A stretch of DNA of 64,000 nt from positions 2,914,001 through 2,978,000 of the forward strand of contig JAYWIR010000018.1 in NCBI GenBank assembly GCA_036172245.1, written 5' to 3'. Positions 1-64,000 of the stretch are shown in pieces (within the stretch, counting starts at the first letter, position 1; each line of letters begins with the position of its first letter). The notes under the pieces are model-generated. The model was not told the origin of the DNA and ran no database searches. It was given only the letters and a program-made list of their open reading frames with translations. The translations under genes and the position numbers were made by a program. The stretch comes from Raillietiella orientalis. Its lineage: Eukaryota.

Positions 1-726
1 TGCGAAATTGCAAGGAATGGGCGCCTGCAGCGTCGCTCCCGTCACTCTTGGGAGGGTGGAACGAGCTGCACTCCGGGATTCTTCAGCCGTGCACCAGGGT
101 CCATCACTTCCCTATGTCGGGAACGGCTTCATCGGCGCACCTGCTAGTGAATCGCCCGTTCAGGCTGCCGTGGCGTCCCTCCTTCGAAAGTTGACCCTCG
201 CTTCCGGCTCGATGCCGAGAATCGACTTGTTGCTTCCGCACTATTTGTTTGTTTTCTTTTGCGAGCCGATGAATAGAGAACTGCATGCTCTGCGATCCGG
301 GATACCTCCTGTTCCCGTCGCTGCGTCTGTCCCCCGGCTGCTTTTTCCAAGAGGACAACCAGATCGGATGCAAGCGCAAGGTTTAGCGTCGCGAAGGAGC
401 AGTGACTCTTCGTTCTGCATTTCATCTTTCTCTCCGTCTTCCGTTTCTTCTTTTTCTTCCTTCTCTTTTCTCTTTGGAATCACGTCATGATTGCAGGAAG
501 GCCTGCGTACCGCAACTGCCATCTCTGGTCTCTGGTTCTTCCCCTTTCCTTGCTGCAGGGAAAGAACAAAACAAACGTACGAACCTTCTTCGCATCCTGT
601 ACAAGGACGAGCACGCACGTGCACACACACAAAAAAATCAACAGGCGGATTCTTCTGCTTCCTCAGAATTCTTTTCGTGTCACAAACACCGAAATGAAAG
701 AATTTTTTCCCCTAATTTTGTTTTTT

Positions 727-732
727 TTTATT
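727..732 (-). promoter_or_regulatory. Candidate polyadenylation signal AATAAA of the LamG/EGF gene
   Basis: + strand tttatt at 727-732, about 146 nt downstream of the stop codon. It adjoins a genomic A-run, so it could be fortuitous. Confidence 0.45.
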
Positions 733-877
733 ATTGGTGATGGAAACTTTTGAATTTGTGATTCCATGTGATTGTGACGCCACGAATCCAGCTGTTTACG
801 ACGATGATTGCATGGGAAAGGCTCGCTCTGAGATGAGGATGTAGAAGAATTATCACAGATAAGGCTCGTGAAATCAG

Positions 878-1026
878 TCACTGGCAGAGCTCCACGTTGA
901 CGCCCGCTGCCGCGTCGGCCAGTAGGTTTACGGTCACGCCAGTGGTCACGCGAAGGTCACTGATGCAGCCAGTGAAGCTCTGCTTGTAGCGTCCTGTGGA
1001 CAGGAAACGCATGTCTTTGAGTCCAC
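878..1026 (-). CDS. Last coding exon: end of LamG3 (GGLKDMRFLSTGRYKQSFTGCISDLRV...AAAGVNVELCQ*)
   Basis: Acceptor tcttccctcag; typical LamG C-terminal F-x-GCI...G-x-NV-x-x-C motif; TGA at 878-880. Confidence 0.93.
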
Positions 1027-4000
1027 CTGAGGGAAGAGAAATCCAGGATTTTCCCGGGTCTCCTTGCATTCATCTCAACGTTACCCAGATACAGTCCGGA
1101 GTCCGTGGTCATCTCTTTCGCTCCTGTTCGCGCATGACCCCGTACAACGGGTCCCTCGTCCACTTGCAAGCTGCTATGCAATCCGATTCTGAAAAATAGA
1201 AAGGGAAATAAAGTCGGGTTGCACAGCAACCACTGGCATCTGAGTCTTGCTGCCTTCGGAGTGGCTATGAAGAGCTCACGCAGGTCAGGAAAAGGTAGGC
1301 AACGGTCGAACGTGTCGGCGCTCGATGATGCAGCGCCAAGGGTCTTCCCATTTAGGGCTGAATTCTGAATCCAAGCTGAAAAGGGGGAATCCAGGACACC
1401 CGCGAATCCGAACCTCAGCCTTCCCGAAGGCCGCGTCGGGCTCCCGCGGCCGGCCTTGGAGCAACGCCTCCCGCAGTCGATAGTCGCTTTCGAGCCACTC
1501 GGAATATGCGCTGGCACCGCCGCTGGTTAGCGCACGCAGGGACAGCCGAGTGCCCACATCAGCCTCAGTCTCTTGAAACGCACGGCCTCACGAGAAAGCT
1601 GGCGAAAAATGGAAGAGGACTTGGCGGCGGGTCCATAAAAGAGCGATGGATGAAACGGACACTCAAGAGCAGGGGCAGCACTCAGCATCAGGAAAGGGCG
1701 ACCTCCCCGTCCTCCTTTCCAGGTTCATTCATGGAGACAGATGATGTGCCAAGGCACTGCGTGTGACCAGAAGCCTCTACAACCCTGACGGTCTGGCTAC
1801 AGAGCTCCCCGATTTGTCTTCCCTAAGCTTGGAGTTTCTTGGAAGCCATCCAATGGTTCCAGCTCTGCCGTTCCCTTGTGCAAACACCAACAACGCCACT
1901 GCCACCGTTTCTTGAATCCCCCGCCTGGTTCTTTTGCTCTAAGTCTCGAGAAGGCGAGAAGCGCGCCAGTCGGTCGCTGACGCCTTTGTCTCCCTGGCGC
2001 GCGCCGCGAGCGAGAGGGATCGCTCGCGTCGTTTCGTTGGGACCCTCGGTAGTGGAGCCTTCCTGCCCGCGCTTCGGAGTCGGTCGCCTCCTTCCGCTTG
2101 CTGGCCTTTGCACGGGGGCGCTTCGGCCATCCTGCTTGCTTCCGTTCGCCGTACGCGCCCGACGTCGGACGGATCGCACGGGTCAGCGTCCGCCAGGTGC
2201 GCCTGGCTGCCCGCCGGTTGCAGGCGGGGCTGCGCGCAGGGTGCCGGCACTCTCGCGTCCCTCGGTGGCTGCCGGGTGTGGTCTGTCCGGCAAACCAGGG
2301 ACCGCCGCTCGTTGCCGGCCAAGGGAACCGTGCCGTGGTGGACGCGTGCTGCCCCACCCCGTGGGGAGCGCAAGTTCCATCTTGCGGCTGCCGGTATCAT
2401 TATCTTCCTGCTCATTGGCCAGTCGTATCTTCGCCGCCCGTTGATCCGTGCGTCCAGCCTGCCTTACTGTAGTCCGTCCGGCTGGCTGGCTGGTTGTTTG
2501 TGCCGTGCTCGCGACGAAAAGGGAGTCTTCCAGTGGTGTCCCCACCCACTCTCTGCCCGCAGTGGCGTCGTCTCAGTCGGGTGCTGACGCTGCTACTGTT
2601 GCCTCGCGGCAGCAGGCAGGCAGCTCTGCGCGTTCTCCGTCCTTCGTTCTCCCCGCCTGCTCCGGGTCTTCAGCACGAGACGCGTAGCGGTGGTCGGACG
2701 CCGTTGCCCCGGGACAGCGGATGCGGTCGCAGTTGGGACGGCATTCCAAGGAAATGGGTCGTCCGTGGTCCAGCACTTTGCTTGTGCCACTCTCCCGATC
2801 AGAACTACCGGTTCGCAGGGCCGCCGTTGCAGATGCGGCGGCGGAGGATATAGGCTCCTCCCGTGCTCCCAACACTTCTATGTGCATTATCGACTCCGTA
2901 TCGAGGAGTCCCGTCTCCCTCTCAACCGGCAGACGGAACAGCGCGCCTCTGCGGGATCCGCAGAAATTCGCGGTGGCTAAGGCAGAGCAGGAGGGAGGCT
3001 GCGCTCTGGTTTGGCGACTTTCCAGGAGGGGAAGAAGGAACGTTGGGAAGGGGAAGCTGACCAAGAGAGCGCGCAGAGGAGCTAAGACCCCCAGGAAGGA
3101 GATCGTTCTCCTCGAGAACGCACCGAATGAGAGTCACCGAGTGCCACGTGGCGTTGTCCATGACGTTCGTGGCTCCCCGGAGGACGACGTCATCTCCTCC
3201 GAGATTGTAGCGCATTTCCACGTAGCCGCCGACCAGCGCCAGAGCGAGGAAGCTGCTTGAAGCACTGGGGTCGGTCGATCCCATCCAGAGGAGCAGTCCG
3301 TCATCCATCAGTGGTCGAAACTCCAGCCTGATGTCGCTGACAAGGCCATTCAGCCTACAAAGGAGGCAGAGTAGGATCTCCTCCGAGATCCCCGGCCTAG
3401 CCTCACCCGTAGCCCTCGCTGGCGTAGTGCAGGTAGCCATTGCCTAGAAACATTGGATCGTTGTCCAGTCCGTGCTGCAGCCTAGTCGCGCAGGTGTTTC
3501 CGCTCCAGCCCAGGGCGCAGGCGCAGGAGAAGGCACCTTTCTCCGGGACACAAATGCCCCCGTTTCGGCAGGGCTGCTCCGCGCACGCGTGGCGCTGGCA
3601 GCTCTCCAGGGCACGCGCGGACAGGGCGTCTCCCAGCAGCCTGAAAGGCCGCCTGTTGATCTCCATCTGCGTGGAGGGCGTGAGAACAGGGAGCGCTCCT
3701 ACCGGGAAAGGGGGGGGGGAGGCTTGGGAGGGGAAGAACGGCCTACCTGCTCGATGCAGCCCCGAAAGTTCCCTCCGCGCAGAGAAGGGGGCAGCAGCAG
3801 CCGCGGCGAGAGAACGCCGCCCACCCAGAAGTGCTTCGGAGTCGACATGCGGGCGAAGGCTCCCGGAGAAATCTGCATCGCCCGCGGCTGCCCTTCCACG
3901 GCGACCAGGACCAGGCGGCCTGTGCGGTGGGCGTGAAACCTGCACCACTCTCCCATAGGGATGGCGCGGGGACTCCTGGAAGAGAAAGCAGGCTTTTCCG

Positions 4001-7000
4001 GCGGCCTCGAGATGTTCGCCGCGCCTCTCCTCGGATAGGAAGGTGAGGAAGCGAAGGAGGCGCTGAGCTGGAAGCACGGCTCACCCCACCATCTCCGACC
4101 CTGCCTCTGGACAGCAGGAGGAGGAGAGGAGGGAGAGAGGCAAACACCGGCACACAGCAGCGGCAGCTCCAGGGAGCAGGCTGCCCGTCGCCAGCGCTCC
4201 CGTAGCGTGTCGCAGACCTGGAGGCATCCGAAAGGAAGCACGACGAAAGGCCCACCCTTCCGCCCTAGCTCGTGATCCGGTTAGCGTCGCATACCCAAGA
4301 AGGGTCCCTGAGAGGGTCCTTCTCGGGCCCGGGTGAGAGGGCAGTAAACTGGTGCCCGGGAGTTCCGAGCCCTCCTATCCGCTCGGTGCACGCCCACTCG
4401 CCCTTCGCCCTCGGAGGGACGACTGGCTGGAGTCGAGTCAAAAGAAAAGTTCCTCCCCCGCCATCCGAGCGAGAGAGTCCCCGGAAAACGGACGAAGACC
4501 GGGAGGAGAAGGGACCAGTGGCCCACCCTCAAAAATAGGCGTTTCTACTCCCTGACTGAAGCGCCTGCTCGTCCGAGGGCAAAAGGGGGGCCGGCAGCTG
4601 CACGGGTGGAGGAAGGTCGCCTGGGTTGAGCAGAAGGGCCGACAGCCCTTGGCTAGGACTGCAGAGGCCACGCATCGGAGGGTCGGCTCCCGCGTTTCAG
4701 AGTGAGGACTGGCAGCCCGCGCTCCACTTACGTCACCGTGGTCTCTCCATCCCCGGCGTCGAAGCATAGCTGGACGTGTCCGTCCTTCAAGGCCACCGCG
4801 AGGAAATCGCTGCCGCCTGTCGAGGAACCAGAGTAAAACAGCAGCCCGTTGGGGTGATCAGGGCGGAGGACCAGGTGAAGGTCAAAGGAGTGCCCTGAGA
4901 ACCTCGATGCTGAGTACTTCAAGAAGGAGGAGCCGTTGAACGATGGGATCTGGAGAAGCATAAGAAGACACGATCATTATTCCTTCACTCCCCTATTTTT
5001 TATTTTTTTTCTCTGGTGAGGAGAGAGAAGGGACGAGTGGCCTCATCGTGCATACGGGACGCTTCCCTGGAGGCCACGAGAGGTTTGCCGCGTCCTGATG
5101 TGCCCGTCTTTGGATAAATGGAAAGGTGGGGGAGCGAGAAGGAGTTCATGAGCCAGAAACAAGGCGCATCCGTCCCTTGCTCCGCTGCAGCCTCTGCCTC
5201 TGAAGTTGTTCTGCTCCAGAAGATACCACCGTTCATCCTCAGCGTTGACGATCTGAAACCCGTCGCATGGGTGCCGGCAGGGCGCACCTTCGGGAAGGGC
5301 GCATGTGCAGGCGGTGAGATCTCTAGGACACGCCCTCTCACTGCGCCGAAGACCAGACCGTGGTCGACAAAAAGACGCAACAAAGTTTCAGTACGGATCT
5401 AGAGGGCCGCCCTGAAACAGCTGGGCATTGGGGACCGCTCGACTATAGCCCCCACGGGAACAGATTCGAAGCTGAAGGCAGGTCTGATGCCCCAGGGGAA
5501 GAGAGAAAGGAGAGAAGAAGGAGGGCGTTGCCTGTTTCGCCCTCCAAAGGAGCACTCGCAGGGATGAGGGCGTTCGTAGCGGGGCTCTTGAGGCCAGAGG
5601 AACGGTGGGACGATGACAAACAACCACCGACGAGAGCGGTGGAAGCAGGAAGGTCACGTGCTCCTGGGCATCAAACCAGCGGGGTCGAACTCAGCTCGAA
5701 CCAGCCAGTCACTTCTGACCACAGGAAGAGAGAGGAGAGGGCAAGTGCTGGTGCCTGGTATCCGCACCTCCTCTGCTAATGACGCTTCGGTGTGTGCCCC
5801 CGCTATGGCTCGGGACTGGTTGACTAACAGCAAGGGAGGAACGGGAGAAGTGAGTGAAACCTGATGTGTGAAACGGTCTCCAGCGACCCCACCTGATCCA
5901 CTGTGGGCATTGAAAGAACCACTCTCCAGCCGCGCCACCCCCCCGTGAAGGCGGCACCAAACCAGCCCCCCGAGGAAGCTGGAAAATCGCCAATATTGCA
6001 GGAAGTTGCCCTCAGGCAGCGTGCGAACTCGCCCCCCAGGGAGGTTCTACATCTTCCTCCTCGTCGCCCGCTTGGTGGAGAAAATCCTTCCCCGAAAGTG
6101 CACAGGTAGCGCTCGTGATGAACGCGCCCTCAAGGACTGCAGTCCCGTCGTGAGGACGGGCTGGAGACAGCAGCCAGGCGGAGGCGGGAGTTGCCCCCCT
6201 CTCCTTCTCCCCTCGTCGTCTTCTCTCACCCCGTGTTTCCCGTTGCTAGGTCAACCAGCATCGACTGCTCGGTAGACGCTCTTCGCACGCGACGGTTCGA
6301 TTCCGAACTTGAAGCAGCCGGGCGGGTACCCACCGAAAATGCAGCTGTAGGAAAGTTCAGGAGTCATTCCGCGAGTCGATTCCATCCGAAGGTCATTGCG
6401 TTTCGTTCCTGCGTGCGTGTCTTCGCGTGTTCTAGGCTTTCCTTCCGGGACGCGAAGAGACGGCGCCTTTCTGCCAAAACGTCTCGCCACCTGGGCTGCT
6501 GTGGTCCGACTGCGCCGTCCAGCCTCTTCAGGAGGCAGACCCATTCTCGGAAGCCATCGAACCACTCTCGAAGCACCCTCCTGCCTTTCGGGTAATCTCA
6601 AGCCGACTTCGTTACTAGCAACTTCCGGCTGCCGATTGTTTTCTTCTTTTCCTTTCAGCACGACATGCGCGAGAGCTACCGTTCTCGTGGTCAGCTGAAC
6701 GTGCGCAAGACAGCAGCGCCTCTTGTGTGTCCGTTCGTTGTGTGCGCATGCCCAACAACTCGGGGTGCGGTTGCCTCCGAGCTCTCTTCTGCTCCTTCCC
6801 TCAAGCTTTTTTTTGTGCGTGTTTTGTACGTTGGTCAGCTGATCAAAACTCCCGATCCCCCTCTCCCTTTTTTTCCTGGCCTGTTTGTTTGTTTGTTGAC
6901 TGTGAATCACAAAGAACTTGGAATTTTTTCTTGGAAAATCGGAAATCTTCCGCGTTAAAGGCGACTCGGTTGGTGGCCACTTGCCCGAGATCCTCAGAGA

Positions 7001-10000
7001 GTGTATCACTCGGCTGGCAAGGAAACTACTGGGGGGAAGGGGGAGGGATCGAAGGGAAGGTTGCTCGAAGAGGCTATTCCGTCAGCAGATCGATCAGCAT
7101 CCACACGTCTCACGTGCAGCACCGGTTTTCGTTCCCGGCAAAAAGGGGGTTTCCGGTTCAACTTGCCCCTCCCTCCTCTCTCCCCCCTTTCATCGAGAGG
7201 AAAAAACCCGTTCTCGGAAGAAACAAGGGAAACCAGCCAATCCCTGTCCACCCGGTTCCCCCTCTTCATTCCCTATCGAAATCCCTGGCAGACTTTCAAA
7301 AGGCAAAGCTCGAGGCAGCATCCCTGGCACTCCCTTCCTCTGGTTACCGAAATCAGAGGGGATTTTTATCCCCGAACGATGGCATCAAACAGATCCAGCA
7401 GTGAAGGCGACGTTCCGATTTCGATTTGAGCTTCCCTTCGACGCTTTCGTACAAGGGTGCGGTGCCGTGTGAAGTGGAGGGGGGCGCCGGATCGAGGGTG
7501 TCATCTGACCTCTGGCTTTTAGACGAGATACGCGTAAAAACACCGTTCCGCTGTTGGCTCAGCTCGAACGGAGCCTCCGACCGCTTCTGCTAACGTGATC
7601 GAGCAGCTCGTTCGCCGGAAGGCAAGGCTGCCTAACCTCCACCCTACATGGCCACACTGAGGGCTGACTGAGAACGTTGCCTGCTCCCCTCGAGGTGCAA
7701 CTGACCCACAGGGTCCGCTGGCTCGGAAGTGCTTCCCTATATTGACATGGAAAGCGGAGGGTGGCAGCAGCACTTGAGTCGACCGAGAGAGAGGCGATTC
7801 CGGGAAACCTTCAGGGGGTGGCAGACAGGGCGAGAGAAGTAGAAGGCGCGCGTGCTTTCCGAAGTCAGCGGAACGCGGACTTGGTTTCAAAAGGGGGGGG
7901 GGGAAAGGATGCGGAAACGACGACGCTTCGCAGCACATCCGAGGTTCTTCGAAATCCTCCGAGCACATCTGCGTCGAGACGCGCTGAAATAGCGGAGCAT
8001 GCCTGGAATGCTGAGCGCTCAGTGAAGCAGCAGCTGACGCCGAAGGGATCTCCAGGTCCAGAGAGCAAGGAGAGAGGAAAGGAGAGAAACCGTCTCCCGG
8101 TACCTGGATGGATCTGAGGGTTCGCTGCCCTCGGTTCAAAACTGCGCCGTGTGGAGAAAGTGGCGAGTCTGGAGACCGCTGATTCGCTTTCGCGGCAGGC
8201 ACCTTCCGTGCTCACTGCGGTCCAATAAATCACTCGCGAAGCCGAGCAATCTCGCAGAGGGTGAAAACGAAGCTGCGACCACTTGCAGATTCGGGACGAC
8301 GGGAAAAAACAGGAGGCAACAGGAACCGGCGTTTGGGTCGCGGGATTTCGATCGACGCGCAGTCACCCTCTCCCTTCCTTCCCATAACTACGCAGCCGGT
8401 GAGACTCAATTGCTCTGAGGCGACGGCATCTGCCGAGAATTCCCATGAAGCATGAAATGCGACCGAAGTTCATCTCGTCGCCGGCTCGGGACGCGGCGGC
8501 TCTCTCCGACGCTCTTTCGGAAGATTTCGCGAATCTTTGGAACGCGGGTGCACCTCACAGAAGCCAGTAAATCATCTGCCCAATGTGGATGTGCCACACG
8601 AGCGCGCTGGTGCTGCTGATGCTCGCGCTGGAGGACTCGGATGCTGAGGAGTAATTGGCTCCGTTCGGAGATCCATTGCAAATCCGTGCGTGCTCTTCAG
8701 CAGTGGGGGGAGGGGGGGGGAGAGGAAAAATATTCATAGCCGGTCTTAAGCGCCACATGGCTGCTTCAGCGCCATCGATCTCTCGAGATTATTCAGGAAC
8801 TCGTTTTCCTCCGAATTAACGAGCGCAACGAGTACTGACGAGACGAGTACGAATGGTGCACGTTGAGCATTCACGGCGATACAATTAATGAGTGTGAATG
8901 CATGGGTATGAATAATGAGTGTTAATAGTGAGATGATGAGCGCCGACTATCTTTCTGCACTGCCAAACGGTGAGAGAGAGAGAGAGAGAGAGTTGGAAGA
9001 GTCTACTCTTAGGTCATGCACGCGGCCGTAGAAAGAACCGCGGAACCTTTCCGAAAAAGCTACGCCTCGCGTCAGCCGCGCCATCTCGTACGGCGCACCA
9101 ATATCTTTCAACTCTGCCGGGCTGGCTGCCGCCGGCGAAACGTCGACGTCAGACCAAGAGGATGGGTGATGCTGGCAATTCTTCTAAAGAGGCGCCGCGC
9201 GAAGGAGGTGCTTACTTGCAGGCTGGAAGGGATTTCACAGAATTCTCCGACATATCCAGGAGGACAAAGGCATGGAGAGTTTGGCGATGCAGGAGCGGCG
9301 CATTTTCCCTTACGGCCGCACTTGGACTGGTCGCAGACTTCTCTTTTGCAGTTTTCTGAAAGCAAAAAGAAAAACATCGTGTTAGTGTATCGTGCAATCC
9401 CACAGTGCACCGTGGCCTGTACAAAGAAGGGTTGAGAGAATTGATGCAAGCGGCAACACAGCCAGCACTGCGCTCGTAGGGGACTGACCGCGCCCAGCGC
9501 CCCATTCGCGACCACGCGGTTCTTGACAAACAGGTCATCCGGTCCGTACGACTGTTTCTCCGCTGAGCAGCTTCCATCCCGTTTCCAAATAATCGAGCGG
9601 GAGATGGCAGCCTGTTGGCCGCTTTCAGTCTTCCTGTAATTCTTCACTTCATTTCAAAAGATTCTTTTGGTTCTCGGCTCGGCGAAGTCGCAGCCATCTC
9701 AAGGACGCTAAGAATAGTTTTTCCGGGTCTCCGGCAGATCCGCTGCCTGTTGTGTTGGGAACCTTAACTTCCGTGCCGACGGTTTCTGCAGGGCTATCGA
9801 TTGCTTGCCTGAAGTCTACACAGACGATGGTGTACCACCGGAGCACGCCCACGCTTTGTCGACCGCGTCCTGAACTCGGTCTAGGAGTGGGAAAACTTTT
9901 GCTCCTCCTCACCGCAGTGTTCCCCTGACTTCTTGGGGTTACCCTGTGTACGAACCGGACGGTGGTCTGGGAGAGAAAATTCCCGATCCCTCCAGGGAAT

Positions 10001-13000
10001 TCCCGCCTCTCCCTTCCTCCGTTTTTGCCTTTCGGCCAACGCCCGAAAGCACGCAGCTCAGCCTCGCGTTTCCTTCTGATTTTATCGCAGCGACGCATCT
10101 CTGGCGTTCTTGGAGACCGAGCTCCCAATCTTTCCTCTTTTTGTATGCTTTTCCTCTCCTGATGGACGCATCTAAAAGCCGTTCTCGCAGGAGGCTACTT
10201 TGCTGTGAATTCAAGATTGGTAGCTCCTCTTTTGACTCTGACCCCGAAAGCATAAGCACAAGAGCATTCCATTTCCACTTTGCAAGATGTAATGAGAAGT
10301 ACGATTACGTTGATCAAGATTGTATTACTATCGTTATTATTACAATATTGTCACAGGCGTCCTGTGGTTATTTTTGACCAAATAGCTCTCGACTAATTCC
10401 CGATTCTAACTGGATGACGAATTTAGGCTTAATTTGTTACGGGGTTTCCCGTCTAAATGAACGGACGGGGAATGCAAGAGGACGGAGGCATGGCGACGGA
10501 GAGCAAGATAGGCGAGGCGAGGCAGAAGACGAGAAAAACACGTACTCCCCGAGACGGATAGAGATTTCCGAATGCCTGCCACGATAACAGCTCCTCCTAT
10601 TTCGGAAGCGGCCTACACGGACGTGCGAGGCCCTCCTGGCACAAGGAAAGACGAATGCAGGCAGCATGGGTCAGCAAACGGTCAAGAGGACGTGCGGAAT
10701 CCAAAACCTCGCTCACGTGACGCGGAATCAAGGTGGAGACACGGGTGACGATCCTTTCCTATCCTGCATCCTCTGTGAGTTTCCATGGAACCGTTCCCAA
10801 GGTACGAAGTACCAAGACCCGACACCCACAAATCACAACAGTTCCTGCGATTTTGATCGCTATCGTAAATCAGAATAGTTCCGTTTGAATTCCTCGATGT
10901 TCCACAGCCATAAACCAGCCTGGGGATCACATTTTTTGCTTGTATTTTTTTTTCCCTGACTAGGCTCCGTAAATTCCGTAAACTTGTTGGCCTATCCCTT
11001 TTCTGCCATTATCCGAAGGGTGAATTCGAAAATGGGCCAAGTGGATCGGGGGCCAAGGGGGAACGTGGTGGACGGGGATGTATCGGCTTGTCGTTAACGA
11101 GAAGTCAATCTCTGCTCTCTCCCACGTAAGAAATCGACAGCAAAAAGAAGCGTGTTCCTTATGTGGAGTGTTCAGCAGCCTCAAGGAACTGGAAGGAGGC
11201 GGAGGTGGGATTTCTGGAGGAGTGCTGGCAAAGATGTCTGACCTCTCCTTGTTCGTTTAGATGAAAGTCCTTTTGCTCTGACAACAACCATAGGGTGGTA
11301 GGACTTGTGGGAATGTGCTGGCAAAGCACAGCGCAAAGAGCTGCGTGAGGAAATGACAGGTACGGAAATGCTAGTTCATTGAATGCCCGCTAGATGGTAG
11401 CACGTTCGGAAAATAGGAAATTTAACGGAGGCTTCTTGAAAGAGTCGGGGACGATCGGTTTGCATCGTTCGAACTCGAAGTAGAAATGCATGAAAACCTT
11501 TTTTTATATTTAAGGCACCACATGAAAATCAAACAGCAGCATCCTTCATATCATAATCTGTGCAGCGAGATTCTGAAGTCCGATTTCACGGCTTATGCAT
11601 GATAACTTACGATAAGGCGTGTGTGAAGTGAGATGATTATCCAGAGAAGCAGGAATACAACGTCACGATCACAAAAGAAACTTTAGCCTTTAGTTAACGA
11701 TCTACTCAAGAATTGCATCCTCCTCCCGAAAGATCATGGAGCTGAGGTGAGGGCCAGCGCATGAGATGAGGCTTGCCTCAAATCTCCAAACGGTGCTTTT
11801 GTCACTTCCGGTAAGAACATGAGATGTGAAAAATTCACCAGCTCTTCGCATTCTACACCGCCACGTGTGACCTAGGGGTTTTTCACGCCACATCTCCATC
11901 ATGCACCGAGCACGAAAGCATGCTCCTTTCTCGAGAAAGCCCACTCAATCTGTTTATCATGTTTCCATTCCTCATAAGTGCAGGCAACTGGGCCATGCTC
12001 TGTCGGCTTCAAGTGTGGGAAACCTTTGGTCAACCTTTGGTTTCAGGCCTTCCAGGCAGAGAAGAAAGCACATATCTGTTGAGCAAGGAGCTGCTCATGC
12101 AATGAGCAACACAGACAGAAGAGCTCCGTGTGGTACCTTATGCATAGGTCAACAGTGAGCGATGACCCTTTCATGCCAACAGCTCTGATTCCTCCAACGA
12201 GCTGTTTCCAGACTTTGGAGAAGCGTTCTGGAATGCTCGCATGCCAACCTTTCCCCCAGCAATCCAATGCTTCTGTTTTTTAGAATTGCCAACGTTTTCC
12301 CATTGTTTAAGGAGCACTCTCGAACATTTGCTCCCTCGGGAGGGCTATAGGCCAGTTAAAATCCTCAAATGGATACGGACGCCCTTAAAGAAAAGGAACA
12401 TATTGACGGAATATTGCATAGTGTAACAGAATATCTGTCCAGGAAATGCATCCAGGATAATTTGCCGCATCTCAAGGTCGGGATTTTACATTTAGGAGGT
12501 GATTTTAGAATTCTGCCGTTCCCTACAGGAGAGATCCTGCGTCTTTGGATGATCTTAGGAATGCTGCTTTAAGAAGGGAGCCATAGGGTGCTTTTTGTGC
12601 ATAGTTGCTTATCTTTTCGACAGAGCAGAGGAACTTTTCCTCATTTTTCTCGATGATAATGCTTTCGGAAAGGATGTCCGGTCAACCAAAGATGAAGGAA
12701 GTTTTACTGCTACTTTTGGTGAAAACGAAAAAATTAAGGTCAGAAACTTCTACAAAAGTTACCGTGTTTCACGCATGCTGCGTCTCAGCTCGGCTGACGG
12801 AGATCACTTCAGGCTTACGGCTGTAAATTCCTATCCGTCGCATTATGCAGTCGATGGCGAACTCGCGTTCCGCTTCGAAGATGATGTAAAACACGCACAG
12901 ATATGGAGCGCGCACACAATGAGGATGCTAACAGAATAAATACAGCGAAAGATTTTCTTGTTCTTGGGATGATCCAAAAAAGAGAGGGAGTCCATTGTCC

Positions 13001-16000
13001 GAGAAAGAGACAGATGCGCTTTAATTTACAAGGCTTCAGTGTGCAAGATGATCCCAAACATCGCTCCGACCTCAGAGAAACTGCACACACGGCACAGAAA
13101 AAAGAAAGGATTCGTCTCGAAAAAAAATTTTCTCCCTGCATCCAGGAGTGGAAGCAGGCAGTTTGGGAGCTGCGGCGGCTCCTTGCAAAGCAGAACCTGT
13201 CTCAACGATCTGCCTCTCGACTGCGTTCAAGAAGCTGATGGCCGCTGGAGAAATAGCACGGGTTCCGCAAACCACTTAACTTCCTGTGTCTGCCTTCCCA
13301 GAGCTCTCGCGATCCCGATAGGTTCCTTCTCCGTCTCATCCGAATAGAAAATTCCGCACGAAGGAAGGAAACGAGCTGGAGTAGGAACCAGGACGCAGAC
13401 GAAAGAAGTGAGCTCGAGCCGACCTAAAAACAACCCTTTGTTTCCTACTCTGAAGATAACCCCTGATGGGATGCTTCCCAATTTCTCTGAAGGGCGCTCC
13501 TGGAAGGGAGTAGCGCTCTTCTTGACACTCTGGAGAGGTATCAATCCACCAGCTCCATGGAACTCGATGGAGGGCATCCCCCTGCCCCCCCTTGAGGGGG
13601 AGGACGGATCCATTTTCACAACCGGAGGGGAGCACAGAAGAAAACAGGCTCCTTACTTCCCGGAAGGACTCCCGGAGGGTCAACTTCCAGTCCCGTCCAG
13701 TTAGCGGGGGAATCTAGCTACCACCTGGCCAACCAGCGTCATCCTGTGGGGGGGACTCAAAACCCACGACGCACCTCCCATTCTCGGCGTCGGTCCTCCA
13801 CATGGGGATTCGAATCAGCACCACTGGATACTACTCTCGGAGACCGTAGCCACACGGCTGCCAACGTGAGCCAAGAGCGATCACAGAACCCGGAGTTCCC
13901 AGGTGTTCCGCCCATCCGGGTGTAACTAACCGGGACCGACGCTGTTTCACTTCGTCGATCGAACGAAAGGCGGTGCTCTGAGCGTGGTTTAAGGCAGCTT
14001 TTCGCAGGTTCCCGCAGCCAGAGGTTCTAGAGGGGCGACGAACGAAGAGACGCGCATTCCCCTCTTCGGAAATGGGAACCGTCAAGGTCAGGTCTCATGA
14101 TCGTATGATGGCAGGTGCATCGTGGGGAACCGGCTTCGTTGGTTCCACCGCTCCGGAAGAAAGCATGGTTGGTCTTCCTCGATACCTGTGCGTGATGCTC
14201 CAGCCGCTGGCAATGGAGAAACGTTTGGGAAGCTGCCGATCACAACCGTGCCGTCATGTGGAGGAAGCGGAAAAGCAACATACAACAATGGGATTTTCGA
14301 TTTTAGAATGGAGCGTTTCCGGAGCCTGCCTGGACAACGGAGGCGCGGCGGGTTTGACCTTAGCAGGCCGGTGTTCCCCCAAACGTTTCATCACGTGGAT
14401 CCTGTAGGAAGCAGGAAACGCTATTAAGAAAGAGGCAAAGCCCAGATGCGCGTCGCCTTGGAGCTCCTGGCTTTTCCAGAGCCTCAAGAAACGGCTCTGG
14501 AAAAGTCTCCCGCGTCGGAGGCTTTGTGGTTAAGCCGCACGTGGCACCATGAGTCGCGGGTTCGAATACACCGGCAGAAACTGACTCCACTGCGTCGTTG
14601 GGTTCCGAGTTTCTCCTGGAAGATGGCGTTGGTTGGCCTACAAACATTCAGGCGCGGCACCGGTAGCGGTTCAAACCGGAGGTCTCCGATTGAAGGCCGG
14701 AACAATGGGAGTGGACCTTCGTGTCCTTCCAGAAATCAAGGAGTGGGGAGTTCCCCCTCCGGTCGTACAACGGAGAGCGGACCCCCCACACCGGGGGGAC
14801 CCCTCCGGTTTCAAGATGGAGCAGGAGCCTTCACAGACACCTCTCCAGTTGTTTAAAGGAGCGGACTCCTCTCTGTTGCGGGGGGGACCCTCCGAGTCGC
14901 CGCCTTTCCAGAAGAGTGCAAGGAAGCAAGCGAGAGCGATTCCCTGCGGGAAGCTGCAGCGCCCCTTCTGAATTTCGGAAGCATCCCTTAGGGGTTCTCA
15001 TCAGAGGAATGAACAGGAGCTGTTCCCTTGCGGGTTCCCTCCGGAGAAAAAATTTCTATTCCTACTCAGTCCTTCCGGAGAGAATGAGGAAGGAGATTCC
15101 CTTCTGGGTTCCCCTTCGGAGACAACCAGGGTGGGAGGTGTCATCCCCCTCCCCAAGTGTGAGAGGAACGGCCTCTGAGCCATACTGGATTCATAGGGTG
15201 CACCCTCCTTCTGGGGTGCCTTGAAGAATAACACGCACCCCCCGCGGGTGGCGTGGAGCAGTCTTAAAGAGCCACGTGCGCCACGAGGCATACGAGGTAC
15301 TTAGCGAACCAAAAAAAAAAAAAAGAAACGGCTCTGGAAATCCAGGTTCTTCCTCGGGATTCGGAGACTCAACAAGGTTACTGCTGCTCGCTTGGATCTC
15401 AGAGGGAGGATGGCCGTGCGTTCTTCCTCAGCGCGAAGCGTCTGCAAATCACGGTGGGTCGCAGCGACCGCTTTCGTGAGGAGGAAGGTCAAGGACTCAT
15501 GTTTTCTAAGCGGGCCGTTTGAGCTTGGGAGCGGAGCGCAGTTCTTGGGCGTTTCATTTTCTTACCTATGTCGTATGCGTAGGCGGTGTCCCCGACGGGG
15601 AAGCTGCCAAACTTGTAGACGTGGTTGTTCACTTGCAAATGCCGGATGCATCCTTCGAATCCGGAAGTCAGGTAGAATTTCGAATGGAGGAGCTCCCGAT
15701 TTCTGGCTACTCCCAGATATAGAGGCTCTTGGAACGTGATGCAAGAGGAAAGACCCTTGAAAATTAAAAACAAAGGATAACACATTCTGGAGCAGATCGG
15801 CGGACGAATGCTTTCTCGTTTCTTTTTTTTTTCTTTAGAAAAAACTCAGAATTTTCTCGGATGGTTGCTGAATTATTGAGGAGCATACTATATATAGATA
15901 CATACTAGGAGTTCATTGTCCATCTTTGCGCGATTGCTATTACTCTGTAATAGAGTGGGTCGACCGACTCACTACCAGAAACTCAGAGTCAATAACACTT

Positions 16001-19000
16001 TGAGTCTTCCATCAGGAACATCTATTACTAGGTGAGTTCCCATGACGGATTCCCCTAAATCGGTGGGGGAATCCAGTGAGTGCTTGTTAGGTATCCATTT
16101 GATGGATGAGAAGAGGGGAGAAGACCCGGAAATGCAACAAACACCACCGAGCGAGCAGAAAGGTTCCCTGGGGTGCCTTTGGATCTGCAGCAGGGGTCGC
16201 TAGTATTTCAGAGCAGTCCATAAAGTCCAATCGCGTGCTCAAAGGGGGATCCGGAAGTTTCCACATCCCTGGCTCCTCCCTTCCTTTCTTTCTTCTCCCT
16301 CGGGGAAGCAGGAACCAGATGAGCAAGCAGAGACGAAGGCCAGAAGACCTCCATACGACTAGGCGTAGAGTTCTCCAGACCTATTCCTGCCCTCAACTAG
16401 CTAGTCTGGTTTCAAGGCGCCGAGGAAGCTCCCCGTACCATGCGCGCATGGCCACCTCTTGGTGTATGGCCACACGCACGCACCGATTGACCTCTTCAAC
16501 GGGATCGACTTGGTCCACCTGAAGGCGATTCGCCAGACTCGTCCTCCCTCGTAGCTCCTCCCCGCGGGGGACCTCTCAGAGCCGCCGCCTGTGCTGGGTT
16601 CGCACGCGCCCGAGTCGACTTGAAAGACGGAGTCGTTTGACAGGAGTATTCACGCTGCCTCTTCGGCAGGCGCGAACCGCCTCCGCGAACCACGCGCTCG
16701 CTTCAGTCTCGGGCAGAGCAGGGAAAGTCTGCCCTTCGTGAGCAGTGGAAGGTTCCCAGCTGGACCAGATTGGAAGGCTCGAATCAAGACCCGGTGTGCG
16801 TATACGAACAGGTGCTGCGTGTGCATCGCAAACACACCCGGAAAGGAAATTCGATCTTGCAGGAGGGCTCGCATAACCTTCAAGGGAAGAGGATTCTTCT
16901 GTTGACACGAGTGGACTTCCCGTGGACTTCCCAGGAAAGTGAACTCTTCCATTAATTGAGTCGTCGTGTGTGGGACCCTCCGAAACGAGAGCGGGAAGGT
17001 TGGACCCCGCAGGGTCAAACTTCAGACCAGGGCGATTCTGAAAGGCTTTCGCGGCTTAGTTCGAAAGGCAGTCGCTCCCACGGCAGCCAAGCGAAAAGGG
17101 CGGAGGGCCGGCCATCGACGACGAACGCCGCCGCTCCGGTTCCTGCTTTAGGATGGCGGAAGCGAATGGGGAGAGACCTTCGGAGGAGGAAGCGAACCGG
17201 CAGCCGGGTGGCCTAGGCGGTGACTAAGGGCAACAGCAGACATATGTCCGGACAAAAAAGAAATCTCGGATGCCTCTCTGGATGCCATCCAGGAGTTAAG
17301 GTGTGTCCCGGGTGATCGCGAGACACGGAAGTCTGCCCCCTCCCCCCGAGAAGAAACACGAGAACATGTACACGTGTACATACGCATACATCTGCACGGA
17401 TTTTCTTTTTGCTTTCCGGCCTAAGTGCTTCCTGCTTCTTGAGGATGAATTCCTAGTCGGGAACAGAAGGAGGAGACATTTCTGTCCACTCCGCCATCAC
17501 CGAAACGGAAGCACACACATAAAAATCAGTTAGACAGTTTGGCAACCCACACCAAGTGTAGGGGGGAGGGTAATGGCGAAGAATCGGTCACACGGGTTGT
17601 TTCCTTCGAAAGAAGGCGCGCCCTGCACGTGCGCGTTTTCTCGAGCCAGCTGGAGGGACAGAGATCCGGAAAAGAAGATTCAGGAATGCACCCGCGCGCA
17701 CCACGCCTCGAGCTGCGACCACCTCTCTGAAGAACAGTCCAAACGAAGTTTTGAGCAGCATTGTGAGCAGCGATTCGCAAAGAGCAGCGCACGATCATTT
17801 GGAGCTATCAATTCAGCACGTGTCCTACTGACCAGAAGTCCTTTTTCAAGGTCAGCAGATGATCGAGCGGCTTCCCGCTTCAACAGCTCATCACTGAAGT
17901 CTGTTGCGCGGAGACCTCTCGTGCTGCGTGCGATTCATCACACCTTCTTCACTCAGGCGGAGCGGACGGAGGAACGCAGTGCGCCCGAGGACTCTCAGGT
18001 CTTGCCACACAAAGTTGCAAAAAGAAAAGCGACTGCAAGTTGCCACGAAACGACTCCGTGAAAACATCACTTCGGGGAGGGCTTAACATCTCACGCGCCC
18101 TGATCGGCCGGAGCCCCTCCCTTCCTCTCTCCCATCACGAAGCTCTGTTGGAATGGGACTGCATCAATCTCGTCATGATTTTGCGTGCCACCTCGTCATG
18201 ATGGACTGGCCCTGAGGACGACCTCTCTTGCTTCATTGCTCGATAGAAAATGACGAGCGGAAACAAATGCATTCTCCTGAGGGAACGAAGCCTATGCAGA
18301 TGACCGATGAGGATGACGACGGCCACGGTAACCCTTCTCGACGAAAGCAGCAAACAGGTCCGATCAAATCCTCTGGGCCGCTGACACCTCTCGAGTCAGA
18401 CGAGCGGCGTACGGGATGCCTGGCAGATCCCGTGCGCCGCACGGCCATCTCACCGGAGACCAAAAGAAAGAGCACAGGGCTGTTGGGCGGGATGGCATGA
18501 ACCTGGGCCTTCCGCGCACACCACTCCCCGACAGCCCTCGAGCCCTCTCGAAGACGTTCCTCTTGCTAATCGAGCCGAGAGATCGTCCTTCCTTGCCGCG
18601 CGAGTGTAACAGTCGACAGCCGCTTCCGGCCGTGCGTCGGCGACGTGCGCGCACGTCAGAAGTGCGATAAAGTCGCTTCAGGACGGTGAGCTCCTCCCGT
18701 GCGAGGAGAGGAAGCCACCCTGCGGGACTTCCTTCAGCGCGCCTCGTGTGACCTTCCAGGGTCCATAGCCTGCCATCCCGAAAAGCCGTCCTCACTCAAG
18801 ACAGGTGCACGTCATGTGCACCCGGGGGAATTCTGGAGTGGCATCAGACGGCAAAGCGCATTCCAAAGAGCAGTTTACGCCCGAGAGGGTGCCCCGCCAC
18901 TGAGACTACGAATGAATTCCGGATGAGGAGCAAACGGGTTGGTAAATATACAGTCGCGCAACGTTCACTCGAAATATCTAATTAAAGCGATCTCCTAGAC

Positions 19001-22000
19001 GACCTCAGTGTGATTTCTTCTCATTTGCGTGAGAGCCCGGCAACCATATCAGTGGGCCAGGATGCCCTCTTGCCGGCTTCGTTCCGTAACTTTTCCCCTC
19101 TGTTTATTTTGTTTCTCCTTTTGCTTGCCGCCCCAAAATTATCGTTAGCAGAAAGAGGGTGCGAATCTTTTGCCCTTGGGCGACGCAGTCCCAGGAGATT
19201 CCTTCCGATGTCGTGGATGCACTCATTGCAGATCAGCGTCAGCCGGCAAAGAGCATTCCAGAGAGCTGCTAGCGAGTAGCTGGCGCCTGAGAGGATGCAC
19301 CATCACCAGAACCGCAGCTGAATTCCAGAGGAAGCGTTCAAGACAGTCAGAAATGAGGGAACATCAGCTCGGAAGATGTGCCGCTAGCCACGACCAAGCC
19401 TTGGTCAGCACATCCGTAAAAGCACCAGTGCCGCACCCGAATAGGTCGTCATCCTGCAAGAGATGCACCCATTTCTGGGTGCGTCGTGGGTTTCGTCCCT
19501 GAGAAGAATCGACACCCAGAAGTGAGCGTCGGTTCTTCTCAGGCTGGGATTAGAACCCTCAACAAACATGTTGTCCGCAGACATGTTGGGCGCGTTGGCG
19601 CAGCTACGCCAGCACCGTCAATTCTGAGCAGCCCCCTGCAAAGACTCTCCAGGCGAAATTCGACCAGGATGAAAGAAGACGCGAGAGGTCATCCTGCACA
19701 ATGACCGCTTACTGGCTAGAGGGAAGAAGAAGGGAGCATCCGTGAAGAGTAGCATCGCTCCGTCCACTGCGCCACACGTGTTCGCCTCCGTCAGGCTTTT
19801 CGAATCCTCGGACCAACGCAAGTCCGAAAGAGGACGGTGCAAGTCACGCCGGAGATGATGAAGACGTGGCCGCGGTGAAGTGTACTTTCCACCCACAGCA
19901 GGGGATGAGGACTTCGGTGTTCCCAGGTGGAGCCATTTTGCTGCTCGAGTTGGAGCGCACGCAGCAGACACGGGACGGATTTCCCACGGGGGAGCTCCCT
20001 CCGCCTCTTCTCGTCCAGCCGTGACTCGTCGCTCAGCCTCCCTCGCGGACAGTCGTTGGCCGACCTTCGACCCGTAAGGCGTCCGCACCCTCCACACACC
20101 CCGGCCGCGCTCGATGTTGGCGCACAGACAGCGTCCTCTTCGCGTTTCCCCGCCTGCGGGCGAGCGGTCCCCAAGTGCTCGGCGCACCTGGACTCGCCTA
20201 CCACCACGGCTCCCACCCACCGAAGCGGACGCTCGTCTGTCGCCGAACAGCACGCCCGGTTCCCGCATCCGGTCTCCTGTCTTGGTGGCTCTTCTTCCGA
20301 TGCCGGGTTCTCGCGCGCACCGACCTCCGCTCTGGAGAGGCGGGTCCGGCCGCCGGCTGCCGTCCTCCCCGAGCCACCGCTCGCTTGGCGGGGTTGACCG
20401 AACGGGAGACGATCGTCTGCCTCCGTGGAGAAGAAGCTCCGCACCTTCAGCGACCGACAGAGTGCAGAGACCTTCTGCCGGTCCGCGCCGCTTCCTGCAG
20501 GAGCCGCTTGCACAGGCAAGAGAGGATTTAGCCGAGAACAGAGATGAGCTGAGTGATGCTTCTCGAAACCATCCGATGCTGCTCGCTTGCGTGAGTTGCT
20601 TTCCTTTCCGGACAGCAGCACAGCCCACAGGTTCCCTCTTTCACGCTGTTTCCAGGAAATGCTGGGAACAACGTGAAAGAGGCGATATCTTGTTTCTATG
20701 GAGAACGCGCTCTCTGCAATGCTTTTTGCTCATACACGAGGCTGCTACTCGAAGGTGATTTAGCGTGTCGTTGTTCGGTACACCAGCTAAACCGAAACAC
20801 ATACACACAAAAAAAACGGGAGACCTATCAGGAAGTCAGTTGGGTCAGTCACACTTCATATTATGCACGTCCACGGAACACGCTGAAGCAAGTAAATGCA
20901 GGATGGACCAGCAGTGGGCAACCTGGCTCTCGCGAATGCAGACTCGACCCGATGGGGTCGCCCACCGCAGAGATCGACGACATCGAGGCTCCTGGACAAG
21001 AAGAGCTGTAGCTGCTCCCCAAAAGCTGTTTGCGCAAGACGTTCCCCTGGAGTTTGCCGGGGAAAATTGAGAAACAGACCGGAATCTCCTGAGATCAGCT
21101 CAGGCGCTGTAGGGGTTCCAGAGAAGCTGACGCCCGCATTGGCAGCGAGGTAGCGCCAGGTGTTTCGAGCTCGAATCCCATCGAAGGAAACGTGAGTTGC
21201 GAGTCCTCCCCTCCCCTACAGGAGGACCCTGCTAGCTTCGGGCGCGGCACTGGTGGAAACCGGATGCCCCGTTGACCAGCCTGGATTAGAAGTCGACCCT
21301 CCGAGGTCCTTCCAGGACATCAAGGGTTCCCCTCCGGTTGTGAAAATGGACCCATCCCCTCCTCGGGCGACACTCCATGGCATGCCATGGAGCTGCTTGG
21401 GACTCTCTCCAGAGTATCAGTAGCGCGCTGCTCCTTTTGGGGAGTGCCCTTCAGAGAAATCTGGAAGCGTCCCTTCGGAGCTCGCTTTAGTGGAGTAATA
21501 AGCAGTAATAAGCAGTTCCCTTGATCGGGGTCCCTCCAAAAGGCCCCTCTGGAGAGGTTCCTTTCGTGTTCCCTACCAAGAGTGAGAGGAACGGACTCCT
21601 TCTCCCGGAGCCTTCCTGGATTCATAGGGAGGTCCTCCCCCCTCCCCAGGGGTACCCCTTATAACTTGAAGAAGAGTGACATGCACCCTCGGGTGGTGCG
21701 GACAGCGTTTAAACGCTTCTTGAGCTCCCCGTGAGGAGGCAGACGGTTCTTCAGCACTTGGCGAACCAAAAAGAAAAACTGAAAGAAAAACAGCGAAAAC
21801 AGAAGAACCCGAAAGGATTTCCACCATCCTAGGCCAATAGTAACGATCTTTCCATGAGGTCGCTACTGACCTTTTATATGTATATATATAAAACTGGTCT
21901 GATGGTACTGAAAGAACTGCACTGAGCCTCTGCCATGAAGAGAAGTCAAGTGAGGAAAACGCCAGGTGCGCGTAGCGCGGTATCCTTGCGTTGCGCCCTC

Positions 22001-25000
22001 GCCCAACATTTCCGCGGACTCTTTTGCACTGCTCCAACAGCCTCGCCCTCAGATGTATCAGATTCCAGGAGACGGATCTCCAACGTCCCCCCTACCGGCG
22101 GAGGTGCGGAGACGTGGATGATTGAGTGGATGGACACGAGCCATCTCGCGAATGACCTGGGAGAGTACGAGATGATAGCGAATCCACGTGTGCTGAGTGC
22201 TCTTTGCCGAAGGGATGGCGCAACCGAAGGCGGGTCCATGATCTGCGCCTGTCGGTACGTTGAGGGAGCAGTCGCAGTCGTGCAAACGAGTAGGTCCGTC
22301 TGCTCATCCCGGAGAAAAATTGACGAAACGAGAGGAATGTGGCAGAAAAAAAATTGCAAAATCGAAGAGCCGCATCTTCGCCGCCGAACCTGGGATCCCA
22401 TCGGCAGATGACCATCAGCATCCACCGGATGATGGGATGCCGCCCCCTCCACGCTTGCCTCACCAGGGGATCGGGAAATGCCGTGCCTTCTTGCATGCAC
22501 TTGACGGCCCAGTATGTCAAAATAGAAAGTTTCCATCGGGCGGATTAGTTCGGCGCGACGATAGCTGACCGACGTGTCCGCCAGACTCCTTGCTACCAAG
22601 GCAACCAAATGACCTTTGCCGTCGAGCCATCTTTCCTTGTCTTGCCTTTCCCGTGAATCCCGGCTATGGTTCGGTTTGCAGACAGTCCAGCCACTCTCGA
22701 GTAATAGGTTTCCATGTGTTTCCAGTTGGGAGTTCTTTGCTTTCTTGCGGGACGACCGGGATCAACCGAGACGAAGAGTGAAAGCTTTGCAGCATCGATA
22801 CGCCACCGTGAAAATGGATGCTTTCGCTTGCTTGGACAGAATCACAAATGTGTATGCGCGTTTTTTTGTTTTTTTTTCTTGGAATGTGAGAACACTTCTG
22901 GGGTGTCCATTGCTTTCCTGTGCACCGCCTGCTAACGTTCAACGGGCACTGGAATCGATCAGCTCACCATTCGGCGACCTTTGTGCTATCCATTCACAGG
23001 GACATCGGTACTCAGAGTCTCGTATTCTCCTGCTGGCGTTTTGTGCACCACCGTTTTGCAGGAATTCTGCATTCGCGTGCGTTGGGCTCGAAGATCTCGA
23101 GTGCTTCACCTCAAAGGTGCCCTGAACTTGTCTTCGAGGCGAAAACGTGCTGGATGCCCGGTTCGCGGTTCCTTCGGCGGATCTCCAGCTCGCCCTGGCA
23201 AACAGCTCATTCGGTAAAATGCGTCAGCATACTTTCCCATTAGAGAAACCATCGCGACCGCTATCTGCGGGGCATCCCCGAGTCCAAAAAAACAAATACC
23301 CACGCATGGGTGATTTTGATCGATGCTGATGATTGCGATAGCAATCAGTATTATATTTCTCCTGCGTGTTCATCCAAAGGAGATGAACCGCCAGATTCCT
23401 GTAGCTTCACCCGGAGCAATCGATCCCCTTCCGTTCCTCATTTTGCTTCAGCGCAGAGATGAAGAAATTTCCGCAGAAGACGGACAGGTTTCTCTGGCCG
23501 TCGGAACGAGTCGAAAGATCGGCTCATCTCCGGTGCTCGGCCATCCATTGCTAGCTCCTATCCCACCGTTCACCGAGATAAAGAGAAGGGGGATACTTCG
23601 TTTGAGGTTGACTTTTTCTTAAGACACGAAATCTCTGCCTCTCATATTTAGAAGACCAGCAGATCGTCGTTTCTGGTCCTCAGTCCAGAGTCTGGAGTGA
23701 GGGCACTCAACGCGCCACGGAGACGGCAGGCTCCTGCCAAGCCATGCAGATGAAACCGTTGATTCAAGCAACAAGAAGCGGAAGGAAGAGCCAAGTAAAA
23801 AATGAGCTTCAGTTCACCTTAGAGGTTCCCTGGGAATTTTTTCCGTTGTTGAGTTGCAGCCACACACCCCACTTGTGCTGATAAACAGTAAGTTTGTTCC
23901 AGTGGTCGTTGAGGATCTCATTGGACGAACTGACCACGCCAGCTCCCGAGCCGCAGTCGAATCTGGAAAAACGCGAATTCTCGCTGTATTTGACGTCAGG
24001 TAGGTCGAATCACTCCTGCAGGATTTTCAAGTTGCCGGCAACACAACACTGAGCAAACCAAGAAGCACGCATCTTTCGATTTCTTACTTCTGGATGTTCA
24101 TCCACGCTGCTCCCGAGAAGGAATCGCGCGAGAGGATTCGTTCGAGGTGGAGAGGACTGCTTGTACGGGAACAGGAGAAGGAAAGTGGCAGAACACCCTC
24201 AACCTCCGTCGAAAGGGTTGAACCCGTGTTGCTTCTTAAGCCCGGATCGTGCGTGGTCACGTGGGTGCAAGTTTGCTGCTTTCTCGCAGGAAAGCGCCCG
24301 CTCCTTATTGATGCGCCCGCTGCTCCGCTTTGGGAGATGACGAATTAGGGTGTTCGCGTATCCAGGAGCAGAGCACAACTCGCGGTCCCAAGCGCTAGGC
24401 GGGAGAGTCCGGAGAGGCTTGCGAGGGATTGCGTTGATGTGAAACCGCACGCTCGTGATGCGACTGCATGCAGGCCGGCAAGTCATTTTGAAATCATAAC
24501 GTAGGTCGCGACAGCAATGATTCCACGAAATATCTCGAATGCAGCTGACTGATGTTACACGATCGTCTGCAGGCAATGTCGTCAAGCATCGTGTGTGTTG
24601 CGGAAGTTCTCCACACTGTAAAAGAAATTGTCAGAATAAGCAGCTTCTGAAAGAGATGTTGCGAAAAGCGTTACTGAACTACGACAGCATCCGCTCCAGT
24701 CACAGATAGAAGATCAAAAAGACGAAAAAAAAATAAGGGTAGGTGGATTTGCGTACTCACATCTTGAAGTGCACGTGCATTCCTTTGGACCAGAATGTGT
24801 GCACCAGAAATATTCGCCCCAGCCTCTTAAACTTGACCTCTTCAACCTAAGAAGAGGTTCAAACATCCTTCCCCAAAAAGTCTCCTGTTCCTATCGGAGG
24901 TCGCTTGTCCATAACGCGCTCTCCTTACTCACTTTGTTTTTTTTCGCAAAGAAAATCATTGCACGAATTGACGAAGAGATCGATTTTAAAAGAAAAGTTG

Positions 25001-28000
25001 GATGGTTACTCATATGCATGTGTAGCAGCTGCCAACTGAAGATTGAATGAATTACCAGAAAACCCAAGTTGTTAGCTCGTCGTCGGAGATGCGATGTGCT
25101 GCACGTTCGCTACCGATAGGGAGAAACAGAAAAAAGGGACCTCTAAGTGATGTGTTCAGCAATAAAAAACCTTCCACGCCCCTGTTCCTTAGATGATTTT
25201 TTTTTTTTTTAAGAACATTCTAAAAAACTGCGGTTCATTCGAACGACGAACTGCAGGTGATCGCTCTCGACAAGCATCTTCATTTAATCAATGTTTCGGC
25301 CGGATCCGACAACTTTTCGAACGACATCCATCGGAGGGACCTTTTCAGCGTCCTCGTCGAAAACCCGGCAGTTCCTCCGCGGTACCAGAAAGCTGTTCGC
25401 ATCGTGAAGCCTGCCACCGGATTCGACAGTCCAAAACAGCAGCAGGCTCGCTGGACGCCTAGAACACTCGGAAGCGCCAGCATCCCTGAAGCAGAATTCC
25501 AAGAATCGAACTCCCGAGTATCCAGGACACCTGCAACCACCTGCTTAGAATTAACCCACTTCGATTTAACGCGTTGCGGGAATCTAGGATTTGGTAGGAC
25601 AAGAGGGACTTGATGGCCCCGAAATGAACCGTGGGACCGCGTAAAGTCACGCAGTGGACGCGTCGGTGAGCTGAGGCTGGGAATCCGCTCTGATAGGAAA
25701 GAGTACATGGAAAACTGCATCCCGGAAATCACTGAAGCGATCAATGACACACCGGCTTGCCTTCCATTCATCAACCGGTACCAAGATTCAGAAAATGTGT
25801 TTATGTTCCCATGCATTCGAATGGCACGCCACTCTGTCTCGCGGTTAAGCATGGCGCTTCTGTGCTGAGAATACGTGCAAGAAGCAGAAGGGATGGGCAG
25901 GAGAAAATGCGGGGACCAGAGTCGCAGCTGGGAGCTGTCACCACCACACGCTCGTTACCTGAACTCCACGAGCCTGTTCCTCACGACGATGGCAAAGAAG
26001 TCTCCTTCGAGATCCGGGAACTGAGACGAATACAGGAGAACTCCTTCCTTGAAATCCAGGTCGGGTTTGAACTCGATGGAAACCTGGATGCCGGCTTGCA
26101 GCTGCTCTGTGATTCGAAACTCCATCCAGGAAGTTGCACGAAACTGCGGCATCACAACATCACCTTCTGAAACGTCCATCAGCACTAATAGTTGGGAATT
26201 CAAAGTGGGGGGCGAAGACTATCAGAAAGAAAGGGGGTGAGGAAGTGGAGGGTCTGGGTCGAAAATCATGACAGAGTGGGTTATCGTGCACCCTCCATTC
26301 ACACGAGTCGATAACGGGGACTCAATTTGTAACACGAATGCTTTCAAGCGGGAGAGAAAAGCGAGTTCAGGGACTTCGGACAGGAACCGAACGAGTAACT
26401 CTGCTGGGATGGGTCACTGAAAAGTTGGAATTTCACGAGCCTTCCTAAGCTTTCGATGATTTTGAAAAGAGGATGCTGGAGAACCAAGAGTTTTGGGTTC
26501 GAATCCCCACTTGGAGGACCGACGTCGAGAATGGAGGGTGAGTCCTGGCTTTCGAGTCCTCCCTCCCTTGCAGGATGACGCTGGTTGGCCTATTCGGATG
26601 TAGCAATGATGGAAGTCGGAAACCGGATGCCCCCGTTGACTGTTCGAGATTGAAAGTCGACCTTCGGGGTCCTTCTGGAATCACGGAGTCCTTCGGGGTT
26701 CCCCTCCAGTCGAGAAAATGGAGCCTACCATCGCCTACCATGGAGCTGGTTGACTGATACCTCTCCAGAGTGTCAAGCAGTGTGCTGCTCATTTCGGCGA
26801 GCGACTCTTCACGGGTGGCGAAGATCGATCTAGGGCTCTGCTCCCGGTTCAAATGAAATTTTGAGGAAATTCGCCCTTCGGGAAAAATTCTGCTGCAACG
26901 CTCGAGAGCGCGCGCCAGTGCGCGGGCTGAGACTGGCGTGGTGGTGGTCTTCACGTGACACAACTCTTTCCTGGTAAAATTCCAGACTCGGTTCCGCTCA
27001 GGTGACTTGCTTGCCCGTGGTCAGCGATCCCGAGTTCGACGGTGGTCGATCACTTTCGATCAGCGCGGCGCCATGCGACGTTCGAAACGAAGGGAAAGTT
27101 CGCAGCCGAAGGCGACTTTCAGGAAATCGCCAGGGCGGCAGATGGGAAAGGAAGGGACACCTGTTGGGCGCAAATTTTCGGAAACTTTGGAGAAGCGCGG
27201 CGGGAGCCAGGGAAAATCCAGCAACTTCCAGGGATGCATGAAAGACGCGGGGTGCGCGGAAGAATGGCACCACGGACGTGCTCTCTTTGACGTCCGTCGA
27301 CGGAAAGCTCGAGAAAAGCCTTTTTTGTGTGTTTCCTTCCTCTGTTGTTGCTGTTAATCATGATGCAGCGTTCGTTGCAGAAGAAGCATTTGCATAGCCA
27401 TGGGCACCTTGAAATCCACAGAACCCAAATTCTACTTCTTTCTACTTTTCTATTTTATCTTTTTGTTCACTTGTCTTTTTTTTTTAAACTGAATTTCAAT
27501 TTTCAAGATTCATCTAATCATTCATTTGCGTTTCATATTCTATTTTTAAAGTTGTTCATTTGTTTTTTTTTCATCTCCAAAGGATTCACTTGTGTCTTTG
27601 AATGGATACTTGTAGGACGGAGTGGAACCTGGAGTGTAGAAGGTGCTGGTGGCAGAAAGCAATGTATGTGCGATGATCGCTAATGTACTAACACCTTTGC
27701 ATATTCGAAGCATTGAAAGGAAAAAGAAAAGTACTCAACGGATTTCGCAGGCGTCTCCTTGGTAACCAAAAGCGCAGATGCATCGTTGTTGCCATCTGTC
27801 AAGCCTGATCTCTTCCACGCAGTGACCTTTGCCGCACTGCAAAGTGCAGTTGCGTTCCTCTGTTGAGTTTTGCACCAGAGGGGAAAAGTGCCGACTGTCG
27901 GAGGTCCGTTCGCCTGGCGACGCTTCCGGGTCTTCCGTCAACTTAATCTCCACGTAAGCGTCTTTCTCATACACGAGGCTGCTCGAAGACGACTCATAGG

Positions 28001-31000
28001 TCAGTGTGTTGTTGTTTGGTACATCAGCTAAAAAGAACCACACAAAAAAAAATAAAACGTGAGACCTATCAAAGAGTCAGTTGGGCCACGAACACTTCAT
28101 ACTTTGCACGTGCATGAAACACTCTGAAACACGTAAATGCAGGGATCTCGCGGGACGGACCAGCAGCGGGCAACCCGGCCCTCGCGGCTGCAGACTCGGC
28201 CCGACAGGGTTGCCCACCGCCGAGACCGACAACATCGAGTCTCCTGGGACAAGAAGCCCCACCGTCATCGGAGCATGCTCAATTAATGACGAAAAACATT
28301 AAGGAAATTGGTTCGGAAGGTGGGGTTGTCCTGTGGCATAAACGGCGATCCCACATCCCGAAATTGATTTTTACGTCGAGCTGCGCGTAGGTCACGGCGC
28401 TGGGAATTTCCGAAGCAGCAGTCACTACAAGCAGTGACGACCCACACATCAAGGAGGAAGGAAAAAATGCAAAAATCATTAAAACATCATGAATGCACGT
28501 GAACGTATACATACGTACAGACAAGCATCCACAGATAAATGCACACATTTTGCATGGTTGAATTTACATTTGCTACGACCGTTGGTTTTCCGTTTCTTTC
28601 GCCCGAAAGAGCATCATCATGACAATTCTTTGCGCTGTCACTAACAGAAAGGCGACAAGCCATCATCATCCCATCATTATAATGCGTCGGCCGGGAAGGA
28701 TTCGCATGTGGCTGACACGAAAATTCTAATGATCCGTTGTGAGTTTCATGCCTGGTAACGCTTCCGGATTGTGCAAGGGAAGCCGTTGGAGAGGGAAGGA
28801 TTCTGCTACCCGCTTGGCAGACACTTCCAGGCGGGAGGTTGCATGTTCACCCGGTCGTGCCAGGGATTTCTTGTAAAAGATGCAGCATTCCTATCAGAAA
28901 ATCTTCCAGCCTTTCTGTACAGAAAGTGCAGTGCCAATGCAGAAAGACTTTACAGGCGGGAATCTGCAAGAACGTCTGTTGTGGGACAGGCTCGCGTTGT
29001 CATTGGTCCATGAGGTCGACGAGGTCGGCGTCGACGCGTGTCGTGCGTCCACATTATGGGCGCTCACGAAACGCGTTGGACCTGCTGCTCGTGGTCCACG
29101 GACAGCCCGTCGTGCCAGAGAGGGCCACTCATCGCTGGCATCTCTCGTACTCAGTAAGAGCGAATTTGATGAGGATCGGTACTTTGCTTTCAGAGAGCGT
29201 TCATCGAAGAACACACCGAAGAACTACGTGGATAACCAGCGTTTCGCTGGAATTGGAAGCGCGCCTGTCGTCTCCCAGCATGAGGACCTAAAAACTGTGC
29301 CCAACGGATTCTATGGATCCCACCACATGAACGAGCACTGGCTTCGCCTGATGGCACCCCAGGGAGGGTTCCATTAAAGAGGTGGATCGCAGTTTCGTCA
29401 CGACTTCACGATTCGCTTGCAGCAAGAAATGCAAGAGAATCTTACTGCTATTGGAAGAGCAAATGCGGGAACCTATTTGAGGCTAATAGTGCAATGGAGC
29501 ATCTTGGGTTCAGAAAGAGACCATTTTTGGAGGAAAACAGAAAGAAAGGAAGGTGATCTGTGCGCACGGGGAAGACCCGGATATCCGATACATTGCTCTG
29601 CTCTTCTATCTCTTAGACGTTGGGAAGCGCACCTGGAAGAGGAACGCAGAATCGTCCTGTTTGGTCTCTCTGTGGATCCATCGCCGAATTCAACATTTCG
29701 CAGTATCGATCTGGCCCTATTCTGGGCATCCGGTCTGCGAAGGATCAGTCTTCTGCGAGTGTTGATACTCACGGGACTGCAGAGAACAGATGATGGGAGC
29801 TGTGGATTTCGACCATCCGCTTAACCCTGGGATCTCGTCGAAAGACAAGCAATTGCTATGGTTTGGGGAAGCAGAAGATCGATCGCTATTCAGAAAACAT
29901 CGAGGGTTGTGAGCTGCCCCTGTCGTGCGTGGCTGAGTGAGACCTCGGCATGCCGAACCGCACGTGGATTTTTCCACAAACTGCCACGCGTTTCGCTCCG
30001 GAATTCGATACTCCGAGGGTGCTGGCCACAACGCTTCACGTGGTCATCATTTTTTTTTTTTTCTTCTTTTGATATCATTCACATGGTCATTATCCATGCA
30101 GTTCTTCACATCTAGGACGCACATTCTTCTCCTTTTGGTTCTTGAGGAACTCGCGTCTTTTTCAAATTCTGTCGGTGTGCTAAGACCGAGAGTGGAAAAT
30201 TCACTCGCTATCTTGACAATGCCTTTTTTGAAAAAAATAAAATAAAAAGTAAAACGTAAAAAAAGGCATGAATTTTTCGGTTTCCCTCCTCTGCAGTGGG
30301 TACCTTCGCGAGCAAAGGAACGCAGAGATTTCGCTCGTCAACTGGTCCGCAATCCGTGTCCATCTGCATAACCCAAACAGCGCGTGACGTCACAATCCGG
30401 CCGTTTGCGCTAAATGTTTTTCTAAGTAGCTCCAAAATCAATGGGACCGAAACGAGTCCCTCTGGAGCTTCGATTCCTTCCGGGACACGAAACGGAATCC
30501 AGGGAAGGAGTCCGAGGAGGGGAGGGGGAGGCGAAGGGAAGACTTCAGGGAAAGCGAATCACCACATCTTAGCCCCGCGAGCGCTTCCGCAAAGAAGCCA
30601 GTGCTCCCTTCCCTGGTCGCTCACGACAAGCTCAGAGGGAGATGCCGGGAGGACTTCCTGAGGCAGTCGCACGTGGAGTTTTGCCAGCCCCTGTCCTGGT
30701 CGCTCTTCCGACGGCGTCTCCGGGTTCTCTCGTGCTCGCGCACACACCGACCGCCGCTCTGGAGCACGGCGCGGACCTGCTCCTCCTCCCCTTGCAGCGC
30801 ACTCCTTGCTGGTTGTCCTCGTCAGCAATGGAACGACTGCATCTTGCGGAAGCTGACCGAAGGGACAAGCGCGTTTCCTTTTGCTATCTGGAGGGGTCTC
30901 AAGGCCAGTACGGTTCTAGAAGAGCGTGCAGCCAGTCCGTGGTTTTTGCAAGGTGGCTCGGGGTGGTCAGCGGAACGAGAGAAACCCTCTCTAAGATCAC

Positions 31001-34000
31001 GACGTCGCAGGCACCCTCCAGCACTTCTGGCACTCCGCGAGTGGCTTTCGAAGGTAGCGGCGCTCCGTTTGCTCTCCTCTCGGGAAGACTTGGCATCTTC
31101 CCGGCAGCAGTTGAGAGCTGCCAGGGTTCCTGAGAACAGAGCAAGTCGGGCTTTTCAACGGAGTGTGTGACACCTGAAGACGCCCAAAGCCATCAAAGAC
31201 TCGCTGAAAGGGAAGGCGCGGTCTCTTCTTTAGTGCGGGGAGAATCACCCGTTGCTGCGCGCGCCGTGAGAACAAGACGCTCAAGCACCGTCGCGCGACC
31301 CCGAGGTGACCGTCGATGCTCCCGAGCCGCGTAAGACCCCCACCGTCGCCGGAGTTTTTGGCGGTGCGCGAGTTTTCCCCCCTGCCGGATGCGGGGAGGG
31401 AAGCTGCGACGCTTCGTGACGACGGACGTTGGCGCTAGAGAAGTCGCATTTCCCTCGGGGTCCTTCCGGGAATCAAGGAGCACAGGTTTCCTTCGAGGTT
31501 CTCTTGTTATCAAAACGGAGCTGCCCCTTTTTTCGGGGGAGATTTTCCATCGTGTGCCATGGAGCTGGTTGATGCCTCTCCAGAGTTTCAGAAGTGCGCT
31601 GCTCCCTTTGGGAAGCGCCCCTCAGAGAAATTGGGAAGCGTCCCTTCGGGGTTCTCTTCAGAGGAGGAGGAAACAGGGAGCGGTTCCTTTGTGGGTTCCC
31701 TCCGGAGGAAAAATTCCAGGAGCGGATCCTCTCCAGGTTCCCTCCGTGGAAGACACTCGCTCACAGCGACTGCGAGATGCGTCCGCGATCCGGTCCAGAC
31801 TTGAATTCTTCGAGAGCTCGGAGTAGTCGGGAAATTCCAGCATGGGGGCGTTCGAAAGTTTCCGGCTTTTCCTCCTCCCCCTTGGGGTTTCGATTCTGCC
31901 CGTCGGAGGACGAAGCAGTGGATGCGACGAAACAGTCAGCCTAAGAACCGGCGCGGATTGACGGACGGGAGCAGCGGAGCCGTACATCCCGCTGTGTTCC
32001 CGGGAGCGCGTTCGCATCAAAAGTCACAGTACAGGGAAATCCGTTGTACGTACTCAGATAAGATCTTGTACGTCGAATTTATTTCCACGCAGTCTTTTTC
32101 TCACGGGGTTAGATTCAAGAACCGAAAACACACACACACATACACACCATTCTACGCTTCAGTGCACCAGACTGAAGGCTGTTCTCTTCCAGAAATCTTT
32201 CACATAAGCCACTCATCTATTCCAAGCAGTGTACTCGTCTTCAACGACTTCGATGGTCGATCGAAGAGTCGTTCTGATCGGCTTCTGCGTGAAGGCCGCG
32301 CCGACCAAGGTTCGCAGCTTTTCAGATCTCTTCGAGACGACACGCGAGCACTCAAAGAGCGATTTCCGGTCATGACGTGAGGCGAGGAGAGTCTCCTCGC
32401 TGTCGGGCTGCTGCTCCTCCCCCGGCCGGTGGCGGCCGCCGAGGTGATTCTTCGAAACGCGCCAGCAAGGATCGCCTCATCGAGTTCGGAGTTCCTTCGA
32501 GAGCGTTTTTTCCTACGAGCGAGCTCTGCTCCCCCCACGCCTCTCGCAAATCGTCGCTCAAGAGATCACTTATCTCGGCGCCACCAAAGGAGCAATTCGC
32601 GATTTTGGCTGGATTTTTGTTCGAGCAGGTTTCTCCTTCCGCGCTCAGCCTCTTGGCCAGCACCCGGCACGCGGCTTTCCCCTCTTCTGGTTCCCAGTTT
32701 TCTTTTTTTTCTCTCTCTCTTCAAAAATTACAAGCACCTTGAGAGCAACGCCATCATTCCTCTCTGTGATCAGAGGCGCATTGCCTCGAGAGCGGATTCA
32801 GCTTCGGAAAGGACTCCCGGAAAGGAATTGGAGGCACTGCTCTCTCCCTCTTGAAAATTGCAACCATCCTCTCCTATTAAAATACTCGAGGTCACGTCAG
32901 CATTACGCGATGCCTTTCCGGTCACGTTCCATGAATTTCGATAGCTCGTCTCTCCCCATCTTCCTACTTTTACTTCGATTCTTCTCTGTCACTGAGAATC
33001 CCTTCAGAAGATTACCCGTCATACATACCCGAAACCTCCCGAAAAGGTGCACTTGCACTTTGTTAGGTCGCTGAGCACCAGGGCTGCGTGTTTTTTTGAA
33101 TCGGTTTGTTTTCTGGAAGTCCCCTATTGAATTCTTAGGGACGCGATTCAACTGCGTGACACTCTTAGTTAAAATGAGGAGAGATGGAAGGAGGAGGATT
33201 AAGAAGGGAGGAGGAGAGGACAAGGAAGGAAGAGGAGCAGGAGGAAGAGATTCCTTTTTTCCTCCTCCTCCCTTCCGCTTTTCTTCATCATCCCCCTCCT
33301 CTTCCTTCCTTCCTCCTCACATTAAAATGAGGATGGGAACGATTCGAAGGTGGGTTCGATTCCGGAGCTGCTGCTCCGTAGCTGCCGGAGCGTACACAGT
33401 CTTCATCGGAGAGTTTCCTTGATTTGGACTCGAACCCTCGAAAAATCGTCTGCTCCGAACGTTTTGTCTTGGCATCCAGAAAGTTCATCCTCATTGACGG
33501 AGTGAAAATCTTAGGATTCCACTGGAAAGCCAGGCGAGGTCAAATGATGACACGTCCTCCCAGTGTGCGAGCAGACGCAGATACTTTTAGAAATCCCAAG
33601 ATCATTAAGGGACGGCTCGGTACACTCGAAATCATCAAGGAGCGTATTAAGCAGATTTATACGAAGGAAAACACACAAGAAAAATAATGGAATTTCCGAA
33701 AATCAGGACTTACGAAGTGGACTTAGCACCGTACCAGGTAGTCATAGAAAGTGTACAAAGACTGTGTGTTTACCTAGACGCGGTGACATCGCGGTTCGCT
33801 TTGAAATACCCGAGGTGACGAATACACTCCCTGCATGAAACGCATCCAGGAAAGGTGACTCTCAGTGTTCATTCGCAAGCGGTTTTCCATAAAAAGAGGA
33901 GGAAGGAAAAACAACATGGACAAAAAAAAGGATGGATGATCACAAGCATCGGCAATCTCCGAGCAGTGCGATACCTGCGAGAATCTCGTAGCGTTGTAAG

Positions 34001-34507
34001 CCCTTGTGCAAGAACGCCGGCGGAATGAAACGGAAACGAAAAGGTATTAACGAAACGCAAGAGAGGTCTTCGGGTTCTCTTCGATGACGCCCGGCTTTCT
34101 TTTGAACGTACACTCATCACAGAGTTGCAGAGTGCCAAACTGAATCTTCAGGGTGCAAAGCGTCGTTTTCTGACACTGTGTGCGTAATTCGCCTCCTAGT
34201 GACGCCGGTTTATAGGTGGATGGAAACGGTATTGACTAGCATTACAGATTGAGTGCCTGGGGAAAGTATCCGAAAGAAGAACCGACTTTGGATTTTCGGC
34301 TCTTCAGACAGCAGAAATCCTTTGAACTGGTGAGGGGATTTCCGATGGCTCCAAATGGCCGGAGACTTGCTGCGCGCTTTCGGTCCGAAAATGGCGCCCC
34401 TTGCAGAGCATTCCTTCTACAACGTGGGGTATGATCCATCAAACAAGATTACTTGCCATACTGTATGTATCTCATTCTACACATACATAACGTAAACACA
34501 CACACAT

Positions 34508-34544
<37 letters not shown>

Positions 34545-37500
34545 TGCAGAAGTTCACCATATGTGACACGTGGAAATTGCAAGTTAATAAACTCAAGGCG
34601 GTTGGTACTTTTCAAAGTATACATCAGTATCTACGTAGATTGCATTTGGTTCCTGGATACGTTTAAGCAACCGCCTCTGGCACTTTCTCCTTGAATCGAT
34701 CCCAATTCCCAACTCAGCAAAGGTCCTGATGCAACGGGGGACCGTGAGTGACGCTCGAACGTTCTGCAACTGCGAGAGCAACTCCAGCTGCCCGCCAGTG
34801 TGCAAAAGAAATCATCCTTAAGCAAACTGCACGGCTTCCTAGATGGCACAATGTCGACAGCACTGTTTTTTTGCCCGAAGATGAATTTGGCCGTTCGATT
34901 CCCGTGTTCCCGACGCCCTAATACTCCGCAGAGGAAGTAAGCAGTGCTGGTGCTCCTCTGGTGGTCTGCAGACGTGCGACCCGTTGCTGCAATTAGCCAT
35001 CACGGCGACAGGATAAAAAACCAGGACACGCGCGTAACTTCCGCACTGTTCAAGCTCCACGCGAGATGCCTCTGGAGCCCGTCTCCTCCGCCCTCCGATC
35101 CGCCTCTGGCGTGAGCGGAAGATCCTCTCCTGAGCAGCGAGTTGGTGTCTGGCAGCCGCTCTTTCCGAGCAAAGAACAGCGTTGCAGCTACGACTCGGAT
35201 GGCGTTGCTATTGACGCACAGCGTCTGAGATTTTGTTCTCTCGAATCACGTAAGCGCCATGGCGCTCTCGGCGATCCGCAGATTTCAACCTCTTCAGCAG
35301 TGCTTCCAGGCAGTGCTTCCTTGTTAGGGGAACTAGAGGTGGGTTCAGCGTAGGCCATCAACACATGAGGCGCTCGCGCCGAAATTCCATCGCCTCCGAC
35401 TGAGATACCTTCATTTCAGCAGCCCCTCTATATGGGATGCTGGCGAGGCATCTCGGCCTCATCGCGGAAGTCACATCCGTAGGTTCAGAGCCTGTTTCCT
35501 CTGTACGTTACTCGGAGGTCCTCCGAGTTCGAAAGACGCACAGGTGCGGAACCTTTCTGCATCTCCCGAACTTTGCTGCTCGGGACCCTGAGAGTCGCAG
35601 ACCTGACCACCACCGATCTGTTCTTTACAGCAGCGCCCTCGCTCAGCAAGCAGCTGGACCACCGTCGGCCAACGCTCACTCTTCACCTACTCTTTTCATT
35701 CCGCTCCACGTTCGAAATTCGAGTCGTCTTCCGGCTGACGCTGCTCTCGGGAAGTCGCCGGAGGCGTATTTTTTGGCTTCCCCTTCCCCCTTTCCTCGTT
35801 TTTCAAACATTTGATCCTTGCATCGAAGGAAGGAAAGCCGCCTCGCTTTCCCTGTGCGTCGGAAGGACTTTTCGGGATGTCCAGCCCTTCCCGGTTTCCC
35901 CCGCGCTCAGCCGCAACTTTCGGTTTCACACGGGGAACCAGAGGCGGAGGAAAGGCTCGACGACTCCACCCCGCAAGGAATCGGCCCAGAACTCACGTGC
36001 TTTGCCTCGCTGCCGATCAGAATCCCGAACGGTCACCAGAAATAGACGCATGCTTGCCAGATGCACTTATTAAGATTCAGATATATACATTTATAAGTTG
36101 TTGTCGATACATATATATGTGTTATGATGGTTATAAAAGATAAATACATATGCTTATTATATACATCAATATTTGTAGATAACACGAATATATATACATG
36201 ATATGTAGATATATATATATGTGTGTGCATAAATATATATATCACCATATATGATAAGCGCATATATTTATTCTTTATAATCTTCGTAATATGTATCAAC
36301 AACTTATTAATTGCATTAATAAAATGTATATTAATGAATGTTAATAAATATTTGTTCAAATAATATTACTGTTCATACTACGCATGTTCATTAAGGTGAA
36401 TGTCTATGCACATTAAAATGAATTTGTATCTTAATGTACGTAGCATAAGCACGCATGCACTTGTTTTTTGTGACCCGGGACTGGGTTTTGTGCAGGGGAC
36501 CCCTTGGCTGCGCAGTGACTCCGCCTCGCTTTTGCCCCGTCCTGGATGCATCCAGAAATGGCAGCGCCGGCGGTTCGCTGGGAGATTCAAGCCAGGGAAC
36601 TCTGTGGTAGAGAGTGCTCAAGCGCGCAGCGAAGGGGTGAGGAGAAAGGCCGATTTGTATTGTGGACATCACCTGACCATTCGCGGAGGAACGCCGCTCT
36701 CCGACAACACACTCACACACCTCCGAAGCGAGCGCGGGGCAGCCCTGCTTTTCCCGCCGCCCGAAACCGGTCGTGTCGTCGGCGCGCTCCCTTCGCGCCG
36801 GCATCTTCCAAGGGTGTCGAGCAGCAGCCGAGTTCTCGGCGCGGAGCTTCACTTCCGGAACAGCTCTCGGGGGCTCATCCAGAACGGATTTACGATCCCC
36901 TCCGCGGTCTATTCCCATTGCAGTGTTCTCGCTGCTTCCCTCCCCACCGGTCTTCGCAGGAGCATTCACTGCGCTCCGTGAACCCCATTATCCGATCCCT
37001 CAGGACCCCTCGTTTCCTTGCAATGAATGTTCCGACGGCTCGGGCACACCTGGAAGCCCCAGCGCCATCCGCGCCCCGCGGAGAAACGCTGGGCAGGGCC
37101 GCGAGAGGTCTCGCAAAAGACATGCCCCGAGAGGGAGCCTTCGCCGGGCCGAACCGAGGTTCAAAGGTGGGGCTCAGCTGCTGGCTGTCGGCTGATCGCC
37201 CTCACCCCAGTCGTTCTGCCTGCGGAGTCTTCCACCCGCGTGCGCGATGCGGCACTTTGGAGGAGAGAATGAAGTCTGTCAAGGCGCCCATGTGTCGTTC
37301 CAGCTCGAAACTCTCGGAGACACGCCCTCCATTGTCCCGGATGCTGTGGCTAGTGGAGGGGTTCCCCGTTCGGTAGCCTCGCTCACTCCCAAAATTCCGG
37401 ACCCGCGTCGGAGGCCATGTGCGTCGCGGGTTCGAATCCCACCGGGGAAGGATCGATGCCAGAGAAATGGGTGCGTCGTGGTTATTCTCCCCGCAAGATG

Positions 37501-40500
37501 ACGCTGCATTCGGGTGCGGCACTGGTGACTGATGCCCCCGATGAGTGGACGGCATTGGGGGTCCTACGAAGAAACTGAAGGGGTCAGTTCCCTTTGGTGT
37601 TCCCCATCGGTTTTGTCAAGGAGACATCGGAACCCCGAGGTCGATTCATCATCCCGGAAGATGAGCGGCAAAAGTGCTCCAACTACCGGTCGCCTGCGAG
37701 TCTCTTGGGATGGCGCCGGGAACCTCCCTTCACGTCTGCCTCGTTTTCGCTCCGACCCAGGCTGCCACGAGCACGCCCGGGGAGAACGATGGACACAGGG
37801 AACATGAAAGCCTCCAAAATTTGGGTGCCTTCTCTCGGAACGCTTACTCCCGCGTGGGGGCGGAGACGGTTCGGAGGACGGAACAAGGAAGTGGAAGTCA
37901 TCCGCTCCGGAGTCACGGGGAGAGGGCGTATCGCCGGGATACCGCACGGTTCCACTCGACGCCCCCTCGGTTCCGGAGCCCTCGTCGCTAGGTGACGGTT
38001 CGTTGTTTTGGCTCGCAGGGCATGGAGCCACTGCGCGACCGGATCGTGCTCTGGCTTGTGCGGGGCACGCCACTCCCTTCCGCCCCTTCCCCTCCTCGGA
38101 CGCGTGAAAGGAGGCAGCAGCGGTGCTCCCGTCCCGCTGGAGGCCACCGTCCTCGCTCTCGCTCGATGCCGCTCAGCCGACGGCCGGTGAGCCCTCTCCC
38201 GAGCGGACCGAAGCTGTGCGGGAGGAACGCTAGATGACAAAAGGGCACACAGAGCTCTTCGACACTACCCACGCTACCATCGAGGGCGCATTAAACCCTT
38301 CAAGTTAACGTATGTCCGGAAGGGGACCATTCTATGAATCCCGGAAGGTTCCGAGGAGGGAGTCCATTCTTCTTACTCTAGGGAGGGAACCTTTCAGAGA
38401 AATCTCGACCTGACTGTCTCCGGAGGAAAGGATCCTCCCCTCGTTTCCACCTCTGAAGAGAACACCGAAGGGATGCTTCCTAATTTCTCTGAAGGGTCGC
38501 TCCCCGAGGGGGCGGCTCACCTCTTGACACTCTGAAGCGGTGTCAATCCACCAGCTTCATCGTATGCGATGAAGAGTCCTCTCTCGAGGGCGAGAGACAG
38601 CTCCACTTTCCCAAATGGGGCAACCATGAAAAGAAGCGGCTCCTTGATCTTTTGAAGGACCCCTGGATGGCCAAATTCCCATCCCGGCCACTCATCGGAG
38701 GCATCCGGTTTCCATCCATGCCGCTCCCGCAACCTGTGATAGGCCCGCTGGATTCGGGCCATCCTGTATGTGTGTGTGTGAAGGGCAGGACTCGAAACCG
38801 ACGACGCACCCCCTCCGTTCTCAGCGTCGACCCTTCCCCAGGAGAGATTTGAACCCACAGCACTCGGTACCGCGGTCTCCGCCCGCGGTCGCACGGCCGC
38901 GAACGCGGGTCATCTCGGGGATTGCACTCCCCTCCGCTTCCCACACACGTCTCGGGATGCTCCGGGTAGAAGAGATGCACGACTCCTCTCAGCATCTCGT
39001 GTGCCCTTGCACAGGCACGAATGGCTCTACGGCGCCTTCCGCCTCCAGCCAGGAGCTTCCCGTTTATGTCCGAAGAGTCGTTCGGCGCGCTGCCCGTGGT
39101 AATGGGAGGGATGGGGGAAGGCACTTTTCCTCCCTCGTCTCCTCTTCTAGGAATTTTGCCTCCGCACCTGCCAGCGGGAATTTCCCTGAGTCCGGCCTTC
39201 AGGAAACATCCCGACCCCTTCTGTTTGAGGACCGCGACGGCGACTTTTTGGAACTCGGGATTCCTCCTTCCCTCAGGACTCCGCTCCGGGCTAGGAAGGA
39301 TTTAGCGCGAGAGAGGCACAGCTCTCCTTGGGCAAGGTGACACGGACGGAGCCGTTGGCCGTCGTGCGAGGGGGCCTCCCTGGGTCCCCTGCTGGCAGGA
39401 AAGCGGGCTGGAGTTGTTCGACCCTTCCCTCTCTCCCGAGATGCGGACCGCCACCAGCGATAGGATGCTCCTACTCCAAGTGGAGTAGGCGAAAGGTAGG
39501 AGCTCTGATTTCCAGACGTAAGCTGGCTGGTCGTTGAAAGAGGGCTGGGGCGTGTCGGGCGCTCGGGGTGGGAGCGCCCTACGGGTGGAAGGGAGGAGGC
39601 TGCCTTTGGGCAAACTCCCGTTGCCTGAGCTTCGCCGCTGGCGGTTTTCTTTGGAGGGCCGACCGTGCAGGTCTCGTCTGGAGGGTGTCCTCCTGGACTA
39701 ACCCGCTTCGCCCCATTTTTTTAGTCCACTCGAGAACCAGGTCTGCTTCTCACGAGCGTGTCTGAGAATTTCTGAATCTTCGGGAAGATCGATCCCTGTA
39801 CTCCGAGCAAGCCGACAGTGATGGTGCGAGTTGGCACCAGGAGGGAGGGATCTCCACGCTTTTCCTTCCTTTTCTGTGGCTCCATCCGGATCGAATGCTC
39901 CTGGAGTAGCCGCTTGAAGTACCACCCCACCGCTTTCGCCTCCCGTCGCTTCCCTTCCGCTCAAGGTCGGCACCAAGCAACGCACACATTGTTTGTCATG
40001 ACCTACACTGCGGTCAAGTCCCGTTTTCTGGAGCAGGGATGGCGAAACTGAAAAAGCGTGTGACATCCAAAAAAAAAGCACCCCAACGAGGGTCAACTGA
40101 TCTGGAAGGTTCGTGTGATCTGGAAGGCCCGTTTCCAGGCAGCACTTGGCGACGTCGTGCTTGGGGTTGCCCCAGCGCGTCGTCATCCATCTCTCCGGCA
40201 CGCACTTGGTACGCTTCCAGAACGACAAAATGACGACTTCCCGTCTGCTCGATGCAACTCGCGGACGAAGACGTGCCTGGTCTTAACTGCTCGAAAGCAC
40301 GCACGCACGCACTCACGGAGGCGAGCGTCCGTTTCCCGGGACGACCGCTGACGTGGCGCACCGGCGGTCTGACTCTCGGCGAGGGAAACGCAGCGCCAGC
40401 CGGAGCTCCTCGGAATGCCGGTGGATTCCGTCGGCGGCGGGAAACACGGCTGGCTGTCTCGAGGCAAGGGACGTCGGTCGCTCCCCAGGACGGCAGCTGC

Positions 40501-43500
40501 CGCCGGGAGAAGGACCGCATCCGCAATAACGGAACATGCTTTTGAATCCAAGAAGGAATCCCGTCTGGCCTACACCGCGCTGTTCATGCAAATGTCCCCC
40601 ATAAAGGCCGGCTGCCAGGCAGATGCCTTCTCTCTCGGGCAGGAGTTCACTCCTGCTGCAACAGCAAGGCAGTTCCCTTTGCCCAATAAAAGCGAATAGG
40701 TGCTTCGGGAGAATTAAGAGAAGTGTTCCAGCAGCTGAATTAGAAAAGGAATTTTGGTCTTCCAGTGCGACTCGGCTCACGAGGACGTGAAGGAGCGATG
40801 AATATTGCAAGCGCCGGATCAGCATGTGAATGGTGTGTAATCTGTACTAAAGGCACGAGGAGGAAAACCAACTGGGATGAGAGTTTCAAATTTCTCTCTT
40901 TTTTATTGGCAACTCGTTGACGTCATACATCAATGAGTCGGATTTCTCTACGCTCAGGGTGTGGGTAGGTGGACAGCGCGACGGTGAACAGACCGGAACT
41001 CGCCAAGTACGTCTAAGGAGCTGTTTTCTGGAGCAAATTCCTTTCCTGCCATCATTTTCTCGCTTTTGCGGGCACCAACTCAGAGTTGGGAAAACCCAAC
41101 TCTCGGGTGGTGCGAAGCTTCACGAGGTCGCTAGAGCTTTTGTGTTGAGCTTCACGAGACCGAAGCTTTTCGACACCTCCGGCGCTTTCGCGTCGACCTC
41201 TGAACTTGGATGCAGTGGTCTTCTATCCTCTGGCACAGCAAGGGTAGGCGACTCCAAAGGAGGCACTGGAAGCCGGTAGGAGAAATGCCGGTGAGCGTTT
41301 GGTAGAAGCGGGAGCGATGCAAGAGAGCTGGAGGATGATGGCACTCATCCAACTCGGAAACAATACGATTAATCTTTTGTGGAGAGCAGCATTTGCATCC
41401 GGTGGTCCACGGTGGACGCGAAGCGCCGCATCGCAAACATCTCATCAATTTTTTCCTCTCCAGTAGGGGGGCTCGAGTTTTCGTTCGCTTTTTCTCAAGA
41501 GACAGCAGGCCACGATGGTGGGCGGAATCTCTTGGATATGCGGAAGGTTCGCTCGCCGCTGAAGATACTCGGTCGAGGGAAAAGCACGTAAAAGATAAGG
41601 GGCTCGGCTGCAGGGGAACCGAAGATTTAGATGGAAAAAAAAAAAAAAGGATCTCTCGGCCTATGTCACAATGCGTTCCCAATATCTTGTGTGCTGATGA
41701 CGAAAACTCCCCTGTGTGCTATTTGCCCTTTCCTGTCCACTGCCTAGCAACGGACCTGATTGCGTGTTTGCCTCGAGTTTGGTTCCGTTCTTGGTTCGCG
41801 GGCTGGAGCGTCTCCCACGATGTGGGAGGTGAGAGGGGGAGGGGTAAGAGCGAGGGCAGAGAGGCGGCGTCATCCTCGACTCCATCGCAAGGACGTGCGG
41901 AAGAGGAAGGTAATTTCGGGGGAAGGGGGGGGGGGGCAACGCAACCCTCGGGAACCCGCATGCATTTGGAAGTTCGGCACGGAAAGATCGGAAAAGTTTA
42001 ACACGGATTCAGCCCCAAGGACTCCCTCATCTGCTCGGGAGTCGTCCAGGATCGGGAGGCGGCGGAGAGAAAGTGCGTGAGAGCCGCCCGTTGATTCGAA
42101 CTCCCGTGTGTTTGGATGGCAGGGACGCACGCCACGCCACGCTCCAAGCGGTTTCGCCTCGGCGGTGGTCGGGGCTCCCGCTCCAAGCCACGGCCTTACC
42201 GACGAGAACCGGAATCCCGGTAGCTTATTCCGCTGCCTGCTCCTCACTGGGACTTTTTCACCCACCGCCGAAGAGCTGCAGCGGCGGTTTCCGGCGTCTC
42301 CTCTTCCGTGATGCTTCCGAACAAATGGTTTTGCGTTTGCAGGTTTCTCCTGTTCGCACGGCTCACACTGTGCTGTCGGTTACGATCGAGACGCTTCTTA
42401 GTTTGCCACAGAAACAGCAAGGAGGCATCTCTTCGTGAACGTAAAGTGAAGTCAGCAGTTGAACTCTCGCTAAGAACTTCCGGAAGCAAATTCTTTGGGA
42501 CCGTGAAAAACGTGTGCGCCGAAGGGCTACGGACGCCCGAGTGAACACATGGTAAGCAGCCCGCATCGCATCCCATTGAGCTCATCCTTTTCAGAGAAGT
42601 AGGGAGTGCAGAGGGAACGGTCACTTCAAGGTTGCTCCCGTTTTCAACGCTCCTCGTTCTCCAGAGGCATCCACGAGAAAACCTTTTCCGTGCAGTCTGT
42701 GAACTGGATTTTTGCTACGTCCGAGGAAAACGATCTTCCAACCACCTCGCTCTGTTAGCAGCAGTGGCGGTTGCTCTGCTGCACTGTGAGCTCCCGCTTG
42801 ACTCTTCTGACTTCTAAACCCCACCTTCTTGAGTTCCCTCGTCTCGCGACTTCAGCAGGCCGGACCAAGCCATACGGAGGCGCCGTGTGGACCCGCCTCA
42901 ACGCGACTGCTTCCCTTTTCGAGCGGGCCCCTGGACCGCCGTGAGCGAACGCTGCCCCACACGGACGTCGGATACCAACCTCCTCCTCCGTTTGAAAGAA
43001 ATCGCAAGTCAGGCCGAGCGCGTCGCAGCCAGTCCGCGAGGTCTTCCGAAAAGCGGTGGCTCTTCCACCGCCATTTCAGACTCTCCCATCAGTGTGCTCC
43101 ACGCCACGTCGCCTCCTGGACCACCGCCCACGCCGCACCCGAGAACGGATCCCCCGTTCAATGGAACGAATCGCATCCTCCTTTTCCCCGTTTCTCCCTC
43201 GCTACTTCGATTACCATGCGGGCGGTGTTCGCCCCATCCTCGCCATGCTATCTGTCATTCGCTGAGAGCACAACGAGACCATAAATCGCGATGCAATAAG
43301 TAGATCTTCCCGATAACCGATCCGCCACGTTCTTCGCGAAGCCATCCGAGCCCGCCCCATGCCAGGCCGCGCGCGGTTCCCGCGAACCCGAAATGTCGCC
43401 GCGACGGAATTCTGCTCCGCACTCTTCATTTCGCTGGTCTCACAGGCAGTGAATTCCTCTACAGCCAATGCCGCTGACGTTATTGACCCTTGCAATTTGA

Positions 43501-46500
43501 ATAATTCATAGAAAACTTCCATCTTAATAGAAAATTGCCATCATGAAAAATTGTGGTCTTCGGATGCTTTTGTGCCACGTGGATTTTGTGTGGTTTCTGA
43601 AACCCGCGCGTAGCACGGAATTCTCGCCACATCAATCGCACGGTGACGGCCTTATGGGAAAGAACGCCCCATTTTACGGGCTGCTCCAGAGACAGCGCTT
43701 TGATAATCTAAGTCACTGACATTCTTGCAACTGCTCCAGGGTAAGATTCTGGACCTCCGTCCTTCCATCTGCTGCAGCGCTCAGCAGCACATTCAATCTA
43801 CGGTTGAGGTCAAAAAAAGAAAAAAACTTTCTTTGAAACGATTCTTCCGTTCACTTCATCCCTCAACAATTCCCGCCCATGTTTTCTTGAACACGAGTAT
43901 CCTCGAAGAGCAGAAACTTGGAGTAAAGATGGCCTCATGATTTTTGCGGCATACCAGTGATGTATGCCAAGATCGCCTGCTTCCCTGCGACAACTGCCAC
44001 TTGCACGTTGCTCGTCTGAATCCTCTATTGCCTGTGCGAGCGGCTCCCGCAGGAAGCGGCGCGGACCAACAGGAGGTGTTTGCACGCTGTCGGTCGCTGA
44101 AGGTGCGTAGCTTCGCTTCTACGGGGACAGACGATCGTCTCCGGTTCGGTCAACCCTGCCAAGCGAGCGGCGGCTCGGGGAGGACGGCAGCCGGCGGCCG
44201 GACCCGCCTCTCCAGAGCGGAGGTCGGTGCGCGCGAGAACCCGGCATCGGAAGAAGAGCCACCAAGACAGGAGACCGGATGCGGGAACCGGGCGTGCTGT
44301 TCGGCGACAGACGAGCGTCCGCTTCGGTGGGTGGGAGCCGTGGTGGTAGGCGAGTCCAGGTGCGCCGAGCACTTGGGGACCGCTCGCCCGCAGGCGGGGA
44401 AACGCGAAGAGGACGCTGTCTGTGCGCCAACATCGAGCGCGGCCGGGGTGTGTGGAGGGTGCGGACGCCTTACGGGTCGAAGGTCGGCCAACGACTGTCC
44501 GCGAGGGAGGCTGAGCGACGAGTCACGGCTGGACGAGAAGAGGCGGAGGGAGCTCCCCCGTGGGAAATCCGTCCCGTGTCTGCTGCGTGCGCTCCAACTC
44601 GAGCAGCAAAATGGCTCCACCTGGGAACACCGAAGTCCTCATCCCCTGCTGTGGGTGGAAAGTACACTTCACCGCGGCCACGTCTTCATCATCTCCGGCG
44701 TGACTTGCACCGTCCTCTTTCGGACTTGCGTTGGTCCGAGGATTCGAAAAGCCTGACGGAGGCGAACACGTGTGGCGCAGTGGACGGAGCGATGCTACTC
44801 TTCACGGATGCTCCCTTCTTCTTCCCTCTAGCCAGTAAGCGGTCATTGTGCAGGATGACCTCTCGCGTCTTCTTTCATCCTGGTCGAATTTCGCCTGGAG
44901 AGTCTTTGCAGGGGGCTGCTCGGAATTGACGGTGCTGGCGTAGCTGCGCCAACGCGCCCAACATGTCTGCGGACAACATGTTTGTTGAGGGTTCTAATCC
45001 CAGCCTGAGAAGAACCGACGCTCACTTCTGGGTGTCGATTCTTCTCAGGGACGAAACCCACGACGCACCCAGAAATGGGTGCATCTCTTGCAGGATGACG
45101 ACCTATTCGGGTGCGGCACTGGTGCTTTTACGGATGTGCTGACCAAGGCTTGGTCGTGGCTAGCGGCACATCTTCCGAGCTGATGTTCCCTCATTTCTGA
45201 CTGTCTTGAACGCTTCCTCTGGAATTCAGCTGCGGTTCTGGTGATGGTGCATCCTCTCAGGCGCCAGCTACTCGCTAGCAGCTCTCTGGAATGCTCTTTG
45301 CCGGCTGACGCTGATCTGCAATGAGTGCATCCACGACATCGGAAGGAATCTCCTGGGACTGCGTCGCCCAAGGGCAAAAGATTCGCACCCTCTTTCTGCT
45401 AACGATAATTTTGGGGCGGCAAGCAAAAGGAGAAACAAAATAAACAGAGGGGAAAAGTTACGGAACGAAGCCGGCAAGAGGGCATCCTGGCCCACTGATA
45501 TGGTTGCCGGGCTCTCACGCAAAAGAGAAGAAATCACACTGAGGTCGTCTAGGAGATCGCTTTAATTAGATATTTCTAGTGAACGTTGCGCGACTGTATA
45601 TTCACCAACTCGTTTGCTCTTCTTCCCGACACGAATCCAAGCATTCGGCATCTCATTTTCCTGACAAGCAAACTTCAGAATCAGAGTTTTTTGTGTGTGT
45701 TTGTTTGTTAGGATTGCCGAATGACGAGTATTGAAAATCACGCTAGAGCTTCGTCTGTTCCTTTGCATTTATTTTGCAATTTCTTTTTTTTTACTCAGCA
45801 AAAACGTTTGTTCGCCATTGTGTGACCTCCGCAAGAGACTACTACTGCACTTCTACTCAAGAGCATGAGAATGCAAATGTATTCAGTGCATATCAAAGCG
45901 GGTTTCAGGTCGCACTGCTATGTTTCTCAGATTCCGACGGATGAATTTAGATATCAGAATTGTTCCTTGTAATCCTGTGCAGCTGAAAGGTAAACATCGC
46001 TACGCGTCGCTCTCAGGATGGAGAAGGGATGGTGTTTTTCGGGTCGTGTACCACTCATCGCACCCCTTGTCTGTCCCTATACGAACACAAAGGCGAGGGA
46101 CTGATTAACTCAGTCTGCTACTCGAAAACAGGCTTGCAATATTCAAATCCTTTCTGCATGTCCAAACACAGAGCGGAGTAGCCAATTCTTTTTTATTTAT
46201 AGCCAAGTACCTTCATAAGTAGCTTCCTGCCATGGAGCTAATTACTCCTAAGTGAGCATGTGAGGTTACTCGGACGCACGTGGTATGCGTCCCAGCTCGA
46301 GAAGCAAAATGGCGCCACATGGGAACACCAAAGTCCTCATTTCCCTGTTTACGAAACGAGTTCCCCTCTCCGCACCGCTGGATTATCCGTGGCGCGTTGG
46401 TACGTTCTTCATTCACCCGTGGTACGTTTTATCCGTGGCACACGCGGAGTACCAAAATTGCCTTATTTTCAACTAAAACATGTCTCTCTCGAAAGATAGT

Positions 46501-49500
46501 TTCCTTGGAAGACAAGCAAAGAAAAGATCAATGCATTCGCATCAATGCAGTTTGACAGTAACTGCAGGTGATTGCCGAGGTCCGATGGTGATCGCTCATT
46601 CGTGCTTTCTTTTCGTGTCGAGCATGAAATGTCAGCTGCCAACTTTGTTGCAGCATGGTCACGGTCAGCGTCGGCCATTGATGATGCTCAGAGATCGAGT
46701 CGCTGCTGAGTATCGAATCGTCAGAGCACTTCTGCTCCACGCAGTTTGTTGTTCTTGCGCCTGCCGTCATAGGAGAAGGCGGATCCGAAGTCCAAACTGG
46801 ACCTTCGAACGGGGATGAGCGGAAATCGTCCGCGCGCGCAAACTTCCGCATTTTTTTCTTCAGATCCGACTGCACGGTTTTTCTAAAAACTAAGAGACTC
46901 CTCGGTTGCCGGACGCTCCTACCTGCCAGGGATTCGTAGCTCCACACGAAACGCCAAATCAAGAAGAACCTCTTGTAGCGCTACCCGGAACCTGAGCAAC
47001 CGCTGATCTCTTTCCGAGCAAACCACCTGGGAGTGGCGCGGAAGTCGCGGGACTGACGAGGGCGTTCGAGAACCATCCGCGTGCTTAGCGGGATCGCTCG
47101 CCGAGTCGCTGTGCGATCCATTTTTCAAATATCCAGAGATGCTTTCAGTCAATGCATCGTCGGAAGGTCGCTTGCCGTGCACTTGGTCATTTCATGCACG
47201 TACAGAGTAAATGCACGTGGGTTGTATATGCGTCACGTGATCGATGGTGATCACGCGACGGATGCGCGACACGGGTGCGTCGCACGAGCGAACTGAAAGC
47301 AGCAGAAACTTGCTGCTTCCACCCCCCGGCTGCTGACTGACCTCCGCGGTGGGTGAGGAACGTGAATCTGGACGTGATCTGCGTGCGGAGGAAGCGCAGG
47401 GAGAGAGCGCTGCTTTCCGCGTATGGTCCGGCGGAGAAAACGATGGGCTGCAGCGTGAAATCAGCTGTGAGGCGCGAGGAACCATGCCCACAGATTCAGA
47501 ACTACTGCTTGCTGGGGAAGATGTCATTGAGGAACGTGTCGGCTTTTCTGGTTCGCCGGACGATGTCTGGCAACCCTTCCGCAGCAGACAGCAATCCTTT
47601 CCTCCCCTTCCCAGCTTCCCCGGACCCGGAAAGATAGGACTTGTTCTGAGGGGCATCATGGAGGAGAAGGTAAAGGAGAGATGACTCGCTCGCGCGCGAC
47701 CTCTCTTCTTCCTCCTCCCCCTCCAAGAGCCGCTTCTGTGAGGGAGATTCCAGGAGAACCTCATGCCAAGGTCCACCGAGGGAGCATCTGACGAGCTCGC
47801 CGGTGGCGACGCCAGGAGCGACTTGGACGGTGCGCAGGAGAGAGCCTGACACCGGCGACTCGGATTCTTTCGGAGAAAACGAGACGAAGATCACGCTGCG
47901 AGAGAGGCAGCTTTTGGTGGATGCGCGGGGAAGAAGAAGAAAGTCACCGCCAGCCCGCTCATGACGCGGCTCAGACAACAAAACTCCTTTCCTCTTTGTA
48001 TGCCGTTGCAGGAAACGTTGAGGTCGATCAAAGGAGAAAGCCGAGGCATTCTTCTTTGGCATCGCGCAAACCTCCTAACTACACCAGACGCGCGTGAACC
48101 AGTAACACTCCCTGAGGCGATGCAGGGATCTCCGGGACCTGTGATTAGAAAACTGTACACGGGTAGCGCGAACGAGATACGATTCCCCGATTGCGGGAAC
48201 CTGATTTCCGGTAGGCGGTTCCCGAATCCGGAATAATTCCTCGCAGAGTTTACGGGACAAACTTCGCACCATTTTCCTGCTGTCTGCTTTCCCGGTTAGG
48301 ATCTGAAAGTCTGGAGTGCCGTTTTCATCACCGTCACAAATGCCTTTCTCTCTGGACACTCAGTTACCAGCAGACCATCGTTTCTAGAAGGACTTCACGG
48401 ATAAAAATGACTTCTTCCTTTTTCTCTTTCCTTCTCGGAGCCCTCCCCATTCGGTCGGAAGAAGCTCCACCGCAGGCATGTGTAGTCCTTTCGGAGCATT
48501 CGAAGAGGGTCTGAGAGGGATTTGTCCCCTGTTGGGCGGAGTTGCCTAAGAAGAAGTGGCTTCTGACTCCAAAAAAATTCTTCCATGCGGAACGAATTCC
48601 AATGAAAGGATGGCGCACGCTGAGGAGGTCGAAAGGATCCGCCCTGGAGGTGTCCCCGAAAGCACTCTACGGAAGAGGGTACGAAACAAATTAAGATGTC
48701 CGCCATCCTCTCCTCCTCACGGGTCTGATCTCTCCGGCTCGTCCTCGTGTGGAAGCTGCAACAGCTCCTGCAGGTGCTCCCGGTACGGGAAGGGACCCGT
48801 TTGACACTCCTGGCACACCTCGGGAAAAGGCTGCACGGCCGAGCACACCGCGCCTTTTCCTGGTGTGCGCCTCACCCTTCCTCCCCTCTTGTATCTTTGA
48901 ACCCTTCGATCCCCTTGGTGCACCTCGGGAGTATCCCAAGAGCCCTACGGTCGACGCCCTCATCCGGAGGCGAAGTGGAGAGACGGTCCTCCGCATCGGG
49001 GTCGTCTCCTTTGGCCTTGTGTCTTCTACCTCCGTTCCTCAGGGGGGTCGCTTCGGAGCGGTGGACCTGGCTCCGACATTTTCCTCTTTCCCCAGAATAG
49101 GTCTGGATGAAGCTGCCACCCACTTCGCAATGACCTTCTGGAGAACGAGTGCTACAACACCTCTCCGTGGTCATGATTTCCCCTTCCGTGGATTCGGGAA
49201 TTTCATCGGAGTTATTCTCATGTCCTTCGCCTTCCGCACAAGAGATTGGTTCAGTGCTTCCTCAATGCGACCGACTAGGACGTTCCTTTGCAGCGGTGCT
49301 CCCGCCCAACTACTGCTCCTGCGGGCAGATAGAAGCCAGTACCGCACCTGACCTCTCCCAGCTACGTAGGAAGCCATCACGGAAACAGATGCTAGGAGCC
49401 CGCGCCAGCGTCTTGCACGACGCTGGAGCCACCATTGAACACCACGGACCTGGGCTGGCTTGTCAGGGGCGATTTTTACCACCGGGCACGAGAGTCTTCC

Positions 49501-51191
49501 TAGGAGTTGGTCGGGGGCGAAGGAATTCCAGGTGGGAAGAGTTCTCAGAACGCATGGGGACTCCGCGACTTTAGACCTCCGTACCTCCGCGAGAGAAACG
49601 CAGCCGGATGGCTCAGAAGAACATGAAGGTTTAATAGTTTGAGCCCGGGGGAGAGAGGCAGAGAAGTGACATCGGTGGATGACCCGAAAGCTTCCCGGAA
49701 GTACTTAGGGACGACGGCGCAGCCACCACTGAGACAACAACCCCATGAGCTGTGCACAGATTCCATTCCTTTCGGAGGAGGACGGGGAGCACGATTGTCC
49801 GCTGAGCGGGTCCTCCGCAGATCGATGTTTTTCTGAGACCTCGCCCGTGCACAAAGTGGCAGGGGTCAAGCGGATCCAGCTAGCTGCAGGCACTGGTCAA
49901 AGGGCACATGGATACGTTACGCGGACAGTCGGAAATTCCAAAAGATAACCTTGGTTTTTCGTGCTCTTCTCACTTTCCACAGCAGCCAAGCCTACCTCCT
50001 CCTGACTGAGCTTACGCAGTAAAGACCTAAGGGGAGGTTCCAGAAGCTAATCTAGTGCGCCTCTCTAGGGGTTCCCATTTATTGATTCCCTAATTCCAGA
50101 AAGGGAATCACAAACCATGAAGGCGATTTGTCAACGCTGCTGAAATTTTCGATCTTTAAACGGAACGTCTAGGCCTTTTGCAGAGTGTGCTCCCAACAAA
50201 ATGGTGGTCTTGGCTCTGCACTTCCCAGCATGACAGCTGCTTAATGATTTCTTTTGAAGCACGTAAACGATAGGGAATTTTCCAGCCCGTGAGACTATCA
50301 GTTCCCACTGATCTGTTTCCATTGATTCGTAATACCGTTGCGTACTCTGGCGCAGACTTCATACATTTAGGACCGCCGATAAAATTGCAAAAATCTCTTA
50401 GCGATAACTGAGAAATCGAGAAAACTTCTCTTAACTGGGAAGAGGACGGAAATGATGCAACGGATAGCCTCATTTGCACCGAACCTGAAAGCACCTATGA
50501 ATGGGGCTTCAAGGTGCCACTTACCCTCCCCTATTGTGCATGTGTTTCTATATGTATCCAAGTTACCAAACCCCGCATGAATTCCTGTCTTCTGTGTAGT
50601 AGTAAAATGTGCGAATGGCATCACCGTATACCTGACGATGGCAATGTCGAAACGACATGGCATGACGCACTTGAAACGAAAATCTCATCTTTCTAATAAA
50701 ATGGTTTGAAGTATGGAACCAGTTAGTGTCGCTCGGTTCGAGAGACACTAACTGGAAAATTACTGAAGCAATTCAGTCATTTTCTCCTTTTTTTTTTTTT
50801 GCTAATTCAATGCTTACTATGTTTAACTAACGTCTTTAACTAATTATAGAAATGATGCTCCAAATGCACACTACTCTGTGCATCCACGAGATCCACTTGT
50901 AAAGCGCATCATCCGAAACCATCCCAGATCCTTTGCAGCCGCGATTTTCTAGGATAAGAGTCCTTACACGACGGAAAGGACAGACAGCCACGACCTTCGT
51001 CATGTGCAGCACTGCTGACGGAGGTCGTTAATCGCGCCGTGTAAAGTGAAGTAAGATGACGAAGGAAAACTCACCTATGCAGCTGTACCCGTTTCTGTCC
51101 AAATAATATCCTTGCCTGCAACTGCACTCGAAGGTACCTTCTGGCAAGTCGAAACAAAGGTGATGGCATGGAGTGTCAGGACTGCAGTGTC
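878..51191 (-). CDS. EGFLAM: Pikachurin/EGFLAM-like (SP2353-family) laminin G + EGF extracellular protein; 12 coding exons, 5'-incomplete, about 759 aa
   Basis: Exons 51075-51191, 27740-28027, 25959-26166, 23818-23962, 15566-15755, 9216-9355, 4732-4949, 3747-3975, 3407-3666, 3124-3354, 1085-1188, 878-1026 splice GT-AG in one frame (2279 nt plus 1 nt from a missing upstream exon). Three LamG domains (GVLLYS/GLLFYS/GLLLWM, FDCGSG/FDAGDG/YNLGG, GFEGCI/NFRGCI/SFTGCI), each preceded by an EGF module. The N-terminal EGF resembles that of the SP2353 family as I recall it. The symbol is a family-level assignment; agrin, perlecan and EYS C-termini are related alternatives. Confidence 0.8.
1085..1188 (-). 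CDS. Exon: LamG3 (IGLHSSLQVDEGPVVRGHARTGAKEMTTDSGLYLG)
   Basis: Acceptor tttttcag, donor G|GTAACG; phase 2 to 1; LamG L-x-VD and LYLGG motifs; followed by a 58-nt intron. Confidence 0.92.
3124..3354 (-). CDS. Exon: LamG3 N-half (LNGLVSDIRLEFRPLMDDGLLLWMG...YNLGG...NATWHSVTLIR)
   Basis: Acceptor ctttgtag, donor CG|GTGCGT; phase 2 to 2; LamG motifs F-R-P..DGLLLW and WH-x-V. Confidence 0.93.
3407..3666 (-). CDS. Exon: end of LamG2 + EGF (CAEQPCRNGGICVPEKGAFSCACALGWSGNTC) + start of LamG3
   Basis: Acceptor acgcag, donor GG|GTGAGG; six-cysteine EGF; followed by a 52-nt intron. Confidence 0.95.
3747..3975 (-). CDS. Exon: LamG2 C-half (SPRAIPMGEWCRFHAHRTG...FWVGG...NFRGCIEQ)
   Basis: Acceptor tcttccag, donor CAG|GTAGGC; phase 2 to 0; followed by an 80-nt intron. 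Confidence 0.92.
4732..4949 (-). CDS. Exon: LamG2 N-half (IPSFNGSSFLKY...RPDHPNGLLFYSG...DFLAVALKDGHVQLCFDAGDG)
   Basis: Acceptor ttctccag, donor AC|GTAAGT; phase 0 to 2; textbook LamG start. Confidence 0.95.
8972..8991. repeat. (GA)10 microsatellite
   Basis: Directly visible. Confidence 0.95.
9216..9355 (-). CDS. Exon: EGF (NCKREVCDQSKCGRKGKC...CLCPPGYVGEFCEIPSSLQ)
   Basis: Acceptor gctttcag, donor CAA|GTAAGC; phase 1 to 0; C-x-C-P-P-G-Y-x-G-x-x-C EGF signature. Confidence 0.94.
13190..13871 (-). mobile_element. SINE-like family copy, near full length
   Basis: Minus-strand B-box GATTCGAATCCC; shared body blocks CAGGATGACGCTGGTTGGCC, CCATGGAGCTGG..CCTCTCCAGAGTGTCAAG and CCCTTCAGAGAAATTGGGAAGCATCCC. 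Ends approximate. Confidence 0.8.
14504..15322 (+). mobile_element. Full-length tRNA-derived SINE-like element with poly(A) tail and 18-bp TSD
   Basis: AAGAAACGGCTCTGGAAA occurs at both 14486-14503 and 15323-15340. The head has a D-arm-like GGCTT-TGTGGTT-AAGCC and B-box GGTTCGAATAC (14559-14569). It ends GCGAACC plus an A-run. The body is shared with other copies. Confidence 0.88.
15566..15755 (-). CDS. Exon: LamG1 C-terminal part (GLSSCITFQEPLYLG...SGFEGCIRHLQVNN...AYDI)
   Basis: Acceptor ttttcaag, donor G|GTAAGA; phase 0 to 1; PLYLG and GFEGCI motifs. Confidence 0.93.
18928..20537. repeat. Left arm of a 1.6-kb long-range inverted duplication
   Basis: Reverse complement of 44010-45619 (paired coordinates sum to 64547). 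Several ORF-track peptides are identical between arms, e.g. 19170..19502 versus 45045..45377. Contains a decayed SINE head at about 19422-19562. Confidence 0.97.
20728..21003 (-). pseudogene. Diverged duplicate of 27966-28255 (intron end, acceptor and first ~60 nt of the linker exon); frameshifted pseudo-exon
   Basis: Colinear shared blocks CTCATACACGAGGCTGCT, GAGACCTATCA..AGTCAGTTGGG, ACACTTCATA, GTAAATGCAGG, GGACCAGCAG.GGGCAACC, TGCAGACTCG.CCCGA, GCCCACCGC, ACATCGAG.CTCCTGG.ACAAGAAG; roughly 75-80% identity by eye. Confidence 0.88.
21131..21790 (+). mobile_element. SINE-like family copy, near full length with A-rich tail
   Basis: Degenerate B-box GCTCGAATCCC; body CCATGGAGCTG..CTCTCCAGAGT..CCCTTCAGAGAAATCTGGAAGCGTCCCTTCGG; same 3' end as the TSD-flanked copy (GCGAACC plus A-rich run). 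Confidence 0.82.
23818..23962 (-). CDS. Exon: LamG1 middle (FDCGSGAGVVSSSNEILNDHWNKLTVYQHKWGVWLQLNNGKNSQGTSK); absent from the ORF track
   Basis: Translated by hand. Acceptor tttttccag, donor AAG|GTGAAC; phase 2 to 0 exactly bridges the two neighbouring exons. Confidence 0.93.
25959..26166 (-). CDS. Exon: LamG1 N-part (GDVVMPQFRATSWMEF...EFKP...EGVLLYSSQ...GDFFAIVVRNRLVEFR)
   Basis: Acceptor gtttcag, donor AG|GTAACG; phase 1 to 2. Confidence 0.94.
26480..26790 (+). mobile_element. SINE-like family copy, 5' part only
   Basis: B-box GGTTCGAATCC (26496-26506), CAGGATGACGCTGGTTGGCC, GAAACCGGATGCCCCCGTTGAC, CCATGGAGCTGG..CCTCTCCAGAGTGTCAAG. Confidence 0.8.
27740..28027 (-). CDS. Exon: Ser/Thr/Glu-rich linker + EGF (CTLQCGKGHC...QRCICAFGYQGDACEI)
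   Basis: Acceptor tctttttag; the only in-frame donor after the last Cys is C|GTTGAG; phase 1 to 1. Confidence 0.88.
31455..31750 (+). mobile_element. SINE-like family copy, internal fragment
   Basis: GTCCTTCCGGGAATCAAGGAG, CCATGGAGCTGGTTGATGCCTCTCCAGAG and CAGAGAAATTGGGAAGCGTCCCTTCGGGGTTCTCTTCAGAGG match other copies. Confidence 0.78.
33169..33333. repeat. Purine tract followed by a complementary pyrimidine tract, flanked by the 12-bp direct repeat TTAAAATGAGGA
   Basis: Direct repeat at 33169-33180 and 33322-33333; internal GAAGGGAGGAGGAG / CTCCTCCTCCCTTC and AAGGAAGGAAGAGGAG / CTCCTCTTCCTTCCTT. Confidence 0.7.
34495..34544. repeat. Compound microsatellite (CA)n(GA)n
   Basis: Directly visible. 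Confidence 0.95.
36048..36458. repeat. AT-rich long imperfect palindrome (foldback/MITE-like)
   Basis: 36093-36114 pairs with 36289-36307; 36122-36163 pairs with 36248-36289; outer ATTAAGATTCAGAT pairs with ATTTGTATCTTAAT. Abrupt AT-rich island within GC-rich flanks. Confidence 0.8.
37400..37620 (+). mobile_element. SINE-like family copy, head fragment
   Basis: Same start CCCGCGTCGGAGGC as the 14504 copy; GTCGCGGGTTCGAATCCC; ATTCGGGTGCGGCACTGGTG block. Confidence 0.72.
38230..38912 (-). mobile_element. SINE-like family copy, near full length
   Basis: Minus-strand head CCCGCGT...GGTTCAAATC...GGTTTCGAGTCC; the + strand body CTCTGAAGAGAACACCGAAGGGATGCTTCCTAATTTCTCTGAAGGG..CTTGACACTCTG matches 13448-13545. 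Confidence 0.78.
44010..45619. repeat. Right arm of the 1.6-kb long-range inverted duplication
   Basis: Reverse complement of 18928-20537; near-identical core with diverged edges. Confidence 0.97.
51075..51191 (-). CDS. Exon: N-terminal EGF (HCSPDTPCHHLCFDLPEGTFECSCRQGYYLDRNGYSCI); absent from the ORF track
   Basis: Translated by hand. Acceptor ttttcacaatag, strong donor G|GTGAGT; 117 nt, phase 1 to 1; six Cys with C-x-C-x-x-GY-x-L-x-x-NG-x-SC. Joins in frame to 28027 across a 23-kb intron. Confidence 0.88.
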   Translation of the reverse strand, partial: DTAVLTLHAITFVSTCQKVPSSAVAGKDIIWTETGTAA

Positions 51192-54100
51192 CTATTGTGA
51201 AAACAAGAAGTCAGCAGGATGTGCAGAAAGAAAGGACAAGAGCAAATTCGAGGCTTTTCGAATCTCAGCAACACGTGCGTTTCATCGGCGAAGATGCTCA
51301 GAAATAGTCAAGGTGCATCCTCGTCGATGCTGCGAGCATTTTTTTTTCTTTTTTTAGTATTTTGGTCCTGTTTCTTCTACATATCGAATAGTAGGGTTCG
51401 TGGGGACGGTCACGCTTATGTGTGTTCACATTCTGTGCTATGTCGCTGAGAATCACAGTGAAGAGCTTTGGAGCATTCAAGAGTGCATTTCTTTACTGCG
51501 ACACTGTGCGCTGTTAGCATCCTTGTGCTATCAGGGAATTCGGTGGACACGAGTTTAGCACAGATTCGACCCCATCGCGTGATGATTACATCCGAATGGA
51601 GTAACAACGCTCTGTCCACTGCAGCATCACTGACACAGTAGGCTGAAGCTGGACGGTGCCATACTGCAAGCAGACGGTGGAAGCGTCTGATAAGTTTCGT
51701 GCTGCTGAGGAAACACGAAGTTGAATTCGCGAACGGCATTCTTTCAGAGAAAAAAGCTAAGAATTGAGTGTCCAGCGGAAGAACATGCTCCAAAGTGGAG
51801 CTTGGTTCCCCGCTTTTAAATGACAGAAAGCGTGGATTCCCTATTCCATAGGAGAGCTTATGTGTTGGGTGCAACCTCTTTACTTTTTAACAGTGGCATT
51901 TTTTGGTTTGAGTATCGAAGACAGCTGGTGCACCCTTGTCCTTCAACATGAATTTGCTGTGTGCGACACTTGGTTGCTAGGGAGCTCCCAGTTAAAAATT
52001 CATGGCCGAAAAGCATTTCGAAAGGACGTTCCACCGATATTGGCATGATACTGGCAGCAACATCTGTTCTTTCATCACATGTTGTTAGTGCAGTGCTTCA
52101 CGTTCCGATTTGCATAAGGAAGACTAATGGGTTTATCTAATCGACGGAGATTCTTAAATTGCTAATTTTTTTTTTTGGATGATTTTCTAAAGAGACAAGC
52201 AGACCTCCCTTCTTCGTCTTCCCAACTTTTGCTTTGCTCTCGACACGACGCTGATGTCCTCAGGAGGTGAACTGTGAAAATTCCTCTTCCAAGAAGGACT
52301 CGGGTGTGAAAAATTCGCCATGGGACTTCGGCGATGATGAATTTCCGGTGAGATCGCGGATGAGCACTGATGTGAGTACATAGCGTGCACAGAGAAGCTT
52401 TTGGGAACAGCAGCTGCAAGAAATGCAAACAAAACAGGGGGTCGATGAAATCACACCCTGCGTGATGGCCACCTTCTCCGGCTCCCGCGACCCGTCCGCC
52501 ACAGAGTTCGAGGAGAACTCCAAGCTCACGCAAGAGTTGTCGAAAACTTGGCAGGAGCGCTGCCAGTTGCCTGAGAGCTGCAAGAACTCGACCAACGCCG
52601 GGAGGGCGTGCCGTTTCCTAGGGAACGTTTCCGCTCTGATCGCGCTGCCAGGAAGAGATTTGGTCGTTCGGATGCTTCGAGCGTGTAATGGCGCTCCCAT
52701 CCGCATCCACTATGAGGTTAAGTACGAGGCGCGAGCGTGCCTCTCTTTCCTGTATTGGCTAGAGGCGAGAGTTCAGGTAATTCGCGAGACCGCACACGAA
52801 AACTCTGCTGTTTTTTTTTTTTTTTTTTTTACCCCAGTACGGGTCCTGCCCTAACGTGTGTCTTCTTTCCGTTCTTTTCCTTTGAACCCAGGAGCGTTCT
52901 GAGCGCTGTGAAAGAAGGTTCGATTGCCTTCCTTCCTCCCGCTGATACCTGAATCCCTTCCCGAAGTCTCGCAAGTGGCCGACGATTGCAAGAAGAGCAG
53001 GATGCGAGGAAGAGCGGGAGCCCGTTCCAGACTGGCCGCCGTGGATTTACAGGAGGCGTATGCAAAATTTTCCGCGACGGTCCAGCGGTCTCTCCCGCCC
53101 CGAAGCGAGGCCTCTCCGCATCTCATTTTTGGAATCCAATTAGCTCCGCTCCCTTCCTTCCATGATCTCATTTTCGTCTCTCGCAACTTCAAGCGAGATG
53201 GATTCGGTGAAGCCAGCGAGGAAACCCTCGATCCACTCCCTGTGCGTTCCTTTCCTATTTTGATGTGCAGTTTTCCCTGTACAATAAATCAAAGCAAGAG
53301 CCTGTTATTAAGAACCTCCCGGGAAGCGCGCGTCTTGCCTACAACTGCCCGGAAAGCCATGCAAGTGTTCGGCTCTCGGAAGTCGCTCCTCCTCAGTTTG
53401 CTGGACGCGCAAGAACCGCACGCTGGAAGGCAGCTCTCCCGTTCAGACGGCTCGACAGAACTGGCTTGGAAGCCTCCGCTGCGTCGCCTGGTTACCGTTT
53501 TTCCGATCGTAGCAAACGCTTTGCCGGGATGGTTCAGGTGGATCCCGTGGGGAACATCCTTCCTTGTTTTGGGTGATCGATGTACATGATCTGATTCGCG
53601 CGGATTCGCCTAACGGGAGTAAGTGGCAACAGGAGAACGGGAGGAGCGCCGTCAGGCTGGAAGGAAGGTTGGATGGGTCCTACCGATGCGGGTTAGCGGA
53701 GAGACGAGGACCCAGCCCATTTCTGGTAGGTAATTAGCAAATGCTGTCCGTCGAGATTAAGGGATTCATCCTTTCGTTCCGCATCGCTAGGATCGGGGAA
53801 TGCTGGGACAGCAGGACTCCTGAACCCCGTACCCCCGTTCGACGAACAAGGAAGCCACGCACTTTGCTCCCGCGCGCGCGATGGCGAGCGGATCTTCTCG
53901 TAAAGATGATTTGTAGTACCTCGGTCACTTCTTTTTCTTGGACTTGAGTGTTCCGCTGAAGTGCAGAAAATTCTCGAACAGAGAGTCTGGACAGTCGATT
54001 TAGACGACTTCTTATTTCCTTTTTAAAACAACAACAGCAAAAGTACTGGATACTTTCATGGCAGAGACGATCTTTTCTGCAGAGAAGTGCAGATGCAGCC

Positions 54101-57100
54101 TTTATCGCAATGGGCTTTCATTTTGTGGCTAACACGTAAGGAATTTCTTGATGGACAGTCGAGTGCCGTTTTTTGGAGATGACCGCCTTCGTGAACGCAC
54201 TGGAGCCTCCTCCGTATCATTTCGAGCAGATTTCAGGATGCAATTCATTTGTCTGTTTTTAAGAGGGGCGTGTCACAAAGTGCAGAGTTTGTGCAAACGG
54301 CTGTCGAAATTAGTACTGCCACAGCTTAATGAGGACGATGTGAAGAAGACGTGGGTTCAGACTGTCCTGCATTCTTTCTTCTTCTTCTTTTCTGTTTTTG
54401 TTGTTTGTTTTCCAGAAGAGAATTACTGGTAAGCTGCAGAAGATCATTTCCTAAATTTCTGCTAGCGCGGAGTATTCAGGGCGAATGGTTCAAGAGTGCC
54501 GCTTGCGAGGTGTTCCGCGCTTAAGGATTTTCTCTTGCAGAACAAGAATTCTTCTAATTTTTCCTCTCCCCTCAGGGTTGCGCCCGCGGGCGTCAACTGG
54601 AAAAGGCTTCAAAACTGGTGTCCCGTGGAACGGTGGCGTGTGCTGCAACCTTCCTACGCCACACGGGTGCACGATGCACGACTCCCTTCCACGTCCCTAG
54701 ACTGATGACGAAAACGAAATGTATTATTTAATAGGTGATGCATCGATCACCCTGAAGGATTCTCTGCTACAGAAAGGCATCAGGAAGCCTTTATTAATTC
54801 ATTGGTTTGGTCACTCGCTGATGGGTCTTTCGTGTCGCTTTCAGGTGTACATCGATGATGTACATTGACTTGCGTCCAAGAATAGAGGATATCGATCTTC
54901 CAACAGCGGGCAGGAAGTCGTACTCGGAGCAGTTCCTCTCGAGATGCGATAGGATACGTGATCAGCTTTTTTCAAACCACCCTGAATTTGCGGCCGTCTC
55001 CTGATTCTTCGAGAGTCTAAATTTGCACCCTGCATCGCTCAACAGCTAGTGGAATGATTGGGAAGGGGGGAGGATGCCCCTGGAAAGGTTCGTCGCGGCC
55101 GTCACCAGGTGCGCTGCAGGCTAAAAAAAAAAAAAAAAAAAAACGATCCCCCCTCCTCCTTCCTTCCTCGTTCTAGTGGACGAGCGCTGGTTCCGTGCAT
55201 TCCTGCAACCAGCAGGACCAGTCACCCGTATCCATCTCGTCCAGAGATGCATCGCCTCCACGCCGTTTTGGGTTCGCAATCACCTCCGCTTGCTGGGGGC
55301 AGTCTCGAGAAGCGACTTCGACGTTCACCTGCCTAACGGCCCGAGTTTCATCTTCGTGAGCCCTCTTATGTCCTGCACCTACGACTGCCGCTCTGCTCCT
55401 CCAAGAACTCCAGAAGTTCTTGAAGTTTCTACTGCCTGAATCCCGCATCATCGACTACTCTACGCGGCTTGCAGTCAGTCCGCACGGTTTCCCTGACTTT
55501 CAGCCACTGCGGTTTCCCTTAAGCTCCAGGCGTGCCACACGAAGCACATTCTCGGCTCCTCCCTGGTAAGGGCCTCCTCTCTCAGACCCGGGTCGGAGAG
55601 CGGTCTCGAGCACCGTAGGATACAACCCACAAGGATTCGAGTCTTTCAGTCCCTTCGCCTCCCGAGGACGCCAGACCGTTGCTCCCCTCCTGAAGGAGGT
55701 GCCAGATCGGGAATCTCAGAAATCCAGAATTGGGTTTTCCGCCCGTTTTCGCGCCGCTTGCTGGCTTCCGACCCACCCGCCCGCCACCCATCATGGCTGG
55801 CTACTTGCGGTTCGCGGGAGTCTCTTCCTGGCAGCGTGAACAGAGCTGGCAGCAGACGCTTGAACGGAATCGAATTTCCCATCCCCGCTTCCGCGTCAGG
55901 ACCGCAAGAAACACAAACACGGAAACACGACCCAGCGTTAATTAAATCAACTGATTGATTTGATCCGAGAGAGAATTCCATTCAGCTGTTCCAGGCTGCC
56001 CTGTGCGGTCCCGAGGAAAGACCTGTCTTGCGAGATTCTAAGCCGATTGGCTAGTTCGTGTTCCCAGAGCCCTGTTACCAGAGTTCTGTGTTCCCTTGCA
56101 CACCACTCGGTGATGGTGCGATGATCATCATCTTACGGTCGTGCCATCAGAGACAGCACGTCTTTCTGCGTTTTTCTGAACAGGCATTGGCGCCTACTCT
56201 GGTGTCCTCCCTTCCGTTTCATTGCATGTTATTGATTCCCGGGAGCAGAGAATCTCTACACGGTTCCGAAACCAAAACGAAAACGTGGCAAGCACACAGG
56301 ATCCGGAAAGAAAATCTCAGAGGTAAACTGTACAGTTTCAGCCAGCACATCATCTCGATGCTTCGGAACGCTTGGGTTACGAAGCCTCGCTTGATCGTGC
56401 AGCCAGCGCTGAAGATCTGTTCGATGTTCCTCCGAGAGGAGGAACGAACTCTTCTCTGTGAGGTTCCAGCATGGCTCTCTGGCAGAAGAATCCCTGAACG
56501 AAGGATCTCGTACTGGTCCGAGCTTACTTTCTCTCGTGCCCGTTTAAATCGGGAAAGATCGTCACGTCAGAACCCCTTGATGTGACTACAGCGACGTTTC
56601 GAGGCGCGCCTTTTCCAGCCGGGAGTTTCCGGTCGCTTTCCTTTGTTCATTCCTCTGCACGTTTCTTTCACCGATCTTCGATGGGGTGCCAACTTTAGCA
56701 TTTTGATCGATCGATCCTGGACTTGAACTGATAGCAGCAGTGGGAGCAGCAGACAGCTTCTTTCCCTCGTGTAGCTGAGACGAGGCTGGCTGTTTTCCTT
56801 TCAGCTGTTCTGCCACACAGTTCTGCAATGGGAAACTGGGAGACGCTTGTTCCACTGCGGCGACACTTAGGGAGGCATCGTTACCACTCCGTTGCACTCG
56901 GTGTTCGTGCTCCGAATGTGACGCGATCCGAGTGTGTGGACTGCTTTGAAGTTCTTTGCAATCGAAGTCACCGGCGAAGAAGATTTTTTCTCACGCTGGA
57001 ACCTGCTTTGATTTAGGAGACCGTGGATAGAACACGAAATGGTCAGCGCTCGTCTTTACATTGGTCTTGGTCGATGTCTTGCAAGGAAAATGCAAGACAT

Positions 57101-60100
57101 CGACTGAGACCAATTAGGAACACATGCAATGCCAGCAAAGGAGTTGCTACTTCTTCCCGATCGAATTTCGAAAACTGGTTATCACCCCCCCCTTCCCCCT
57201 CCCTCCCTCAAGGGCGCTACAATACATTGCAGTATGATGGGCACGTTGTGACGTTTCATCGGATCCGTGTTTAGCAGCACTGAAGGTGCGAATTAGTGTT
57301 CGTAATTCGCAGTTTGAATTCGTAAAGCGATGTGAATTCGAGATGCTATGCAGCATCGTTTGCAGCTGATGGGCTGTTCTCTGCAAGAGTTCCACGATAA
57401 GGTAACCGATAACCATCCTTGTTCGCTGTGACACTGTGGTGGATTGCGTGTGGATAGGACGGCCCAACGTGTGATTTCGCTTGAAGTGGTCATCGGAAAA
57501 CGTTCTTCCACTGAAACTAGACCCCACAGCACGACTGTGCGACGATCACTTTGACGGAGTGATGTTACATCTCGAACCCGTACACATGGCTGCTTCATTC
57601 TATTCTGGTGGATCAGCCTCGCTTCGTTCCTTTTGTATTCATGGCTGTGTACTTTCTTCAAGGGAAACGTCTTCTAATCCCACACTTCACCAGCTGCTTA
57701 ACGTGGTGCTACCAAATGGGTTGCATGCCCTTAGCTGTCTTGGAACCAGCGCATTAGATTTTGTTCTTGCGTCCCTGAGGTACGAGCTCATCTGCACTTC
57801 CTCCCACAAAGAAATGACCACACCCCGTAGACTCAGCTTAGATGAAACACACACACACACACAAAAAAAAAAAAAAAAACTGCGCCATCGAGTCCAGGAT
57901 TCTACAGAATTCACACTGAAAAAAGAAAAAAAAAAATTCGAATTCAGTACTGGGATCACCGCAAAATGCCTCGAGTTCTTGTTATGCTTGGTAAAAGAAA
58001 AGAAAATGATTCTGCACTGTTGGTCTGCTTCGGTTGCTGGGACGGTAGTCCATTATCCAGAAGCATCCATCCTGGTTCGTAAGAAAAGATTCTGATAAAC
58101 CCTCACCAATGGATCTAATTGCTGTTGGCCTTTCGTTTTACGCTTGCATAAAAAAAAAGTTGCCAGGCTTCTAAACGATCCTGCCTTTGGAGCCTCTCTG
58201 GGAGGCGGCGCGGTTGCCCTGGTTTTAATCCAACATTCATTTCATCCAGCCGACGCAACTCAATTAATTAGGTCGCTAATTGATTTATCGAGCTGTGAGT
58301 TGGAATTTCGCGGGAGAGGCGTAGTGATCGGCTCGCACAAAAGTACTTTCAAATGCACCTGAAGCAGATGGGGTCTTTCGCCCACGTCGAAGCTACCGTG
58401 TTGACCAGAGGCAATTATCTGCACTAATGAGGGTCACCGACGAGAACGAATTTCAGTTTTGTATCTTCGAAGCTTGCAGATGTGTTTTCCAGACTTTCGC
58501 ACCGGATGGGTTCTGGAATACAATCGATTCTCTGTTGTTCGGTCCTCCGAGAGATGCTTCTGAAACTTTCTTGTTTTCTTCAGTGCTCGGACTGGTGAAT
58601 GCTGGGAATCACTCCGCTGATAGGATTTAGACGGAAGATATATCGTTTATATCGTTTTAATGACATGAATGCACCCTCGGCAATTTCAAAAAGCTTACAA
58701 GAGACCTCCGAGCATGGTCTCTCGGTCTCTCTGGCGGCAATGCCTGGTGTCCTGATTTCATTTCTCGTCTGCTCACTATGCATGCAGGTTGCTAAGGGAA
58801 TGGGAGAAGTTGAAGCTCCCTAGTCACCTTTCCCATCCCACAGCAAATGAGAGATTTAAATGTTGCAGCGCTCTGAATCGATCTCCAATCTGTGATTCAT
58901 TCACAGATGAAGCTAAAAAATAACTTCACATTAGCCGTGAAATCAGTACGAATTCTAGAAGATTTCTTTCTCAAGATTTAGTTCGGGATTCACTAGAAGC
59001 AGTGACTTCATTTCGTGGACCTTAGCGGCTCGTGACTACTCGATAAGATCGAATTGGGTGTTATTGTATTCGTAATAAGAAGTTGGATAATAACAGGGCT
59101 TCACCAGCTACTGCGCACTCTCAAGTTTTCACATTGCCATGGTCTTGAGGTTAGTGAAAAGGTTCACTACTCTGTGTCGTAAGTATCGAACCATTCTTTA
59201 TCCGTTCCGGATACGTGGGGCCTCAAAATAGGACGGTCATCTAAAGTTCGCACGCAGCATCGGAGTGAAAGTCCTTGGAGGATGGGAAGCACGCGCTAAC
59301 CGAATTCGTCTTGAATTTGGGGTTCGAGCATACCGAAAAACAACAAACTGTCCTTCCGATTCGGGAGAAACACTTTTGTGTGCTTCTCGGATCCGCAGAC
59401 GGGTGCTTCCCACTTGAATTACATGCATTGCAGACTTGCAGCTATCAAAGTATGCGACGTTTTTGTCAGGTTTATTGATGCGTCGGGGAGAGAGAGAGAG
59501 AGAGGGGGGGGGGAAGGGGGGCAACCCTTTTTGTGCACGGGAAGCTTTGCTGTTTATGTAAAGTTACGCGAAGACTTCGGCTTCCGCTGCTGCATCGCTA
59601 CAGTTTTTTCACCGCTGAGCAAGAAGTCTCCGTATCTCATACTGCACAGCTGCCCTTTCTCGCATTTCAGCAATCTGCCATTCTTCGTGGATTTGCGACG
59701 AAAGCTTGCCTTTCGCTATTCCCCTCAGTTAAGAATCTGCAGACCACGAAATCGATCCGCGTTTCCCATTTTAAGTTGATCGCACGTCCCTGTCCAGGTT
59801 TTCTTTCGATTCAGGTGATGGGAAGAGTCCACTTAGGTGTTTCCCGAGTGTGCAATGCTTCGATCAACGAGCAACAGCTGAAAGGCACCTTCCGAGATGA
59901 GCACAACGGCTCGCATTTGTTGGATAAATCCGTTGGAAATCCCTCGGAGGAAGCGGGAGGAAAATGATCCCTGTTTCTCCACAGGTTCGATCCTGAGCCG
60001 TCCAGAATCATTTGCAAACGCAACGACCTTTCAGAAAACTCAATATCGAAGCGGCATGATCACATGATTGCCACTGCAGCCGGAACTCCTGCTCTCAGTG

Positions 60101-63100
60101 CGTAACCCCCTTCCTTCCCCGCCCACCCCACACACACACACACCAAAAAAAAAAAAAAATTCAAAAAGGATGCCTCATTGCTAGGATGATCAACAAACCA
60201 GAACCCAGAAGCCAACGATCGTGAAGAAGTTGCAAATTAAACGAATCAGTCACGGACAATTCATCATCCGGTAATTGAATTCCGTATTTGTACACTCTTG
60301 GAGAATACGCCTCCATAGGTTGCTGGGAAACATGACTAAGTGAAAGGACAACCCGATCGAGGACGTATGAAATGAAAACCATAGGCAACGGACACGCTTT
60401 CCGTTGCGCTTCACAAAAAAAACCCAAAAACTTCACTGGGACGTCCGTTGAACCTGGTGCAAGGATGGCACCTCCACAGGTGAAAGGGGAACACATCTGA
60501 CGCTGCTTAGCTTGGTACTTATGATGCAGCTCAATTCAAGATCCGAGAACATGTTTGTGAAACTCATCCATGGATGAAAGGTTTCTCCTCATTTGATCGA
60601 TTTCCTCATTTGTGTGTTTGTTTTTTTCATAATGTTTGCCAGTCAGAATAAAATGAAGTGCTGCGAGTTAACTGCAAGAAGGATTTCATTTCCGAAGAGG
60701 TCTTTCTAGAGGAGGGTTCCTCAAGATGCTTTTGAGCAATGAGTGTCTTTCTTGAATTTCTATCGTAGTGATGCTTCATAGCAGAAACTTTAAACGAACC
60801 ATATTCAATCCAGCAATCATCACTGATGCTTAATAGTTTTTTTTTTTTCCAGCTTTTGTGGAAAGGGCACGAGAGCAATGATTTAAAATCGATTTCTGAT
60901 TTCCGATAACCAGTAAATCGGAGATAAATGTCAAATTAGCATTGAGAGGGAATGATCGGTTCGATCTCTCGTTTTCAAGCGAATATCCGCAAAGGCATGA
61001 AATCCATCAGCAGCAACTGCTGGACCGGTTTTGGTGAAAATCATCGGAGTCAACTGAAAGCTGCCGGGAAGGGGGGGGGGAGGGTAGGGGAAGAGAAACT
61101 GAGCCGAAAAGGCGAAACTGGAAATTCAAATAGGTTTCAATAAGCAAACGTCCAAGTTCCTGGCACTTTTCCAAAGCATTTCAGTTAGTTACATAAATAC
61201 AATTTACTACAAGTTCAGATTCCATTGGATGAAGTCGGTCCTGTAATTCATTGGACGAGCTTGGGAATGCTGTTCATTTTCCATGGTAATGTGTCCACAG
61301 CATGCAAAGCAAGGATGCTTCCTCTAGCTTCCATATTGCCATTCCTCTTTTTCTGCTCGATTTCTTTTCTTTCCTCAGTTAGGTTCCCTGGATATGCCTT
61401 GATTCGTCATATGTGCTGTGCGTGTGTGGGCTGTGCGTGCGTGCTTGGGTCCGTTTCTCTTCTGCACAGGACAAAAGGAAAAGGAGTTGAAGCAAGATCC
61501 AACATTAGATTCTTCGAAATTGGTTGCATTAGCGGGCTGGGGACAATTTTCTTTATGATTACGTTTCAAATGCTACTTGCTCAACATGGAAGACTGCTTT
61601 GTTCTTGCTAATACGCATTTTAATGAGCCTCATCACCGTCCTCGAACAGCAACATTAAAGAGAACGTCGTCTCCTTTTGTTGTGCAACGCAGTCGTTGGT
61701 ACGATCTCAGCAGAAGAAGGAACCATCTGAACAAACCAAGACGAACAGATCACGTGGAGACCGCACTTTGAGATCGCCTCCTCGGTTAGGATCGCAAAGA
61801 CGTAATTTTTTTTTGACATGCTTTTGAGTTCAATGACCAAGAATGCATGGTAGTTAACAAAACACAACTCTCATTGGTTGCCACGATAATCAAAGGATGT
61901 TTTCCTTTTTGACTCCTCTGAGAACGTTGTGGGAGAGTTGGCTGCTGAACTACAACCCACGCTACCCTGGAACATTCCCGGAGTTTCGCCATTCTCGAAA
62001 GTAACAGTAAGTGATACTAGAAAACGAGTGAAGAACCAACTGTCGGTGCGTTTGGCTCACAATGACAAAGAAAAAGTAAGTCATCTGCATCCCATTCGTT
62101 CAAAGGAGATTCACAAGACAAGGAGGATCATAGGGAACTAAGAAAGAAGGGAGGAGGTTACATCTCTTCGTATGCTTCATGTGTGTGTACGTAAGATGAT
62201 TGATGTTCCGATTACTGTGTTGCCTTTTTCCATCACCACTAGAAACGAATTCGAAAACCATGTTACCTACACTGACATTAGGGATGAATTTTGAGCAATC
62301 TATAGCACTATAAACATGGTGACTCCTGCAATTTTCTTCCCCATCGTCTACAATAACGGATGCAGTACTTCACAAGCACATCGCGCTACGGCCCATTCTC
62401 CAAAGCACGCATCCATCTGTTTTCCGAAAGGTGCAACCACCACCACTCTTCCAAAGAGAAAAACATCGAATTACTACAACCTTGGGAGTTGCGGCAACCG
62501 CTACCGCTTGCTGTACGCTCGCTCAAACTCTCGCATAGATTATAAGCCACCGTCAAATGCCGTTAACAGTGGGAGATCTTTTGGCTCGGGAAAATCACGT
62601 TTTTCAATCATTCAGCGAGCTGCGAAATGCTCGCAAAGACACGCTAAGGGTTTCCAAGGCAATGAGGACAAGCAGGGCGATCCCAGAGAGATCATTAAAA
62701 GTTTGAACATGCAAGTAATGGATTCAGAAGATTTTGCGATGTCTGATCTTCGATCGTGCTGGTCAGCATGAAATCAAAGAAATCAAAAGAAGATTGAAGT
62801 GAGGGAGACCTTAGGATAAAGCTCCGGGAATCTGGAACACTTTCTGAGTATTAGATATTTCGAAACTGCAGCTTGCATCTTATCGATGCAAGGAACATTG
62901 ATTTCCCGCAGCATGATGAAGAATTCGTTTCCTGATACATGGAGATTACATGGTCCAGCCGCTCTAATTATCCATTCATTTTAAGGAAATAGGTTGCGTG
63001 CTCCGAAGAAACAATAATCCTGGAGCTTGGAATTTCCCAAGCTCTGTGATCTCGTAAAGGGGGAAAGGGGGGGGGATTGGGATGAAGGAAAAGAAACGTT

Positions 63101-64000
63101 CGTGCTGTGTCAAGGTGGAGTGCCGACGGGAAACGCAGCAACAAGCTCCACCTCAGTTGCAAATTACGGAGTCGTCGTGATACCAGCGAAGACAGTCAGC
63201 ATTCCAGCTGCAGAAGCCCCTCGCAGCTCTGAAGATCCAGGAGCACGGATGACAGTCGAAGCAGAACACACCCGCATTACCTACATCCCAGATTTTCGCG
63301 AACCACTTCACCACCCTGGGGAAAGTTTGCATGGGGCGAAAGGGTCGTCGAGGGTCAGTCTTTCACGAGCCTTCTCTTCTTTCCTTGCGAAGCTTCTTCT
63401 GCTTCCCGCTCACAAGAGATTTCGCGAAAACCTTCCCAATGCTCGAATTCCTTGGGTTTTCCACCTTCCAAACACGGGCCGCTGCATGTCCGTTCGTAGG
63501 GGGCCTTTCCGCTGGAATTCGGTCCAGTTTTTTTCTTCAGGTTGAACGAGATGAGTTGAGAGTTGGGAGAGTTCAGAGTTAGTACGAGGGCACATAAAGT
63601 CAGAAGCTTCCTTTGGGAAAAAACACACACACAAAAAAAAGAAGCATTCCCGGCTCGTGTCCTTCCGATACCTTAGTTGTTCGGTTTTTTTGCCTTTCCT
63701 TTTTTAATCCGAGAGGACCGAGGTCGAGGGGAGCTGAACACTTTGACAGGGTCAACCCTTGTTTCCTTGTCCAGCCTGCTCCAAAAAAAAATAATCAAGC
63801 TCCAAACGGAGGCCAGCATCCTTACAAGGATGCAGAGGATGCCCTTCAGCACCCGGGTATCCCTTCTCGAACCTCCCAATTTTTTGTTTATGCATTTTTT
63901 GTGTTTTTTTTAGTTGTCTCCCGACAGCAGAGGAGTCGCAGCAGTGGTCGACAGTAGAGGAGGAGCCCTCTGCTGTCGATTCGAACCTCGCCGGCTGCGC

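What the first reader, a model, noticed from the sequence alone, without database searches (positions are those of the whole stretch)
18928..45619. 1.6-kb inverted repeat with a homogenised core brackets three coding exons: possible inversion switch or circRNA/exon-skipping module
Seen: 18928-20537 and 44010-45619 are reverse complements about 23.5 kb apart, lying in two different introns. Across about 18971-20375 I spotted only two mismatches (19023, 19625) and no indels, whereas the outer ~45 bp and inner ~160 bp are only about 85-90% identical, with a sharp boundary. The arms enclose exactly exons 27740-28027, 25959-26166 and 23818-23962 (641 nt; EGF plus most of LamG1). Established: an identical core with diverged edges is the signature of recent gene conversion in an older duplication, and long intronic inverted repeats promote back-splicing, exon skipping, A-to-I editing and ectopic inversion. 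Inference: pairing could give a 641-nt circRNA or a frameshifted skip (phase-1 donor to phase-0 acceptor), and DNA recombination between arms would flip three exons and inactivate the gene.
Basis: partly seen in the sequence, partly recalled or inferred. Interest (0 to 1): 0.72.

Follow-up and report, generated by a model that had tools for sequence, protein, structure and literature searches.

The report
Intronic inverted repeat with homogenised core
Two inverted copies of a 1.6-kb non-coding segment lie in two introns of a pikachurin-like gene; their middles are almost identical and their ends are old and diverged, which is the usual mark of gene conversion between repeats, and nothing here shows a regulated switch.

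Summary
Arms 18918-20537 and 44010-45629 are reverse complements with no indels. The 1405-bp core has 2 mismatches and the 215 bp of edges have 28 (Fisher P 2e-23; K2P 0.0014 against 0.144). The arms lie in two introns of a minus-strand pikachurin-like gene (EGF plus three LamG domains). They bracket exactly three coding exons totalling 641 nt, between a phase-1 donor and a phase-0 acceptor. The arms carry no Pfam domain, Rfam family, tRNA or clear transposon ends, and do not match E. coli or plasmid DNA. My best reading (about 0.6) is an old inverted duplication whose centre was recently homogenised by arm-to-arm gene conversion. Such a pair is a substrate for inversion by homologous recombination, and in the pre-mRNA it would form a duplex of about 1600 bp that could favour back-splicing or exon skipping. 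None of these consequences could be tested: no genome is held, no sequencing run was listed, and no relative of the arm turned up in any collection. Copy number, assembly accuracy, inversion and circRNA therefore all remain open. A programmed switch is unlikely. This is a new member of a known kind, of moderate to low interest.

The parts
18918..18970 (.). Left arm, outer diverged edge (53 bp, 6 mismatches to the right arm)
18971..20375 (.). Left arm, homogenised core (1405 bp, mismatches only at 19023 and 19625)
20376..20537 (.). Left arm, inner diverged edge (162 bp, 22 mismatches, no indel)
44010..44171 (.). Right arm, inner diverged edge (reverse complement of 20376-20537)
44172..45576 (.). 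Right arm, homogenised core (reverse complement of 18971-20375)
45577..45629 (.). Right arm, outer diverged edge
27740..28027 (-). Bracketed exon 1 (288 nt; linker plus an EGF-like Cys pattern; phase-1 acceptor)
25959..26166 (-). Bracketed exon 2 (208 nt; start of LamG1)
23818..23962 (-). Bracketed exon 3 (145 nt; middle of LamG1; phase-0 donor)
51075..51191 (-). Upstream flanking exon (calcium-binding-type EGF). The donor at 51075 is phase 1. The acceptor position is read from the sequence.
15567..15755 (-). Downstream flanking exon (end of LamG1). The acceptor at 15755 is phase 0. The 3' end is approximate, taken from the tblastn alignment.
46286..46347 (.). Isolated 62-bp fragment (weak similarity runs to about 46414), 85% like arm-internal 19899-19959 / 44588-44648. 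It lies about 660 bp outside the right arm.
18841..18926 (.). Outer flank of the left arm that resembles arm-internal 19236-19332 (66% over 97 columns; score 27 against shuffles 12.9 +/- 1.5)

Best explanation
This is a pair of old inverted duplicates of a 1.62-kb non-coding segment. One copy sits in the 23-kb intron upstream and the other in the 8-kb intron downstream of three exons of a pikachurin-like gene. The edges record the age of the duplication (K2P about 0.14). The central 1.4 kb has been homogenised recently, and perhaps repeatedly, by non-allelic (arm-to-arm) gene conversion. Conversion cannot reach the ends, because a tract needs homology on both sides. The pairing that converts the core can also resolve as a crossover, which would invert 23.5 kb with three exons and break the gene. 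The pair is therefore best seen as a substrate for rare or recurrent deleterious inversion, not as a device. In the pre-mRNA the two arms could form a duplex of about 1600 bp, which might favour a 641-nt circular RNA or a frameshifting skip. What is shown: the repeat, its mosaic identity, its non-coding nature and the exon geometry. What is inferred: conversion as the cause, and every consequence for DNA or RNA.
For: Repeat and mosaic. The core has 2 mismatches in 1405 bp and the edges 28 in 215 bp (Fisher P 1.9e-23; K2P 0.0014 against 0.144). The boundaries of homology are sharp. The edge differences behave as neutral non-coding substitutions: 17 transitions to 11 transversions and codon positions 10/7/5, P = 0.42. 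The arms show no sign of coding or of a known RNA. No Pfam family at E <= 0.01 appeared in any of the 343 minus-strand ORFs of 60 aa or more, which between the two arms cover both arm strands. Rfam gave 0 matches at gathering score and 0 at E <= 1, and 0 tRNA genes were found. The arms are not bacterial or vector DNA. The gene is intact in the assembled orientation and colinear with pikachurin-like proteins. The same kind of mosaic is in print for human inversion-mediating repeats: 7-kb inverted duplications of 94% identity containing a 782-bp block of 99.9%, with breakpoints in the high-identity part (passages of PMC3961182). A 1041-bp inverted pair suffices for recurrent gene-breaking inversion in F8 (passage of PMC7098248). 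The predicted RNA duplex is -3631 kcal/mol with 1595 pairs, against about -950 to -980 for three shuffles.
Against: There is no outgroup, no second genome and no reads, so conversion is inferred from one haplotype. A donor elsewhere in the genome cannot be excluded, because copy number is unknown. A 1.4-kb identical tract is longer than the single conversion tracts quoted in PMC3961182 (a few hundred bp, rarely over 1 kb). Several events or one long event are therefore needed; the two core mismatches split the core into identical blocks of 52, 601 and 750 bp. The edges have no indel among 28 substitutions, which is slightly fewer than I would expect for old neutral DNA (my expectation, not a computed test). 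Pieces of arm-like sequence beside both arms (18841-18926 and 46286-46347) hint at a repeat family or a more complex origin.
Confidence: 0.6

Rival explanations
1. The arms are two members of a dispersed repeat or non-autonomous transposon family. On this reading the mosaic comes from the family's own history (recombinant master copies, or conversion from third copies) and not from exchange between these two arms.
For: Homology ends sharply at both ends of a discrete 1620-bp unit. Arm-like fragments lie outside both arms. The same introns hold an older interspersed family in 5 copies, so repeats do land here.
Against: No transposon protein domain appears in the arms or in any ORF I scanned in the window. 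I saw no terminal inverted or direct repeats, poly-A tail or convincing target-site duplication, and found no tRNA-derived head. Two copies of a young family should be uniformly alike to their very ends, where transposons are usually best conserved. Nothing like the arm was found in any collection I searched.
Confidence: 0.15
2. This is an assembly or polishing artefact. On this reading the repeat is real, but the near-identity of the core was made or exaggerated by reads of one arm being used to correct the other.
For: The question cannot be checked: no genome is held and no runs were listed. Repeats of 1-2 kb are a known weak point of polishing (my own knowledge).
Against: Reads from cores as diverged as the edges (about 13%) would map uniquely, so polishing could only erase a small true divergence. 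The contrast between core and edges would remain. Two core differences were kept and both arms join unique flanks cleanly. The 23.5-kb spacer carries correctly ordered, correctly oriented exons, which a foldback chimera would not.
Confidence: 0.1
3. This is a selected RNA- or DNA-level module. On this reading the perfect pairing is kept because it drives a 641-nt circular RNA, a regulated frameshifting skip, hairpin-derived small RNAs, or a reversible inversion of three exons.
For: The arms are by far the strongest complementary pair in the introns around these exons. [quoted passage not shown]
Against: No RNA data could be reached. Conversion alone explains the identity without selection. Matches far shorter than 1.6 kb suffice for back-splicing (a 13-nt match in the abstract of PMC8330042), so length and perfection are not needed. 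No recombinase was found. The upstream 3' splice site is transcribed 7.5 kb before the downstream arm, so ordinary splicing has a head start (inference).
Confidence: 0.07
4. The core is kept alike by purifying selection on a functional non-coding element present in both copies, not by conversion.
For: A 62-bp piece of the core is also kept at 85% in a third place, 46286-46347.
Against: A divergence of 0.14% over 1405 bp beside 13% at the edges would need stronger constraint than coding exons show. No Rfam family or coding signal was found.
Confidence: 0.03

Closest known systems
Inverted low-copy repeats that mediate polymorphic or recurrent inversions by non-allelic homologous recombination (human HsInv set, PMC3961182)
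   Same: Both are an inverted pair on one chromosome with a kilobase-scale block of more than 99.8% identity inside older, more diverged duplicated sequence. The spacer of tens of kb falls within the 5.1-226 kb range of those inversions (passages).
   Different: Here the arms are short (1.6 kb), both lie inside one gene, and neither inversion nor polymorphism has been observed. The organism is an unidentified invertebrate-like eukaryote.
F8 intron 1 inversion (int1h-1 / int1h-2)
   Same: A repeat of about 1 kb in an intron recombines with an inverted copy and breaks the gene (passage of PMC7098248). The predicted consequence of a crossover here is the same.
   Different: In F8 the second copy lies outside the gene, 140 kb away. 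Here both copies are intronic and 23.5 kb apart, so an inversion would flip three internal exons and not split the gene in two.
Reverse-complementary matches in introns flanking circularised exons
   Same: Complementary sequences sit in the two introns that flank a set of exons on one transcript. Such matches promote back-splicing and skipping of those exons (abstract of PMC8330042).
   Different: Known effective matches can be as short as 13 nt (same abstract). This pair is 1.6 kb long, 23.5 kb apart, and has no junction evidence.
Sex-chromosome palindromes kept alike by arm-to-arm gene conversion
   Same: Inverted arms are kept nearly identical by intrachromosomal conversion (recalled; PMC8327919 was seen only in a search listing).
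   Different: Those arms are tens to hundreds of kb, carry genes and have short spacers. This pair is small, non-coding and intronic.

Membership tests
Inverted low-copy repeats undergoing concerted evolution / NAHR substrate | Two copies in inverted orientation on one DNA molecule | tested here: met
Inverted low-copy repeats undergoing concerted evolution / NAHR substrate | A highly identical stretch of at least 1 kb at 97% or more (the criterion used in PMC3961182) | tested here: met
   The pair is 1619 nt at 98%, and the core is 1405 nt at 99.86%.
Inverted low-copy repeats undergoing concerted evolution / NAHR substrate | Mosaic identity: a near-identical tract inside older divergence | tested here: met
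   Fisher P 1.9e-23; K2P 0.0014 against 0.144
Inverted low-copy repeats undergoing concerted evolution / NAHR substrate | Low copy number in the genome | not testable with these tools
   No genome is held and no runs were listed. Within the 64-kb window there are only two copies plus small fragments.
Inverted low-copy repeats undergoing concerted evolution / NAHR substrate | Both orientations of the spacer seen among individuals or reads | not testable with these tools
Intronic reverse-complementary matches driving back-splicing or exon skipping | Complementary segments in the two introns flanking the exons, on the transcribed strand | tested here: met
   The arms lie in introns 28028-51074 and 15756-17 to 23817, around three exons with canonical AG/GT sites. 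The predicted duplex has 1595 pairs.
Intronic reverse-complementary matches driving back-splicing or exon skipping | Back-splice or skip junction present in RNA | not testable with these tools
   No RNA holder was listed.
Transposable element copies | Transposase, reverse transcriptase, integrase or another element-encoded domain | tested here: not met
   Pfam found nothing in the arms on either strand. A non-autonomous element is not excluded.
Transposable element copies | Terminal repeats, tail or target-site duplication | tested here: inconclusive
   I saw no terminal inverted repeats, LTRs or poly-A tail. Only short 4-6-nt coincidences occur near the ends, by my own inspection.
Transposable element copies | Many dispersed copies | not testable with these tools
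   no hit in the metagenome, viral or protein collections
Programmed DNA inversion switch (invertase or recombinase type) | A site-specific recombinase gene at or near the invertible segment | tested here: not met
   No recombinase domain appeared in the 343 minus-strand ORFs of 60 aa or more, or in 143 of the 176 plus-strand ORFs of 85 aa or more.
Bacterial insertion sequence or vector contamination | Similarity to E. coli or plasmid DNA | tested here: not met
Pikachurin (EGFLAM)-like host gene | N-terminal calcium-binding-type EGF followed by three LamG domains separated by EGF domains, colinear with named pikachurin-like proteins | tested here: met
   Pfam matches on exon ORFs. Colinear tblastn of P0003. 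P0003's relatives are named pikachurin-like by their sources. Identity to the window's exons is only 26-64%.

The most novel reading that the evidence does not exclude
The pair is not a passive by-product. On this reading the near-perfect 1.4-kb pairing is kept, by conversion under selection, because it acts in the pre-mRNA of the pikachurin-like gene. It would loop out three exons to give a 641-nt circular RNA and a frameshifted skipped isoform that tune the dose of the protein, or it would yield hairpin-derived small RNAs. The occasional DNA inversion would then be a tolerated cost.
Probability: 0.06. Interest if true: 0.55.

Novelty: new member of a known kind. Interest (0 to 1): 0.3.

Why it matters
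If the reading is right, this locus is a compact natural example of concerted evolution between intronic inverted repeats, with both conversion boundaries visible to within a few bases. It also marks a predictable weak point of the gene. One crossover in the core would flip three exons that encode an EGF domain and two thirds of LamG1. The same arms could make a circular RNA. That gives simple PCR and RT-PCR tests. It does not open a new question: inverted repeats with homogenised blocks, inversions mediated by them, and circularisation helped by intronic complementarity are all established.

Tried and rejected
- **Whole genome:** none is held for this window.
- **Earlier findings of this scan:** nothing by place, sequence or relatives.
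- **Arm in public collections:**
  - The 340-aa arm ORF had no relatives.
  - A conserved 26-38-nt arm motif gave 0 hits in metagenome contigs in two scans and 0 in viral contigs.
  - E. coli genomes and plasmids gave no match.
- **Rfam:** 0 matches.
- **tRNA genes:** 0.
- **Tandem repeats:** none in the arms.
- **Gene naming:**
  - Exon 27741-28025 against longer proteins found nothing.
- **Arms as a decayed copy of the exon at 28027 or of its pseudo-exon copy:** short 21-nt and 17-nt matches suggested this, but local alignment did not beat shuffles, so I rejected it.
- **Extended weak homology beyond the arms:** none was found, apart from 46286-46414 and 18841-18926.
- **Arms as the terminal repeats of a 26.7-kb composite transposon:** rejected, because the interior holds only host exons colinear with orthologues and no element gene.
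- **Mutation shower at duplication breakpoints as the cause of the diverged edges:** rejected, because the substitutions are of mixed types and not strand-coordinated.
- The exons were then scanned singly by reference.
Full report
**The observation**

The repeat finder reports a single long inverted pair in 17000-47500: 18918-20536 and 44011-45629, 1619 nt, 98% complementary, with 23474 nt between the arms. blastn gives 98.15% identity over 1623 columns.

A global alignment and an ungapped position map (pR = 64547 - pL) list every difference. There are 30 mismatches and no indel across 18918-20537.

| Segment | Left-arm coordinates | Length | Mismatches | Identity |
|---|---|---|---|---|
| Outer edge | 18918-18970 | 53 bp | 6 | 89% |
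| Core | 18971-20375 | 1405 bp | 2 | 99.86% |
| Inner edge | 20376-20537 | 162 bp | 22 | 86.4% |

- Beyond both ends the similarity drops to background within a few bases.
Everything else is as described.
- The uneven spread is far beyond chance. Fisher's exact test of core against edges gives P = 1.9e-23. None of 100000 random placements of 30 mismatches left a clean run of 750 bp.
- Kimura distances are 0.144 for the edges (17 transitions, 11 transversions) and 0.0014 for the core, a 100-fold contrast.

**The host gene**

The window is eukaryotic. No whole genome is held for it.

On the minus strand, Pfam finds EGF and laminin-G matches in a colinear series of ORFs:
- EGF at 51031-51210.
- A weak EGF-like match at 27738-28076.
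- LamG pieces at 23812-24009 and 15492-15845.
- An EGF-type match at 9111-9653.
- LamG at 4731-4973 and 3702-4280.
- EGF at 3406-4080.
- LamG at 2925-3443.

A profile-free search of 1.84 billion representative proteins with one LamG ORF gave 72 hits at E <= 1e-10 and none at E <= 1e-30. The best hit is 36% identical, so no close relative is on record.

One hit, P0003 (853 aa), aligns colinearly with the window by tblastn:

| P0003 residues | Window coordinates | Identity |
|---|---|---|
| 43-80 | 51192-51079 | 60% |
| 238-300 | 26149-25958 | 38% |
| 300-348 | 23964-23818 | 53% |
| 348-411 | 15758-15567 | 34% |
| 412-466 | 9356-9186 | 32% |

Further LamG and EGF exons align near 5-3 kb.

- P0003's relatives are named pikachurin-like by their sources in scorpion, spiders, horseshoe crabs, ticks and insects.
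- The nearest solved structures to P0003 are agrin, neurexin-1-alpha and pikachurin.
- The window's exons are 26-64% identical to these proteins, and no lineage is clearly closest.
- The window has 53% G+C and a CpG observed/expected ratio of 0.97, so it shows no CpG depletion.

**The exon geometry**

- The three exons 27740-28027, 25959-26166 and 23818-23962 have AG acceptors and GT donors. Joined, they read as one open frame of 641 nt.
- The upstream exon ends at 51075 before a GTGAGT donor, in phase 1.
- The downstream exon starts at 15755 after a polypyrimidine tract and AG, in phase 0.
- A cysteine-pattern scan finds only four EGF-like units in the whole window, all in the exons already named. 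The scanned ORFs show no further EGF or LamG piece between the arms and the flanking exons.
- A short, poorly conserved cassette exon in the 23-kb intron cannot be excluded.
- The arms thus lie in two different introns, 28028-51074 and 15756-23817, and bracket exactly these three exons.

**What the arms are**

They carry no recognisable gene.
- All 343 minus-strand ORFs of 60 aa or more in the window were scanned against Pfam at E <= 0.01. The left arm's plus-strand frames are covered through the right arm's minus-strand ORFs. Nothing in the arms matched.
- Of the 176 plus-strand ORFs of 85 aa or more, I scanned 143 at E <= 0.001 and found 0 families. I left out the 33 that start before 10588. 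The 148 plus-strand ORFs of 60-84 aa were not scanned.
- Rfam gives no match in the window at gathering score, and none in 18700-21100 at E <= 1.
- No tRNA genes were found, and there are no tandem repeats in the arms.
- The 22 inner-edge differences fall on the three codon positions 10/7/5 (P = 0.42), as expected for non-coding DNA.
- I saw no terminal inverted or direct repeats, tail or convincing target-site duplication (and reading).
- The arm does not match E. coli genomes or plasmids, so it is not an insertion sequence picked up in cloning.
- Its longest ORF has no relatives in the 5.8-billion-protein collection.
- A motif from the core has no exact match in metagenome or viral contigs.

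Two small oddities remain.
- A 62-bp piece of the core (19899-19959) recurs at 85% identity at 46286-46347, about 660 bp outside the right arm.
- The 86 bp just outside the left arm (18841-18926) resemble 19236-19332 inside it.

Whether the unit began as a non-autonomous element or as a plain segmental duplication cannot be decided from one window.

**The most likely mechanism**

Uniform decay cannot give 0.14% divergence beside 13%. Four explanations were weighed.

1. *Old inverted duplication, recently homogenised by gene conversion between the arms* (about 0.6).
   - The ends escape because a conversion tract needs homology on both sides. This fits every feature seen.
   - It has a close printed parallel: human inverted duplications of 7 kb and 94% identity with a 782-bp block of 99.9%. 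Refined inversion breakpoints there always lie in the high-identity part (passages of PMC3961182).
   - One caveat is tract length. The same paper quotes tracts of a few hundred bp, rarely over 1 kb. The core therefore probably reflects several events, and the two residual differences divide it into identical blocks of 52, 601 and 750 bp.
2. *A dispersed repeat family with its own mosaic history* (about 0.15). It cannot be tested without the genome.
3. *Polishing artefact* (about 0.1). Polishing could only erase a small true divergence, because cores as diverged as the edges would attract reads uniquely. The mosaic would survive even then.
4. *Purifying selection on the core* (about 0.03). It would need constraint stronger than that on coding exons.

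**Consequences (all inferred)**

- **DNA.** The pairing that converts the core can resolve as a crossover, inverting 23.5 kb and three exons and breaking the gene. A 1041-bp inverted pair does this recurrently in human F8 (passage of PMC7098248). The assembled orientation is the intact one.
- **RNA.** The arms would pair over 1595 bp at -3631 kcal/mol, against about -950 to -980 for three shuffles.
- **Back-splicing and skipping.** Reverse-complementary matches in flanking introns promote both in C. elegans (abstract of PMC8330042). Against a strong effect here, the upstream 3' splice site is transcribed 7.5 kb before the downstream arm. Weaker complementary pairs from an old repeat family also lie in the same introns.
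- **A regulated inversion switch.** Nothing supports it. No recombinase domain was found in the ORFs I scanned.

**Limits**

- This scan's earlier notes held nothing.
- I did not consult any paper supplements.
- Copy number, assembly accuracy, orientation polymorphism, circular RNA, exon skipping, editing and small RNAs are therefore all untested.

**Verdict**

The gene-conversion reading is well supported as an inference. The functional readings are open, and the switch reading is unlikely. This is a new member of a known kind, with interest about 0.3.

Noticed in passing
window 20721-21003 (minus strand): A 77%-identical direct copy of 27958-28256: the intron tail, the AG acceptor and the first ~70 nt of the exon at 28027. 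The copy has a 4-nt deletion in the exonic part, so it reads as a decayed pseudo-exon. It lies 184 bp inside the left arm.
   Followed up: partly
window 13434-13873, 21191-21788, 26483-26811, 31439-31750, 38253-38912: An old interspersed repeat family of about 300-500 bp, 64-73% identical, with five copies in both orientations, all in introns of the same gene. Some pairs are inverted across exons and would be weaker competitors for RNA pairing. No tRNA-like head was found.
   Followed up: partly
window 46286-46347 (weak similarity runs to about 46414): An isolated fragment 85% identical to a 62-bp piece of the arm core. It is centred on an AAAATGGC-type motif with a short ATG-led ORF whose similarity to the arm ends after about 11 codons. 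Its meaning is unknown.
   Followed up: partly
window 18841-18926: The outer flank of the left arm resembles arm-internal 19236-19332 (66% identity with an 11-nt gap; local score 27 against 12.9 +/- 1.5 for shuffles). The right arm has no such flank. It hints at a more complex origin of the left copy.
   Followed up: partly
whole window: The window has 53% G+C and a CpG observed/expected ratio of 0.97 with no depletion, and introns of up to 23 kb. The best protein relatives reach only 26-64% identity per exon. Together these suggest a poorly sampled invertebrate lineage without germline CpG methylation.
   Followed up: no
window 20635-20682: A local 21+21-nt palindrome (90% complementary, 6-nt loop) between the left arm and the pseudo-exon copy.
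   Followed up: no
window 14958-15054 and 31614-31715: A 100-bp direct repeat at 82% identity that overlaps one copy of the old repeat family. It is not explained further.
   Followed up: no
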